A DNA stretch of 64,000 bases from Okamejei kenojei. Taxonomy: Eukaryota. Made by a program: the position numbers and the translations under genes. Below the pieces are notes generated by a model. That model had not been told where the DNA came from. It did no database searches and saw only the letters and a list, made by a program, of their open reading frames with translations. This document shows positions 1 through 64,000 of the stretch, one piece after another (positions within the stretch are counted from its first letter, which is position 1; each line of letters begins with the position of its first letter). The stretch is taken from NCBI GenBank assembly GCA_035221665.1, contig CM069147.1, positions 25,730,001-25,794,000 of the forward strand. The letters run 5' to 3'.

Positions 1-139
1 AAGGACACTGACCAGGAACTCCATCGGTCCAGTTGATTTTTGTGAGTTTACCCACCAGGAAGGGCCAATTTAACCTCTGCTACAGTCACCCGTGGGAGAG
101 GCATATTGGGGTGTGATGGGCCAGGTGTCACCATTATTC

Positions 140-3100
140 CTGTACAGTTTTTCGTCGTCCACATTTTTTGTTTTTAAAATTAGAACATTAGTTTTAATTT
201 CCCTGCTTTTTTTAGTAAAAAACTTCTTCATTTTTTTAAAATCAAGCTGCTGCATGAGACAGCGCCATCTCACAGATGTCCAATCACAATGGATCTAATT
301 ACCTATGATATGACATCACAATGGGACAGGGCTCGGAGATTGGAACCTTTAGGTGGGCCCGCTAAAATCAAACAGCTGCACGAGTCACAGAGCCATCTCA
401 CAGATGTCCCTAACGCACAATGGGACAGGTGTGGGAGATTGGAACCTTCACGTGGCTGCGTGTACAATCAAATTAGAGAGCAGGTTGTCCTATACCCCCT
501 CCCTATCTAACCCCTTTCCTCTCCCACCCACTCCCCTCTCCACCCCCAATCTCCGCTACCCCTCCCCCTCCACCACCCTTCGCCTATCCTACCCTCCCCT
601 CCTCCACCCCTCTCCCTCTCCTCCATCCCCATCTCTTCCCTCCCTCCACTTCTCCCCGTCCACTTCCTCCATTCTCATCTCCCCCTTCCCACTCCCCCAC
701 TTCTCTCTCCCTCCTCTCTCCTCCCTCCCCCTCACATCCCCTCCTCTCTCCCCGCTCCCTCCCCCGTCTCCCCTCTCCCCCCTCTACTCTCTCTCTCTCT
801 CCCTACTCTCTCTCTCCCCCTCTACCTTCCATCTACCCTCTGCTCTCTCTCCTCTCTCCCCCCTCCCTCCCCCCTCCATTCCCCCCTGCCCTATCCCCAC
901 TCCTCCCCACTTCTCTCCCACTCCCTTCTCTCTCCCCACTTCCCTTTTCCCACCGTCTCGCTCCTCACCCTTCTCTTCGCCCCATCCTCCCTCTCTCCCT
1001 CCATTTTCCCCGAACTCTCTCTCCCCCTTCTCTCGTCCCCTCTCCTCTCTCCCCTATTTCTCCACCTCCCTATTCCCACCTTCTCTCTTTCTCCTCTCTT
1101 CCCTGTCTCTCTCTCGGCCCCACTCCAGCTCCCTCTCCTCTACCTCCTTTTTTCCCCCCAGTACTCCTCTTCTCTCCCCCTATCCCTCTCGTACCCGTCC
1201 CCCATCTTTTCTGTCCCTCTCACCTCCTACCTACCCTTCCTTCTCTGGCCCCTCAATCTCACGATCCTCCCTGTCCTCCCCTCTCTCATCTTCACTCTCA
1301 ACCACCCCACCCCCCCACCTCCCTCTCCCCATTCATGCCCCCTCCCTCTACCTCCTCTCCCCAATCCCCTCCCTAAACCCCATTCCACCCTCCCCTTTCC
1401 TTTCCTCCTCACCTCCCTCCACTCCCTCCCCCTTTCCCTCCTCCTCCCCCTCTGCCCTTCACTTATCCCACCTCTCTATCCATCCTCTTCCCCCCTCTTC
1501 TCCCCCGAGTACTCTTCTTCCTTCTTCCCCTAATCCTCCTCTTATCTCCATTACTCTCCCCTCTATCCACTCTAACACCTTTCCTCATCTCAACCCCGCA
1601 ATTTTCTAAATCCTCCTTCTCCCCTCGACATCTTCACCCCATGCATCCTCTCTCCCACACCCATCTCTCCCTCCCCCCCTCTACTCTCCTCCCCTCTCTC
1701 TATCTACAATCTCTTTCTCCTCTCTCATATCCTTCACCCCTGCCATTCATCTCTCCACTCCAATCTCTTCCCTCTCACTCCCCTCACCTCTCTCCCCTCT
1801 CAATCTTCTCTCTACTCCACTCTCTCCCCCCTCCATTCTCTCCCCCTCCAATCTCCCCCCCACCTCTCCCTCTCATCACTCTCCCCCATCAATCTCTCTC
1901 CACCTCTCCCACACCCCCCTTTGTCCCTCCCCCTCTCCACTGTTCCAAAACCCCACTCACTCCACTCCTATCTTCCTCCATCTCTCTCCCCCCCACCCTG
2001 CCCTCACCGCTGCCCTCCCCTCTCTACCCACCCCACCTTTCCCCATGTCTTCACTACCACTGCGTTCTCTAATTTTAGCCCATCATCGATATCCATCCTT
2101 ATACTTCCCCTCAATACTGTTTCCTGGCGCCCCGAGGAATCATAATCCACCCCCGAGTATCTAAGTTCCCTGGGAGGGGGTTCATACCCTCCCCATCATC
2201 CCCTTCCCCCTATCTCCCCCTCCCCATCAATCTCCCACCATCCCCACTTTCCCCTCCTCCTCTCCCCTCTCCCCGAATCCCCCACCCTTCTCTAACCCCC
2301 TTCACCCACACCTTCTCCCCTCACCCCCTCCCCCTCTAATCCCACCCCTACCCCGTACTCCGCCTTATCTCCTCCACGCTCACCTCATTCCCCCCCCTCA
2401 TCCCCCTTTCTCCATTCTCCCATCATATTCGCCCCCGCACCTCCTCCTCCACCCCCCCCCCTCGCCCGTCTCCCCCCACACACTCACACCCCCCACCCCC
2501 AAACCTCTCACCGCCCCCCCCTCACCATCACCCCCCCCCCCCACCCCTTCCTCACCCACCACCCACTCTTCTCACACCCCTCACCCACCCACCCTCCCTC
2601 ACCCCACTCACCAACCCGCCCCCAATTCTCACCCCCAACACCCCCCCTCACCCCCCGCCACACCCTTCTCCACGCCCACCCCCCCCTCACCTTCTCACCC
2701 CACCCACTGTCTCCCCCCCACCACCCCCACGACCCCCCCCCCCCCCCTCTCTTCCCCCTTCACCTGACCTCACACCCGCCCCCCCCCTCGCCCTCCTCCC
2801 CACCGCTCCCTCACCCTCACCCACCCCACACCCTCACCCTCACCCGCCCCCCCGCCACCCCCCTCACCCGTTCTCACTTCCCGACCTCCACCCTTCACCC
2901 CCTAACCCACCCCCCTCTCCACCCCCCCACCCCCTCTCACACCCCCCCCCACACCCTTCTCACCCCACCCCCGCACACCCCCACCACACCCCCCCCCCCA
3001 CCCCAGCTCGAGGAGGTCCCAGAGGCTGAGATCTTCCCCCCCTCTCCCTCCCCTCTCCTCCTCCTTCGCTCCCTCCCTTCTTCCTTCCCCCGTATCACCG

Positions 3101-4539
3101 CACCCCCTCCCCTCTCGTCCTCCCCTCTCTCCTTCCTCCCCTCTCTCACTCCCCCTCACATCCCTCCTCTCTCCTCCCCCCTCTCTCCTCCCCTCACACC
3201 ATCTCTCATCACCCATCTCTCCTCACCCCTCTCCTCTCCTCACCCCTCTCTCCTCTCTCCCCATTCCCTATTTCTCCTCACCCTCTCTCCTCACCCCTCT
3301 CTCCTCAAGCCCGCTCTGCTTACCCCCTCAGCACCCCTCTCTCCTCAACCCTCTACTCATCTCTCCTTCTTCGCCCTCCTTCACCCCTCGCCCTCCTCCC
3401 TCATCCCCCTCCTCCTCCCTCCACCCTCTCTCCCACCCCCCCCTCTCCCAACCTCACCCATCTCTCCCCCTCTCCCCTTCCCCTCATCCCTCCCTCCCCT
3501 TCCCCATCCCCTCTCGACAACCCCTCCAACACTCTCGCATCCCCCCCCTACCCTCCCATCCCTACCACTTTTCCCCGTCCCCTCCGGCTCGCACCCTCCC
3601 CCTCCCCACCGGCCTGCTCTGTCCCTTCTCCATATCCTCCCCTCCCCAATCTCTCTCTCCCCCCATCTCCAACCGCCTCCTCCCCTTTCTTCTCCCTCTC
3701 TTCCTTCACAACCTCTCCCTCACAACGCTCTCCTCACCCACTCGCCCCTCTTCCCCCCCTCTGCATCCGCATCCCCCCTCTCAATCACCCCTCTCCCCAT
3801 CTCCCTCCCCTCACTCCCTCCCCCTCTCCCCATCTCCTCCTCACTCGCTCCCCCTCGCTCCCCCTCGCTCCCCCTCCTCCTTCCGTCCCCCCCTAAGTCC
3901 CCCTCTCTCCGCCCCCCCATCCCCGCTCTCTCCCTCCCCCTCCCACCCCTCTATCCCTTTCCCCTCTCCCCCTCCCTCTTCCCCTCCCCACTCTCCCCTC
4001 TATCCATCTCACCCTCATCCTCCTCCCTCCCCCCTCCCCGCTTTCCGACCCACCCATCTCCCTTCCTCCACCCTCCTTCTCCGCTCCTCCATTACCGCTC
4101 TCCCCTCCTCCACCGCACTCTCCCACCTCCAACCCCTGCTCCCCTCCTCCAACCCCCTCTCCCCCTCCAACCCCCTCTCCACTCCCTCTACCCACCACAC
4201 TCCTCTCCCTCCCCTCTCTTTCACCTCCCACTCCCCTCCTCTCCCGCTCCTCATATCTCCCCTCTCCTCTCTCCCCCTCCTTCGCTCCCCACGTCTACTC
4301 TCCCCTCTACTCCTTGGCCTCCTCCACCCTCCCGCCGCCTTCTCTCTCCGCCCCCTCGTTCCCCTCCTCTCCTCCCCCCCTCTCCCCTTTCCCTCTCCTC
4401 TCCACCCTCTCCCCTCTCGCCTCCCGTCTACCCCTACCCCCCTGTGTGTATGGCAGTTGGTTAGTGTGCGTGTGAAGGCGCCCACCCCCCCCCCCCGCGT
4501 GTTGGGGGAATAGACCCAGCGGGTCTGCACTTGGTCTAG
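140..4539 (+). mobile_element. Non-autonomous Helitron-like element carrying a ~4 kb C/T-rich tract, inserted into a Rex1 LINE
   Basis: The 3' end has hairpin AGACCC-agc-GGGTCT (4512-4526) followed 9 nt later by CTAG (4536-4539). Rex1 sequence resumes on both sides. The 5' end is not sharply defined. Confidence 0.5.
495..4440. repeat. Polypyrimidine (C/T) low-complexity tract
   Basis: Dominated by C/T with degenerate CCTCTCTC/CCCCT units; produces spurious Pro/Ser/Leu and Gly/Arg/Glu ORFs. Confidence 0.95.
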
Positions 4540-4610
4540 CAAGCACTTTGCCAGGTTCTTCCCGGTATTGCCTCTTGGCATCCTTGATGGCTTTGCGGAG
4601 GAGATGAGAG

Positions 4611-5058
4611 CAGGCATGGGTAGAAATTCTGGGGGGGGGGGTTCGGGGGGTGGGCCAACACGTCCTCCCATTGTTTTGAGAGATGGGGGACAATCCCCCC
4701 ATGTTTTGTAATTCGGATTTTTGATAATCGGTGAAAAGAAATCAATTAAAACTCCGCATTCCACGAGACAGTGGGGGTGTCATGTTAAGCGCTTGTTTAA
4801 TGTTTCTGTTAACATCGTATTAACAATGTGTCACCAATTGTGTCTTGACCTTCAAGACCTTCAACTGAAGTATACACGGAGAAGTTTTAAAGCTATCTGA
4901 TGCCCGGTACAATTACCATTTGAACTAATTGGATGTATTGGTGGATGGGAAAGATTTAAATGGGTATCGGATTTAAATGGGTCAGGTCAAAGTGGTTTCC
5001 TGGCTGGCTTGCAGGTAAGTCCCGCATTCACGGTCATTTCATGTTATTTAGTACTTTT

Positions 5059-5108
<50 letters not shown>

Positions 5109-5780
5109 ACTCTCTCCCGTCCAAGGTTGGTTCTTCTGTTTGCCTTTATTTTCTTCAGTTTTATTTATTTAAGTGTTATTTATCACGATTGTGATCCATT
5201 GTTGCTTTTGATAGATTCAAGCGGGTATCGGACGCGTTCTAAGGGGTTAAAGTGGCCCCTTCGCGGGGCCTCTCCTCGCCCGGTGTGTCGTAAAATGAGC
5301 AAAACTGCTGCATCAAGGCGATCGAGGCTCCCGATGTTGAAGCCCCCACGGCCGATTTTAAGCCGCGCCGGGCGATGAAAGGCCCCCGCCGATCGGGCTG
5401 ATTCATGCCCCCGCAAGTCAGGGCGGAAGAACCTGCTGTTGTTGGAGTTCGGAGCGCGTCACCAACCAAGGTCAGCTCCCAATGTTACCGTCACAGTGCC
5501 TTGGTTGAAGTNNNNNNNNNNNNNNNNNNNNNNNNNNNNNNNNNNNNNNNNNNNNNNNNNNNNNNNNNNNNNNNNNNNNNNNNNNNNNNNNNNNNNNNNN
5601 NNNNNNNNNNNNNNNNNNNNNNNNNNNNNNNNNNNNNNNNNNNNNNNNNNNNNNNNNNNNNNNNNNNNNNNNNNNGTCGGTTGTGTGTGTGTGTGTGTGT
5701 GGTCTGCCTGCGCGCATGCACGTGCGCGCGGCCACCAAGACATTGTGTATCCCCCACAATTGTGTTCCCTGCCGATTATT
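4611..5780. mobile_element. Putative non-autonomous DNA transposon (hAT-like MITE) with nested repeats and (CT)n/(GT)n microsatellites; mirrored at ~59045-60014
   Basis: End caggcatgggtagaaattctgggggg...gtcc resembles G-rich hAT-type TIRs; it interrupts Rex1 coding remnants. Confidence 0.4.
5512..5675. other. Assembly gap (164 N)
   Basis: N run adjacent to a (GT)n microsatellite. Confidence 1.
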
Positions 5781-8700
5781 TGATTAGCGATATTAGAGGC
5801 CATTCTTGTACTGCTCGGGTCGTTTGACGTATGCAGAGACTGGCCTGACCTGTGAAGGTACCTCGCTCACGTTAACATTCCGGAAACCCATCCATGGTTT
5901 CAGGATTGGGGAACACTCAGATTGTCTTTGACACAATATTCAGTGCATATGTGGTGAAGTCCAGTACAGTTAGTTGTGACGTGCTCATTCAGGTTAGCTT
6001 GCGGTAACCAGGATTATGGACAGTTCACTGACTCAAGGTTTTTTGTTAACAGTATTTGGCCGATAAGTGCAAAGTGTTTGTGTGATGTGTGTTAAGGCGG
6101 GGGAATGGGCGGGGAGAGGGAGAATCTTTGTCCTGAAAGAGAAAAAAATCGTTCTTAGTGAAGAGAATATGACAAGAAGCCGATGGACAATGCGATTAGA
6201 TTGACCTGTTCGTGTTGTATATTTCTATTGACTCCGGTTATCTAATATTTTTTCATTGGTAAGGCCACTTGAAGTTGGGTATTTTGCAGTGTCATAAAAT
6301 AATCTTGTGAATGTGCCTGTTGTGAACTTTTGACGGAATCATATCTCCGAACACATAATCACACTGCCTAATTGTGAACAACTGGTGCCTAAAATTCCTT
6401 AGCTTATTGGTGGATCAAACGAGGATGGTGATAAGGAGGTCGCTAATATCACGGGCAGCGAAATTCGCCATGTGCTGCGGTTGTGCGATGAGTAATCCAA
6501 TGAAATAAAAATGCTTAATTTGAAAATACAAGTTTATTCGATTGAGGGATTATGGATGTATAAAATATCGAATTCAATAAAAATTCACTAAATCGAATCT
6601 TGAATTAATTATTTGGTATGGAAAGAAAATAATTCAATGATTACATGCACAAGCTTAATAATTAAAGCAATAAATGGAATTTGGAATGCAATTCACGCAT
6701 GTGAAGGTAAACATAATTAATAGGGAATATGGGAATTGTAGATAACCAATGAGATGTCTAAGGACAATTAATACGTTAGCACGCTGCGTGGAGCCTCCTC
6801 ACTAAGAAGTAAATGTGCCTGTTATAACATTCTCAGTACATTAGAAAAGTAGGTCAGCGGCAATGAAAGTAAAGTATTATTTTTTGAATGATAGGACGAA
6901 TGCACAGAGTATTTTACCCAGAGTACGGGAATGAAAAACTAAAGGACATATGTTGAAGGTGAGAGGATAGAGATTTAATTGAAAAAAAAAACTGACGGGC
7001 ACTGCATTCACATAGCGGGTGTCTGCAACGAGCTGAATCAAATACTTATAACAGCATGTTTTGGATATTTGGGTTGGTATATATATATAGAAAACGTTGT
7101 GAGGGATATGAGTCACATTGGACGGCATGCAGTTTGGTCCAGGGCCTTTTTCCATGTTGTATGAACCAATGATGCTATGATTCTCGGACTCTATGGAATA
7201 GAATAAAATTATCGAATAATTCAGTTCGAGAGTAACTGATACATTTTCGATTCACTTCATATAGCCCGTCGAATTTACTTGTTTTTTTTCACCCCGCCTA
7301 TATACTACACTTATTTTCTTTAAGGTTGCCGTATTTTCAATTTCTTTTTGGAGCTTGACGTGTTTCAGGGTAGCGTGTGTGCAGTTCGTTATCAGCAGCA
7401 GCCTATAATTGCGATCTGTGCACAAATGTTTGTTTTGTTAATTGGACAAGGGAAAACGACAAATTTGCTCCGAGTAAGGACGTATCTGTATGCTCAGATG
7501 TGTAGAGTAAAAGCGAGGTGAAACGATCATTTACCACTTTGCATGCACAGGGCTATCAACGTGCTCTTCAGGTTTCCCTTATTCTTTGCTGCGGACAAGA
7601 TCCAAATGGGCGTGCATGGAATTGCGGCTAACTTTCTCTTCTTCTTCCTGGAAATTCATGAACTTATTTTAAAAAGTAGTTATACTACTAGATGAAGCTT
7701 TCGATCGGAATGCGCTGCAAGAATATACGAGGGACAATTATTTGTTGTTTTTGTCTCAATGACTTCTCGCACGAAGACCAATTTCCAGAGTCTAATCGAA
7801 CTGTAGGGCAAACAGTCCCAACTGGACAGATCAAAATGATAACTGCACATAACTATAGAACATAGAACGGTACAGCATAGGAACGCGTCCCTTCAGCCAA
7901 AAATGTTTGTGCTGAACCACGATGACCTCCTACACATCGATTCACTTTAGCATCTTGACATTTAACCTTACATGCGCCATCCTAAGTGCAACAGCTCAGA
8001 CTGCTCGGGTTATACTCTATCATGCTCCGTCTGCCATTTCTCCACCCACTTCTATCGATGATCTCTAACTCTCTGTATCTTCCGACAGCCCCCCTCGCTG
8101 GCTGCAACTCTACTGTTCTGTTGTTCAGCAAATTTACTCAACAATTCATCTAGATTTATGTCTACGTCATTTATATATATCACAAATAACAGTGGTCGTG
8201 TGGAATTCCACTGATCCAGACCTTCAGGCAGATCTTCTTCGACAAACTCTGTCGCTCTGAAGAAGTCAGCTCTGCTAATTAATATCACCAAGTTACAGTA
8301 GGTCCTTTTATATCTTGATCTTGATCTTTTGGATCAACTTATCACGAGGGACTTATCACAAGCTTTCCTAAGATTCGAGTTTGCAGCAGCTATCTGCCCT
8401 GCCCTCATGAAGTCTCCTTTGTCATCTGTTCAGAAAATCAATTTTAATCAGTAAAAACGTGTTAGGCCGTGCTGGCTATCGCTATTCGTCCATTCTCTTC
8501 CCAATGTCAGTAGATCCTCTCTTGAAGAAGTCTTTCCAATCGGTTCCCAACCACTAACGTGTGGTCAACCGACCTATATTTAGATCCAACTGGTTGAGAC
8601 TTGGATTCCCTCCACTTCGCTTCTTAAACAAATGGAAAAAAACACGTCCACTTCCAGTAATCCGGAATCTCGCCTGTGGCTGGACAAGAAAGCAGTAAGG

Positions 8701-9500
8701 TACAATGAAAATATTCCTTTATACCACACCTGGTGTAAACAATATATATATTTTATAATAAAATGCGAAACTCCTGTAAAATGCTTTTATATTGTTCTTT
8801 TTGTCCTCCTGTGTGTGGTGTGTACTGTGAAAACCTTCACGGATTGGGCATACGTTCAAAACAGAATAAGACGTGGTCCTTATTTTAAAACGATTTCGGT
8901 TTTCAACAAAGGCAGAATCCTGAGTTACTTTCACAAATGGAATAGTCATGTATTAAATAAGCCTTACCCAACTTTGTGTCCGATTTGTATTTACTGTACG
9001 CTTCTTTGCATCTGCTCGGAAAATATTAAAACAGTGATAAATGGCCGTGCGACATGGTGTTTTTCTAGCACGCAAAGAACGTAATATCATGTGATTAATT
9101 GCACGGTAGAGTTTCACTATATACGCTTCACTACATACACCACGTTTGTTTCTGCCCACGCTTTTTCCAAGATGTTGGACGACACAGTGGTGGAACAGGT
9201 AAATGCGGAGTTTGAGGCATTATCTTCCCTGTGACACGTGGAATTCACCGTTGCTCCAGTATACTCCCACATCCCAAGAATGTGCGGATTTGTGGGTTAA
9301 TTGACCTCTGTAAATTGCCCCCACTGTGTATTGAGAGAATACGAAAGTAGGTTAACCTAGACATAGTGTGAACGGATGATCGATGGCCGGCGTGGAATCG
9401 ATGGGTTAAAATGCCTGTTTTTCTGCTGTATCTTCCAAAAAATCAAACACATTCTTATCACAAAATTCACTGATGTTCTGATCTTGACCAATAGGTACAA

Positions 9501-9514
9501 TTAAATGCTGGCTG
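9501..9514 (-). CDS. Gene A, putative last coding exon: very short cytoplasmic tail (AASI*)
   Basis: Acceptor cacatag|CAGCCAGCATT-TAA. The right copy has the same residues ending in TGA (54722-54735), so the stop position is kept with a different codon. Confidence 0.45.
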
Positions 9515-9752
9515 CTATGTGATGATGTATCGAAATAAAACATAGAATTTTAAATATGTGATAATCAAACATTAGTCACGTGCAAAATTGAATATCTTCA
9601 TTACGTCGGTGCTATTTATTATAATCATAATTGTTGCCCGTGCAAATGTTTCATTTCCTTTATTTATCAAGCGAATCGTGTAATTACCATTTACTATTAC
9701 ATTAATATATTATACTGGGATGATGATAATGTTAAACATGGATGAGAAATTA

Positions 9753-9856
9753 CTCTAAATATAATTGTCATCGCAGACGACAACGATGAACATTAAATTA
9801 AACACTGCACCTCGGATATCTTCCAGCGATTACAGAAGCAGATAAACATTCGACAG
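9753..9856 (-). pseudogene. Gene A, exon 4: transmembrane exon, frameshifted in this copy
   Basis: Acceptor cccacag|CTGTCGAA. Homologous to the intact exon at 54383-54484 but with two single-base insertions (GGAAGATATCC, GTCGTCTGCG); reads AVECLSASVIAGRYPRCSV*. Confidence 0.75.
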
Positions 9857-10641
9857 CTGTGGGGGGGGGTTAAACCGATGGACCAAATGTTTATATTTTA
9901 ATTGAGTATTTCAAAGTAGACCTTTGCGACGAAAAAACAAAGCAAGATATTTCAAATGTTCACTCAATGGATTTTACCAGAACCGCGTGGAAGGCGGCAA
10001 AGAGCCAACAATTTCGATTTATGGCTCGATTAGGATTGAAATAAACAGCTCTTAGGTGAACCTAGTGGGATATTGACGTTAGGGAAAAAAAGAAATTGTG
10101 GAAATAATACATGAATTTGTATATATTCTGTTCACCAACTCTTGAAGGAGATGTTAATGTTACTGACGCTGGCCAGGAGTGAATCATTACAGACGTCTTC
10201 TCCCCACTAACTGTCCCCAATTAATGCAAGAGGCAACAAGATAGTTCTCATAGATAGACTGAAAATGCTAGCGTAACTCAGCGGGTCAGGCAGCATCACA
10301 GCAAAGGAGGTCAGGTGGGGGGTGATGAAAACACGACAGGGGTGAGGGCTGGAGTCAGGGGCGAGCAAAGGTGCTGAAGCAGGGTCGGGTGTGGGGGCCA
10401 GAGGGCTTCAGAGAGGAGGGGTTGGGAGGAGCTGGCAAGGGCGGGCAGGGGAGGGGTATTAAGATCATAAGGAATATGAGAATTAGGCAATTCGGCCTAT
10501 CATGTCTACTCCGCAATTCAACCATGGCTGATCTATCTCCCCCTCCTAACCCTATTCTCCTGCCTTCTCCAAATGACCTCTGATATCTATAGTAGGTGTA
10601 GAGTGGTTAGGAGCAGAAACATCTGTGTTAATTGATTATTT

Positions 10642-10805
10642 TTACATTATTCCTCGGGAAGGTGTGATGTTTGTGGAGGCATCAGAGTGGACTTGTAGAT
10701 CACGTGAAAGGGAATGGGCTACAGGTTCGCGATCGATTGCGGGAACGGTATTGATGAAATTCTTCTGGGAGGCAACATAGACTGGATGGACTTTACAGCG
10801 TCCGT
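10642..10805 (-). CDS. Gene A, possible alternative terminal (secretory-type) exon DGRCKVHPVYVASQKNF...TPSRGIM*
   Basis: Long polypyrimidine tract and tag| acceptor ~165 nt below the C1 donor. A phase-1 join gives an open ~54-residue hydrophilic tail, also open in the right copy (51328-51491). No canonical AATAAA was seen just after it. Confidence 0.35.
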
Positions 10806-10971
10806 CTACGCCGGGAGGAAAAGGATAGAGAAAATAGGAAAATTGCACAAGTTCTCGGAAAATAAATTTGCTGCACAAAATACGGTCTTTTAAAAATCTT
10901 CACATTTTATTTTTACTATTAATATTATTATTCAATGGACTGTCCATTATACTATCCGTAGGAAACGTTAC

Positions 10972-11277
10972 CTTCATGAGGAACCGTGTAGTTGGCAGTT
11001 GCTGGAGTTAGCATAGAACGGTGAATAATTTTACACGTGTAAACGGTTCCTTCTTTGACTGCCCGTTTCTCCTCTAAAGAGCTGATAACTTCATACAATC
11101 CGTCTGCCGTTGAATGTTGTTCATGCCGAAATCCAGATTGGATGATGGAACCATTTCTGTGCCAGGTGAGATTAAATTCTTTCGGGTAAAAGGCAGCCGT
11201 TCTGCACTGGATTTTCAGGAAATGAGTCGCAGCATTTCTAGATCGAACAGATACAATCTTCAGAGGAGAAGGGACAG
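10972..11277 (-). CDS. IgSF receptor gene A, exon 3: C1-set Ig constant domain (absent from the ORF track)
   Basis: Acceptor ctctctacttag|, donor G|gtaacg, 306 nt open, phase 1/1. Translation (A)VPSPLKIVSVRSRNAATHFLKIQCRTAAFYPKEFNLTWHRNGSIIQSGFRHEQHSTADGLYEVISSLEEKRAVKEGTVYTCKIIHRSMLTPATANYTVPHE has C-x4-FYP, W-x-x-NG, DGLY and YTC-x3-H. Confidence 0.93.
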
Positions 11278-12154
11278 CTAAGTAGAGAGGAATATAATTA
11301 AAAGAAAGGGGAAAAGTCGATTACATCATCCAATAGCATTTGTTCCAACGCTACTTAATTCCATCATAATTTTTAAATCGGGAGCCCAGATGAAGGTGTA
11401 ATTCATCGCAATTGACCCCCCCCCCCATTCCCTTGACATGCATTCCCTTGACATTTAATTTAAGAAAAGAGCACTAATTTGCACACTTGTTTCTTGTGCT
11501 ACCATGCGCGAATCAACTTTCAAGTTTCAACTCTCCAAAGGCACAATACTGTTGTGAATATTTCAACTTCCCAACATAATCAGTCATAAACAGTTGCAGA
11601 CTTTGACTGGCTTACAGAGAATGCTTTGAATAAAATTTCTTGTTTCTCTATTTCGGCGCAAGAAATATAAATTATATTTCAATTATTTTGTGGAAGTAAA
11701 AACCTCGCTCTTTCAATTCACAGGATTATATGTTGATAACATTATCATTAGGAAAACATCAGGAAGATCCCCACCTCGGCGTCATTGTCAAATTGAAACC
11801 GTTGTATTTATTCATATGACACTCACTACCTTCAATATACATCAGCTCAAATATCATTGCTGTCATTCCCTCTGGCCTATATTTTCGAACGAATCAATCT
11901 AGAATAATTGTCCAACGTTTTGCACATTTGTATTCTGGATTAAAGACTTTTGTGAAGCAAAATCCAAATTCGAGCTGCAACTGAATACCTAAGAAGGAAA
12001 CTGCAGACTCGCTGAAATCGAAAGTGCTGGAGAACTCAGCGGGTGCAGCAGCATAATTCGGGCCGAAACGTTGCCTAATTTCCTTCGTTCCTGCACCCGT
12101 GACCGCTGGTTTCTCCAGCATTGTTGTCTAGCAACTAAAGAACCGTTCGCTCAC

Positions 12155-12466
12155 CATATACGATCAGTTGCTCTCCTGTTCCCTTCCAAACCGTTCGGCC
12201 CGCTTGTTGTGCAAGACAATTGTATGTTCCGGCGTCCGAGACCGTGACATTCAGCAGGTGAAGGTAGGCGCCTCCTGCCCTTATAATGAAGATTTTCCTG
12301 CTATCTTCTTTCAGGAAGCCTTTATTTCTATCTTTCCACCAGAAAACCGTTAGGTTTGACAGATTTACATTGAAGGGGAAGGAACACCGACAGGTAATGT
12401 TTATGCCACTGATCACCGTCTTCTGAACAACATTCGATATCATCTTGCCCGACCTGTTCTCAGCAG
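12155..12466 (-). CDS. IgSF receptor gene A, exon 2: V-set Ig domain with germline-joined J-like motif (NKp30/SIRP/VJ-type)
   Basis: Acceptor ctaatgacag|, donor G|gtgagc, 312 nt open, phase 1/1. Translation has the V-set hallmarks ITCRCSFP, VFWWK, AYLHLLNVTVSDAGTYNC and the J-like KGTGEQLIVY. Confidence 0.92.
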
Positions 12467-12758
12467 CTGTCATTAGATGGTGCACAATCCAGTTTAGTCA
12501 TTGATATACAGCAATGGAAATTAAACACTGCTGGTAAAAAATTATTGCACGCAGACCAAATATTTACAATGAATTGAACCGAATTATTATGCCCGCTTTT
12601 TGTGTCCTCGTAAAGGTTTCGTAAATTACACCACTTTCCAGAACTCATACAACAGCAATGACTTTATGGACAATTCGGCATGACATTATAAGGTACAACT
12701 ATCATATCTGCGTATTTTGAAGACCCATAAATAAAAAGCAATAGAAGCCGTAGTTTAC

Positions 12759-12813
12759 CCGCATTCAAAATTCCAAGGAAATACATCGTCCAAGGTGACA
12801 CTTTCAAAAACAT
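12759..12813 (-). CDS. IgSF receptor gene A, exon 1: signal peptide (MFLKVSPWTMYFLGILNA)
   Basis: ATG at 12813, 18 codons + 1 nt, then donor G|gtaaac. The phase-1 intron matches the next exon. Confidence 0.75.
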
Positions 12814-12935
12814 ATCGACGACGAAGCAGGCCTGGCTGGGAAAGATGAAGGTCTGGTTAATAATCGTCACGGTATCTTCTACACTGACTCCTAATCACAT
12901 CGGTCACCCCAGGACATGGCCGAGAAATGCGTTGC

Positions 12936-12988
12936 TTTTAATATAGGGCTGTCTGAGTGTCTGAAGGCGGAAATTGCGTCAGGAAATA
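12936..12988 (-). promoter_or_regulatory. Candidate promoter of gene A: ETS - CRE/ATF half-site - ETS cluster plus TATA-like box
   Basis: Minus strand ATTTCCTGACGCAATTTCCGCC (~12966-12987), then TATATTAAAA (~12936-12945), ~125 nt upstream of the ATG. The motif cluster is largely retained at ~48974-49000. Confidence 0.4.
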
Positions 12989-15249
12989 GAAGGCTGTTTT
13001 ATTTGAGGACCTCAAACAGTGCGCACATTGATCATTTCTCGATTTTCGTCCTCGTGAGAGGATCTAATTAAAATAAGATGCCAAATAAGAAAATTGCCTC
13101 CCCCCCCCCTCGAGAATTTGATAAGGCCATGAATGAACCAATCTTGGTTTCAAACGCCGCTTTTCTGTTATTTTCCCCTTTAACGACCTTCAAAGCTCAT
13201 ATATTTCCTCAGATTTGCCTTGTATACATTCAATAACGCCCACCCAGATCCTTCTCTTTTCTGTTTAGTATGTGTTCCACCCTTTGGTTCCCTTAAATTT
13301 CGCACTAGAAACCCTAATTAAAAAGTACGTTCCCGCAATCAACACGACCGCCCACAACCCGGAGCATTTATATGTTTCAATATGATCACCTCTTGTTTTA
13401 TATAGTCCATCACGACATAACTATAGATTTAAGTAGTTATGCCTGGGTACCTTGCTGTGGCATTCCGCCATTCACTGTTAGTCAATCAGGAAATCATCCA
13501 TTCATCCCATTGCCCTTTTCAGATAATTAACCATCACAGCATCCATTTCCTTATAAATTATATCGATAACACGTTCGCGTGTTCCTATCTTGATCAGATA
13601 TCTTCTATAGGGAATAATATAAAGTGCTTCAGGATATCCATATATAGGTTCTTAGAGTTCCCTTTTATTCACATTGCTCCATCGTGAAATAATGCTAGAA
13701 AATATATCAAAATATGTGTGTTTTTCATAAACCCACTGACTCTTGATAGACTTATAGTTTCATCAACGCCCCGCTACTCTTTAATCAGTAATGGATTTGA
13801 ACACTTTCCCACTCGCAATTGACAGAATAACTTGCCAATAGTTTCCTCCTATTTGTGCCACTCTTGTCTTTACACGTTTACAGTTTTCCCAGATCTATTC
13901 AAAATTCACGAAGTTTTATTTCAGTACAAAATAGAACCCGCCACATCTACAGTCACCCCATTGGTTCGTAGTTAAACCACCGAAAACGTTCTTCTATCGC
14001 CATAGCATCTCCTTAATTATTATTGTTCGATATTCCTAGTTTCCTCTACCGGGGAAACCAGATACTAAGCTATTGTTTACAATGCTTCGCACATTCCACC
14101 CCATGAATAATATAATACACACATTCGTTATGGGGTAAAATGTTTAATTTAGTTACTCTCTTCCTTGTTATCTATGTGAAGAATGTCTTGCTCTCCGCCT
14201 CAATGTTATTTATTGCATTACGCACAGGCTCTGGCCCGTTCTCGTTATTTTATTTTACCCGTCGGATCTTAGTTTAGATGAGCTTAGATACAGCGTGGAA
14301 ACAGACCCTTCGCGCCACCGAGTCCGCGCCGACCAACGATCACCTGTACATTGCTTCTCTTCTACACACAAGGGACAATTTACAGAGGTCAATTAACCTA
14401 CAAACCCGCAAGCCTTTTGGGATGTCGAACGAAAACGGAGCAGCCGGGGAAAACCCAACGATCACACTCAAAACATGCAGACATCACCCGTCGTCAAGTT
14501 CGAGCCCGCGTCTCTGGCGCTGTGAGGCAGCGGACTCGAAACCAGTTAGGTAATAATATGTACAAATTGACTATTCATGCTAACGCGGGTTGTTTACATT
14601 CGAAATATATTAGTCTCTGTGGTATTTCTTTTATTATCCTTCATAAAGATCCAATCAAATAACATCGGTCGTATAGGCCTTGTCACGTTTAAAAAGTGGG
14701 ATTTTTATCCGATTTACGTAGTCTCTGAAATTTATGTGGAGGTCGGAGCCGGGACCTTTTTTTTACCGACCGACTCCAGCAGCATCAAAATTGCTTTGAC
14801 TCCGACTCGACGACTCCCACTCCGACTCCACAGCCCTGGATTCAACAATGTATAATTATTTTAATAAGGCGAAGTAACATATTTACTATCCTCCTCGTTT
14901 CCCTGGTGGACCCTGTATTGATTCTCATCGTGCCTTTACTACTGACGATGTGCACCTTAGGCGCAAGATCTTATTTAGCATTGAAGATGTCTGCGTTTCT
15001 TGTCGATTATGAACTTAGTCACGGACTCGGTGTTGAAGGTATCGGAGAATAAACAAAACAAATCGGGCAGGTAAAATGAAGGTGCATTCTTATTCAGCTC
15101 ATTATCTAGTAAGGGCTAGGTTCAATTTCGCTATGGAAACGTGGTGAATTTAATTATATTTTGTTTAAAATTGAGAATTTACTCATACTGATAATTAAAT
15201 TGCGGGGCTGTTCTTCAAATCTCGTGTGGCTCAATTAAGCCCTTTATAG

Positions 15250-16120
15250 GATGTGTTATATCTGGACTTTCAGAAGGCTTTCGACAAGGTCCCACCTAAG
15301 AGATTAGCATACAAACTTAAAGCACACGGTATTGGGGGTTCAGTATTGATGTGGATAGAGAACTGGCTGGCAGTCAGGAAGCAAAGAGTAGGAGTAAACG
15401 GGTCATTTTCAGAATGGCAGGCAGTGACTAGTGGAGTACCGCAAGGCTCAGTGCTGGGACCCCAGCTATTTATAATATATATTAATGATCTGGATGAGGG
15501 AATTGAATGCAACATCTCCAAGTTTGCGGATGACACGATGCTAGGGGGCAGTGTTAGCTGTGTGGAGGATGCTAGGAGGCTGCAAGGTGACTTGGATAGG
15601 TTGGGTGAGTGGGCAAATGCATGGCAGATGCAGTATAATGTGGATAAGTGTGAGGTTATCCACTTTGGCGGCAAAAACAGGAGGGTAGACTATTATCTGA
15701 ATGGTGGCCGATTAGGAAAAGGGGAGATCTTATAGAGACTTACAGAATTCTTAAGGGGTTTGAGAGGCTAGATGCAGGAAGATTGTTCCCGATGTTGGGG
15801 AGCTCCAAAATAAGGGGTCACAGTTTAAGGATAAGGGGGAAGTCTTTTAGGACCGAGATGAGAAGATCTTTTTTCACACAGAGAGTGGCGAGTCTATGGA
15901 ATTCTCTGCCACAGAAGGTAGTTGAGGCCAGTTCATTGGCTATATTTAAGAGGGAGTTAGATGTGGCCCTTGTGGCTAAAGGGATCAGGGGTTATGGAGA
16001 GAAGGCAGGTACAGGATACTGATTTGGATGATCAGCCATTATCATATTGAATGGCGGTGCAAGCTCGAAGGGCCGAATGGACTACTCCTGCACCTATTTT
16101 CTATGATTCTATGATTCTAT
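15250..16120 (+). mobile_element. Young 5'-truncated CR1 LINE (RT domain plus 3' tail), internally deleted at ~15727
   Basis: YLDFQKAFDKVP...GVPQGSVLGP...KFADDT; 3' tail ttctatgattctatgattctat. Confidence 0.92.
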
Positions 16121-18120
16121 ATCATAACCTTGCCCCAATCGAGGCTACGTAATTTCAACCTATTAATGTGGTTCGCTTTCAATGCCACCTGAAACATACT
16201 AGTGATTGGGGTGAGCTACCCATGAACACAAAATTAAACTATGTCTTGTAAAAAAAAACAGTACCTGCATACAAAATCCGCAGAGGAAACACGACTAAAG
16301 GCGAGATGAGTTGAAAGAAATCGGCAATGAATTTTCTGATCAGAAAGGAAAGAATGCATCAATCATGTGGCTCTACATCTGCTAGAATGATCTACTTTAT
16401 GTGCAATCACAGAACATTTACGTGCTTACTTGCAGGGGCTTTGAAGAATGGAAACTAAAGACGTGGCTCAAACCGGAACAGGTTAGGAAATAATTAGACC
16501 TCACGAAAGTAAAAGAATGTCGGCAACGTAATCATTCATTCATTCAAATGTCCTTATTTTTACACTCCGTCTGAAACGATTAAATGAACAGGTCTTCACT
16601 ACCGGCTGCATGTAATCTAATTACCAGACCTTACACGAACTGAAGCGGACCCCCGAGTACAATTTTGCCTCATTTTAGGAAGGTTTATATTTAAGATGTT
16701 AAAAGGACCACAGGCTCGCATATTAACGGCAATATTATATTCGAGTTAGTAAATGTAAAGCAATAACTGCATTGTTCATATTTATCTTCAAATTAATGTT
16801 CCAGGTTGACAAACATCGTGTGGTTAATGGTATGCAGTATTTTGTTGAAAGCTTTACAACTAATTCGATTACGAGCTCATATTGGTTGCACGGTTATTCT
16901 TCACAATTGTAATGTTAACTGGATGCAACAAAGTGAGTTTTAACTGTCCACAAATTCGAATTGCAATTCGGAATGCTGTGAAGCCGCATTTAAAATGATC
17001 GCATTTTAACAAAGGTATTTAATTAGAATAATTAACTTAATTACATTGATTAAATTAACCTACTTACATTAACATCCATTATGCATATATTGCCGTTTGG
17101 CGTTCATGGATTGAACAAGTCTGCTTTGGTTTGAACTGGACTGTTGTTTCTGTACGTAGAACTGTATAATTCCGTCCGTTTCCATGCACTGTCACAAAAT
17201 AATACCTGGCGTCGCAGTTTGTTTGGTCCAACGACTACGTGCGTCAAGCAAGTTATACATTAATACCAGTTTAATCCATATAAAGTCACTCTCCCGTTCC
17301 ATCACCCACAAACACTACGCGACATCTTATCCAATTATCCTATCGACTCATTTTTTCGATATATGTGAATTATCGGAGCACGTGGTTAGTACTGGTGTCA
17401 GAGATTAGTTCTTGATTAGTACAGGTGTCAGAGGTTATGGGGAGAAAGCAGAAGAATGGGAATAAGAGGAACGGGTAATTACATAAGCCATGATTGAATG
17501 GCGGAGTGTAACTTAATGGGCATTTGGCCTGATTGTTGTCCTATCGCTTATGACCTCATGACGTGGTCAACTGGAGAACGGGAAAAAACCCCTCGGGCGG
17601 CTAGATTCAACCGGGGCTTCTAGTTGAGGTAACACATCTGTAAGCTGCACGCTTCTCCATCTTATACAAAAAAATCACGTCTGTCAATTTAAACAGTAAT
17701 CATAACGCTTCGTCATTTACATCAGTTGGGTGGATACGTGATAGACGGGAGATATCTTTGAACGTCTGAAATTAGTGAAGCGATGGATTCATTTCCGCGA
17801 TGGGAGAGATAGGCTGAATGTTAACTCATTCAGCGTATTTCTGAGCAAATATTGTGATTCAGAGAAGAAGTAAAAAGTATGAAAACATCTTGTTTATCTA
17901 AGTGTTGAATGAACGTCACTGTTAAATTAGATCAAATGAAATAGTGACAGTCGACTCCAGTCAATGGTTTCACTGGCAGCAAGAGATACTCAATAATGCT
18001 CTGTCCTCACTATATTGCCTGATGTTACGGATGTCACGTCGTAAACACAGAACATTGTGAGACGGGAGGGCGAGAAGCCATATCTCGTGGTCCATATTAG
18101 TATCAATTCCATATAACGAA

Positions 18121-18504
18121 ACATAGAAACATAGAAAATAAGTGCAGGAGGAGGCCATTCGGCCATTCGAGCCAGCACGGCCATTCATTGTGATAATGGC
18201 TGATCTTTCCCAATCAATAACCCGTACCTGCGTTCTCCCCATATCCCTTGATTCCACTAGCCCCATAGAGCTCTATCTAACTCTCTCTGAAATACATCCA
18301 GTGACTTGGCCTCCACTGCCCACTGCGGCAGGAAATTCCACAAATTCATAACTCTCTGGGAGAAAACGTTTTTTCTCACCTAAGTCTTACATGGCTTCCC
18401 CTTTATTCTAAGACTGTGGGCCCCTGGTTCTGGACTCGCCCAACATTGGGAACATTTTTCCTGCATCTAGCTTGTCCGGTCCTTTTATAATTTTATATGT
18501 TTCT
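18121..18504 (-). mobile_element. CR1 3' fragment (left arm only)
   Basis: acatagaaacatagaaa tail; KLDAGKMFPMLGESRTRG. Confidence 0.85.
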
Positions 18505-20720
18505 AAATAAAAGGGACACGAGGGCATGCAAAGAGAATTTAGGGAGTTCGGTATTCGGTGAAAAAAAATACACTCCAGGATTGCTATCTCGGGATTACAA
18601 AACGGTACCGAAAGGAAATAGCAGAATAATCCAAGTGAATACGTGGCTAAGACCTTGGTGTGGGGAGAAGTGCATAAAATATATGGTTTTCTTACAGGAC
18701 AAATGGGACGTATATAAAACAGACGGGTTGCAATTGAACTGTGAGGTAGAGGCGGTGTCCTTGCAGTTACTTGTGTTACATGGGAGGATTTATGCACGAG
18801 GGGTGGGGTGGAGTGAGCACGGAGGGCGCGGGGGGGGGGGGGGGGGGGGCGTGGGACAAACAGGTTCAACCCATGGAACAGCTAGTGGGCATAGATCGGG
18901 GTTATGATCATTCGTCTGAAATGGAGGTGAGACAGGGAAAAGGTTAATAAAAACATGTAAGATGGATGATCTGAAGTGTGACAAAAAATGCTGGAGAAAA
19001 ACTCAGCGGGCGAGGCAGCATCTATGGAGCGAAGGAAATAGGCAACGTTTCGGGCCGAACCCTTATTCAGACGTGTGTTTTGTAATATGGAGTGTGTTTT
19101 GACTGAGGCTACGGAACACGTTGAAACAGATCGGTTGAGATGTGTTTATTCCAAGGAATAGTACAGTTAAAGCGGAATGATTCGAAGACTGCTAACTCAA
19201 CATTTATGGAGTTTTGACGATTCATACATTATTAGGGATGGGGTACAAGAGATACAGGATGTGCATTACAAATCAGGAAAATGTCAGCGGCACACACATG
19301 CTCATCTACTGAGGGCATAGGGTTGTAACACAATATAAAGAGAGGTTGTAACAAACTCTGATGGGATTATACCATATTAGTCGGTGAATGACAGAGAAAC
19401 AGGTATGTGGGGAGATTAGAGAAAGATGTCAAAACAACAAGTTTCCGGTATCGGTGGACAAATCCCTATTATTGACTGTGACTTCCTCCGTGCGAAGATA
19501 TAACGAGAGAAAGCTTGGTTAGGTGTATCCAAGGCCGTTTCTTGAAACAGTCTGTGGATATTCCAACTCGACACCGGGAACATGTTACACCTTGCTTTGG
19601 GAAATGAACTTGATGTTTCAGTAGAAGAGCAATTTGGGATCCCTGATCATAAATCCATAGGTTTTTAAGATAGCTACGGATAAGGGTCCATCTAGTATTG
19701 GGGAGATGAAATGGTGGAGCAGATGTTGTTGGGTATATTTACATTGGACATGGTGGGTGGAGTCGATTTAAGGCCAACTGATCAGAAATCAGGACCAGTA
19801 TATGCCAGTAAGGAGGAGGAATGATGTTGTATAGGCGAGGGAAGATTGGATGACTGAGATATTGTAAATTAGGGTGAAAATATGCTGGTGCACTTTGAGA
19901 ACAAGAAAGAGGCGTTGTGGGGTTCTCTTCAAAAGCCTTAAGGTGAATAAATTCCAAGGGCCGGTGGAATCTGCCCCCTTTTCTTGAGGGAGGCAAGGGA
20001 GGAGATGTGATTGCAGCGCCTTTGATGAGAACTTTGGTATCCACTTAAGCCATAATCGATTTCCCGGATGATGAAGTAGTAGCGAATGTTGCCCTTTTCT
20101 TTCTGAAGGAAAGAAGTAATCAAGGAAATGACACAAGCTATTGAGGTTCATGTCAGTCATCGGGAATCTAATGGAGCTCACGTCTCATTTAATTTAATGT
20201 AACGATGAAGGTGATTTATGTGGATTGGGTAGTGACATTTGTCTGCATGGATTCCAGCAAACCATTTCGAGAAATCCGTAATTGAATGCTAATCGAGAAG
20301 ATTTCAGTTTGAGGGACACATGGTGATTTGTTACTTTGGATTGATTAGCTGCAGTTAGTTTTACGCACAGTTCTGGTTGCCCCATTACAGGAATGATGTG
20401 GATGCAGAGGAGGTTTACCCAGAATCGTTGCCTGGATTAGAGAGTTTCTGCTACAAAGAGAGGTTGGATAAAACCTAGATTATTTTCTCTGGAACGTCAG
20501 AGGCTCAGGGGACAATAGAATACAATTATTTTTTGTTTTAATTGATGCGCATAGATAGGGTAGTCTGTCACAAATTTTATCCTAGGGTGGGGAATGTCCA
20601 ACATTTATAGGGCATAGATATAAATTGAGTAGGGACGTTTAATATTGATGTATGCGGCAAGCTCTTTACACAGAGATATGTTGGCAGAGGGGCTGGAATG
20701 CATCGTGCTGATCACGGTGT
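18505..20720 (+). mobile_element. Old degenerate CR1 including SGNH-esterase-like ORF1, EN and RT remnants
   Basis: RIIQVNTWLRPWC...WDVYKTDGLQLN (CR1 ORF1-like), followed by decayed CR1 ORF2 sequence. Confidence 0.65.
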
Positions 20721-20729
20721 GCATTCATC

Positions 20730-21720
20730 CCATCTGCCCACGTTTGGTCTCCAAAAACCATCCATGTCCTGTTCAAATGTCCTTTAAATGTTGTTGCAGT
20801 TTCCAGGCTCAATAATCTCATCTGGCAGTTCATTTCATATCCCCACTATCATGTGGGAAAAACGGCTCCCCAGCTCCTTATACAGCTGTAACATAGCATC
20901 CCCAAATTCTAAACTTATTTACCCCTGACTGATGTAAAGGCTGTGTGCCGAAAGCCTTCTTAAATACCCTGTCTACCTGTGATACCGCTCTCAAGGAACT
21001 ATGTAATTAACCAGCACACCTTGACCCCTTGCTCTACAAGCTCCCTGGCGATATGTCGTTTACTATTGATGTCCTGCCCACATATGACTTCCCAAAATAT
21101 AAAACCTCATACTTATCTGCATTACACTCATTGACCATTCATCAGCCCACTTGCCCAACTGAACAAAATTACTGCTGTAGCTTTGAATACCATTTTCGCT
21201 ATCTACAATATTACCCAATTAAACAGTCGTCTGCAATCTTGCTAATCCGGCCTTGTATGTTCTCATCCAAATCGTTGATATACAGCAAGCCACAAACAGC
21301 AATAGACCCAGCACCGATCTTGGAGCACACCACTGTTCAGAGCCCTCCATCGAAACCATCTGAAGAAGGGTCTGGACCCATAACGTCACATTCCTTCTCT
21401 CCAGAGATGCTGTCGGTCCCGCTGATTTACTTCAGCATTTTGTGTCCATCTTCGCATTAAACCAGCAGCTACGAACACAATTGCCACCCTGCAATCTTCC
21501 GGTGTCTCACCATAGTTAATGATGGATCGTATATCTCAGCCAGGTCACCTGCAATTTGTTCTCTAGCTTCCCGCAGTGCCCTCGGATAAATCTGATCAGG
21601 CCCGGAGGATTTCGCTACCTTTTACACGTTGGGACGTTGAGCACCTCTATCGTTAATAACCGATTGCCCATCAGGACACTTCCATTGATTGCTCCCAAGT
21701 TCCCAGATCTTCATGTTTTT
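20730..21720 (-). mobile_element. Old CR1 fragment
   Basis: Decayed reverse-strand CR1 RT/3' sequence (aacagtcgtctgcaatctt, gttctcatccaaatcgttgatata). Confidence 0.6.
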
Positions 21721-22236
21721 CATGCAAGGAAAAGCCTAGGAACTATAGATCTGTGCCTGACATCTATGGCAGATATGTTACTGGAGAGTATTCTGAGTTA
21801 AGATATATATGCAGCTTTATGAGCAATGGCTGATCAGTGGACATTGAACCTGGTGTGTATTTACGAAGGTGATATAACCTCACATATGATCACGAGTTTA
21901 GAAGAAGCAACTTAGAAAGTTGAAGATCTAAATCAGAGGCCAGATATAATGTTCATATGGAAGGTTCTGCATGCCAAGTTACCCTGGAAAGCTACATGGC
22001 GTGTGAGAGCTAGTTTAATGGGTAGAAATCTGATTTATGGAAGGAAGTTGTTTAAAAAATATTTTAAAATTCAGACTGAAGGCTGTGACTCTTGCTGTGT
22101 TTCATGGATCGCGCGGCTGGGTCCCTTTGCAATTTGTGTTTTATATCAACAATTTGGATGAGAAACATTGAATAAGGCATGATTACAATTATCTGCAGAT
22201 GCTATTAATGGAGGTGGTATCGTAGACAGTGTCGAC

Positions 22237-22530
22237 ACGGCAGCGCGCTTAGTGGTAGAGTTGCTGCCTGACAGCGCCAAAAGACTCTGGTTCGATTCTG
22301 ACTACGGGTGCTGTGTGTGTGGAATTCCCTGTGACCACGTGAATTTTCTCCGAGAACTTTAGTTTCCCCCCACACTCCAAAGCAGTACAGGTTTGTAGGT
22401 TAATAGATTTGGTCTAAATGTAAATTCTCCTTAGTGTGTGTACGACAGCATTAATGTATGGGGATTGCTGGTTGGTGCAGACTTGGTGGGCAAAAGGGCC
22501 CGTTTCCACACGGTACCTCTAAACTCTAAA
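22237..22530 (+). mobile_element. HE1-like tRNA-derived SINE (other copies ~9180-9440, 14270-14533, 31145-31460, 41120-41380, 45780-46080, 46975-47230, 54795-55060)
   Basis: tRNA-like head (ggtagagttgctgcct...ggttcgattctgact), conserved body (gtttgtaggttaat), ctctaaact-type tail. Confidence 0.75.
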
Positions 22531-22535
22531 AAGTA

Positions 22536-22902
22536 GAAGCCGGCTGCGATGCTAGTTGAAGGTCGTTGCCGGAGGTTGCAGGTAGTGGAAGGTAAGACCT
22601 TTTTTTTTCACCCAGTTTTATTCCACCAGGGAGGTCTTACCTTCCACTACCTGCAACCTCCAGCAACCACCAACTAGCATCGCACACCGGCTTTGACGAT
22701 AATATTACCGATTTTTAAAACGGCAACCTATTTTTAGTCGCGACCGGTTTTTATTTTTTTTTAATAATCGCCGGAACACAGAAGAGGCGGAAACACTTTC
22801 GACCATTAGGGGGACTGACAAAAACTTCGGGAACCGCTCGGAAACATTGGGTGGGGCGCAAAGTCTCCAGAGGTTTCCGTTCAGGTTTCAGTGGGACAGG
22901 GG
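22536..22902. mobile_element. MITE remnant (Harbinger-like end agtgggacagggg) containing a ~62-bp-stem hairpin
   Basis: 22537-22600 is the near-perfect reverse complement of 22632-22693. Confidence 0.55.
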
Positions 22903-23059
22903 CATTAAAAGTGCAGCCTGGGGAGCAAACGGTTCGACGAAAACGTTCGGCCTGCTTTCTGCTGCCGTTGGAGGTGAGACGTTGCGTTGGCCTGGGCTCA
23001 CGGCCGTTACGTTCGGATCCGCCCCCACTTCTAGTCCCAGAGCAAGGCCCAAGAAAATT

Positions 23060-23256
23060 GAAGATAGACACAAAATGCAGGAGTAACTCAGCGGGACCGG
23101 CAACATCATTGGAGAGAAGGAATGGATGACGTTTCGGGTCAAGACCCTTCTTTCAGGACTGAAGGGGGGTCTCGACCCGAAACATCATTTTCATTTCTTC
23201 ACTCCAGAGATGCTGCCGGTTACGCTGAGTTATCCTACTTTTTGTGTCCATCTTCA
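23060..23256. mobile_element. Palindromic Penelope-derived short element with degenerate hammerhead-ribozyme cores
   Basis: Two inverted copies of the unit CTGAAGA-AGGGTC-loop-GACCC-GAAACGTC; related copies at ~11990-12130, 18980-19072, 21357-21455, 35600-35812, 46417-46600, 49870-50020. Confidence 0.6.
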
Positions 23257-23404
23257 AACTGACGTCACGCGATCCAGACGGCTGTGCGTACGCATCAAGT
23301 CTCGCCGCGACCTTCGCAGGACTGCCGCGCATCAACGCGACCACGAGGTCGCGTTAATTAGCGTGCCAAGGACTCACGTAAGTGGGACTGGGATTAACTA
23401 TTCC

Positions 23405-23845
23405 ACTTGCTTGTCATAGAATCGTTAGAATCATAGAAAATAGGTGCAGGGAGTATGCCATTCGGCCATTCGAGCCTGCACCGCTATTCAATATGATCAT
23501 GGCTGATCATCCAATCAGTATCCTGTACCTGCCTTCTCTCCATACCCACTGATCCCTTTAGCCACAAGGGCCACATCTAAATACCTCTTAACTATAGCCA
23601 ATGAAACTGGACTCAACTACCTTCGTGCAGAGAATTCCACAGGAATCACCACACTCTGTGTGAAAAAAGATCTTCTCATCTCGGTCCAAAAAGACTTCCC
23701 CATTATCCTTAACTGTGACCGCTTGTTCTGGAGTTCCCCAACATCGGGAAACAATCTTCCTGCATCTAGCCTGTCCAACCCTTAACAATTTTGTAGTATC
23801 TATAAGATCCCCACTCAATCTCCTAATTCCAGCGTGTACAAGCCG
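23405..23845 (-). mobile_element. CR1 3' fragment
   Basis: Reverse complement of the 15730-16120 CR1 3' end. Confidence 0.85.
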
Positions 23846-25469
23846 AACCTCACTGTTTGTTGAAAATGAATAATGAATAGACTTCGGTGACTTGCACAAA
23901 AAAACAATAATGATTATTAGACTTCGGTGACTTGCAGGTACCTTTGTATATCACCATTTCCGCATATCTCACACTAAAAGAAAATATAATCGGACCTGTG
24001 CACTGTCTGTCTACGTGTGTGTATAATTTCAATTTCTCCTCATGGTACTCATCTGCCTCGGCATTTACTCATTGTATTTCATCTGTCGTGACATATCTAC
24101 TCATCCACGTATTTCTAAGGCAAGCTAAACCTGGCCACCTTGCCGAATCCGTTGATTAAACCTGTTCATACTTCAATAACGTATCATTTCATTTTCATTG
24201 GGCTGAGCTTCCACATTGAGAAGTGTCTGTTTATTCCGATTCATCGCTCTTTCGCATCATCAACCAAGACACAATTCACACGTCTCTACTGATCCCTATT
24301 CTAAGTGCATCTTTTATTTTTCACCCGGCTTCGATTTTGAAAAAGCTTTGGGAGATTGAAAGTCTGTGGTAACCCAAAAAGCAGCAGCCGCTTGCAGACG
24401 CACCACGATTGTGCCACTACTAGAATAACAAGGGCAGCACATGTTTGCTATAATACTTGATCCGACTTTCCCGTTTCGCGGCGATCCATTGTCCTCTCTT
24501 TCCCTCGCTCTCAAGTTCAAGTTCAATAACCAGTTAAATTTGAGTCACATACGTCATACGAAGGGAATAGAGTACAGTACACACTAAAATAAATTGTACA
24601 AAAACATGCACCACAGTGGAAATCAACATTCCTCACTGTGATGGAAGGCAATAAAGTTCAGTGATTTCCTGTTTTCTTCACGCGTGGTAGTCGGGGCCTT
24701 GATCCCTCTCCCCAGTTCGCCGCTGCCGACGGTCCGATGTCCAGGACCTCTCGGCGGGATAAATCGAAACTCGGCGTCCGGACGGATTGGAACACTCCGC
24801 GGCACGGTATAGGTAAGCGTTAAAACGAGTCGGCCTCTTTCTACCGGAGACCGCGGGCTGCACGGTGGTCAAGCCCACAGGCCCCGCGGACGGAGCTCTT
24901 CTTCTGGCGATCCTCGGTAAAGGATCCATGGACTCCAGCGATGGTGTAAGTCAGTCGCACCGCGGGGGGCTGAATCTTCGGGGGCCGGTATCCAGGAAAG
25001 GCGCAGCACCAGGTTGTTGAAAGTTTCACATTTATTCAGGAACTATCCAGAAATTATTATCCGAATCTATAGAACCTCAGAGGATAATATCCAATATATG
25101 TATTATATGTCAAAATTCTGCAAATCTGTGCAATATAGTAGACCAGCTGCGATTGGAATTCATTCAATTCTTAGGCGCATAAATCTCTTCAATGTTGGTA
25201 AATAGTAGATATGGGTTTCTACGTGTGCTCTGGTTTCTTCCTACATCCCAAACACTTGTAGTTTGTTGACTGCTGTAAATTTGCCCTTAACATGCAGGTA
25301 GTCGTGAAGGGCGAGGAAAGTGGGATAACATGGAACTGGTGTCAAGGGGTTGGCGTGGATTCGATGCTCCGATGGGACTGTTTCAATATTCTCTATATTC
25401 TATACTCTTTAGTACACATTTTAGATTTTTATTCACCGGCCTATCATATAAGCCAATTTGGTTGCCTAG

Positions 25470-26005
25470 TTATAGGAAGGATTGTCAACAAAATAGAGAG
25501 AGTACAGAGGAGATTTACTAGAATGTTGGCCAGGGTTCCAGCAACTATGTTACAGAAGAAAGGTTGAACAAGTTAGGTCTTTATTCTTTGGAGCGCAGAA
25601 GGTTAAGGGGGGACTTGATTGAGGTCTTTAAAATGATGAAAGGGTATAGACAGAGTTTGACGTGGATACGTTTTTCCCATTGAGGGTAGGAAGATTCAAA
25701 CAAGAGGGCATGACATGAGAATTAAGGGACAGAAGTTTCGGCTGGTAGGTAACGTGAGGGGGAACTTCTTTACTCAGAGGGTGGTGGCTGTGTGGATGAG
25801 CTTCCAGCAGAAGTGGTGGAGGCAGGATCTCGATTTTAACATTTAAGACTAAAGTGGATAGGTATATGGACGTGAAGGGAATGGAGGGGTATCGTTGAGT
25901 GCAGGTAGATGGGACTAGGCGGTTAAACAAATGGTCGGCACGGGACTGGAAGGGCCGAGAGGGCCTGTTTCCGTGCTGTAATTGTTATTATGGATGTTAT
26001 GGTTA
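25470..26005 (+). mobile_element. CR1 3' fragment
   Basis: [13 protein letters not shown]; (atgtt)-type tail. Confidence 0.8.
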
Positions 26006-26370
26006 TAAGCCTTTGTTTGCCTTTTTCCCCAAGGCAAAGATAATGTACAGTATATGATTATTTTGTTCTACGCGTTGGTTTTCTTCTCCCATTCTAACTG
26101 CTACAGTATCTGTAAAGCGCCTTAGATTTGACTGGCGATGCATTTTCCTTCGACACATTCCACGAATTTCTATTTATGTATTTTCTCGTTGCGTTATTTT
26201 AATATTCTTACTTTCCATTGGCCATATCATTTAAAGCATCTGTAAAAGTTAATCGGATGAAGCTGCATCAAATCAAAACTTTCATGATACACAAAATGTG
26301 CCATATTCTCTCGATAATATCTGCAACGTCAGTGTCCCTCCGTGAACATGAATGTGCTTCTCCTGCGCGA

Positions 26371-26388
26371 TGACGTAAAAAGTGAAAC
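26371..26388 (+). promoter_or_regulatory. CRE/ATF site adjacent to an IRF-type element upstream of gene B
   Basis: TGACGTAA overlapping AAAAGTGAAAC, ~130 nt upstream of the candidate leader ATG. Confidence 0.35.
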
Positions 26389-26500
26389 AGAACCACTGGG
26401 CCACGCGGTATTGCTGCAAGGCCGGTCGCCAACAAGCTTCACTGCTTGACTCGCTGTCAGAGAGCTAACATCGGGTTGAATTTCACTGCTTTTGTTCAGA

Positions 26501-26557
26501 ATGTTTATGTTTCACCGTGCTGCTGTGTATCTCGATCTTGGCACAATAGTTACACTG
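26501..26557 (+). pseudogene. Gene B, candidate leader exon
   Basis: ATG, a hydrophobic FTVLLCISILA in a shifted frame, and a donor-like |gttaat ~205 nt before the V exon. Confidence 0.3.
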
Positions 26558-26762
26558 GTTAATATATTTATCTCTATTAAATGAAAATAACAGGGGAAAA
26601 TAAGTCAATCCGCCCCGTTAAGTATAAGATGTACAACTTTCAAACTTCTATCCTACTGTACTCTTACTTTTCGGTCGATCTATTCAGCCTTTTGGATTTT
26701 TATCAAATTGGTTCATTGTCATTTCACAAGTTTAACGTGTGTTTTTTTAAAAATTCTGACAG

Positions 26763-27090
26763 TAATGACCGGCCTTCTCGTTCAAGTGTGGGCGTGCGTC
26801 AGGTTCCGATAAGGTAACGAAGGTGAAAGGTGTAAATGTATCCTTATACTGTGCTTTCCAAAACTTCGATCGGGAAGCACTGCTGGATGTATACTGGAAG
26901 ATAAGAGGGTCAAGAAGAGACTTGGTCCCACCCCAAACAGGAGGATGACAACGAACAACGTCCCGAAGGGATTTGCCGAATTACTTTTGTTAGCGTGGGG
27001 TTCCGTGACTCGGGGTCTATTATTGCAGTGTGAGGAGATAGGCAAAGGAAACAGTTCCGAAGGGCCAATGGGCGAGGATTATTGTAAACG
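26763..27090 (+). pseudogene. Gene B: second, divergent V-set Ig exon (frameshifted as assembled)
   Basis: Acceptor ttctgacag|, donor G|gtgtgagt. Frame-hopping translation VTKVKGVNVSLYCAFQNFDREALLDVYWKIRG / RRMTTNNVPKGFAELLLL / VGFRDSG / YYCSVR / RIIVN. Some shifts are single-base losses next to short homopolymers. Confidence 0.8.
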
Positions 27091-27320
27091 GTGTGAGTCT
27101 TACTTGATGTTTAGTTATCCCAATAGAAACACATACATATGGTGTGCTACAGAGTTAAAAAAAATAGCGATAAACGAACCGTTGTTGCTCAGTCTGTACT
27201 AGAGGTTTTGCTTCCAATTAATGTATTTAGTTTTTCGTGATGGTGAACCATGGATTCTTTGGACAATCATTATTCTTTCCTTTCATATCATTTAGTTATT
27301 TTTTTTATGTCTGGGTTAAG

Positions 27321-27574
27321 TCTCTCGGCGGGACCTCAACCTGCATCCAGCGAATGGATATAGATTAAGATTTCAGGTCAATGAAATGGGAAACCATCAT
27401 TATGTTAGCGAGTATTGTAGCTGCAAGTCGGTTTAGTCAAAAAAACATGCGTTCGCGTGAGACCTGTGATATCCAGATGATTGAACTTTCTTGGCAGATC
27501 ACGAATTGAGCGTTTATTTTGCAGAAATCCATGTTTGATCCATTTTATGTAGCTATTTCTTGTCCATTAATAAA
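27321..27574 (+). pseudogene. Gene B, candidate TM exon (27321-27456), short tail exon (27525-27538, QIHV*) and AATAAA (27569-27574)
   Basis: ttaag| ... TIIMLASIVAASRFSQKNMRS |gtgaga, then ttattttgcag|AAATCCATGTTTGA and a polyA signal. Indels must be assumed. Confidence 0.3.
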
Positions 27575-29449
27575 TGTTTAAAAAACGTTGTTGTTGAAGA
27601 AACATTGGTGAATAGTGAGCGTGAATATATTCTAACCGCCAATATTGTGTAATTGACTATTCTACATGAATTTTAGGAAATCATAGTTTCAAACAAATGA
27701 ATGATAAAATACGAGTCACGACCACATGCACCTACAGAAATTCAGTTTATGCCGATAACGTGATAGCGGAATCTGAAGTAACAAAAGGTTCATTGATAAA
27801 AAATTGATATTAAAGAAATTCAGAGGTATCGTAAGTGAAGAATACGGTGGGGTGCGTTGGTGGCGTATTAGTGTGGGTGGATGATGAAAAAAAAACACAA
27901 TTACATTTATAAACGGGGGGAAATCTGAGAACAATGCAAGTCACAAAATATGTAAACAAAGGAGATGAATAGTTGAGTACCAGAATTCAAATGATTAATT
28001 TGCAAATTGAGATATATTAATCAAAACGCTATCCGTATTTTACGGTCGAGTTTCATTGGTAATCTGCAGAGCGTCGAGGGGGAGAACAGAAGCTTCAGTC
28101 TGGGAATGATAATACACTGTCAGCGTCATACTCGATTTCTGGGTGGAATATGCCAGAAATACTTCACCACCAAAGCTCTTACCTTCACACGATCTTCTCC
28201 TCCGCATAGCGCACTATTTCATTACCACATCTGCCACTACTGATACACACAGAACGCTCGCTACCTTGTCCAGCTTTAAGTACCGTGACATGTATTGCGA
28301 ACACGGACAATTACCTAAGCATTCATCAATTTTGAAAACGTATAACTGCTCAAAAAAAAGGAATTCAACAACATCCTAAACATGAACATAAATAGGCTCT
28401 TCGGCCACAATTTTCGGTTGCCCGAATTATGATGCAAACTAAATTATATCGTCTTTGCGAAGACATATCCTGCCAGTCCTCCATTTGCCAATTTAACCAT
28501 GTCGTGAGATACCCATATCGTATCTGTCTTTGCAACAAACGCTGATGTAGTTAAGCTGGAAATGGGTATTGATGCACTATCTAAAGAGGATAGGTTGCCA
28601 GGCGCGATGGTTCTGTGCGATAGGGAGAGCTGAGGAGGTTATGGACTTGGATGTCTTGCAGCGCAGGAGGGTAAGGGGGATCTTGTTGAGGTTTAGATGA
28701 GCTGGTCATGGGGGGGGGGCGGTGGTTGGGGGGGGGAGTGGTGGCTGCGGGGTGTGTGGTTTTTTGATGGTGGGGATCAGGTTTGTGTTGATTGGCATGT
28801 GACAGGGATAAAATCGGGTATAATGCATCGCCCTTTTACCAGAAACAGTGAAATGAAGACTATGTAAGCGAAACATTTCACCACATTAAATTACAATAAC
28901 AAGAGAAGTGTTCGTCGCAGTTGAAAAGAGCAATTATGGAGCAGCGCTTTACCAGGAAAGCGAAATTGTCAGTTACATGCACCCTTCTTGCAAGGAAACG
29001 ATTTAATTTGCTTTCCAACAGGTGTTATTTTATTTATAATTTCACGGTCTTGATGGACTCTGCTTCAAGCACATTTCTGTCCTCTACTTCAGGTTCAAGT
29101 CCAAGTTTACATTTATTGTGTCAAACATGCACCGAATTAGTTGCAGTTGAGATTTTGAGTATAATTCAACCATACAAATAAAAATAACACAATGAAGATT
29201 AATTTAACTTGAACAAAACCCCCCCCCCCCCCCCCAACCCCAAGGGGGGGGGGGGGGGGGCGGACTCATCGTTTCCCACTGTGAGGGGAAGGCAATAATG
29301 TTCAGTCATTTCACCTCTTTGTTTCACCGTGGTCGGGGCCTCCGGCCACGGGTGAACTCCTGGTTTAAGCCCTCCGCATTGCCGGCTAGGACGGCCCGAA
29401 GTACAGGTTCCTGAATCTGGATCTGGATGCAATATGCTGACAAGCTCTA

Positions 29450-30960
29450 GATAGGAGCATCATTCAGCACTATTATGGAGTGTGGACGTGCTTAAGTCCA
29501 GATGGAGGATGCTTTTGGAGTGCATCTTTGTATGTGCTGATGTGTTTAGAGATCTCTGTGCTGGCCTGGTAGGGTATTCCAATCCCTGCTGTCTTAAAAA
29601 AAAGGAGTATAAAACTGTGCTAATGAAGTGGCCGTGCGGGAATGTAAATAATTCCAGGTTGTTAGCTTTAGTTGACAGCCTTGGTTATCTGATGTGGTCT
29701 CATCTTTGAATCCAATAGGGTATTATTGATCTTGTGGCAATCGTTGGTCAGTCTGATTGATCTTGCGTAGGCGGGGGGGGGGGGGGGGGGATGAGTAGTA
29801 GGTGGATGAAGTTTTAAGGTCCTTTATCATGCTTGAGCTCTACCACTAGATGTAGTTGTATAGATTATTGAACCGTGCTGGCATCTTGTTTTTGTAGATT
29901 GCCTTTGGACTCCTTCATTGATTTTCCTTGAGTGATAGGATCCATCATGGAGCAGCAATATTAACATGTGTACATACAAAGGATTTTATATGCTTGGATC
30001 TTAACTTCTTTGGTTGCATTTTTGCAGATTGCGACTAGAAAGCTGATGGACACTACTGGCTTCGGCTGTTGCTTCCATTCCCAAATGTTGGTGTTCCATT
30101 TATACATTGTTTTTCAGAAAAGTAACTCCTAAAGTAATTAAACTAGATACAGCATTAGCTGATGTCCAGAATGTTATAGGAATGATGGATTGGGTTTAGA
30201 TTTCCGTGTATAACGCATGGACCGCATTCATGTTTTTGGTTTGAAACATCATTTGCATTTCTTCTTCCATCTTCCTCCAGAGAGTGAGATCTTTTTTGAA
30301 GCTTCAGGCACAATTCATCATGAGATTTGATTAGTCGATAAACCATACATCGTCGGCGAAGTGGCAGACCTTAGATGGTGATGTTATTTGGGAGACTGTT
30401 ATAGTAGACTAAAAAAAACAGCGGTCCCAGCACAGTGCCCTGTGGCACGTCAGAGTCGACATGGGTGGTTTTGAGGATGTTTCCCTGGACTACAACTGAG
30501 CTGCTCCCTCTGAGTTCAAAAGCTAGTATCTAGGAGTGAAGTGAGCCCTTACACCCAAAGTATTTGAGTTGGTGAAGATGCCTCTGATGTGGAACTAGTT
30601 TGTCGAAAGCTTTTGCAAATTCTGCCACAACTTGCGTCACTTTGTTTTGGTTTCTTCCAGAGAGTCTGAAAGATTTTGTGAATTGTGTTATCAGCTGAGC
30701 ATCATATGATCGTTCGGGCCCGGAAACAATGTCGCGTATGACCTGAGGATGTTGTTTCTCTCAAGTGTACCCCATGATATGTCGATAGATGACCGTTATC
30801 TAATGTTTACAACAAAACTGAGGTGGAGCGACACCAGCCCTGTAATTTGAAGGGTCAGTTCCACTCCCCTTCTTAAATAAAGGCAGTGATTGAGTAGTAG
30901 TGATGTTGACTTGCCCTCCAATCACGAGGAGCTTCCACCTCTCTGAAACACTCTACAGAG
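29450..30960 (-). mobile_element. Degenerate LINE RT (CR1/L2/Jockey group)
   Basis: Reverse-strand FAKAFDK, VPQGTVLGP and FADD motifs (gcttttgcaaa, gtgccctgtggcac, catcgtcggcgaa). Confidence 0.65.
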
Positions 30961-32299
30961 AGAGATGATTTTGAAAATGGGTGGTCACTTGTTTAAGTAA
31001 CACAATTTAAGTATTCTTGGTGATGTGCCATCTGGACCAGAGGTATTGATTGCCTTCTTAAATAGGATTGATAAACTTTCACAACTCTATTTAATTCCAC
31101 TCCCCCCACCCCGCCCACTCCCCCCCCCCCCCCCCCCCAAGAAAACCGCGGCACGGCGACTCGTAGCGGTAGAGTTGCTGCCTCAGCGCTTGCAGCGTCG
31201 GAGATCCCGTCGATCCTGATACGGCGTGTGGTCTGTCCGGAGAATGTACGTTCTCCGCGTGACCGCTGAATTCTCTCCGAGATCTTCTGTTTCCTCCCAC
31301 ACCCCAACGACGGACAGAGTATGTTGTAAGTTGGCTTGGTAAATGTAGAACATATCACCAAGTGTGTGTCTGATGGTGTTAATATGCGAGGGTTTCGTGG
31401 TTCTCGCGGAATCGATGACCCGAAGTTTCCGCACTGTATCTCTAAAATTAAAACACTAAAGGAAAACGCAGAATCCCCATGTATGGAGGGGGCGGTGTGC
31501 TTGATGCTGGCGCAATAAGCGTAGTTATGTCAGGTGATATCGATTATAGTATTATGACAGGTACATAATGATGTGGTTCAGTGAAGATATTCATCACATT
31601 GGAAGAAAGAAACAAATAGTGAGGTGGTACAAAATGGGGTTCGTTGTATTTTATTAAATAGAGAGTGTTGAAGGTGTTGGAGGTTCAAATGGTCCGAGCA
31701 TCACTCGGTGAATGATTGAATGTTTGCTTCAAACATTTTTTGTCTGTTATGATTCACATGAGTAATATTTTTGATGCAGACATCTGAGTGTTGGAAATCT
31801 ATCCCAAAGCGTTATAAGCGTGATAACCGCCATATGTATCAGAATCTGAACATATGAGCAGCAGCCATAAGCGGGTCTGTAGCACAGTTACTCAGCAAAC
31901 AAACCAAAAAGAAGGTCAATTAGAAAAACTATATTAGTGCAAAACAAAACAAATGTCCAAAGTTCGGAGTACAAAAAAGACGGTTCGTATTCGATGTTTG
32001 GTTGGTGTTTGTAGTGTATAATAGCCTGATGGTTGTTGGGGGAAAAACTGTTTCTGAGAATTGGAGGTCAGTGTTTTCAAATGGCCTAGCCTTTTCTCAA
32101 CGGCTTGTCGTGGCAATTGCAGTGTGGCAAGGTTTTGTCGGGTCTGATGATGCTGGCTAACCTTTTTGGGGCAGCTTTCCTATAGATCTCTTCGATCTTT
32201 TTGTAATTCCGTATCCTGGGTTGTTCGCGTTACCGAACCAGGCCATGATGCAACCTGTTAATACGCTCTCTACCATATATTTTAAAGGATTAAAGATGT

Positions 32300-32810
32300 T
32301 GCTTTCGATTAAAGATTGTTGCTACCATGGAAAGGGTGCAGAGAAGGATTACGAGGTGTTGTTCACGACTAGTGGGTCTGAGCTGTAGGGTGAGGTGGAG
32401 TAGGTATTCATTGATGCGCAGGAGGATGAATTTGGCTTGGTGTGATTCTATGGAGGTTTATAAATTCATAGAGAGGAATAGTTCCGGTAGGTGCACAGAG
32501 CCTCTTGGCCGTGTAGGTGAATCGAGGACAAAATTACATAGGTTTAAGGTTGAGGGGGGAAAATATTTAATAGAAAACTGGAGGGGGAACCTTTTCAGCA
32601 AAGGGTGATGGGTTATGGAACAAAACTGCACGAGCATGTAGTTGAGGTACAGCGGGCTATACCGAAGTTTGGGGACGGATTTATGGATAGGGACAGGTTT
32701 TGAGGGATATGGGCCAAATGGGCGGGCAGGTGGGACGAGTGTAGCTTGGTCATGTTCGCCGTTGTGGGGAAGTTGGGCCGAAGGGCATGTTCCACAGTGA
32801 ATGGACTCTA
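32300..32810 (+). mobile_element. CR1 3' fragment
   Basis: MERVQRRITR..., ctctatgactcc tail. Confidence 0.7.
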
Positions 32811-34462
32811 TGACTCCAATGACAACATATCGAATCTCCTCAATCTTCTTTAGAAATTGAAAGCATTGGTGGGCTTTCATATGAATGTATGGATGTGTGG
32901 AGTTCGGGACAGATCTTCAGAAATATGCATTGCCAAAAAAACGTGAAGTGTTTAGACTCACTCCATCACTGACAAGTCAATGAAGAAGGATTGACTATCC
33001 TTGTCCCTTCCTCTCCTCAAGTCAACAATTCAGCAATCTTACTGAATTGAGAAGCCAGATTGTTTGTTCCGGCACATTTTGAATCAGATGATGGATCTCC
33101 CACGCTCTAGTCTGACACATCATTAAAAAAATTACCTTTAATTAGTTCCATTCCAATAAACCGGGTGGTGCGTGTAGTCTGCAAATTTACAGGTTGAGTG
33201 GGAAATGTCTCCCGGGTACACATAATGGTATTGTTGATGAGACACCAGCCTTGAGTGACACTGTGCTGATGGTTAGCGAGGAGGAAGTGTGAGGAATGTC
33301 GACAGCTTCGCGGGCATTGTTTCTCAGTTCCAATTCTGGCCATTTGGGTACATGCTGTTAGAACATTATGGATTATCTCCAGTGATTTTCTTCTTTCCTC
33401 TGTGTTATTTCTCTTATAGATGTGCTTCTTTATTCTTGCGTATGGAGTGCCACAGCTAAAGTTGTAGGACAACTTGTTCTATTTGATATTTATTTGATTG
33501 TGCACGCAAGGTTGATTGTATTCGTCGAAAACCGAAACAGGGCGCACCAGTGAATGGTTGCAATCTCCCACAACCTAGATGTTAGCAGCTAGATGTCAAA
33601 GACCAATTGGATCACAGCCATACAATTCCACTCATGCTAATTGCTCAAATATCGTCTGCTCCTCTCTCTCATCCACGTTGCTGTAGTCAAGAAGTAATTC
33701 TAAATTTCATTTATCTGGATCCTCATTGAACTGTTCGTTTGTTGAACATTATTACAGTTTCCTTTGGGATGTCATTTTCCACAGGTTCAGTGTGAAGCAT
33801 TTCTCTACTGCACCTGTTGAGTCATTAAAGGCTACTATAGGAGTAGTATTTTCGTGCTATTGTATTATATCTGTACACATCATAACCAAGGCCAATATTT
33901 GTGCCTGTGCACGGAACAGTTGCAGCCTCTTACAGCGACAGAGGCCCGCGTTGGAATGCCTAGCTAAGGTGCTTGCTGTATGGAGTTTGTACATTTGATA
34001 ATATAATACGAGGGCGCTTCACTTCACCAGTTGTTATTATAATTGGAGGGAAGCAATTACGGTGGATGGTATGATAGTGTAGGACCTATAATTATCCTCA
34101 TATTTTAACATAAGCTAATGGTGAGATGTAATGTCTTTATTTCTCAATTGTTCCTCATCGTTAGTCATTGGATCGACTGAAAGATATGATTTACTTAATC
34201 AGACAGATTTACTATTAGTCATATTTCCTAGCTCAGACCTCGAACCTATTACCTTGATCTATTTTTGATCTATTGCTACTTGGTTCATAATTTGATATTA
34301 TGTCCTGAATATAATTGGCATTGGGTTGACACTGTGCAAGAATTGAATTTAGAGGGAATTAAAGGAAAATGAAAAAGCGGATTCTTCGAAGGTTTTCTTC
34401 AATGAGATATAATGGGGCGATGGCGCGGTGTTAATGCTCACAGTTTTTTGACTTCACAACAG

Positions 34463-34547
34463 ATTTAGCGGACTGTTATACTGTGCAGTAAACATCTTTT
34501 GTTTTTGTTAGTATATTTTTGTATAGTTGTATCTATCTACTACATAG
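34463..34547 (+). pseudogene. Orphan TM-like exon with intramembrane Lys
   Basis: Acceptor ttttttgacttcacaacag|, donor AG|gtatca. Restoring two homopolymer bases gives a 29-codon phase-1/1 exon DFSGLLYCAVKHLLFLLVYFCIVVSIYYI. Confidence 0.45.
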
Positions 34548-36036
34548 GTATCAATTATTTCATTATACATAACATTCCTTTTGTTTTTGACAATCTTATT
34601 CAATCTTATGACAAAGTCAAAAACAATTGCAAATGTGCATCTTGTATTATTCCTACCTCACCTTTTAGGTGGCCGTGCCCACCATCCCTTCGCCGAGCGA
34701 TCCATAAGTCCCCATTTACTGCTACGTTTCTATGCTACATACGGCTGGGGCGTGAGGGTGGTTTTTGGAAACACACTGCTGAGAGAAGAAGCTTCTCCTG
34801 AACTGCATCTACTATTTCATCTTTACTTTACCACTCCTAACCTTCAAACATTCCCAGACAAGAGATACTACGTCGAATTTTTACTTTGCCGATTCCCTCG
34901 AACCCTTCTGTAGCTGGAGTCCAGTGCTGGACAATGAGTGATGGCCAATTGGCACACACAAACACCTGCCATTACCTTGTTCATTTCCAAATCAAAATTA
35001 GTAAGAAAGGATATTTTCTTCCACAAACACGTTTTACAAAAATATAAACGCTATCATTGGAATACAGTCCTAGAGCAGAAAACAGACATTTCAGCTGAAC
35101 TTTGGCAATCGCTGACCGAGAAGTCCCACGTAATTGGCCCATATCCCTCAAAAACCTTTCCCCCTTGTATCGTCCAATGTCTGGTAAAATCACCCTGACT
35201 CAGCGGGACCTCATCTGGCACATCACTTCCATATACCCCACACTGCATCTGCATGAAGGAGGATGCCACTTAGGTTCTTGGTAAGTGTTCCCCTTCTCCC
35301 TTCCCTATGATTTCAGTCCACAAAATACAAATTCTACCATCCACCTTTGCTTCCTTACATGGAGCCATTTCTTACCATAGTAAATCGATTTTTGAAAACA
35401 TACGGGGACACAACAAATTCCCTGGGCGTGGCCGATGGACAAGTGTGCATGTCAACGAAACAATTTTATCTCCTCCCACTACACCACTCCTTTGAACAAC
35501 TAGAAGCACGTTTTATGTATTACCGTAATCCCCGGGCTCGCCTGGTAACGCACACAACCTCGCAACACAAAAACACCAGTTAATCTGTAAACTGGCTTGA
35601 ACTGAAGAATGGACACAAAAAGCTGGAGAGTAGTAACTCAGCAGAACAGGCAGCATCTTGGACGAGAAGGACTGCGTGACGTTTTAGGGTCCGAAAAACA
35701 TTCTTCAGACCTGAAGACTACGTCTGAAAGGTCTGGACCGTAATGCCACTCATTCCTTCTCTCGGATGGTGCCTGTCTCATGAGACACACCCGCATTGTG
35801 TGTCCATCTTCGGTGTGACAGTTGTCTCATTTAATCGGCTTCCATGGTATTGTGCGGCATGGAAGAGACGCTTTACATGCCGCTTGCATCTATTCATTTG
35901 CGAGATGAGGGATGGACTGGATGTGAACATAGGCGAAAGCAAAAGACATAGTTAGGACAGGGAATAATCCCACTACTTAATTAACCAGGTGTTCCCGATG
36001 TTAATCTATTTTATAATGTAACTATTTTTGTTTTTA

Positions 36037-38945
36037 GAAACATAGAGAGAAACATAGAAATAGGTGCAGGAGTAAGGCATCAAAGCCCTTCGAGCCTGAC
36101 ACCCGCCATTCATTATGATCATGGTGATCATCCAAACTCAGTAAACCGTACCTGCTTCTCTCCATACCCTCTGATCCCCTTAGCCACAAGGGCCACATCC
36201 AACTCCCTTCTTAAATATAGCCAATGAACTGCCTCAACTACCCTTGTGGCAGAGAGTTCCAGAGGACTCCACACACTCTCTGTGAGAAAAAAGTCTTTCT
36301 CATGCGGTCTTAAAGGGATTTCCCCTTTCCTTAAGCTTGTGGACCCCTTGTCCTGGACTTCCCAACATCGGGAACAATCTTCCTGCATCTAGCCTGTCCA
36401 ACACCTGCTAAGTATTTTGTAAGTTTCTATAAGATCCCCCTCTCAATCTTCCTAAATTCAGAGAGTATATAATACCGAGTCTATCCAGTCTTTCTTCATA
36501 AGACAGTCCTGAAATCCCGAGGAATCTGGTTGGTGAACCTTCTCTTTGCACTCCCTCTATGGCAATAATGTCCTTCCTCAGATTTTGGAGAAAAACCAAA
36601 AACTGTACGCCTTACTCCAGGTGTGGTCTCACAAGGGACCCTATTTGTACAACTGAAGTAGAACCTCTGCTCTGTACTCCAAAATCCTTTTGCTATGAAA
36701 GGCTATCATACCATTCGCTTTTTTCACTGCTGCTGCACTACTGCATGCCTGACTTTTCTTGACCTGTGTACCCATGACACACAGGGTATCGCTGCATCTC
36801 CCCTTTTCCTAATCGGCCACCTTTAAATAATAGTCTGCTTTCCTGTTTTTGCCACCATAAAAAGTGGTACCTCACATTTTATCCACATTATACTGCATCT
36901 GCCAAACATTTGCACACTCACCCAAGCTTATCCAAGTCACCTTGAGTCTCCTAGCATCCTCCTCACAGCTAACACTGCCACCAGCTTAGCTGTCATCCGC
37001 AACTTGGAGATATTGCCTTCAATTCCGTCATCCAGATCATTAACTATATATTGTAAAATAGCTGCGTCCAGCACTGGCACCTGCGGGGTACCCACTAGTA
37101 CTGCCTGCCATTGTGAAAAGGACCCGTTTACTCCTATCTTTGCTTCCGGTTTGCCAGCCAGTCTCTATCACATATTACTGAACCCCTAATACCGTATGTA
37201 CTTTAAGTTTGTATACAATCTCTTATGTGGGACCTTTGTTCGAAAGCCTTTCTGGAAGTCCAGATATTACCACATCCACTGGTTTCTCCCTTATCCACGC
37301 TACTAGTTACATCCTCGAAAAAAAATTCCACAAGATTCGTCGACATGATTTACCTTTCGTAAATCCATGTGACTTTGTTCCAATGATTTCACCACTTTCC
37401 AAATGTGCTGCTATCCCATCTTTATACAAAATGACCTATGCAGTTTCCCCACTACCGATGTTAGACTAACTGGTCTTTATTTCCCCGTTTTCTCTCTCCC
37501 TCCCTTCTTAAAAGAGGGGGTTTCACATTTGCTACCGCCAAATCCTCAGGAATCTACTCAGAATCTAAAGAGTTTTGAAAGATTATCACTAATGCATCCA
37601 CTATTTCCTGAGTACTTCCTTAAGTACTCTGGGGGATGCTCGCCTATCTGGGCCATGGGGATTATCGGACCTTTAATCTATTCAATTTACCCAACACCAC
37701 TTCCCGACTGACCTGGATTTCACTCAATTCCTCCTTAGACCCACAGTCCCCTGCTATTTCCGGCAGATTTATATATGTCTTCCTTAGGTGAAGACGGACC
37801 AAAGTAGTTATTCAATTGGTCCGCCATATGCTTGTTTCCCCATGAATCAAACTACCTGTTTCTGATGCAAGGGACCTACATTTGTTTTAACTAACCTCTT
37901 TCTCTTCACATATCTATAAAATCTTTTGCGCAGTCAGTTTTTACGTTCCCTGCCTGTTTTCTTGTCATGATCTATTTTTTCTTTCTAAATTAAGCCCTTT
38001 GTCCTCTCTGTGGTCTCTGACAATTTTCCAGTCCTCTGGTAGCTGCTTTTTCTGGCTACTTTGTATGCATCATCCTTTGCTTTGATTGATACTATCCCTG
38101 TATTTCTCTTGTTATCACAGGATGCACTACCTTCCCCTCGATTTATTCTTTTGCCAAATGGGATGAACCAATTTTTTGTAGTTCATATGCAGTCTTTAAT
38201 GTCTTCATTGTATATCCACCTGTCAACCCTTTTTGAATTAATTGCCAGTCAATCTTGGCAATTCACGTCTCATCCCCTCAAAAAGTTAACTTTCTTTAAG
38301 TTCAGAACCAATTGTTTCTGAATTAACACTGTTCACTCTTCCCTCCTTAATGAAGAACTCAACCATATTATTGGTCATCTTGTCCAAGGGGGCACGTACA
38401 AATGACGGCTTAACTACCCATTCCTCATTACTCAAAACCAGTCTAAATAGCCTGCTCTCTCGTTGTTTCCTTACATGTTGATTTAGGATAACTATCCTCG
38501 CATACATTCCAAAAAATCCTCTTCCTCAGCACCCTGCCAATTTTGATTAAACCCAATCTATATGTAGATTGAAGTCCACCCATTATAACTGTTTTGCCTT
38601 TGTCGCATGCATTTCTAATTTCCTGTTTGATTACTCCCCAACATCTTCTGCTACTGTTTTAGGTGGCTGTACACAACACCCCCAGCGTTTTATGCCCTTA
38701 GTGTTTTTGTAGCTCTACCACATACCGAATCCACATCCTCCAAGCTATTGTCTTCCTTTCCATTGCGTTAATCTTCTTAAACCAGCAACGCTACCCCAAC
38801 TCCTTTTCCTTTCTCTCTATCCTCCTGAATATTGGAATATTCCCTGGATGTTCAGTCTCAGGCCTACCGTCACCTGGAGCCATGTCTCCGTGATCCAACT
38901 ATATCATAACATTAATATCAATGTAACTCTTTTTGAATTTTAATG
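36037..38945 (-). mobile_element. Long CR1 LINE (~2.9 kb; EN/RT and 3' end), heavily indel-ridden
   Basis: Reverse complement of the 15250-16120 element, extended upstream through ORF2. Confidence 0.9.
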
Positions 38946-39507
38946 CCGATGTTAAAACCCCGTCCCGTGGGAGGGGCTTTGGTAATGGTTTCATAGTGCC
39001 TTCATTGTTGGTCAGTGCCGTTTCACATGGACGCTCTCGCAGTTGCCAGTTTTCGGCAACATTCCATAGCCGCTCTATATAAGTGCAGTCAGGACGTGAT
39101 GACCGGTGGTCTGGACCTATCGCTGGCAAGTCTGGCCCCCTGGACGTCATGTCGTTATTTGATTTTTCGGTTGATGGGGCTTTGGTTACTTGGCTTCTGT
39201 GGGCGACGCAGCCTTTCTGTTAGTTGGGATTTTAGGCGTAAGGCCTTTCAGTTAGTTTGCATGAGGGTAGCCACCATTGGTTCGTTAGCGTTTGGCTTCG
39301 TACCCTTTCGGCTATTTGGCTCCACTTCTTTGCTTCGGCTTCTCGTCTAAGTACGCCACGTCCGCCACGATTTCCAAAACATTGTTAAATAGTTTACTAA
39401 TAAAGGAAACGCTCAAGAAGTTATGTATAATCCATTTCGAACGAGCGATTATATTGTTTCTAAATAGCATTAGGGGAGCTAACTCTTTTATCTTAAATTG
39501 TTGGCAT

Positions 39508-39793
39508 TTGTTCCCGATGCCTTTGAAGATTAAACAGATGAAACACTCCCTTCCCTGGCCCTAAAACTGTACAACAGCACCGTTTTTCCCTGAGGTACTG
39601 TGAACTTACCTGGTATAAAGATGACCAAAAATCATTCTGGAATCAAGTACCACTAAAATACCGGAACGAGCAGGGATTATACCTTTGCTTCAGCTTCCTG
39701 CATGTAGTGGATAGCCGATTCGGTTTATAGTTGCAAAGTGTCTCACGCACCTCCTGGTTCCGACCGTTGAAATCACAGGAGTTCTTGGAATGG
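39508..39793 (+). pseudogene. Gene C: second C1-set Ig exon (disabled as assembled), paralog of the gene A C1
   Basis: LFPMPLKIKQ...CTTAPFFPE / ELTWYKDDQK / RNEQGLY / DSVYSCKVSHA aligns with VPSPLKI...CRTAAFYPK...LTWHRNG...DGLY...VYTCKIIH. Confidence 0.8.
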
Positions 39794-40717
39794 GTATTGA
39801 GGTTTATACCTTAATGATGTCATGAGATATTTCACTGTTTCATTGTCAAGCATTTCATGATTTCCCACCCAAAACATTCGCCAGATCCGTTGTTACAGTG
39901 TTTGATGTGATAGTGGGCGTGTCTTTGTTGAAATGAAAAGGTATGACCAGTATAGGAAATTTAGATACTGGTTAGTAAGAGACATCGTGTAAGATGACAG
40001 CTGTGTTTGCAATGTTTTTTAATAGCGAATGCTTGAAACTCGGTGTTTTTCTCTGATCATATAGAGCTTTAGCAATGGAGGCAAGCCCTTCGACTCGCCT
40101 GTCGACGTCAACAAGTTGGCATTCTGGGACTAAAATCATCTGCACTCATTTGTACCCATTCCCTCTACAATCTTTCCTATCAAAATATCCATCCAAAAAT
40201 ATTCTTGAAAATTACACTTGTATACGCTTCGTGTGGCTTCCTCGCGGAAAGAAATTGCCCCGTGGGCCCCTTCTTTAATTTCATATTAAGATTCCATTAC
40301 CCTGGGGAAAACGACTGTTTAAGCATTCACTTTCTTTACGCCCATCTAATTTTCTTATACTTTGATTGGGTAAACTCCTTTTGCCTCAGGGAAGAGGTCA
40401 CAAACTACTCGGCATCACCGTTATAATCTCCCACGTCTAGTATTCCAGCTATTATCATTGGTGAATCCTTTCTGTACCCTTCCTTATTAATGACAGGAAC
40501 ATATTACAGGTATGTACCAGGTCAGCATCACAGAAACACAGAACGAGTAGTCTCAGCAATTACTTGTAAAAGCCGTTGATTGCATAATAAGGGCACTGTT
40601 TTCTGTTGATTAGTAAAATAAGTTACAGTCTTATCGCTGAACCTTGGAGATTGAGAAGGGATGGTAATCCTACATATTTAAGTTCCAAAGGGACCAAATC
40701 AACAAGCTGAACTACAG

Positions 40718-41069
40718 AGGCCAAGGGAGATTTAATAACATACGCTGTCTATTAACTTCGATTTATGTTTTTTTTTTCATTCGTTACTGATCCTGTGATG
40801 AGATTCATTCAGTAAGAGGTAAATGACAATAAAGTAGAAATAAGAACTGTTTGAACCGGGCAACACACACAATGACGGATAGTTGCGATAATGTGGTGAG
40901 GGGCTTTCTATGAACTGTCTGATACTGCTCTGAGCTCCCAGACTTATATATGTTTTTGTTATGTATGCACCTGTTATCTGGAATTTATCCCATTATTTTC
41001 AATTCATAGAAACTGCCAGGTAACTTCCAATTTTCTGAATTGCTGAATTTATTTTTTTCAGATCTATAG
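40718..41069 (+). pseudogene. Gene C, candidate TM exon with Arg (40718-~40818) and tiny tail exon (41062-41069, DL*)
   Basis: actacag|AG GCC AAG GGA GAT TTA ATA ACA TAC GCT GTC...CTT CGA TTT ATG TTT TTT... followed by gtaaga/gtaaat donors, then atttttttcag|ATCTATAG. An in-frame stop and indels are present. Confidence 0.35.
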
Positions 41070-41990
41070 TTTTAGGCAAATGTAGTTGGAAGATATTCCA
41101 TAACGCTTTTTTGTGACTCTTGGAGGTAGCCCACCAAGTCCACGCTGATCACTCGATCACCGGCATATTTATATCTCTGTTAGAACACTTTTTATTCACT
41201 CACTACACACTGGCGACAATTTGCAGAAGCCAATTAGCCTATCCACACCTCCACATCAGGGGATGTGGAGGAAACCGGATCACCCGAAGAACCACCAACA
41301 CGATCACTTCCACACGGACAGCCTCCAGGTGAGGATCAAACCTGTGTCTCTCGCGCTTATTAGGCAGCAGCTGTTACAGCTGGTATTCCCCAAACAGTCA
41401 AATAGCCTCACCAAAATATTACAGTTTTAATTGAAAATCGGGGAAAGGGGTAAAACTCTGGCGGGAGTAACGCAGCGTCCCTGGATTTTTATTACTGGAA
41501 GTTTTGAAAGGGCAAACATTACGATATATTTCGTGAATGCGAAGGTATGGTGGAAAGGCATTATGTGGCTCGCGGGGATAAAGGAGGGTGAAGATGGTTG
41601 GTGGTGAATAATGCCTTTGCGCTTAAAGAAAGTAGTGGGAGATCAGCGGTCAGCTGGTGCCATGGTCTGCGAATGGTCGCTTAAAATATGAGCATGATTC
41701 TTGCGAGATTAGAGTACGGAATATGTTTGACAAGAAGATTCACAGGCGTGAGTAGGCTCCCCTATGTTGGAGCGTTTGTCGGCACTGGGCCTGTTTTCGC
41801 TGGAGTTCAGAGAATGACGGAGGTACCTATTTGTAACATATAGAATAGTGAAAAAAAACAAAGGCGTGGGTTAGCAGTGCCATGTGGAGAGAATGTTTCC
41901 ACTTGCGGGGAGAGTCCAGGACGAGGTCATAGCCTCAGAAGGTATAATTAAAGAAGACCTGTGGAGGCCGTCAAGTGAATATTTTTTAGG

Positions 41991-42490
41991 NNNNNNNNNN
42001 NNNNNNNNNNNNNNNNNNNNNNNNNNNNNNNNNNNNNNNNNNNNNNNNNNNNNNNNNNNNNNNNNNNNNNNNNNNNNNNNNNNNNNNNNNNNNNNNNNNN
42101 NNNNNNNNNNNNNNNNNNNNNNNNNNNNNNNNNNNNNNNNNNNNNNNNNNNNNNNNNNNNNNNNNNNNNNNNNNNNNNNNNNNNNNNNNNNNNNNNNNNN
42201 NNNNNNNNNNNNNNNNNNNNNNNNNNNNNNNNNNNNNNNNNNNNNNNNNNNNNNNNNNNNNNNNNNNNNNNNNNNNNNNNNNNNNNNNNNNNNNNNNNNN
42301 NNNNNNNNNNNNNNNNNNNNNNNNNNNNNNNNNNNNNNNNNNNNNNNNNNNNNNNNNNNNNNNNNNNNNNNNNNNNNNNNNNNNNNNNNNNNNNNNNNNN
42401 NNNNNNNNNNNNNNNNNNNNNNNNNNNNNNNNNNNNNNNNNNNNNNNNNNNNNNNNNNNNNNNNNNNNNNNNNNNNNNNNNNNNNNNNNN
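41991..42490. other. Assembly gap (exactly 500 N; looks like a fixed-size scaffolding join)
   Basis: N run of round length. Confidence 1.
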
Positions 42491-45400
42491 TTATATCACC
42501 TCTCTTTATATTGTGTTCCACCCATTTTGCCTATCAGTAGATGAGTATTGAATGTGCTGACATGTTCCATGATTTGTAATGTATTCCATGTTCTCTTGTA
42601 CCCCCATCCCATAATGTATGAAACATCAAAACTCAAATGGTTTTTGAGTTAGAGTCTACGATAAGTCATGTCAAGAGAGTTCATTGTAATGTGTCCCAGA
42701 ATCGGACAATGCAATTCTTGCTTTGCTGCAGACACAATTGAAATTGTAAGCAAAAATACAGTACAGTTCAGTTCAACATACACATGATTAAGCAGATAAA
42801 GTGCAATAGGTGTTACAGTTCAGATTTCTGTTTGTTCGGCGGGTTTAATCGCCTGATGGTAGTGGGGAAGTAGCTCTGGTCCTGTGAAACTGGGAGTGGT
42901 AACAGATCTCAGGCTCCTGTACCTTCTGCCCAATGGTAGCGGAGAGAGATGATTGCGTGCCCGGATGGTGTTGGGTCTTGGGTCATCGGCTTTACACTGT
43001 AATACTCCTTGGAATAATCACATCTTCAAACGGATTCTGTAATTGTCAAACGGTGTTCTTTAGCATCACTCAAAACACACTCAGGCATCCATCTCTCATT
43101 TGTTTATTAACCTTTTCCTCTGTCTCTCCTCCATTTGGCCCACCCATATTGGGTCATTACCCCGATTTGCCATTAGCTGTTCCCATGGAGATAACCTGCT
43201 GCTCCCACAAACCGCCTTCCCCCCCCCCACCCGTGCTCACTCAACGCCACCCCTCGAGGCATAATATCCTCTCTAGTAACACAAGTAATCAGCAAGGACA
43301 CCGCCTCTACCTCCCAGTTTCAACTGCAACACCGTCGTTGTTTATATAGGTCCCATTTGGTCGGTTAGGATACCCATATTATCATAAGATTTTGATGCCC
43401 TTCCACCTTACACCAGGACCTTAGTCCAGACGTATTCTCTTGGTTTTCTCTGTTATCCTATTCGGTACCGTTTTGTAATCCCGAGATAGAATACAGGTGG
43501 GCTCTTGTTTTTTTCACCGAATACCGAACCTCCCCTAAATTTCTCTTTGCGGCCCTCGTTGTCCCTTTCTATATAGGACATTGATACTACATTGGGACCT
43601 CGAGATATGGTTCCCACCCTCCCGTCTCACAATGTTCGTGTTGCCAACGTGACTCTGTAACAAGCAGAACAGAATATAGTGAGACAGAGCCGTTCTTGTG
43701 TATTGCCTGCGCTAGCGCGAAACAACGCAAAAATGTTTCATTACGACAAAGGAAGGACAGCCATCTTCATTTGACTAAAATAAGATCTTGCGCGAAGGTG
43801 CACATACGTCAGTAGTAATGGTACGGTGCGAATCAAATCAGGGTCACCAGCGAGAACGACGACGATTATAACATCTGTTACTTCTCCTTATTGAATATTA
43901 CTGCATTGTTGAATCCAGGGCTCCGGGTTCGGACGTGGGACCTCGTCGAGTCGGAGTCGGTATAAAAGTCATCACATAAATTTCGCAGAGGTACGTAAAT
44001 GGAATAAAATCCTATTTTACTCTTTTGCTAACACTTTTCCACCCGTGAGCAATGAGGAAAGGGGGGGGAATAAAAAAATCATTCTGTCATGCCTTTTGGC
44101 GGCAGAACGACCAGAAACAAAACGTAAACAATTTCGCCAGTACCAGTCGATTTCCCCTCCACCTGTCTATGAGTGAATATGTCTGGATAATTTTGAATTC
44201 AAAAGGGTAATTCACATCATTCATTTATGGGGATAAGTTTATATAAATGAATACCACATGACGTATATTCTTGATTTACTAGCAAAATAATCGTCTGTAT
44301 GATTAATTTCCGTTCTGCCTCAACAGCAGTATTCACTAGTTTGGCAAAGACGTCATACAATATGGTTGTAAGATTTCGACAGATCGCAAACCTATTATTT
44401 CTACTTTCAGTGGGATGCTTGCCCCATCAAATATTATGGGTTAAAAGGTTAGTTAGGGGATAGGTGTAAATGAAGGGAAAAAAAGGGTAGGGCCATTTAG
44501 GTATTAACTATCAGTAAAATACCGGACTAACCTAAACAAACGGGGGGGGGGGGGAGGGGGGGGTTGGCTGCGTCCCTAAGACCGCCGTCATCCCTTAAAA
44601 CAAGTTTTCCTTAAATTATTTAATTAGATTTTACCAATGAATTGTGACAACTAAAGTGAGCGGTAGTAAGATAAGTTAATGTACGTCAGTTCTTCCGACC
44701 GGTAGATTACTCTACTATTACTCGTATGTGTGTGATGTATATTAAGATGTTGAATAATTCATTTAGGCACGGTATGAATCACTCATGTTATTAATTAATT
44801 TTCTTTTACTGGAAAAAAACATTGAGATTCAATAATTACCAATTTTGATAATTGAAATCTAAAGTCCCTTTCTCTATGGCATAAGAAAACTCAACCAGAT
44901 CTGCTGTTACTTGATTTTTTGATTATTTTACTAAAAACTAAGATGAAAACTAGTTCGCGTGTCATTGTGATGATAGAAGAGGATGATGATGAAAGATGTG
45001 GTGAACAAAATTCATTGTTTCTTTGTTCCTGATAAACTGTACTCTCCACAAGAGCTTAAATTGAACGGACATTTGCATCGTTTCCACCCTAATATTTTAG
45101 ATAGTTATAAATGAGAAAGAGGTCAAGAACCCAACATAAATCTGACTACTACTTAAAGTCAGCAAAAAATTTGAATCTCTGCTTTTTGTTACTATGGGTT
45201 GATAAACCACGAGAAGGTTAACTTCGGTGAATTAATTTCTGTTGACCATTACTCTGGACCTATGGGGGGAATGCGACATCCGATGCTGCTCTAAGAAGAC
45301 GCCGTCCGACAAAATAAATGGTGCATGCCTATTTCCCTTCTCTTCTCGATCTTAATCAACCGAACGTTACGGAAGTATTAGCACTGTTGTGAGAGATTCG

Positions 45401-48400
45401 ACAATAAGAACCTTCCTCTGCGAAGAGAGATACAGATCATTATCGGGTAGGGGGCGCGGACGGTTGGTGCTGATGTGAGCGTGTGCTGACAGAAGGAATG
45501 TTCTTCCACAATCTACAAACCTGCGGGTTAAACGTTTTAATTAAACCGGGTGAAGAACCTATATATCCTGTGTGAGAGTGGGCGTTTAAATGTCAATGAT
45601 GAAGACCTGGGTGTTGCTGAAGGTTGTACATGGTTTTCAGGCAAAAATGAGTCATAATATTGAAATTTTTTTATGGATTGGAACCCCTAGCTGATGAGAA
45701 CTGACAGATGTGGAACGGGATTTCCAAATGTCTTAAATCGGCTAGTCCTATAGTAGCAGCGTGCTGTAAGAATCACGTGTGGCAAGGTGGGTCGCGGTAC
45801 AGCCTTACTACAACGCCCAGAATCCGGATTCGGATCCTAACTACGGGTGCTGTCTATGCGGAATTTGTGTAACGTTCTCCCCGTGACCGCAGTGAGTTTC
45901 CGCAGAGAGCTTCCGTTCCTTTCCACACTCCAAACGAAAGTACAGATTTATCGGGTTAATTGGCCTTGATTTTTATGTAAACTAATGTAATTTTAATGTC
46001 CGAATATGTGAGGGTGTAGTGTCAAGGTGTGGGGGGTCGCTGGTCGGTGTGGACTCGGTGGGGCCGAAGGGCCCGTTTTGTCATTTAAAATTCACGAATT
46101 TTGAATCAGAATTTTAAATTCTGTCGGACTTTCAAATCTTCGTTAAGTCTGCGGGTCTCCGTGTTATATTTTCAGCGATCTAAACATTGTGCCACCATCT
46201 GGCACAGATTACATCCCCCCACCCGTGGCCAAGGCCTATATGGGAGCCGAAGTATAGTTTGAATGGATCTTATGAAGGATAATAAAATATCCTTCATAAA
46301 GATCGGAGACTTAATATTTGCGAATGTTAACAACACGCGTTAGGGGGGGAGCATGGATAGTCAATTTGGACATATTTCTATACGTAACTGATTTTTTTTT
46401 ATAATGTCCATCTAAGGGTAGACGAAAATTGCTGGGTAACTCAGCGGGTATCAGGACGGAAATCTTGGAGCGAAGGAAGAGGTTGTGGTTTCAGGTCGAG
46501 GACCCTTACTTCAGACCTTCTTCGACCCCGAAACGTCGACCCATTCCTTGCATCCGGACGCTGCTGTCCCGCGCCTGAGTTGCTTTGTATGAGTTGGTAC
46601 CTTCGATTTAAACCAATATCTGGACAGTTCTTTCCGGCCCTTATGTTCAGCTATAATACGGCTTGGCTCTAATTTCCTGTAATTTCAGAACATTTAGTTA
46701 GAACTATGGGAAATGACAAGGGACGGAAATCGGGTTCTTCTCACCTAATCGACTTCAAATCTTCAAGATCGGACAGCTTTTGATGTTAGTGGGAATCGGA
46801 TGATCGCCTGTTTCAACAGAAATGCCATGGAAGTCGCAGGACATTCGCATCATTTGCATACGACATAGTTGACAATAATAGCATGATTTATTCCAGTGGC
46901 ACCATGGCACTTGTTTCGTATGTGGACTGCATAACAGGATTTATGTTCGATTCACCAAGTTTTGGTGGACAGACTTATGCCGCTGCTCATCAGCGCCAGA
47001 GGCGCGGTTCATTTGACGAAGGGTGATGTCTGCATGTTTTGAGTGTGATTTGGGTTTTTTCCCGGGCGTTCCGTTTTCGTCCCAATCCCAAAAGGCTTGC
47101 AGGTATCTAGGTTAATTGACCCTCCTGAAAATTGACCTTGTGTGTTGAAGAGAAACAATGTAGATGTGAGCGTTGGTCGGTCGCGCTCGGTGGCCCCGCC
47201 GATGTCTCACGATGTATTCTAAGCTACTATAAAGCTACAATGTAAATAACGAGGAACGAGACCGCGGAGCGCTGTTGCGTTAATGCAAAATAAGAGACTT
47301 TATTTAAGTTAGTTTGTTGATGTTATTCCTTGATTGTCATTCAAAATTACTCGCGATGCGTGAGTCCAGGCTCTGCTCCTGAGCTGAGGTCGTTCCAGTT
47401 GGAGGCCCCAGCTCCGCTATTGGGCCCAGCGCAGACGGAGCGGAGAGATGGGAGATACGACTAAGAAAATCTCGCATGACCCTAAGAAGAGACTAAAAAA
47501 CAAGTGTCCCCAACACCCACACATACACAACTAAAAAATAAATTAAAACATAGTCCATCAAGACAAAAGAAAAAAAAGAAAAGACGGACTGGACTGCAGG
47601 CGAGCCGCAGCTGCATGGCAGGCGCGTCACTTCCGGTATGACATTTGACGCAGAGTGCAGAGATATTCTTCACTAGATAACAAGGAGAATGTGAGAACTA
47701 AATTAAACATTGTGCACCATAACGAATGTTGTATTATGTATTATTATTGGGGGGAAATGTGAGACAAGAATTATAATAATTTGTTGTATCTGGATTTTCG
47801 GTAGACGAATCTCGGAACTTTCGAACAATAAAAAATTAAACTAAGGAGAAGCTATGGCGATAGAAGCACGTTTCGATGGTTTTCATAGCCATCCATTGGG
47901 TGATGCAGATGTCGTTGTAGGTTGAGATGTTTCTTATTTTGTACTGTAATAAACCTTCATTGAAATTTTTTGATAGGATCTTGGATAAAGACTGTGTAAA
48001 TGTCATGACAGTGTAACGGACCAAGAGTGGCACAAAATAGGAGGAAACTATTGCAAGTTATTCTAGTGGGAAAGAGTTCAAATCCATTACTGCATTAAAG
48101 AGTAGCGGGGCGTGATGCAAACTATGTCTATCTCAAAGGTCCACGTGGGTTATGTGATTAAAACAACATATGTTTATATATTTTTAGCATTATTTCACGA
48201 TGATGGTGGGAGCAAGTGTGAATAAAAGGGACTCTGAGAACCAGTATTTGGATATCCTGACGCACGTATAGTACTCTATTCCCTTTGTTAGAAGATTTAT
48301 TGATCAGAAGATAGGAACACGCGAAGTGTTATCGATACTAATTTATAAGGAGTAATGGATGCGTGATGGTTTATTATCTGAGAAAAGGGGGCAAATGGGG

Positions 48401-51400
48401 ATGAATGGTATTTCCTGGATTGAATATCGTGCAGGGCGGAATGCCTCCAGCAAGGTACCCAGGGCATAACTACTTAATCTATATCGTGTATGTCGTGATG
48501 GACCCTACTGAAACAAGGATGGTGTCATATTGACAAACATATAATTGCGCAGGGTTGTGGGCATGGTCGGGTTGGCTTGCGGGAAGTACTTTTTAAATTT
48601 TTTTTTTTTTTTTTTTGGGGTTTTTTTTTTTCTTAGTACGGAAATTTAAGGGAACCCCCCGGGTGGAACCAAATTACAAACGAAAAAAGGTATCTGGTGT
48701 GGGCGTTAGTTGAGTATATACAAGGCAAAAATTGAGGAGAAATAATATAGGTTTTTTGAGGGTCGTTAAGGGGGAAACAGAACAGAAATAAGCGGCGTGA
48801 TTGAAACTAAGAGTTGGTTCATTTGTGGCCATCAAATTCTCGATGGTGGGGGGGGGGCAATTTTCTTCGTTTGGCATCTTATTTTAATTAGTCTCTGACA
48901 CTGATGGACGAAAAATCTCGGAGAATGAATGATCAATGTGCGCATTTTGAGGTCTCTCAAAAAAAACTGCCTTCTATTTCCTGACGCGAATTTACCGCCT
49001 TCAGGCAACTCAGACAGCCTTCTTAACGCAACGATTTCTCGGCTCCATGTTCCGGGGGGACCGATGTTGATTCGGAGTCAGTGTAGAAGATACCGTGACG
49101 ATTATTAACCCGACCTTTTCCTCATTCCCCGCCAGGCTGCTTCGTCTCGGTCCGATCTGTATTTGAAAGTTGGACCCTTGGAAGATGTATTCCTTGGAAT
49201 TTTGACTGCGGGTAGTGTGTGAGACACACGGCTTTTTATTTTGGGTCTTCCAAAATACGCAGATATGATCGTTGTCACCTGATAATGTCACTGCCGAATT
49301 TGTCCATAAAGTCATTGCTGTTGTTATGAGTTCTGGACAGTGGTGTAATTTACCCCGAAACCTTTACGCGGACCAAAAGCGAGGCATAATGAATTCGGGT
49401 TCAAATTCATTGTAAATATTTGGTTTCTGCTTGCAAGATTTTTACCAGCAGTGTTTAATTTCCATTGTGCTATATCAATGACTAAACTGGATTGTGCACC
49501 CATCTAATGACAGCTGCTGAGAAAACAGGTCGGGCCAAGAAGATTATTCGAATGTTGTTCGTAAGTACGGTGTGTCTCAGTGGCATCTAAATATTCCGCT
49601 GTCGGTGTGTTCCTTCCCCTTCAATGCGTGTACAATCTGGCAAACCTAACGGTTTTCTGTGGAAAGATAGAAACAAAGGCTTCCTGAAAGAAAACAGCAG
49701 GAAGAGAGATCTTAATATAAGGGCTGAGGAGGCGCATATCTTCACTGCTGAATGTCAGGTCTCGGAACGCCGGACACATTACATTGTCTTGCACAACAAA
49801 GCACGGGCCGCAACGGTTTGGATGGGACAGGAGAGCAACTGATCGTCTATGGTGAGCGAAGGTTCTTTTAGTTGCTAGAGACAAAAGATGTGGAGGAATG
49901 ACTCAGGGGTGCAGCAAGATCTATGGAAACGAAGGATATAGGCAACGTTTCGTCCCGAATGATGTGCTGCGTCCGCTGAGTTTCTTCAGCACTTCGATTT
50001 TCCAGCTTCTGCAGTTCCTCTTAGGTATTCAGTGTGCAGCTCGAATTAGGATTTTGCCTTACACAAAAGTCTTGTTAATCCAGATTCCTGAAATGTGTTA
50101 AAACGTTGTCGGGGGGGGGGAGATTAATTATTGTAACACACAAAGGGAACATTAACATAAAGAACACATGCCTCAAGTAAACAATTATTCTAGATTGGCT
50201 CATATCTAAAATTATAGGCCAGAGGGAATGTCAGCAATGATATTTGAGCTGATAGTATATTGGAAGGTGGGTGGAGGTGGTCATATGAATAATACAGCGG
50301 TGTCAATTTGACCTGACTCGTCCGAGGTGGGGGAGGGATCTTCTGTTGATGATTGCCTAATGAGTAATGGTATCAACATATAGTCCTGTTGCATTGAAGA
50401 GCGGAGGTTTTTACTTCCCCAAAATAATTGAAATATAATAGTTATTATTTCTTGCGCCGCGAAATAGAGAACTCAAGAAATTTTCTTCAAAGCTTTCTCT
50501 GTAAGCCAGTCAAAGGTCTGCGCACAGGTTTATGACTGATAATATTGGGAAGTTGAATATTCACACAGAGTGATTGTGCCGTAGAAAAGAGTTTTGACAA
50601 CTTGAAAAGTGAATTCGCAGACATGGTAGACAAGAAAGCAAACCTGTGCAAATTCGGCTCTTTTCTTAAATTAAATGTCAAGGGAATAGCATGTCAAGGG
50701 ATGGGGGGGGGGGGGGGGGGACAATTGCGATGAATTTATACAACCTTCATCTGGGCTCCGTTTTTAAAAATTTATGATGGAATATTAAAAGTAGCGTTGT
50801 GAAATAATGCTATTGGTTGATGTCATCGACTTTTCCCTTTCTTTTAGTTATAACCCTTCTACTTAGCTGTACTTTCGCCTCTGAAGATTGTATCTATTCG
50901 ATCTAGAAATGCCTGCGACTCATGTTCCTGAAATCAGTGCAGAACGGGCTGCCTTTTACCGAAAGGAAATTTAATCTCACCTGGCACTTCAGGAACTGGT
51001 CCCTCATAAATCGGATTTCGGCATGATCAACATTTAACGGCAGATCGGATTGTATGAAGTTATCAGCTTTTAGAGGAGAACGGGCAGTCAAAGGAGGAAC
51101 CGTTTACACGTGTAAAATTATTCACCGTTCTATGCTAACTCCAGCAACTGCCAACTACACGGTTCCTCATGAAGGTAACGTTTCCTACGGATAGTATAAT
51201 GGACAGTCCATTGAATAATAATATTAATAGTAAAAATAAAATGTGAAGATTTTTTAAAGACCGTATTTTGTGCAGCAAATTTATTTTCCGAGAACTTGTG
51301 CAATTTTCCTATTTTCTCCCAGCGTAGACGGACGCTGTAAAGTCCATCCAGTCTATGTTGCCTCCCCGAAGAATTTCATCAATACCGTTCCCGCAATCGA

Positions 51401-51569
51401 TCGCGAACCTGCAGCCCATTCCCGTTCACGTGATCTACAAGTCCACTCTGATGCCTCCACAAACATCACACCTTCCCGAGGAATAATGTAAAAAGAATCA
51501 ATTAACACACAAAGCAGTTCCTTGGTAAAATCTCAGAGAATGTGCAATGTCCATGCAGACAGTACCGGA

Positions 51570-52250
51570 GGGTACACAAAATGCTGGAGAAACTCAGCGG
51601 GTGTAGCAGCATCTATGGAGCGAAGGAGATAGGCAACGTATCGGGCCGAAACCTTCCTCGCCTTCCCCCCACCTGGTGGGGGGAGGCGGAGGGAAGAAAG
51701 GAAAAGGGAGCAGGCGGAGCCCGAGGGCTGAGGGAGGGATAAGAAGGAGAGAAGACAACAAAGGGTTAACAGAATTGAGAAAATTCGATGTTCATGCCAA
51801 GAGGATGCAGACTTCCCTAGCGGAATATGAGGTGCTGTTTCTCCAATTTGCGGTGTTGCTCTCGCTGGCCGTGAAGGAGGCCCAGGATAGAGAGGTCGGA
51901 TACGGAATGGAGGGGTGAGTTGAAGTGCTGAGCTACGGGAGGTGGGTTGTTAATGCGGACCGAACGGATGGTATTCGGGCGAAACGATCGCCAAGCCTCC
52001 GCTTGGTCTCACCGATATAGATCAACTGACATCTAGGAGCAAGCGGATGCAATAGATTAAGGTGGAGGCGGTGCAGGTGAACCTCTTGTCGGACCTGGAA
52101 ACGTTGTTGGGTCATTGAATGGAGTGGAGGGGGGAGGTAAAGCGACATGTGTAGCATCTCTTTGGTTGCAAGGGAAAGTGCCGGGGAAAGGGGCGGAGCG
52201 GGAGGGAAATGAAGGTTGACAAAGGGTGTTGCGGAGGGAACGGTACTTTG
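51570..52250 (-). mobile_element. Penelope-like element remnant with GIY-YIG endonuclease
   Basis: CQLIYIGETKRRLGDRF motif; flanked by the ctcagcgggtg...gaaggagataggcaacg terminal repeat. A second PLE-like remnant lies at ~52871-53985. Confidence 0.8.
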
Positions 52251-54382
52251 CGGAAGTCCTCCGCAAACTCCAGCGGAAGCATCCAGCATAGTGGGACGAA
52301 GTAATCGAGAAGGAGTTCGGGGGTAACGCCGCAGCGAATGTTGTTGAACAAGCACATGCACCATGTAACCAACACATGGTTAGCCAGTAAGCTGATGTGA
52401 GTGTCCATGATGCTGCAACTTTAACTTGGAGAAAGTGAGTGGAGTCAAATTGAATTGTTGATGGGGTGACGAAAAATTCTCTAGACACAGGAGATTGTTC
52501 GTTTATGAGAAAAATATATTTGGTCTATTTTCAAGGAAGAAACGGAGGCCATGAGATGTTTCTGCTCCTAACCACTCTACACCTACTATAGATATCAGAG
52601 GTCATTGGGAGGAAGGAAGGAGAATAGGGTTGGAGGAGAGATAGATCCAGGCATGGTTGATTTGCGGAAGTAGACATGATGGGCCGAATTGCCTAATTAC
52701 TCTATTCCTTTAAGATATTAATACCCCTCCCCTGGCCCGCCCTTGCACAGCTCCTCATCCCCTCCTCTTGAAGCCCTCTGCCCCCTACCCGACCCTGCTT
52801 CAGCACCTTTGCTCGCCTGACTCAGCCTCACCCCTGTCGTGTTTTCACCACCCCCTGGACCTTCCTTTGCGATACAGAACGGCCAGTCTTCGAATCAATT
52901 GAGCTACATCCTACACCCGTGCAACCTCAACTTACTCACTAATGTCTACTTGCCTAAAAGGACCTGGACTATCTCGATACCGCTCTATCCTTCCTTTCTC
53001 TTCTCCATTCGCTCCACCAGCCACCGCCAATCCTAAACATCATCGTCGACATTTCGTCGCCCGCCACTGATTCCCATTAATAATCACTATATTTACATTC
53101 ATGTGCGCTTTCGCCTTTTGCAGGGATGTTCCTCCACAACTATGGTTAATTAATCCCTTTAAAACGCAGACCACCCCAAACCGAAGGTAAATTCTTTTAC
53201 AACTGCGAGGATGGATGTAAACACTCGCTCTGTACCTCCCTCCTCTCCTCTATGACGGACTACCGACTGGTCTTCTCCAGGTTGACAGTAGTTCATATGA
53301 TCTTCCTCTTAATGTTATCTACTGTCTCCGTTGGTCTGGTATGGCCGGGGTCCATGTATAATAGTTAATTTTTTTCTATTTTTTTTTTTTTTTTTTTTAC
53401 TGTGAAAAAGGTGTGGATTTAATCGGCATTTAGCCTGCATGCTCTGGACTATTGGATTCTCCCAGTTGCTAAGTATTTAATTCCCTTTCTCATTCTACAC
53501 TGACCTTTCTGTCGAGGACCTGCCTTGGGCACAGTGGCGGAAAGCAAAATTCGTGCGAACAACCACCTCATATTTCATTGTATGGCATACAGCCCAGGCG
53601 GCTAAAGAAAGTTGAATTCTCCAAATTTTAGTAATGTCCACAAACATTACCTCCATATCCTTGCCCCGCCCGCCCCCTCCACATTTGCCACCTTCCTCCT
53701 CTAAATGTCGATTAACCAGTCCACAATTTGCAAACGATGTAGCCCCTCTTGGCATAACGTCGTCTCCCCCTAACCAAACATTCGCCTAATCTGGGAACCT
53801 CCTGGTGTTGGGGGTCAAGGATATGTAGCTGGTGCTTCGGTGTCCTCCCCCCCCCCCCCCACCCCCCCCCCACCCCCCCCCCCACAATCAGTCTGAACAA
53901 GTGTCCCGACACAAAACGTCACCTCTCCATTTTCTCCAATGATGCTGCCTGACCCGCTGAGTTACGCCAGCATTTTCAGTCTATCTATGAGAGTTATCTT
54001 GTTGGCTCTTGCATTAATTGGGGACAGTTAGTGGGGAGAAGACGTCTGTAACGATTCACTCCTGGCCAGCGTCAGTAACATTAACATCTCCTTCAAGAGT
54101 TGGTGAACAGAATATATCCAAATTAATGTATTATGTTCCACAATTTTCTGTTTCCTAACGGTCAATATCCCACTAGGTTCACTTAAGATCTGTTTATTTC
54201 AATCCTAATCGAGCCATAAATCGAAATTGTTGGCTCTTTGCCGCCTTCCACGCGGTTCTGGGGAAATCCATTGAGTGAACATTTGAAATATCTTGCTTTG
54301 TTTTCCGCAAAGTCTACTTTGAAATACTGAATTAAATATAAACATTTGGTCATCGGTTTAACCCCCCACCCCCCCTCCAAAG

Positions 54383-54484
54383 CTGTCGATGGTTTATCTG
54401 CTTCTCTAATCGCTGGAAGTATCCGAGGTGCAGTGTTAATTTTAATGTTCATCGTTGTCGTCGCGATGACAATTATATTTAGAG
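54383..54484 (+). CDS. Gene A' intact transmembrane exon with intramembrane Arg (AVDGLSASLIAGSIRGAVLILMFIVVVAMTIIFR)
   Basis: Acceptor ctccaaag|, donor AG|gtatgt, 102 nt, phase 1/1; hydrophobic stretch containing R. Confidence 0.85.
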
Positions 54485-55539
54485 GTATGTTTCTCATCCA
54501 TGTTTTAACATTATCATCCCAGTATAATATTATAATGTAATAGTATTGGTAATTACACGATTCTCTTGATAATAAAGGAAATGAAACATTTGCACGGACA
54601 AAAATTATGATTATAATAAACAGCACCGACTTAACGATAGATATTCAATTTTGCATGTGACTAATGTTTGATGATCACATATTTTGAATTATATGTTTTA
54701 TTTCGACACATCGTCACATAGCAGCCAGCATTTGATTGTACCTATTGGTCAAGATCTGAACATCTGTGAATTTTCCGATAAAAATGTTTTTCATTGGTTG
54801 AAAGATACAGTAGAGAAATAGGCCTTTTAACCCATCGATTCTATGCCGGCCATCGATCATCCGTTCACACCAGGTCTACGTTAACCTACTTTCGCATCCA
54901 CTCAATACACAGTGGGGGCAATTTACAGAGGTCAATTAACCCACTAATCCGCACATTCTTGGGATATGGGAGTATACTGGAGCAACGGGTAAAATCCACG
55001 TGGTCACAGGGAGAATATGCCTCAAACTCCGCATTTACCTGTTCCACCACTGTGTCGTCCAACATCTTGGAAAAAACGTGGCAGAAACAACGTGGTGTAT
55101 GTAGTGAAGCGTATATAGTGAAACTCTACCGTGCAATTATCACATGATATTACGTTCTTTGCGTGCTAGAAAACACCATGTCGCACGGCCATTTATCACT
55201 ATTTTATATTTCCGAGCAGGTGCAAAGAAGCGTACAGGAAATACTAAATCGGACACAAAGTTTGGTAAGGCTTATTTAATACATGACTATTCCATTTGTG
55301 AAAGTAGAGACAGGATTCTGCCTTTATTGAAACCAAATCGTTTTAATAAGGACCACGTCTTATTCTGTTTGAACGTATGCCCAATCCGTGAAGTTCACAG
55401 TCCACTACACAAAGGAGGACAAAAAGAACAATATACAATGCATTTACAGAAGTTCGCATTTATTATAAATATATATATTGTTTACACCAGGTGTGGTAAA
55501 AGGAATATTTTCATTGTACCTTACTGCTTCTTGTCCAGC

Positions 55540-56980
55540 CACAGGCGAGATTCCGGATTACTGGAGAGTGGCTGTGTTTTTCCTTTGTTTAAGAAGGGAA
55601 GTGGAGGGAATCCAAGTCTCAATCAGTTGGATCTAAATATAGGTCGGTTGACCACACGTTAGTGGTTGGGAACCGATTGGAAAGACTTCTTCAAGAGAGG
55701 ATCTACTGACATTGGGAAGCGAATGGACGAATAGCGATAGCCAGCACGGCCGAACACGTTTTACTGATGTAATTGAGTTTTCTGAACAGATGACAAAGGA
55801 GATTCGTGAGGGCAGGGCAGTAGCTGCTGCAAACACGAATCTTAGGAAAGCTTGTGATAAAGTCCCTCGTGATAGGATGATCCAAAAGATCAAGATCAAG
55901 ATATACAGGACCTACTGTAACTTGGTGATATTAATTCAGAACTGACTTCTTCAGAGCGACAGAGGTTTGTCGAAGGAAGATCTGCCTGAAGGTCTGCGAT
56001 CAGTGGAATTCCACACGGACCACTGTTATTTGTGTTTTATATAAATGACGTAGACATAAATCTAGATGAATTGTTGAGTAAATTTGCTGAACAACAGAAC
56101 AGTAGGAGTTGCAGACAGCGAGGGGGGCTGTCCGAAAATACAGAGAGTTATAGATCATCGATAGAAGTGGGTGAAGAAATGGCAGACGGAGCATGATAGA
56201 GTATAACCCGAGCAGTCTGAGCTGTTGCACTTTAGGATGGCGCATGTAAGGATAATGTCAAGATGCTAAAGTGAATCGATGTGCAGGGAGGTCATGGAGT
56301 CCAAGTTCATAGCTCACTGAAGGCAGCATGAAGAGGTAGGCTAGTAAAGATGGCGAATGATATGTTTGCCTTCATTGCTAGGGGATTGAATATGTCATGA
56401 AATCATGAAACAGCTCTAAAAGACTATAGTTATGCCCCATTAGTTTTCCGTGCGGTTCTGGTAGCCTCATTACAGAAAGCCTATGGGGAGGGTGCAGAAG
56501 AGGTTTACCAGATGCGCTTGGATTAGCGAGGTGCAAGTGAACGAAGGGGTTGTATAAACTTGGATAGTTTTCACTGGAAATTCGGAGCATGAGGGCAGAA
56601 TTAGTAGAGTAAAATGTATAGATAGGGTAGACCGTCAGAACCTTTTCCACATAATATAAATGTCCAATGCTAGAGGGCATAGCTATAAGGTGTGTGGGAG
56701 AAAGTTTGGTAGATGTATACCGGGGAAGTTCTTTACATAGCGATTGTTGTTTGCCTAGAAGGCATTACCAGGTGTGATGGTGGAGGCAGACACGACAGTG
56801 GCGTTTAAAAGGCATTTAGATGGACACTTGCTTGTGCAAGGAAAAAGGGGATATGGATCATGTACAGATAGATGAGATTATGTACAGATAGATGAGATCT
56901 GTTTAACATGGCATCGTGTTCAGCACAAACATTTTGGGCCGAAGGGCGCGTTCCTATGCTGTACCGGTCTATGTTCTATG
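55540..56980 (+). mobile_element. Old CR1; the mirror copy at ~7850-8680 lacks ~620 bp
   Basis: KACDKVP motif, tctatgttctatg tail; deletion junction gtcat/gcat in the left arm at ~7922. Confidence 0.75.
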
Positions 56981-58739
56981 TTATGTGCAGTTATCATTTT
57001 GATCTGTCCAGTTGGGACTGTTTGCCCCACAGTCGATTAGACTCTGGAAATTGGTCTTCGTGCGAGAAGTCTTTCGAGACAAAACAACAAATAATTGCCC
57101 CTCGTATATTCTTGCCAGCGCATTCCGATCGAAAGCTTCATCTGTAGTATAACTAATCTTAAAATAAGTTCATGAATTTCCAGGAAGATGATGAGAAAGT
57201 TAGCTGCAATTCGATGCACGCCCATTTGGATCTTGTCCGCAGCAAAGAATAAGGGAAACCTTAAGAGCACGTTGAGAGCCCTGTGCATGCAAAGGTAAAG
57301 ATCGTTTCAAGCTTTTACTCTACACATCTGAGCATACAGATACGTCTTACTCGGAGAAATTTGTCGTTTTCTTGTCCAATTAACAATAACAAACATTTGT
57401 GCACAGATCGCAATTATGGCTGCTGCTGATAACGAACTGGCACACGCTTCCTTGAACACGTCTAGCTCCAAAAAGAAATTGAAACGGCAACATAAAGAAA
57501 TAAGTGTAATATATAGCGAGGTGAAAAAAAACAACTAAATTCGACGGGCTCTCTGGAAGTGAATCGAAAATATATCATTTACTCTCGAAATGAATTATTC
57601 GCTAATTTTATTCTATTCATAGAGTTCGAGAATCATAGCTTCAATGCGTCATACAACATGGGAAAAGGCCCTTGGGCCAAACTGCATGCCGTCCAATCTG
57701 CCCCAGTAGTCACACCTAACCGCGTTTGACCCATATCACTCTCAACGTTTCCTATATATATACCAACCCAAATATTCTATACATGCTGTTATAGTATCTG
57801 ACTCAGCTCGTTGTAGACACCCGCTATGTGAATGCAGTGCCCGTCAGTATTTTTTTCAATTAAATCTCTATCCTCTCACCTTCAACATATGTCCTGTAGT
57901 TTTTCATTCCCATACTCTGGGTAAAATACTCTGTGCATTCGTCCTATCTATTCACAAAATGTAATACTTCACTTTCATTACCGCGGACCTACTTTTCTAC
58001 TGTACTGTGAAGTTATAATAGGCACGTTTACTTCTTAGTTGAGGGGGCTCACGCAGCGTGGCTAACGTATAATTGTTTTTAATCTCATTGTTATTACAAT
58101 TCCATTATTTCCTATTAATTATGTTTACCTTCACATGCGTGAATTGGCATTCCAAATTCCATTTATTGCTTTATTATGAAGCTTGGTGCATGTATCAATT
58201 GATTATTTTCTTTCATACCAAATAATTAATTCAAGATTCCGATTTAGTGAATTTTAGTGAATTCGATATTTTATACATCCATAATCCCTCAATCAAATAA
58301 CTTGTGATTTTCAAATGTTAAGCATTTTTATTTCATTGGATTACTCTCGGCAAACTGCAGCACATGCAAATTTCGCGCTGTGATATTAGAGACACCCTTA
58401 TCACCTCCTCGTTTGATCCACCAATAAGCTAAGGAATTTTAGGCACCAGGTTGTCACAATTATGCAGTGTGATTTGTTTCGGAGATATGATTCCAGGTCA
58501 AAAGTTCACAAGAGGCATATTCACAACAAGATTATTTATGACACTGCAAAAAAACCCAACCTCAATGGCCTTACCATTGAAAAAATATTAGATAACCGGG
58601 AGTCATAGAAATACACAACACGAACAGGTCAATCTAATCGGCATTGTCCATCGGCTTCTTTGTCATATTCCTTCACTAAGACGATTTTTTTCCCAGTTTC
58701 AGGACAAAGATTCTCCCCGCCCATTCCCCGCCTTAACAC

Positions 58740-59120
58740 ACAATCACACAAACACTTTGCACTTCGCGGCCAAATAGTGTTGACAAACCTTGAGTCAGTG
58801 GACTGGTCCATATTCATGGAAACCGCAGCTAACCTGAATGAGTACGTCACAACTGTGACTGACTTCATCAGCAAATGCACAGAATATTGTGTGCAGCCAA
58901 AGACAATCTGAGTGTTCCCCAACCCAAAACCATGGATGTTTCCGGAATGTTAACGCGAGGTACATTCACAGGTCAAGGCCAGGTCTCCTGCATACAAGTC
59001 AAACGACCCCGAGCAATTCAAGAAGGCCTGCTAATATCGCTATCAAATCATCGGAGGGACACAATTTGGGGGACACACAATGTCTTGGTGGCCGCGCGCA
59101 GGTGCATGCGCGCGCGCGCT

Positions 59121-59151
<31 letters not shown>

Positions 59152-60067
59152 GAAGCTTTGTAAGCTTCAGCCATGGGCACTGTGGACGGTAACATCGGGA
59201 GCTGACCTGGTTGGTGACCGACTCCGAACTCCAACAACAGCGGGTTCGTCCGCCCTGAATTGCGGGGCATGAATAGGCCCGATCGCGGGGCCTTTCATCG
59301 CCCTGCGCGGCTTAAAATCGGCCGGCGGGGGCTTCAACATCGGGAGCCTCGATCGCCTTGATGCAGCAGTTTGATTTTACGCCACACCGGGCGAGGAAAC
59401 GCCCTGCGAAGGGGCCAATTTAGCCCTGAGAACACGTCTGATACCCACTTGAATCTATCAAAAGCAACAATGGTCCACAATGTGATAAATGACACTTAAA
59501 CAAATAAAACTGAAACAAATAAAGGCAAACGGAAGAACCAATCTTGGAAGGGAGAGAGAGAGAGAGAGAGAGAGAGATAATGGGGAAAAAGTACTAAATA
59601 ACATGAGTGACCGTGAATGAGGGACTTACCTGCAAGCCAGCCAGGAAACCCGTTCGACCTAACCCATTTAAATCCGAAACCCATTTAAATCTTTCACATC
59701 CACCAATACATCCAATTTGTTCAAGTGGTAATTGTACCGGCATCAGATAGCATTAGATAGAAATTCTCCGTGAATACCTTCAGTAATACTTGAAGGTCAA
59801 AGCACAATTGGTGACACATCGTTAATACGATTTTAACAGAAACATTTAACAAGCGCTTAACAGTGACACCCCCACTGTCTCGTGGAAAGCGGATTTTGTA
59901 ATTGATTTTTCTCACCGAATATCAAAATCCGAATTACAAAACATGGGGGGGGATTGTCCCTCACCTCTCAAAACATGGGAGGGGCGTGTGTCCCAGAATT
60001 TCTACACATGCCTGCTATCATCTCCGCAAAACCATCAAGGAGATACCGGGACGAACCTGGCAAAGTG
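58740..60067 (+). mobile_element. Upstream fragments of the same Rex1 element (58740-59040, 60016-60067), mirrored at ~5790-6060 and 4540-4610
   Basis: LESVDWSIFMETAANLNEYVTTVTDFISKC...KTI; the left copy reads LRKAIKDAKRQYRE. Confidence 0.75.
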
Positions 60068-63000
60068 CTAGACCATTAGGACTGGGCCTATTCCCCCAAC
60101 ACGCGGGGGGGGGGGGGTGCGCCTTCACACGCACAGTAACCACCTGCCATACACACAGGGAGGTAGGGGTAGACGGGAGGCTAGTGGGGGAGAGTGAGAG
60201 GAGAGGGAAAGGGGAGAGTGGGAGGAGGGGGGGGGGGGAAGAGGGAGAGAGAGAGAGCGGGGAGGGGAGGAGGAGGCAAGAGCAGAGGGGGAGAAGTGGG
60301 GAAAGAGGTGGGGAGAGAGGAGGGGGAAAGAGGTGGGGAGAGAGGAGGGGGAGAGAGGAGAGAGGGAGAGATGAGGGGAGGTAGAGAGGGGGGAGTGGGG
60401 GAAAGTGAGGTGGGTAGAGGGGAGGGGAGAGGGGGTTGGAGGAGGGGAGAGGGGTTGGAGGAGGGGAGAGGGGGTTGAAGGAGGGGAGAGCGGCGGTTGG
60501 AGGAGGGGAGGGGGGCTGGAGGAGGAGACGAGAAGGAGGGTGGAGGAGGGGAGATGGGTGGGTCGGAAAGCGGGGAGGGAGGGAGGAGGAGAGGGTGATA
60601 TGGAGAGTGGGGGAGAGTGGGGAGGGGAAGGGGAGGGGAAGGGGAGGGGGGGAGGGGAGGGGAGAAGGGGAGGGGGAAGGGGGGAAGGGATAGAGGGGTG
60701 GGGGGGGGAGGGGAACGAGGCAGGGGGGCGGAGAGAGGGGGAGGGAGGAGGAGGGGGGAGGGAGGAGGAGGGGGGAGGGAGGAGGGGGGAGGAGGAGGGG
60801 GGAGAGAGGGGGGAGCGAGGGAGGAGGAGATGGGGAGAGGGGGAGGGAGGAGGGGAGGAGATGGGGAGAGGGGAGAGGAGAGGGGGGTGGAGGGGGGGAA
60901 AAGAGGGGGCGGGAGGGGTGAGGACGAGAGTTGTGAGGAGAGAGGTGTGAGGAGAGAGGGGGAGAAGAAAGGGAGAGGAAGACGGGTGGAGATGGGGGAG
61001 ATATTGGGGAAGGGAGGAGATATGGAAGGGAGAGACGGGGGGGGAGGGGTGAGCGCGGAGGGGGGAAGGGGGGGGAGGGGTAGGGAGTGGGGGGGAGGGG
61101 ATGCGAGAGTGGTGGGGAGGGTGTTAGAGAGGGGGGGGGAAGGCGGAGGGAGGGAGAGGGGAGGAAGGAGAAATGGGTGGGGTGGGAGAGGGGGGATGGG
61201 GAGAGGGGTGGAGGGGGAGGAGGGGAGGGAGGAGGACGGCGAGGGAGTGAAGGAGGGAGAGAGGGAGGAGATGGGGAGAGGGGCGAGGAGAGAGGGGTGA
61301 GGGAAGGGTGATGAGGGAGTGGTAAGCAGAGAGGGGTGAGGAGAGAGGGGGTGGTGGAGAATAGGGAATGGGGGAGAGAGGAGAGAGGAGAGAGGGATGA
61401 GGAGAGGGGTGAGGAGAGATGGGTGAGGAGAGATGGGTGAGGGGAGGAGAGATGGGGAGGAGAGGGGGGGGGAAGAGAGGGGGAGGAGAGAGGGGGTAGG
61501 AGAGGGGTTAGGAGGGGGGAGAGGAGGGAGGGGAGAGGGGAGGGGGAGAGTGGGGAGGGTGGAGAGTGGGGAGGGAAGTAGAGGGAAGAGGGAGGGGGTG
61601 GGAAAAGGGGGATTAGGATGCGGGGAGGGTGAAATGGGGTGACAGGGGAGGGGAGTGGTAGAGGGGGAGGGGAGAGAGGGTGGGTGAGGGGGCTTAGAGA
61701 AGGGTGGGGGAGGGGGAGGGAGGGGAGAGGAGAAGGGGAAGAGGGGGAGAGGGGTGGGGAGGGGAGTGGGGGGGGAGACAAGGGGAGGGGAGAGCGGAGG
61801 GAGGGGAGAGGAGAGGGGGAGAGGGGAGGGGATGAGGGGGAGGTGAGGGAGGGAAAGGATGGGGAGGGGAAAGGAAGGGATGGGAGGGTGGGGAGGGGGA
61901 GGGTGGGGAGGGGGGAGAGGTGGGGGCGGGAAGGTGGAGGAGGGAGATTGGAGGGGGAGAGAGCGTGGAGTGGAGGGCGGAAAGTGGAGGGGGAGAGGAA
62001 TAAGGGGGGAGAGAGGTGGGGGAGAGAGAGAAGGGAGTGGGGGAGGTGGAGAGAGGTGGAAGGGCGTGGGGAGAGTGATGAGAGGGAGAGAGTGGAGGGG
62101 GGAGAGAAAGGGTGGGAGAGAGTGGAGGAGGAGAGAGTGGAGGAGGAGAGAGTGGGGAGAGAGGGTGTGAGAGAGGTGAGTGAGGAGAGAGAGAACGTGG
62201 GAGAGTTAGAAGGGGAGAGTGAGAAGGGGTGGAGAAAAGGCATGGGGTTGGGAAAGGAATGGAGGGGGGGACTGTTTAGAGGGGAGAAAGAGTATTAGCG
62301 GGAAAGAGAGAGTAGAGGGGAGAGAGAGATTAGACGGGGGGGGGGAGAGAGAGTACAAGGAAGAGAGAGGGGGGGAGGGGGAGAGAGAGGAGGGGGTGAG
62401 TGAGGGGTAGGGGGGGACGAGGGTAGCTGAGAGTTGGAGGGGGAGAGAAAAGGAGGGGGAGGTGGTAAGGGGAGAGGTTGGGGGAGAGGAGGGGTAGAGG
62501 TGACGGGGGCGGAAGGGAGGGTGGAGTGGGGGGAGGACAGGGGAGGGTGGAGAGGGGGAGAGAATAAGAGGTGGAGGGTGGAGGTGGAGGGAGTGGAGGG
62601 GATAGAGGGGATGGGGCATAGTGGGGGAGAGGGGGTGAGAGGAGAGAGGTGGTGAGGGTGGGGAGAGAGGGAGGGGAGAGGGAGGAGGTGGAGAGATTGA
62701 GGGGGCAAAGAGGAGAAGGAGGGAGTGGGGGTGAAGAGAGAAGAGGGGACGAGAGAGGAGGGAGATGGGAGAGTAGGGGGAAAGAGAGGAGGGGGAGAGA
62801 GAGGAGGGGCGAGAGAATGGCGGGTGAGACGGTGGGAAAAGGGGTGTGGGGAGAGAGAAGAGAGAGAGAAGGGGAAAGTGGGGAAGGCAGGGGGTGGAAG
62901 GGAGGGAGGGAGGGGGAGAGAGAGAGCAGAGGGTAGATAGAGAGTAGAGGGGGAGAGAGAGAGTAGAGGGGAGAGAGAGAGTAAAGAGGGGAGAGAGGGG

Positions 63001-63500
63001 AGAGGGGGAGGGAGCGGGGAGAGAGGAGGGGGTGTGAGGGGGAGGGAGGAGACAGGAGGAGAGAGAAGTGGGGGAGAGTTGGAATGGGAGAGAAGTGGAA
63101 GGGAGAAGTGAAGGGGGGAAGAGATGGGGATGGAGGGGAGGGGAGGGTGGAGAGGGAGGGTAGGATAGGAAGGTTGGAGGGGAAGTGGGGGGGTGGAGTG
63201 GGGTGGAGAGGGAGGGGGTGGAGGAAGGGGTAGAGAGAGAGGGGATAGGACAACCTGCTCTATTTGATCTTGATTGTACACGCCAGACCGCCTAAAGGTT
63301 CCAATCTCCCAATGGGAGCCCTGTCCCATTGTGAAGTCATATCATGTCAGTGAGACCCATTGTGATTGGACATCTGTGAGATAGCGCTGTGACTCATGCA
63401 GCAGCTTGATTTTAAAAAAATGAAGTTTTTTACTAAAAAAAGCAGGGAAATTAATAACCAAATGTTCTAATTTTAAAAACAAAATGTGGAGGACGAAAAA
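60068..63500 (-). mobile_element. Mirror copy of the Helitron-like element
   Basis: CTAG at 60068-60071, same flanks, G/A-rich body. Confidence 0.5.
60160..63250. repeat. Polypurine (G/A) low-complexity tract, mirror of 495-4440
   Basis: G/A-rich, with dense G-runs. Confidence 0.95.
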
Positions 63501-63504
63501 CTGT

Positions 63505-64000
63505 ACAGGAATATGGTGACACCTGGCCCATCAAACCCCAATATGCCTCTCCCGGGTGACTGTAGCAGAGGTTGGCCTTCCTGGTGGTAAACTCACAAAA
63601 ATCAACTGGACCAGATGGAGTTCCTGGCAGTGTCCTTAGTAGCTGCGCGGACCAGCTAGCGGAGTATCCTACTCCGTTCTGAAGTAATCACCTGCATCCA
63701 AAAGACCACCTTCATCCCATTGCCAAAGAAAAGCAAGACCTTATGCCGAAACGAAAACCATCCAGTGGCCTTCACGTCCGCCATCATGAAATGTTTTGAG
63801 AGGCTAGATATGGAACGCATTAAATCCAGTCTACCCCGTGACTTTGACCCACTGCAGTTCGCCTGCTGCCACAACAGCTCCATGGATGATGCCATCACCC
63901 TAACCCTACACACATTCCGAGAAGAGAGGAGAGACACCTACATCAGATTCCTAGATTCAGATTCATAGATTACAGCTCTGCCTTTAATACCATCCCAGTT
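63505..64000 (+). mobile_element. Rex1/Babar LINE reverse-transcriptase remnant (mirror at 1-135, minus strand)
   Basis: HPVAFTSAIMKCFERL...DPLQFAC...SMDDAI, plus gccttta atacc (AFNT-like) and an upstream GPDGVPG-like segment. Confidence 0.8.

Follow-up and report, generated by a model that had tools for sequence, protein, structure and literature searches.

Inverted copies of a VJ-C1 receptor gene on either side of an assembly gap in Okamejei kenojei, tentatively read as old paralogues

Does the 64,000-nucleotide stretch of the Okamejei kenojei genome analysed here (the window) hold two receptor genes set head-to-head by an inverted duplication, or one locus that the assembly records twice? 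The original prediction described a giant inverted duplication with arms of ~19-21 kb, with the caveat that the join might be a scaffolding decision and the arms two haplotypes; that caveat is the central issue. Tentatively, and at slightly less than even chances, we take the arms to be old paralogues in inverted orientation, within a receptor cluster that evolves by birth and death.

Self-alignment of the window gives one collinear inverted chain, from the pairing of positions 1 and 63637 through that of 19346 and 42498, with arms that measure 19.3 kb on the left (1-19346) and 21.1 kb on the right (63637-42498) as assembled. In the window, 11,744 bp align in the inverted orientation versus 297 bp in the direct one, the arm-versus-spacer control aligned 1,582 bp (transposon matches), and aligned length was 0 in 10 of 10 shuffles. 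Similarity due to chance or repeats is excluded by these three controls, and the inverted homology is real. Because left base 1 still matches the right arm, whose inner end is a contig end, and the outer arm ends run beyond the window, the assembly does not give true arm or spacer lengths; the proposed ~23 kb spacer corresponds to 23,144 bp as assembled, a figure that includes 500 N of unsized gap and is not a measurement.

The arms are not the simple reverse complements first described, and the duplication is imperfect and broken by indels. Block identity is 73-92%, and 11,379 of the 19,346 left-arm bases lie inside aligned blocks, a share that falls to 1,446 of 5,143 in the inner part; no more than 11.4 of 19.3 kb aligns outside a C/T-rich low-complexity tract of 4.1 kb (357..4439), the mirror of a G/A-rich tract of 3.1 kb in the right arm (60191..63287). 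Arm-private sequence of 72-2,972 bp stands at 11 of the 13 chain junctions, amounting to 11 large indels spaced one per 1.5-2 kb, in both directions: 6,446 bp occur in the right arm only and 3,462 bp in the left only. The largest left-only segment (~3.0 kb; 15014..17985) includes a LINE reverse-transcriptase fragment at 15250-15735, and the largest right-only segment (~2.3 kb) occupies 43959..46229. A 164-N gap in the left arm (5512..5675), beside a CA microsatellite, faces 24 bp at the corresponding place on the right.

Much of the mismatch between the arms is raw long-read error. Sequence close to raw-read quality makes up over half of the left contig and 8.6 kb of the right one: the left arm (1..19346) is error-rich over ~4.8-10.3 kb and cleaner over ~10.6-19 kb, and the right arm (42498..63637) has raw-long-read quality over 42.5-51.1 kb and is cleaner over 51.1-60 kb. 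Near the gap, 3,045 columns contain 195 events with extra bases and 81 with missing bases. Extra-base counts by block show the arms to be clean in complementary places, with more on the left in blocks B-D (136 vs 75, p=3e-5) and more on the right in blocks E-F (242 vs 115, p=2e-11). Beyond this noise there are real sequence differences. The clean tract at 9250..9640 has 37 mismatches (20 transitions) and 1 indel in 392 columns, or 9.4%, and the clean tract at 10624..11066 has 7 mismatches and 1 indel in 441 columns, or 1.6%, a heterogeneous divergence (Fisher p=5e-7). Crude noise correction puts blocks B and C at 2-3% and inner block F at 5-7%; divergence is lowest over leader-V-C1 and higher beside the transmembrane (TM) exon and upstream. 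Clean blocks did not contrast significantly with noisy ones in CpG transitions (p=0.15), which we list against the paralogue reading.

Because the clean tracts differ by 1.6% and 9.4% (overall ~2-3%, a crude estimate), the arms represent different molecules. A homotype artefact, in which one molecule would appear twice through noisy reads left under-collapsed or through a chimeric read that folds back, is essentially refuted: the raw-read error signature over 42.5-51.1 kb speaks for it, and such artefacts are described in the available portion of PMC9516828, but read errors make neither private segments of 0.3-3 kb in both directions nor a virtually indel-free tract with 20 transitions, and a fold-back would leave no unique middle of 22.6 kb.

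Each arm carries one batoid leader-VJ-C1-TM receptor gene, here called A, with a TM Arg and a decayed ITIM-like tail; V and a J-like GxG motif share one exon, followed by a C1-set exon and then by a TM exon with an AAG acceptor. The left copy, on the minus strand, comprises an open leader exon with a GT donor (12759..12813), an open 312-bp V exon of phase 1-1 that includes the GxG (12155..12466) and whose product is 66% identical to Pristis protein P0001, an open C1-set exon of 306 bp (10972..11277), a TM exon frameshifted by 1-bp extra bases (9754..9856, ends approximate), and a cytoplasmic segment of decayed ITIM-like units, the last one frameshifted (7285..7647, ends approximate), with an in-frame TAA at 7579-7581 that is common to the right copy. 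The right copy, on the plus strand, comprises a leader with 3 small indels whose start codon reads CTG in a noisy stretch (49157..49211), a V exon with 26 small indel events, 20 extra and 6 missing (49514..49851), a C1 exon with 15 such events, every one before ~51085, and a 3' part near-identical to the left copy (50867..51174), an open TM exon with the Arg at the same position as in P0001-P0003 (54383..54484), and a cytoplasmic segment with a stop at 57250-57252 and tandem ITIM-like units in which His replaces Tyr (57184..57538); one intact VIYSEV motif lies 3' of that stop. The copies point outward, as had been noticed, and in place of promoters ~36 kb apart we give start codons ~36.3 kb apart as assembled, a distance that spans the unsized gap.

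As assembled, both copies of gene A are damaged, in complementary places. We considered the right copy as a decayed pseudogene and did not accept this, because the same damage occurs elsewhere in the left copy and the indel profile is error-like (mostly 1 bp, insertion-biased, transversion-rich and ending abruptly at ~51085). The frameshifts are probably for the most part read errors rather than pseudogene lesions, and a true lesion could be hidden among the indels of the right copy. Since the TM exon is of phase 1 and the cytoplasmic exon of phase 0, a small exon joining them was sought; five weak candidates turned up at one place, none of which was accepted, so the tail of gene A given here is provisional. 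By analogy with the paired-receptor families of NKp30, SIRP-beta and Siglec-16, protein A would most likely be an activating or non-inhibitory receptor that pairs with an adaptor via its TM Arg, the ITIM-like tail having been removed by the shared stop.

The spacer holds a third receptor gene, B, which had been overlooked. Its V exon, from a divergent family member (26775..27092, plus strand; possible leader near 26501-26557), and its C1 exon (39510..39802, plus strand) are both frameshifted, and Pfam supports the fragments weakly, with a V-set match at E 0.077 and nothing for the C1 piece; the gene is supported by tblastn matches down to E 1e-9 and by conservation of C, W and YYC. The 39.8-42.0 kb before the gap yielded no TM or tail exon of B, though noise could hide one there, and the gene breaks off at the gap with no continuation beyond. 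This gap (41991..42490) is a round placeholder of 500 N that no sequence crosses and whose true size, order and orientation the sequence does not fix; both flanks are of low quality, the left one containing indel-rich transposon copies and gene B exons. Since the TM and tail exons of B are missing, the gap hides at least some kb, and since it is unsized, the spacer inversion raised earlier cannot be judged. The right arm does begin at the gap, as predicted, with homology starting 7 bases past it.

The start of the right arm at the gap, the low-quality flanks, and a gene B that is cut and not resumed stand against the paralogue reading, and they bear directly on a second, quite possible explanation, namely a false heterotype duplication, in which two divergent haplotypes of one A locus, in contigs that both end near gene B, would have been scaffolded end to end and inverted across the placeholder. 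Homology that reaches the right contig start, contigs that end on the same side of the locus, the truncation of B, and near raw-read quality in both contigs with copies clean in complementary places all argue for it. In batoids, heterozygosity usually stays below about 1%; the arms differ by ~2-3% as a crude mean (range 1.6-9.4%), a comparison in which the individual's own heterozygosity is not included. For alleles to differ by this much substitution, with the 9.4% tract and 11 large indels across 20 kb of non-coding sequence, the haplotype would have to be old and suppressed for recombination; the real differences (37/392, 7/441 and the 11 indels over 20 kb of intron and flank) are more than one would expect of ordinary alleles, and we count them for two loci. 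Very old allelic lineages do exist for shark MHC class II, according to the accessible part of PMC8010645. The available text of PMC9516828 and bioRxiv 2020.05.22.110833 names, among the hallmarks of false duplications, a gap separating the copies and an excess of errors, and we find both here, with the copies on one scaffold, the errors in the duplicated parts, and an apparent gene gain as in the false heterotype duplications of those sources. The divergence and structural change seen here, however, lie above the modest excess that they report, heterozygosity in false duplications being only ~1.5-1.8-fold higher in the part of PMC9516828 consulted.

The wider family bears on the same choice. 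In trees that took in 25 of the 29 database matches, V (100/99) and C1 (96/98) each group with three batoid A-type proteins. Relatives in sharks and rays appear to form clusters with frequent lineage-specific duplicates; same-scaffold clustering is deduced from equal scaffold lengths within species and two neighbouring LOC numbers. Same-species pairs are 87% identical in Heterodontus (P0004/P0005), 72% in Heptranchias (P0155/P0156), 85% in Mobula birostris and 74-96% among the B-type members of M. hypostoma; P0162/P0167, whose V domains are identical but which are named isoforms, were left out as a converted pair. The frequency of such real, recent duplicates in the VJ-C1 family is counted for the paralogue reading and against allelic copies. 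A-type genes were found once per species in 3 of the 5 batoid species and were not recovered in the other 2, which counts in the opposite direction.

It is also conceivable, though improbable, that the arms are two real paralogues wrongly joined, lying in tandem, farther apart, or on either side of unassembled genes such as another B copy and the remainder of the first, so that the inversion and the head-to-head arrangement would be products of scaffolding. The uncrossed gap and the kilobases hidden in it are consistent with this, as is Hemiscyllium, in which the gene model P0154 runs from an A-type unit into a B-type unit and thus implies A then B on the same strand, unlike the head-to-head A and B of the skate window. 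Each side of the gap, however, spans at least 21 kb and probably far more, which we infer would usually be enough to orient it, and A and B are inverted neighbours within the left contig itself, so inversions are native to the cluster.

Returning to the old inverted paralogue, we propose that gene A, which belongs to a clustered family of non-rearranging chondrichthyan VJ-C1-TM genes, may have undergone a lineage-specific inverted segmental duplication of at least 19-21 kb. The copies would then have drifted as substitutions (~2-3%), insertions of retroelements and deletions on the kb scale accumulated in both arms, possibly with local gene conversion around the ectodomain exons, and a poorly polished long-read assembly would have broken within the receptor cluster. 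The arms would accordingly be two loci, with the join and its orientation correct.

The suggestion that arm-to-arm conversion keeps the arms alike fares poorly. Sex-chromosome palindromes likewise have inverted, gene-bearing arms of >10 kb around a spacer, as the arms here do as assembled, but their arm identity is given as >99% or >99.9% in the accessible parts of PMC3723533 and bioRxiv 10.1101/800185; here the clean tracts are 1.6% and 9.4% apart, there is a large indel every 1.5-2 kb, and the spacer contains an unsized gap. A perfect or near-perfect palindrome is ruled out by this divergence, by the block identities and large indels, and by a longest perfect arm-to-arm match of 160 bp. The patchy divergence is compatible with past local conversion and equally with recombination between old alleles.

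The nearest parallel for conversion is SIGLEC11/SIGLEC16, head-to-head genes ~9 kb apart, one inhibitory and one activating, for which conversion has been shown across species, with divergence of converting receptor pairs lowest over the ectodomain, as over leader-V-C1 here (PMC5701461, available portion); we count this likeness for the paralogue reading. That pair also shares with ours patchy similarity, highest in Siglecs over the ligand-binding exons, and an activating member without tyrosine motifs, reminiscent of the gene A tail; unlike it, both A copies look to be of the same type (common stop, His changes), and their distance is known only as assembled. In an unlikely but fuller scenario, the head-to-head inverted duplicate would be real, perhaps of an entire A+B unit with its centre in the gap, and would lie within a chondrichthyan-wide VJ-C1 paired-receptor cluster, in which conversion would keep the ectodomain exons alike while the TM region and flanks diverge, and A would have switched from inhibitory to activating by gaining the TM Arg, losing the ITIM tyrosines and acquiring the tail stop, as a Siglec-11/16-like system with antigen-receptor-like domains in the oldest jawed lineage.

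As paralogue or haplotype, the locus represents an ordinary outcome. If real, it adds one inverted duplicate to an immune-receptor cluster, as commonly happens, and mainly helps to trace how the VJ-C1 family of sharks and rays expands; if false, the gene gain is spurious and comes with a misjoin by which gene B is split. Of more interest, as a by-product, is the family itself: its receptors combine a single-exon VJ with C1, occur in ITIM-bearing and Arg-TM forms, and have a bearing on how antigen receptors arose. Our literature search found no paper describing it, a weak negative given that most subscription journals fall outside its coverage, and Rfam gave 0 matches in the window.

Several known receptors resemble gene A in part. 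The SIRP ectodomain is V-C1-C1, and NKp30 (NCR3) has a single VJ domain without C1 and a TM Arg. P0001 and P0002 carry SIRP as their automatic NCBI name, and P0001 matches PDB 2wng and 4i2x (E 3e-15 and 4e-14, near the values for antibody chains). The likeness to SIRP, which lies in domain layout and E-values (a V with a J-like motif followed by a C1-set domain, in a family with ITIM-bearing and charged-TM members), would stop short of membership, as each gene A copy in the window has one C1 exon and P0001 one C1 domain, versus two in SIRP. Gene A shares the TM Arg of NKp30 and differs from it in having a C1 exon. UrIg, UrIg2 and NKp30 are non-rearranging VJ genes according to the available parts of PMC12227049 and PMC10751288, with which gene A shares the single-exon VJ domain and split leader, and, with UrIg, a C1-set domain; UrIg and UrIg2 have three or more C1 domains (UrIg2 many, nine in nurse shark, in the same sources), whereas gene A goes from a single C1 to TM, and P0001 matches the UrIg2 structure through a C domain only (E 2e-10). 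The proteins of the family bear inconsistent automatic names in the databases.

Self-comparison of the window yields a collinear inverted chain running from 1↔63637 to 19346↔42498; outside low-complexity tracts, inverted alignments cover 11,744 bases, direct alignments 297 and alignments against the spacer 1,582. Ten of ten shuffled controls gave 0 aligned bases, and these shuffles, together with the direct-orientation and spacer controls, rule out chance as the source of the inverted similarity. As assembled, the arms measure 19.3 and 21.1 kb, the spacer 23.1 kb, and the start codons lie ~36.3 kb apart, all in agreement with the original prediction, which had also described the arms as reverse complements. 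That description, and with it the observation and interpretation built upon it, holds in part: the inverted collinearity stands, but simple reverse-complement arms do not, as only 11,379 of 19,346 left-arm bases (1,446 of 5,143 in the inner part) fall inside aligned blocks and 11 of 13 chain junctions carry arm-private sequence. Nor is palindrome-level identity present: no perfect match exceeds 160 bp, and the arms fall below the >99% identity of converting palindromes.

Eight of the private junctions are mainly right-only (72-2,271 bp each, 6,446 bp in total) and three left-only (109-2,972 bp each, 3,462 bp in total), while the other two of the 13 chain junctions are the low-complexity tract and the 164-N gap at 5512-5675. 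Several private segments resemble retroelement pieces (one reverse transcriptase match) or microhomology deletions. A C/T-rich tract accounts for a further 4.1 kb on the left and is mirrored on the right; these irregular polypyrimidine/polypurine tracts (357-4439 and 60191-63287), 3-4 kb in size and 3' of both receptor copies, may cause read dropout and poor local quality. Because homology is present at base 1 and, at the other end, starts 7 bases past the 500-N gap (41991-42490), just where the right arm had been said to begin, the true boundary of the duplication is not visible.

The right arm from ~42.5 to 51.1 kb resembles an unpolished long read, and its noise gives way abruptly to near identity at ~51085. 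Block E, one of the aligned blocks nearer the spacer, has 195 extra-base against 81 missing-base events over 3,045 columns, most of them a single base long; its isolated mismatches comprise 11 transitions versus 36 transversions. Extra bases fall mainly on the right in the inward blocks (242 versus 115, p=2e-11) and on the left further out (136 versus 75, p=3e-5). The insertion-biased error profile is a PacBio CLR signature. The cleaner blocks are enriched in transitions (p=0.014); the CpG contrast between clean and noisy blocks is not significant (p=0.15). Only two tracts are almost free of indels, and their divergence is unequal (p=5e-7): the arms differ at 37 of 392 columns in 9250-9640 (20 transitions) and at 7 of 441 in 10624-11066. 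A crude noise correction, which presumes a true divergence of 0-2% in block E, gives 2-3% for the outer blocks B and C, ~1% for D, 5-7% for the inward block F and ~0 for a short outer block. Since this divergence is true, the arms are two different molecules rather than a single locus read twice, and a same-molecule artefact is highly improbable.

We tentatively place first an old inverted duplication within a birth-and-death receptor cluster, because the family duplicates readily and divergence of this kind is hard for alleles. The few-percent substitutions and the large indels, spaced every 1.5-2 kb over 20 kb of introns and flanks, would reflect post-duplication drift; given usual rates and heterozygosity, recombining alleles would hardly be expected to reach them. 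This same divergence speaks against a false heterotype duplication, a reading nearly as likely, in which both contigs stop on the same flank of the locus and the gap between copies and excess of errors match hallmarks described in PMC9516828 and bioRxiv 2020.05.22.110833; old allelic lineages are known in shark MHC class II (PMC8010645).

The spacer contains gene B, a third and divergent family member, on the plus strand and head-to-head with the left copy of gene A, the receptor gene of the arms. Its V exon (~26775-27092, +) and C1 exon (~39510-39802, +) are both frameshifted, with best matches at E 1e-9. Its TM and tail were found neither upstream of the 500-N gap nor continuing past it, so either the gap conceals sequence or the join is incorrect. 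A misordered or misoriented join of real paralogues is an unlikely source of the layout, and the chances that the arrangement as drawn is an assembly product are roughly even. The V-C1 intron of gene B would measure 12.4 kb versus 0.9 kb in gene A, for which reason the two exons could belong to separate genes.

An inverted duplication is of an ordinary, known kind, and the receptor family around it merits more attention than the inversion. In each arm, gene A begins with a split leader and a V exon bearing a J-like GxG motif, followed by exons for a C1-set domain and the TM and by a cytoplasmic segment. The damage to its copies is complementary and matches the noise map: the left has open leader, V and C1 exons with frameshifts in its TM exon and its final tail unit, both of which are open on the right, where small indels affect the leader (3), V (26) and 5' part of C1 (15). 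Common to both is an in-frame TAA (7579-7581 left, 57250-57252 right), near the start of a series of ITIM-like units where Tyr is changed to His. The open TM carries an Arg where P0001-P0003, batoid A-type proteins, have one. The product would thus look like an inhibitory receptor turning activating; its sequence suggests descent from an inhibitory receptor and a present role that is activating or non-inhibitory, with a tail that is uncertain because the exon linking TM to cytoplasmic segment was not found. In the tails (57184-57538, +; 7285-7647, -), ITIM-like units are repeated in tandem, His replacing Tyr, behind the common stop and adjoining the Arg-bearing TM.

Gene A protein may work in the manner of a SIRP-type paired V-C1 receptor, the group to which the closest non-antibody V-C1 matches in the PDB belong, although it lacks the second C1 of SIRP. 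According to PMC10751288, tetrapods have VJ-C1 genes and sharks have UrIg; UrIg/UrIg2 have many C1 domains (PMC12227049), which rules out that identity, and NKp30 was also rejected. The likeness to the head-to-head SIGLEC11/16 pair (PMC5701461) lies in layout and patchy similarity; unlike in that pair, the two copies here seem to share one signalling type, and conversion is only putative.

Of 756 candidates, a V-exon search recovered 3 proteins, each from a ray or sawfish (best 66%). A profile search recovered 29 of 7,755, all of them attributed to cartilaginous fish and carrying a mixture of automatic names (SIRP-alpha-like, B7-H6-like, tapasin-related, CD276, PD-L1); a full-library search returned 72 clusters with E values up to 1e-30, some being long unrelated multi-Ig proteins. 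In V and C1 trees built without one isoform and three partial proteins (25 of the 29 kept, 23 of which passed a length filter for C1), gene A clusters with the three batoid A-type proteins (V 100/99, C1 96/98), which puts the window in a batoid. Family members of one species have scaffold length in common, and pairs with 72-96% identity within a species are frequent. A-type genes number at least three in Heterodontus and at least two in Heptranchias; in batoids they were recovered once each in three species and not in two others, counts that are lower bounds because the search was word-limited. The picture is of a clustered VJ-C1-TM family in sharks, rays and chimaera that includes both ITIM-tailed and short-tailed Arg-TM forms, under at least five automatic names; no description of this cluster was found within literature coverage that lacked key subscription papers. 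One Hemiscyllium ocellatum gene model (P0154) joins an A-type unit to a B-type unit, a TM lying in between, and is probably two tandem genes merged by annotation.

Among repeats, the right-only segment 51933-52379 (-) contains a YIGETKRRL-type frame, presumably the GIY-YIG endonuclease of Penelope-like elements, with no Pfam match. LINE reverse-transcriptase-like sequence (63638-64000) directly follows the last matched right-side base, and its sharing between arms hinges on what lies to the left of the window. A LINE 3' region, which we assume to be CR1-like, recurs in several copies that served only as a noise gauge (15249-16120, 18111-18505, 23416-23827, 36037-37277 and beyond); that beginning at 36 kb may extend ~3 kb. 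A small inverted repeat (22537-22693, ~160 bp, 77%) has related short repeat ends on either side, at 21360-21453 and 23060-23255.

Follow-up and report, generated by a model that had tools for sequence, protein, structure and literature searches.

The window, the whole 64,000-nucleotide stretch of DNA from the skate Okamejei kenojei that was analysed, contains three gene copies, A, A' and a truncated B (Table 1), and very probably cuts across a larger tandem array of related membrane receptor genes of the non-rearranging VJ-C1 type. The transmembrane (TM) and tail exons of all genes described here are predictions from splice signals, proximity and homology; the sequence itself shows how the exons are chained, that membrane exons come in two types, which motifs the tails carry, that near-identical pairs have opposite types, and that the lesions are patterned like errors. 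Both copies of gene A claimed in the original prediction are present. The VJ exon of gene A is 66% identical to that of the sawfish orthologue P0001, and its membrane exon has small indels of its own and a damaged donor in the present assembly. In A and A', an Arg lies near the outer face of the predicted membrane helix, as it does in four ray orthologues (IVRG), and both copies are likely of the activating type; a tail exon of A' (DIQFCM-stop) is assigned only tentatively. Since paralogue A2 has Gly in place of this Arg, and the horn-shark A relative P0127 has an uncharged TM with Tyr motifs, the A lineage does not always carry the Arg.

Table 1. Features of the window (positions count from its first nucleotide; membrane exons are predicted).
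Feature	Positions	Strand	Remarks
Gene A membrane exon with Arg (IRGAV)	9753..9856	-	aligned with A' and paralogue A2
Gene A C1 exon, open	10972..11277	-	Pfam C1-set 6.1e-10
Gene A VJ domain, single exon, open	12155..12466	-	Pfam ig/V-set; J-like WKGTGEQLIV end
Error-rich same-strand copy of G000 C17:25638679-25665524	14473..41990	+	1.4-2.3% mismatch, 4.0-7.1% gaps
Gene B VJ exon	26763..27090	+	frameshifted copy of open twin exon at C17:25650.8k
Intron of B, not TM exon	27321..27456	+	
Repeat-derived piece in V-C1 intron of B, not TM exon	34463..34547	+	
Gene B C1 exon	39508..39793	+	frameshifted copy of open twin exon at C17:25663.1k
Piece of C1-TM intron of B, not TM exon	40718..40818	+	LITYAVIN in twin and B0
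500-N stretch	41991..42490	.	same size at C17:25509004 and 25638178
Gene A' VJ exon	49518..49852	+	indel-rich
Gene A' C1 exon	50867..51177	+	indel-rich
Gene A' membrane exon, open	54383..54484	+	Arg, then 18 uncharged residues

The spacer between A and A', part of some 45 kb for which at least 3-4 family members had been proposed, holds the single gene B, and a reading with 3-4 hidden members fails. Its two divergent exons matched frameshift-aware profiles built without any B-type gene, the V exon scoring 62.9 (control maxima: 25.0 in 57 other window pieces, 24.1 in 40 shuffles) and the C1 exon 70.0 (24.7 in 58 other window pieces, 23.9 in 40 shuffles). Taken as single frames, the window's V and C1 exons gave weak Pfam results (V-set E 0.084 in one of three frames, none in two of three); the corresponding twin exons matched V-set at 4.4e-11 and C1-set at 3.1e-13. 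Judged by sequence, the two are exons of one gene, with a V-C1 distance of 11.9 kb in the twin and 5.2 kb in paralogue B0. The twin is clean, near-identical to B and 106 kb away; its V and C1 exons are both open, and downstream come a membrane exon without charged residues and tail exons bearing tyrosine motifs. The twin region (C17:25638679-25665524) and the window copy form opposite ends of a single contig. The window copy breaks off at the 500-N stretch, most likely a scaffold gap, approximately 3.2 kb before the position of the twin's TM exon, which lies 5.4 kb after C1 with an uncharged run of 23 residues. B is thus likely inhibitory rather than activating, given the predicted uncharged TM and the tyrosine-motif tail of the clean twin. 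Paralogue B0 has its exon chain in frame and carries four Tyr motifs (PTYADI, TTYGQV, LTYTTL and TEYAGI), and the manta relative P0178, 47-56% identical to the B and B0 domains, joins V, C1, an uncharged TM and a Tyr tail in one chain, its tail matching the last exon of B at 15/39 residues (E 9e-7). The twin may itself be weakened or mis-sequenced, since its second tail exon is a base too long (88 vs 87 nt) and it has a non-canonical RTYATL.

Within the 1.06 Mb examined, the family comprises 24 open V and 25 open C1 exons. V and J share one exon, with a J-like GxG in 20 of the 24, and no RSS-like match was found at the three V exons scanned. A family of birth-and-death type had been proposed, and the V/C1 genes are indeed expanding and decaying, on a larger scale than could then be seen. 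Among 23 predicted TM exons, classed partly by eye, nine are of the Arg type (gene 20.675 among them) and 14 are not; tails were assigned to seven of the 14 uncharged genes, from a scan rich in chance matches with motifs chosen by eye. Five near-identical pairs (V identity 89/103 to 102/104) have opposite predicted TM types, Arg vs uncharged. Deep branches of the gene tree are weak. Pooled over nine pairs, pN/pS was 0.62 for V and 0.45 for C1, with no general positive selection seen; V values above 1 for A/A2, B/B0 and 20.449/20.421 rest on small counts. The family on chromosome C17 is read as one of paired activating and inhibitory VJ-C1 receptors, with a probability of roughly 0.8, a verdict that depends on the predicted TM and tail exons. 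The activating label of the original prediction would hold for the Arg-type gene A and fail for B. Its mixed orientation survives only in a head-to-head arrangement of B and A that recurs in other units, the inversion of A' relative to A being probably a scaffolding flip.

That original version, in which several activating receptors of V-TM and V-C1-TM architecture lie hidden in the spacer, has become very improbable, even though the V and C1 exons are real and A' has a predicted Arg TM. All three proposed charged TM exons fall inside B's introns, and none is open in phase 1, the phase at the V and C1 exon ends, at the boundaries first given. At 27321-27456, the best 19-residue hydropathy is 0.93, with 1.3 reached by 481 of 2000 random window pieces, and the 'KWETIIMLASIV' frame is not conserved in the twin or B0. 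The piece at 34463-34547 speaks for this version in that it is truly hydrophobic in both window and twin (2.57; 2.2 was reached by 50 of 2000 random pieces) and has AG/GT ends, but its Lys frame comes after a TAG, the hydrophobic frame of the twin is without Lys, and the piece is missing from the intact B0; a contig depth of about 600 per bin marks it as a repeat, as does the finding of 12-20 contigs at 34566-7 in each of three runs out of four. The piece at 40718-40818 (hydropathy 1.37) has an Arg frame unlike the twin's and is located after C1 and before the genuine TM exon; it was also considered as an ITIM exon of B and dropped, the TM exon having been found further downstream. The membrane exon of B itself is predicted to be uncharged and lies beyond the gap, and a same-strand C1 exon follows in 24/24 open V exons, leaving no V-TM gene among them.

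The frameshifts invite another reading, that B and A' as found in the window are genuine pseudogenes, dead duplicates left by birth-and-death evolution. Real decay does occur nearby, where a B-type copy at C17:25604-25630k has its V and C1 split by insertions, and the substitutions between A and A' are real and symmetric (12 vs 13 among 885 clean sites), so that A' is a distinct copy or haplotype, the indels of both being judged by assembly comparison only. Gene death is nevertheless quite unlikely in view of the lesions, which are scattered one-base indels, increase toward contig ends, lie nearly all on one copy and show an excess of transversions: 32 of 36 polarised alignment differences in V and 49 of 50 in C1 fall on the window copy, and 1719 clean sites yield 23 differences that arose in the window copy, 21 of them transversions, against six in the twin. 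The window's letters are absent from short-read contigs at the B sites shown; run X1, which may be the assembly's own sample, matches the twin at full depth at positions 26833, 26874, 26985 and 27000, and run X5, from another study, does so at three of these four and agrees in part at 27000. The V and C1 exons do lack a usable ORF, as had been reported, but most likely through long-read sequencing errors, and the window B copy may be either surplus sequence at a contig end or a genuine duplicate of recent origin. It is also unlikely, if less so, that A and B chains are partners in a TCR-like non-rearranging heterodimer, which we liken to the PRARP idea, rather than independent paired receptors. 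Their VJ-C1 build with the J-like GxG recalls an antigen-receptor chain and B and A stand head to head in three units, whereas the genes of both clusters mostly run in tandem in one orientation, opposite-sign pairs share nearly the same ectodomain, and the best PDB matches of the sawfish orthologue after titin were SIRP-alpha (E 2.7e-15) and SIRP-gamma (4.1e-14). Other PDB profile searches were dominated by multi-domain proteins.

Paired activating and inhibitory receptors thus remain the preferred reading, and several known systems bear comparison. Like the skate family, SIRP has VJ-type plus C1 domains; the activating skate members have their predicted Arg near the outer face, whereas SIRP-beta uses DAP12 (excerpt of PMC3533184). 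RefSeq calls many relatives SIRP-like. The SIRP ectodomain is V-C1-C1, with SIRP-alpha inhibitory and SIRP-beta activating, whereas the window genes have one C1, not two. The four-tyrosine tail of B0 type, ending in TEYAGI, resembles that of SIRP-alpha. Human SIRP is flanked by SEP-domain and syntaphilin-family genes (the NSFL1C/SNPH region), but in the skate such genes lie on C20 and C4, not C17. A CD47 profile gave no match anywhere, controls included. NKp30/NCR3 likewise has a TM Arg but is built as a single V followed by TM, unlike the skate genes with their C1 exon; the skate family also has inhibitory members, and 15/15 MHC-I matches fall on C30, not C17, in contrast to the MHC linkage of NCR3. 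The single-exon VJ domain is common to the skate genes and the shark NCR3 family (excerpt of PMC12227049), and the non-rearranging VJ-C1 build to UrIg/UrIg2, PRARP and tetrapod VJ-C1 genes (excerpts of PMC10751288; PMC12227049). UrIg has three C1 domains and UrIg2 nine, linked to MHC or Ig/TCR loci, whereas the skate genes number about 25 copies and combine a single C1 with predicted signalling tails. LILR/PIR and the skate MDIRs resemble the family in clustering activating and inhibitory members; LILRs use C2-type domains, and neither they nor the MDIRs are VJ-C1. The MDIRs are an activating/inhibitory skate family of CD300/TREM/pIgR-like type (excerpt of PMC3031540), the Arg of LILRA pairs with FcR-gamma, and paired receptors in general set ITIM against Arg/Lys members (excerpt of PMC3533184). 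The skate genes combine similar ectodomains with opposite predicted membrane ends, predicted ITIM/ITSM tails, charged-TM members and clustering.

Relatives occur in sharks, rays and a chimaera, where automatic annotation labels them SIRP-, B7-H6- or tapasin-like; the chondrichthyan RefSeq models called SIRP-like, NCR3LG1-like or tapasin-related-like belong to the same family, with no function attached. They include A orthologues 54-66% identical and a B relative, XP_072135199; a search with B's V yielded no homologue among 57 candidates, and in the V-profile search the matches were mostly to obscurin-like proteins and further long multi-Ig proteins. Among 61 V+C1 relatives from other species, a single V and a single C1 scored in 59; 22 combine an uncharged TM with a Tyr motif, and nine are charged and lack such a motif. 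No paper describing the family was found in a literature search outside subscription journals. Pfam, applied to 143 of 774 flank ORFs, revealed neither a flanking gene nor an identity for C17 and only domains of mobile-element type (integrase, RNase H, RT, endonuclease and DUF7041).

To our knowledge, the innate self/non-self receptors of shark and skate cells are poorly characterized, and some 25 VJ-C1 genes with near-identical on/off twins provide specific candidates, some already in pairs, on which ligand binding and signalling could be tested. A tentative extension, for which the odds are somewhat unfavourable, is that sharks, rays and chimaeras rely mainly on this unnamed, chondrichthyan-wide germline VJ-C1 family for on/off control of the KIR/LILR/SIRP-like kind, with activating twins made again and again from inhibitory genes by membrane/tail exon swap, and that the family may preserve the unsplit VJ-C1 chain ancestral to antigen receptors. 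Gene counts in the cluster need a better assembly, and a single inhibitory gene at the error-rich ends of contigs can take on the look of several dead activating ones. By analogy with established paired-receptor biology (excerpt of PMC3533184), the membrane Arg of A and A' would pair with the Asp that an FcR-gamma/CD3-zeta dimer carries, leading to activation, and B-type proteins would recognise a ligand of the host and restrain the cell, their tyrosine motifs recruiting SHP-1/2; duplication and exchange of membrane/tail exons would keep producing on/off pairs. Two zeta-family adaptor exons with a TM Asp are present in the skate genome.

The V and C1 exons predicted in the spacer between gene A, a VJ-C1 receptor gene on the minus strand, and its indel-rich copy A' were found to be real; a frameshift-aware profile built without B-type genes scored them at 62.9 and 70.0 (null maxima near 25), and open twins with clear Pfam V-set and C1-set matches lie approximately 106 kb upstream. 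The original observation was partly confirmed and its interpretation partly supported; these exons were upheld, and its charged TM exons, V-TM genes and multiple spacer genes were not. At the boundaries proposed, none of the three TM candidates is open in phase 1. For those at 27321 and 40718, hydropathy is no higher than in roughly 25% of pieces drawn at random (1.3 is attained by 481 of 2000). The piece at 34463 is hydrophobic (2.2 is attained by 50 of the 2000), yet its Lys frame occurs only in the window copy, it is absent from B0, the intact B-type paralogue, and contig depth places it inside a repeat. An ITIM-like reading in the C1-TM intron, LITYAVIN, is retained with synonymous changes in B0 and in twin B (the clean, near-identical copy), has been lost from a third B copy, and could be the remnant of a tail exon or the terminus of a secreted product.

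Rather than several receptors, the spacer V and C1 exons represent one gene, as seen in twin B (V-C1 distance, 11.9 kb), B0 (5.2 kb) and the manta protein P0178, which holds the whole B-type build within a single chain. In twin B, a predicted membrane exon of 23 uncharged residues follows 5.4 kb beyond C1, and three tail exons are predicted beyond the B-type membrane exon; those of B0 are in frame with four tyrosine motifs, the last being LTYTTL and TEYAGI. From sequence, this gene is likely of the inhibitory type, although the second tail exon of twin B carries one extra base, which counts against this reading. The window copy ends at a 500-N stretch ahead of the membrane exon.

The two copies of the B region form opposite ends of one contig flanked by 500-N stretches. 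When differences were polarised against an outgroup paralogue, the window copy accounted for 32 of 36 in V and 49 of 50 in C1; these are alignment columns, and misalignment around indels raises their number. Across 1719 clean sites, 23 differences (21 transversions) were on the window copy versus 6 on the twin, and among the rows listed, short-read contigs agree with the twin at four sites in the exons. Hence, the lesions in the window copy are most likely read errors, and the copy reflects either redundancy at the end of a contig or a genuine duplication of recent date. With gene A, in which both V and C1 exons are open, substitutions relative to A' are real and symmetric (12 vs. 13 among 885 sites), and A' is therefore a distinct paralogue or haplotype with errors laid over real differences. 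The contig beginning at window 42491 has a 2.3-kb overlap with the end of that preceding C17:25638178, and the two have a common insertion that the left arm of the window lacks; the contig bearing A and B thus seems to have been inserted into their junction. Its reversal gives the order B-A-C-D (C and D being further gene types) in one sense in all units, so that the A/A' inversion is probably an effect of scaffolding. A repeat of approximately 10 kb elsewhere on C17 (Table) is likely another false duplication.

Coordinates of features in the window (no prefix) and on scaffold C17 of the 2.76-Gb G000 genome
Feature	Position	Remark
Window	C17:25730001-25794000	
Arms	1-19346; 42498-63637	gap-rich inverted copies of each other
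Low-complexity C/T-rich tracts	353-4513; 59900-63340	long, in both arms; many spurious long ORFs
B V exon	26763-27090	
B C1 exon	39508-39793	
TM candidates	27321-27456; 34463-34547; 40718-40818	
B-region repeat	14473-41990	same strand as C17:25638679-25665524
LINE fragments	15250-16120; 23416-23838; 36048-37277	reverse-transcriptase-like
Contig depth	35760-38880	very high
LITYAVIN	40700-40760; C17:25664.3k; C17:25438.8k	
Duplicated stretch	C17:25498782-25509003; C17:25509504-25519794	across 500 N; differences of error type
A2 (L040), paralogue of A	C17:25524672	Gly in place of the TM Arg of A, A' and ray orthologues
L018-L019	C17:25708519-25716914	C-type V + C1, then D-type Arg TM exon
L025	C17:25844.8k; C17:25847.9k	gene D tandem tyrosine tail exon twice, ~3 kb apart
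L067-L069	C17:17.16-17.17 Mb	solitary divergent member, uncharged TM, 3 Mb from nearest cluster

Within 1.06 Mb around all search matches on C17, the open exons counted were 24 for V and 25 for C1 (false duplicates may be included), at 17.16, 20.36-20.76 and 25.37-25.87 Mb. A C1 exon is present for every open V exon, so the proposed V-TM architecture was not encountered; 20 of the 24 end in a J-like motif, and a recombination signal was not seen at the three scanned. Among 23 predicted membrane exons, nine carry an Arg close to the outer face; a noisy scan assigned a tyrosine tail to seven of the other 14 genes. In five pairs, V residues are 86-98% identical and the membrane types opposite. 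The locus L018-L019 looks like a chimeric gene that would have arisen by deletion or exon exchange.

By the established rules for paired receptors (PMC3533184), B-type chains would recruit SHP-1/2 for inhibition, and the Arg of A-type chains would mediate their pairing with a dimer of FcR-gamma or CD3-zeta, for both of which candidate genes were found in the G000 genome. Such a mode of working would resemble that of the SIRP and LILR systems, and SIRP-alpha was the best informative PDB match. However, the VJ-C1 family has one C1 and SIRP marker genes lie on scaffolds other than C17, and hence it was not filed as SIRP; nor was it filed as NCR3, given the presence of C1 and the location of MHC class I on scaffold C30. 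A description of the family was not found in the literature searched, key subscription papers being outside its reach. This is a real, under-described family of paired VJ-C1 receptors, of which the window holds three gene copies, one of them likely inhibitory, and no V-TM genes.

The nearest named relatives of the cluster genes are skate proteins, the membrane segments being almost identical to Amblyraja and Leucoraja models, and a skate is hence the most likely source of the DNA. The best 150 matches of the sawfish gene A orthologue included 76 proteins of 200-500 aa, 61 of them with the family V and C1: 22 were uncharged with a Tyr motif, nine charged without one, 14 uncharged without one (a few of which show Arg by eye), one had both and 15 lacked a TM. 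The 16 relatives looked up came from chimaera, sharks, rays and skates.

Follow-up and report, generated by a model that had tools for sequence, protein, structure and literature searches.

A probable member of a cartilaginous-fish family of non-rearranging V-C1 receptors in an inverted duplication of Okamejei kenojei

Results

Immunoglobulin-type exons at the locus

The window, by which the whole analysed stretch of 64,000 nucleotides of O. kenojei DNA is meant, contains on its minus strand, between 12813 and approximately 7275, a set of immunoglobulin-type exons referred to here as copy A:

12759..12813, minus strand: leader exon, ATG at 12813, 18 codons plus 1 nt (MFLKVSPWTMYFLGILNA), donor GTAAAC
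12155..12466, minus strand: V-type exon, 312 nt, acceptor ACAG, donor G/GTGAGC
10972..11277, minus strand: C1-set exon, 306 nt, acceptor TTAG, donor G/GTAACG
9753..9856, minus strand: transmembrane (TM) exon, 104 nt, with two 1-base insertions relative to copy B (see below)
7537..7647, minus strand: relic of a cytoplasmic exon with an ITIM pair; it contains an in-frame stop, and His replaces both Tyr (...SMHAHLDL...stop...SPVHAK)
7275..7415, minus strand: relic terminal cytoplasmic exon, frameshifted by five small insertions that copy B lacks

The leader, V and C1 exons were all open, in phase 1 and bounded by AG and GT, in agreement with the preliminary description of this DNA, which had called them intact and phase-consistent. 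Searches, fold predictions and trees were run exon by exon. The leader is a split leader and shares 67-78% identity with the first 18 residues of three ray proteins (P0155, P0156 and P0157). The V-type exon ends at its 3' side in a germline-fused J-like G strand, ...KGTGEQLIVY (...CLAQQAGRTVWKGTGEQLIVY), and neither of the RSS heptamers CACAGTG and CACTGTG was present across 10900-12900; the J-like motif without an adjacent RSS had thus been recognised correctly. The possibility that copy A is a rearranging antigen receptor was considered and ruled out, since the J-like strand lies inside the V exon and the same interval lacks a heptamer. The sole near-nonamer of this interval is isolated.

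The C1 exon, which reads ...FYPKEFNLTWHRNG...VYTCKIIHRS..., scored 40.5 bits with the Pfam C1-set profile (cut-off 21). Its sequence matches in the PDB included Ig C, SIRP, MHC and UrIg2 domains, and its predicted model (pLDDT 89) resembled MHC class II beta-2 domains (TM 0.75-0.82). The profile score and the model both uphold the C1-set domain proposed earlier. Copy A thus has a C1-set constant domain directly after V-J, as in IgL and TCR.

The V domain is short, with 56 residues between the cysteines, and its model (pLDDT 88) has no C'' strand. With the Pfam V-set profile (PF07686) the V exon scored 23.8 bits and its counterpart in P0155 23.6 bits, both below the gathering cut-off of 26, but with Pfam 'ig' the copy A exon reached 27.0 bits (cut-off 21.8). 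P0155 was also above the cut-off for 'ig', as well as for I-set. The V domain of the preliminary description is therefore recognised by 'ig' and not by V-set. When the model was compared with known structures, the top matches (I-set, IgNAR V, TCR V, BTLA and TREM domains) tied at Z 11.3-12.4 and TM 0.6-0.73, so that these searches do not discriminate between Ig types.

Independent DNA contigs from two samples of the same species and from one related species span the leader, V and C1 exons of copy A without a gap. Run X1 differs from copy A at four synonymous and five non-synonymous sites, too few to show selection. No framework genes were found within the 64-kb window.

The second arm of the inverted duplication

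The paralogue from which the preliminary description had taken a TM segment proved to be the opposite arm of an inverted duplication of approximately 14 kb. The exons of this arm (copy B) are the following:

about 49150-49215, plus strand: leader, upstream of the V exon, ATG lost
49512..49855, plus strand: V exon, disrupted by 13 indel events relative to copy A, plus stops
50866..51177, plus strand: C1 exon, disrupted by eight indel events and stops, final ~130 nt identical to copy A
54383..54484, plus strand: open TM exon of 102 nt, in phase 1 at both ends (AVDGLSASLIAGSIRGAVLILMFIVVVAMTIIFRG)
57184-57294, plus strand: first cytoplasmic exon, a relic with stops
57407-57538, plus strand: terminal cytoplasmic exon, open, ...NELAHASL...ISVIYSEVKKNN followed by a stop

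Across the V and C1 exons 21 indel events were counted, every one of which disrupts copy B and not copy A, indicating that the ectodomain exons of copy A have been kept. The TM exon of copy B carries an Arg and aligns with the TM segment ...IVRGAV...IIYF..KG of P0155 and P0157. The Arg-bearing exon of the paralogue is therefore real, but the TM exon that copy A itself possesses (9856-9753) had been missed. The tail of about four residues assigned to the paralogue is not supported: a consensus donor (G/GTATGT) closes its TM exon, read-through past this donor would add approximately 20 residues, and relic ITIM exons follow downstream.

The damage in the two arms is complementary, and small insertions are skewed to one arm in each region. 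Moreover, the thin short-read contigs disagreed with the reference at several indels outside the TM exon, among them the single-base indels at 7799 and 8858, both in the copy A arm. In view of the arm-biased insertions and of this disagreement, some lesions in either arm could be assembly errors. A third V-like/C1-like pair was found at 26.8 and 39.5 kb, and decayed relatives abound in the neighbourhood. Runs of N occupy 5512-5675 and 41991-42490.

State of the transmembrane and cytoplasmic exons of copy A

As assembled, the TM exon of copy A, read in phase 1, stops after AVECLSASVIAGRYPRCSV. The stretches between the breaks still encode SIRGAVFNLMFIVVV and AMTIIFR, and without the two extra bases the exon is close to copy B and to the ray relatives (...SIRGAV...IIFR). 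Its donor is weakened. Since there is no usable TM exon in the assembled sequence, the term 'receptor' may not apply to copy A. On the other hand, the coding sense of the exon is almost unchanged, which argues that the breaks are either very recent or not real.

Copy A would accordingly be either a young pseudogene, a gene encoding a secreted V-C1 protein, or, if the extra bases are assembly errors, an intact Arg-TM receptor. The pseudogene, in which the TM segment would have been lost to two frameshifts after the duplication and the open leader, V and C1 exons would not yet have decayed, is a serious candidate, with a probability somewhat short of even. It is suggested by the two frameshifts, early stop and weakened donor of the only TM exon, by the frameshifted or dead state of the cytoplasmic exons, by the decayed relatives in the surroundings (copy B and the third pair), and by the RNA data, among which no run containing the stretch was found. 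The nominal RNA run X21 covers only repeats and is probably DNA. Against a pseudogene stand the approximately 670 nt of coding exons that are free of stops and indels, compared with 21 indel events in copy B, the presence of gap-free leader, V and C1 exons in the related species, and the almost unaltered coding sense of the TM exon.

The intact activating receptor appears less likely, but is a possibility to be considered; apart from the tail, it corresponds to the composite model of the preliminary description. The resemblance of the exon, once freed of two bases, to copy B and the ray sequences speaks for it, and the bias of insertions towards one arm in each region resembles sequencing error more than it does natural decay. 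The short-read contigs that contradict the reference at 7799 and 8858 belong to the same arm; they may, however, derive from copy B, since the two arms share 92% identity around these positions. It also counts against assembly errors that the two extra bases are located outside homopolymer runs. Read coverage over 9753..9856 is thin, and the insertions were neither confirmed nor refuted by the reads.

The in-frame stop and the Tyr-to-His changes of the ITIM exon are common to copy A and copy B. Because the dead ITIM exons are present in both arms, the lineage goes back to an ITIM-tailed ancestor that pre-dated the inverted duplication.

A cartilaginous-fish family of V(J)-C1 genes

The search with the V exon yielded single-stretch matches, and all those whose source was looked up were chondrichthyan. 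In a profile search approximately 60 members were collected with E values between 1e-37 and 1e-137, followed by a cliff to generic Ig proteins at E 1e-8. This search, which was word-limited and scored only 8000 candidates, is the basis for restricting the family to cartilaginous fish. Judged by their sequences, these proteins would constitute a multigene family of non-rearranging, type-I Ig-superfamily receptors, which was found here only in cartilaginous fish and extends over sharks, rays and chimaeras. In the members a split leader precedes a short V-type domain, whose exon also encodes its last strand, the J-like GxGxxLxV segment. A single C1-set domain and a TM segment follow. The GxG...L.V motif is nearly invariant. 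Two forms of tail occur. In one, an uncharged TM is followed by a long tail with a repeated, ITIM-like LTYAxLxL...TVYAxxK motif, and in the other a TM with an Arg in its outer third is followed by a short tail.

Proteins of the family matched copy A in tblastn with E values of 1e-42 to 1e-47, far beyond chance. Copy A carries the family signature in its V domain (...C.FPF...VYWW..G...FL..DSRK.F...LLNV...D.G.Y.C...G.G..L.V) as well as in its C1 domain (...C.TA.FYP...LTW.KNG...GLYEV.S.LEE...VYTC.V.H), and the two domains are 66% and 67% identical, respectively, to those of Pristis P0155. In the V tree copy A was placed in a ray clade (support 100/99) within a subfamily (100/100), and the C1 tree placed it in the same ray clade and subfamily (99 and 98). 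One long-branch group of the C1 tree is an artefact of crude domain cutting, and only the placement of copy A was used. Both trees place copy A beside Pristis P0155 in the ray branch of an elasmobranch-wide subfamily, and all ray members of this branch are of the Arg-TM, short-tail type. The cartilaginous-fish origin predicted in the preliminary description is borne out by this nesting and by the chondrichthyan source of the family matches.

The relatives in Pristis pectinata (P0155), Mobula hypostoma (P0157) and Hemitrygon akajei (P0156) have the same layout of leader, V, C1 and TM as copy A, in which the TM exon is frameshifted as assembled. All three are gene models whose function is unpublished. 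They possess an Arg-bearing TM and a short tail, and have no ITIM. The 'activating receptor' of the preliminary description therefore agrees with the ray relatives but not with the frameshifted TM of copy A as assembled; its Arg-TM was borrowed from the otherwise wrecked copy B. Copy A is best regarded as an ordinary family member, which may be decaying.

The commonest names given to the relatives by NCBI are SIRP-alpha-like ('tyrosine-protein phosphatase non-receptor type substrate 1-like') and SIRP-beta-like; 'NCR3 ligand 1-like', 'tapasin-related-like', 'Ig lambda-like' and 'CD276 homolog' are also used. That automated annotation would label such a gene NKp30/SIRP-like had been anticipated. 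The suggestion that it might be uncharacterised agrees with the literature search, which found no paper on the chondrichthyan V-C1 family.

Relation of the family to SIRP

It is rather unlikely, in our estimate, that the family is the cartilaginous-fish orthologue of the mammalian SIRP paired receptors (SIRP-alpha/beta). SIRP family traits are binding of CD47 and pairing with DAP12 through a TM lysine. Besides the prevailing automatic names, the resemblance consists in an N-terminal V domain that includes a J-like strand and precedes a C1-set domain, as in SIRP-alpha, -beta and -gamma, and in the clustering of inhibitory (ITIM) with activating members (charged TM, short tail), as in mammals. 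The spacing of the ITIM pair also resembles, we presume, that in the SIRP-alpha tail. With the family profile SIRP-alpha scored 48.8 bits for d1-d2 and 43.8 bits for d3 (91.9 bits in total). However, the same profile gave higher per-stretch scores with Ig kappa (65.6 and 57.8 bits) and Ig lambda (61.3 bits). The architecture differs as well: SIRP consists of V and two C1-set domains, whereas copy A and the family proteins have one C1, and the TM charge is an Arg in the outer third instead of a mid-membrane Lys. No SIRP of bony vertebrates appeared among the 8000 candidates scored in the profile search, or in a search with the tail of a chimaera ITIM protein alone (P0089, residues 262-406), which retrieved chimaera proteins only and no SIRP-alpha.

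Relation to antigen receptors, UrIg and UrIg2

The family might instead be a direct relic of the antigen receptor that preceded RAG, that is, the closest non-rearranging sister of the IgL and TCR chains. The V-J-C1 order, the split leader and the phase-1 exons are shared with Ig light and TCR chains, the charged TM and short tail with TCR chains, and the J-C1 stretch scored best with Ig light chains. In copy A, unlike Ig and TCR chains, V and J are germline-fused, there is no RSS, and the V domain, short and without a C'' strand, is I-set-like. The score differences are small and the trees unrooted, and the pairing of ITIM with Arg forms is typical of innate paired receptors; the idea is thus improbable.

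UrIg and UrIg2 are elasmobranch non-rearranging VJ-C genes (PMC12227049, PDB 9dmx). They have been argued to be relics of pre-RAG receptors (PMC12227049, PMC10751288), and their VJ-C1 organisation lends the same idea some support for the family described here. They resemble it in the split leader, the single-exon VJ, the C1-type domains and the lack of rearrangement, and like it are cartilaginous-fish genes. With the family profile UrIg2 scored 109.9 bits over three domains, but only 41.5 bits for the V-C1 stretch. In contrast to the family, which has one C1, many copies and paired signalling tails, they have between 3 and 11 C domains and occur as single or low-copy genes, and UrIg is secreted.

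Relation to B7, NKp30 and NITR

Two labels assigned automatically, 'NCR3 ligand 1-like' and 'CD276 homolog', raise the question of a B7 (B7H6/NCR3LG1-like) ligand or an NKp30/NCR3 receptor. NKp30 resembles the family in its short Ig domain, which includes a J-like strand, and in the Arg of its TM, but has no C domain. This identity is very improbable: although the V-only profile matched the PD-L1 V domain (37-38 bits), TCR V-alpha did equally well (39 bits); NKp30/NCR3 is a single VJ-type domain, whereas in copy A the V exon is succeeded, in phase, by a clear C1-set exon; neither NKp30 nor B7H6 was among the matches listed in PDB searches with the single sequence and the V-only profile; and the pairing of ITIM with charged-TM forms is characteristic of receptors and not of B7 molecules. 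SIRP was likewise absent from the matches listed in these searches. Nurse-shark NCR3 genes receive a separate description in the methods of PMC12227049, and MT914154-61 are shark NCR3 sequences.

Teleost NITRs work alike, being clustered, fast-evolving and non-rearranging, with a V domain that has a J-like end (PMC2442602, PMC7916673). Most are ITIM forms and a minority have a charged TM; their second domain, where present, is not C1-set, and they have been reported only from bony fish (PMC2442602, PMC7916673). No sequence link between the family and NITRs was seen in the searches performed here.

Discussion

Copy A, extending on the minus strand from 12813 to about 7275, can with good confidence be considered a member of a cartilaginous-fish family of non-rearranging V-C1 receptors, with an ITIM-tailed ancestry. 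By contrast, there is only a slim chance that two things hold together, namely that the family descends from the receptor later split by the RAG transposon and that copy A is expressed, either with an Arg-TM or in a secreted V-C1 form.

Non-rearranging V(J)-C1 genes of cartilaginous fish bear on the form of the antigen receptor before RAG, and in the literature found UrIg, UrIg2 and NCR3 were the only such genes described. A large family is hidden in the databases under at least five misleading automatic names, and its proper description would be useful. The copy A locus adds little to this beyond one further copy, and its points of interest are local.

By analogy with known paired receptors, the V domain of the family would bind a putative ligand and the ITIM members would recruit SH2 phosphatases. 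For signalling, the Arg-TM members may depend on an ITAM adaptor that carries an aspartate in its TM, in the manner of SIRP, KIR, LILR and NKp30. The dead ITIM exons behind an Arg-bearing TM exon could then be the record of a switch from inhibitory to activating function.

Ectodomain exons of copy A

Copy A, the gene under study, is a genuine copy of a non-rearranging V(J)-C1 gene; its ectodomain exons are intact and its TM exon is broken as assembled. The intact, phase-consistent leader, V and C1 exons reported in the preliminary description were confirmed: all are open, in phase 1, and have canonical splice sites.

Ectodomain exons of copy A
12813-12759, minus: leader exon; MFLKVSPWTMYFLGILNA plus one base; donor GTAAAC; open, phase 1
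12466-12155, minus: V-like exon; 312 nt; open, phase 1; donor G|GTGAGC
11277-10972, minus: C1 exon; 306 nt; open, phase 1; contains FYPKEFNLTWHRNG and VYTCKIIH

In two samples of this species and in a related species, short-read contigs carried the three exons without a gap, thus the open ectodomain exons are solid. The V-like exon has the cysteine pair and the WW and DxGxYxC landmarks. As had been noticed, it ends in a J-like motif within the same exon (KGTGEQLIVY are the last residues before the donor) and has no adjacent RSS, no heptamer being found within 10900-12900. The GxGxxLxV J-like end is nearly invariant among the relatives of copy A.

The Pfam comparison proposed earlier was performed with both Ig exons. 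With the first, the 'ig' model passed (27.0, cut-off 21.8) and V-set was below the cut-off (23.8, cut-off 26). The inter-cysteine stretch is 56 residues, and the structural model (pLDDT 88) has eight strands and no C''. This exon is V-like yet short. In structure searches with the model, I-set domains, IgNAR V, TCR V and BTLA were all tied. As had been claimed, the second of the Ig exons encodes a genuine C1-set domain: it scored 40.5 bits with Pfam C1-set (cut-off 21), its sequence matches in the PDB were Ig constant domains, SIRP, MHC and UrIg2, and its AlphaFold model (pLDDT 89) matched MHC class II beta-2 domains with a TM-score of 0.75-0.82.

The introns of copy A contain very high-copy interspersed repeats (9240-9423, 10160-10711, 12000-12183), over which contig word depth was thousands to hundreds of thousands in every run, related species included. 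The element at 12000-12183 begins immediately past the V exon donor.

Inverted duplication and TM exons

Copy B, the paralogue, lies in the other arm of an inverted duplication (1-14203 versus 63637-47645, identity 65-92%). The arms are approximately 14-16 kb each, the spacer is approximately 33 kb, and the outer ends are long low-complexity repeats coding for Pro/Ser/Leu (353-2072 and 60018-63329). Arm identity varies sharply: it is about 80% in the leader and V exon and 92% in the TM exon, and it reaches 100% in the final ~130 nt of the C1 exon, suggesting a gene-conversion patch. The copy B leader has lost its ATG, and the indel events relative to copy A (13 in the V exon, 8 in the C1 exon) all disrupt the copy B frame. 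Two insertions of ~1 kb between the C1 and TM exons (51509-52554 and 52855-53940, plus strand) are found only in copy B; ORFs in them (51933-52488, minus strand) had no Pfam match.

TM exons and cytoplasmic exon relics
9856-9753, minus: TM exon of copy A; two additional single bases relative to the paralogue
54383-54484, plus: TM exon of copy B; open; has Arg; good donor G|GTATGT
7647-7537, minus: cytoplasmic exon relic of copy A; in-frame stop, both tyrosines changed to histidine
7415-7275, minus: cytoplasmic exon relic of copy A; frameshifted; paralogue counterpart open (…NELAHASL…ISVIYSEVKKNN stop)

Because copy B has a broken ectodomain and an open TM exon and copy A the reverse, the two arms are damaged in complementary parts. 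The gene model proposed earlier consists of real exons, but it is a composite of these arms: the Arg-containing TM was correctly read in the paralogue, whereas the TM exon of copy A itself was overlooked. There was no basis for the '~4-residue tail', since splicing continues or, alternatively, read-through adds about 20 residues.

Due to the two extra bases, the phase-1 reading of the copy A TM exon terminates after AVECLSASVIAGRYPRCSV; the pieces lying between the breaks keep their sense (SIRGAVFNLMFIVVV and AMTIIFR). The stop and the Tyr-to-His changes of relic exon 7647-7537 are exactly the same in the paralogue, indicating that this exon died before the duplication.

Our leading but tentative reading is that copy A is a young pseudogene. 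Somewhat less probably, it is an intact Arg-TM gene and the TM-exon insertions are assembly errors. Short-read coverage was thin over this exon, where the insertions were neither confirmed nor refuted. Among the RNA runs searched, none contained the stretch. Small insertions between the arms are skewed to one arm per region, which could fit assembly errors, and at other places in the copy A arm contigs and reference differ by single-base indels: at 7799 and 8858 every short-read contig placed there was one base shorter. These mismatches could be single-base insertion errors of the reference; however, the contigs could instead derive from the other arm. A secreted V-C1 form takes what probability remains.

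A family of V(J)-C1 genes in cartilaginous fish

HMMER scanning with the V exon gave single-stretch full-domain matches at 31-53% identity; giant multi-Ig proteins also matched. All source-checked single-stretch matches were cartilaginous-fish proteins of 220-450 residues, in agreement with the earlier assignment of the gene to this group. In a search of limited sensitivity, a profile built from 19 members detected about 60 family proteins, none of them from bony vertebrates; their E values ranged from 1e-37 to 1e-137, followed by a cliff to E 1e-8 (generic Ig proteins). Matches came from sharks (Heterodontus, Heptranchias, Scyliorhinus, Mustelus, Carcharodon, Cetorhinus, Chiloscyllium, Hemiscyllium, Stegostoma, Rhincodon), rays (Pristis, Mobula, Hemitrygon, Hypanus, Leucoraja) and the chimaera Callorhinchus. 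One chromosome-sized contig carries many family genes of a single species. The family is uncharacterised though widely annotated in cartilaginous fish, its NCBI names being SIRP-alpha-like, SIRP-beta-like, NCR3 ligand 1-like, tapasin-related-like, Ig lambda-like, MHC class II beta-like, CD276 homolog and uncharacterised.

Members occur in two forms, one with an uncharged TM (…IAGCAGGAL…) and long tails with repeated LTYAxLxL…TVYAxxK, the other short-tailed, its TM having Arg (rarely Lys) in the outer third. V and C1 trees of family members were concordant. In both, the copy A exons group with the Pristis pectinata protein P0155 among rays. This ray clade has support of 100/99 in the V tree and 99 in the C1 tree and is nested in an elasmobranch-wide subfamily (100/100 for V, 98 for C1) containing ITIM (Heterodontus) and Arg-TM forms. 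The TM motif …IVRG(A/S)… is common to P0155, P0156 (Hemitrygon akajei), P0157 (Mobula hypostoma) and copy B. Copy A is an ordinary family member of an activating-type ray lineage; the term activating receptor used previously would suit the lineage, but the TM exon of copy A is broken as assembled.

In annotated isoforms P0027 and P0106 (Heterodontus and another species) the C1 exon is skipped and the V domain leads to the TM and an ITIM tail; P0116, P0101 and P0103 terminate past C1 and lack a TM. C1-less and secreted products of the family are therefore possible.

Comparison with known receptors

Non-rearranging VJ genes described in elasmobranchs are UrIg, UrIg2 and NCR3 (PMC12227049, PMC10751288); the part of this literature covered does not mention the family, and an earlier description is possible. 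Compared per stretch with the PDB, the family profile scored 65.6 and 57.8 bits with Ig kappa, 61.3 bits with Ig lambda, 48.8 bits with SIRP-alpha d1-d2, 43.8 bits with SIRP-alpha d3 and 41.5 bits with UrIg2 V-C1. A V-only profile scored 39 bits with TCR V-alpha and 37-38 bits with PD-L1 V. Judged by these scores, the family is antigen-receptor-like in its J-C1 part and does not clearly belong to SIRP, NCR3, B7 or UrIg.

Architecture did not fit SIRP (two C1 domains), NKp30 (no C domain) or UrIg (many C domains), and a rearranging receptor requires an RSS, of which copy A showed no heptamer within 10900-12900. In mode, as a clustered paired-receptor family, it most resembles SIRP and also the teleost NITRs. 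In paired receptors an outer-TM Arg suggests a partner ITAM adaptor with a TM aspartate, and ITIM forms would recruit SH2 phosphatases. By analogy, Arg-TM members of the family would pair with such an adaptor and ITIM members would recruit SH2 phosphatases.

Other elements in the window

A third, decayed family copy was detected on the plus strand. Its V-like pseudo-exon (26805-27095, three stops) reads …VKGVNVSLYCAF…VYWKIRG…GVYYCSVRR…GQWARIIVNG; 12.7 kb downstream lies a C1-like pseudo-exon (39505-39751, …LTWYKDDQK…SVYSCKVSHA), which is broken by stops and frameshifts. Both resemble a different subfamily (proteins P0144, P0147, P0134). A retroelement reverse-transcriptase fragment is located at 15253-15735 (plus; Pfam RVT_1, 81 bits), and the spacer has further related pieces, one of them at 36796-37277.
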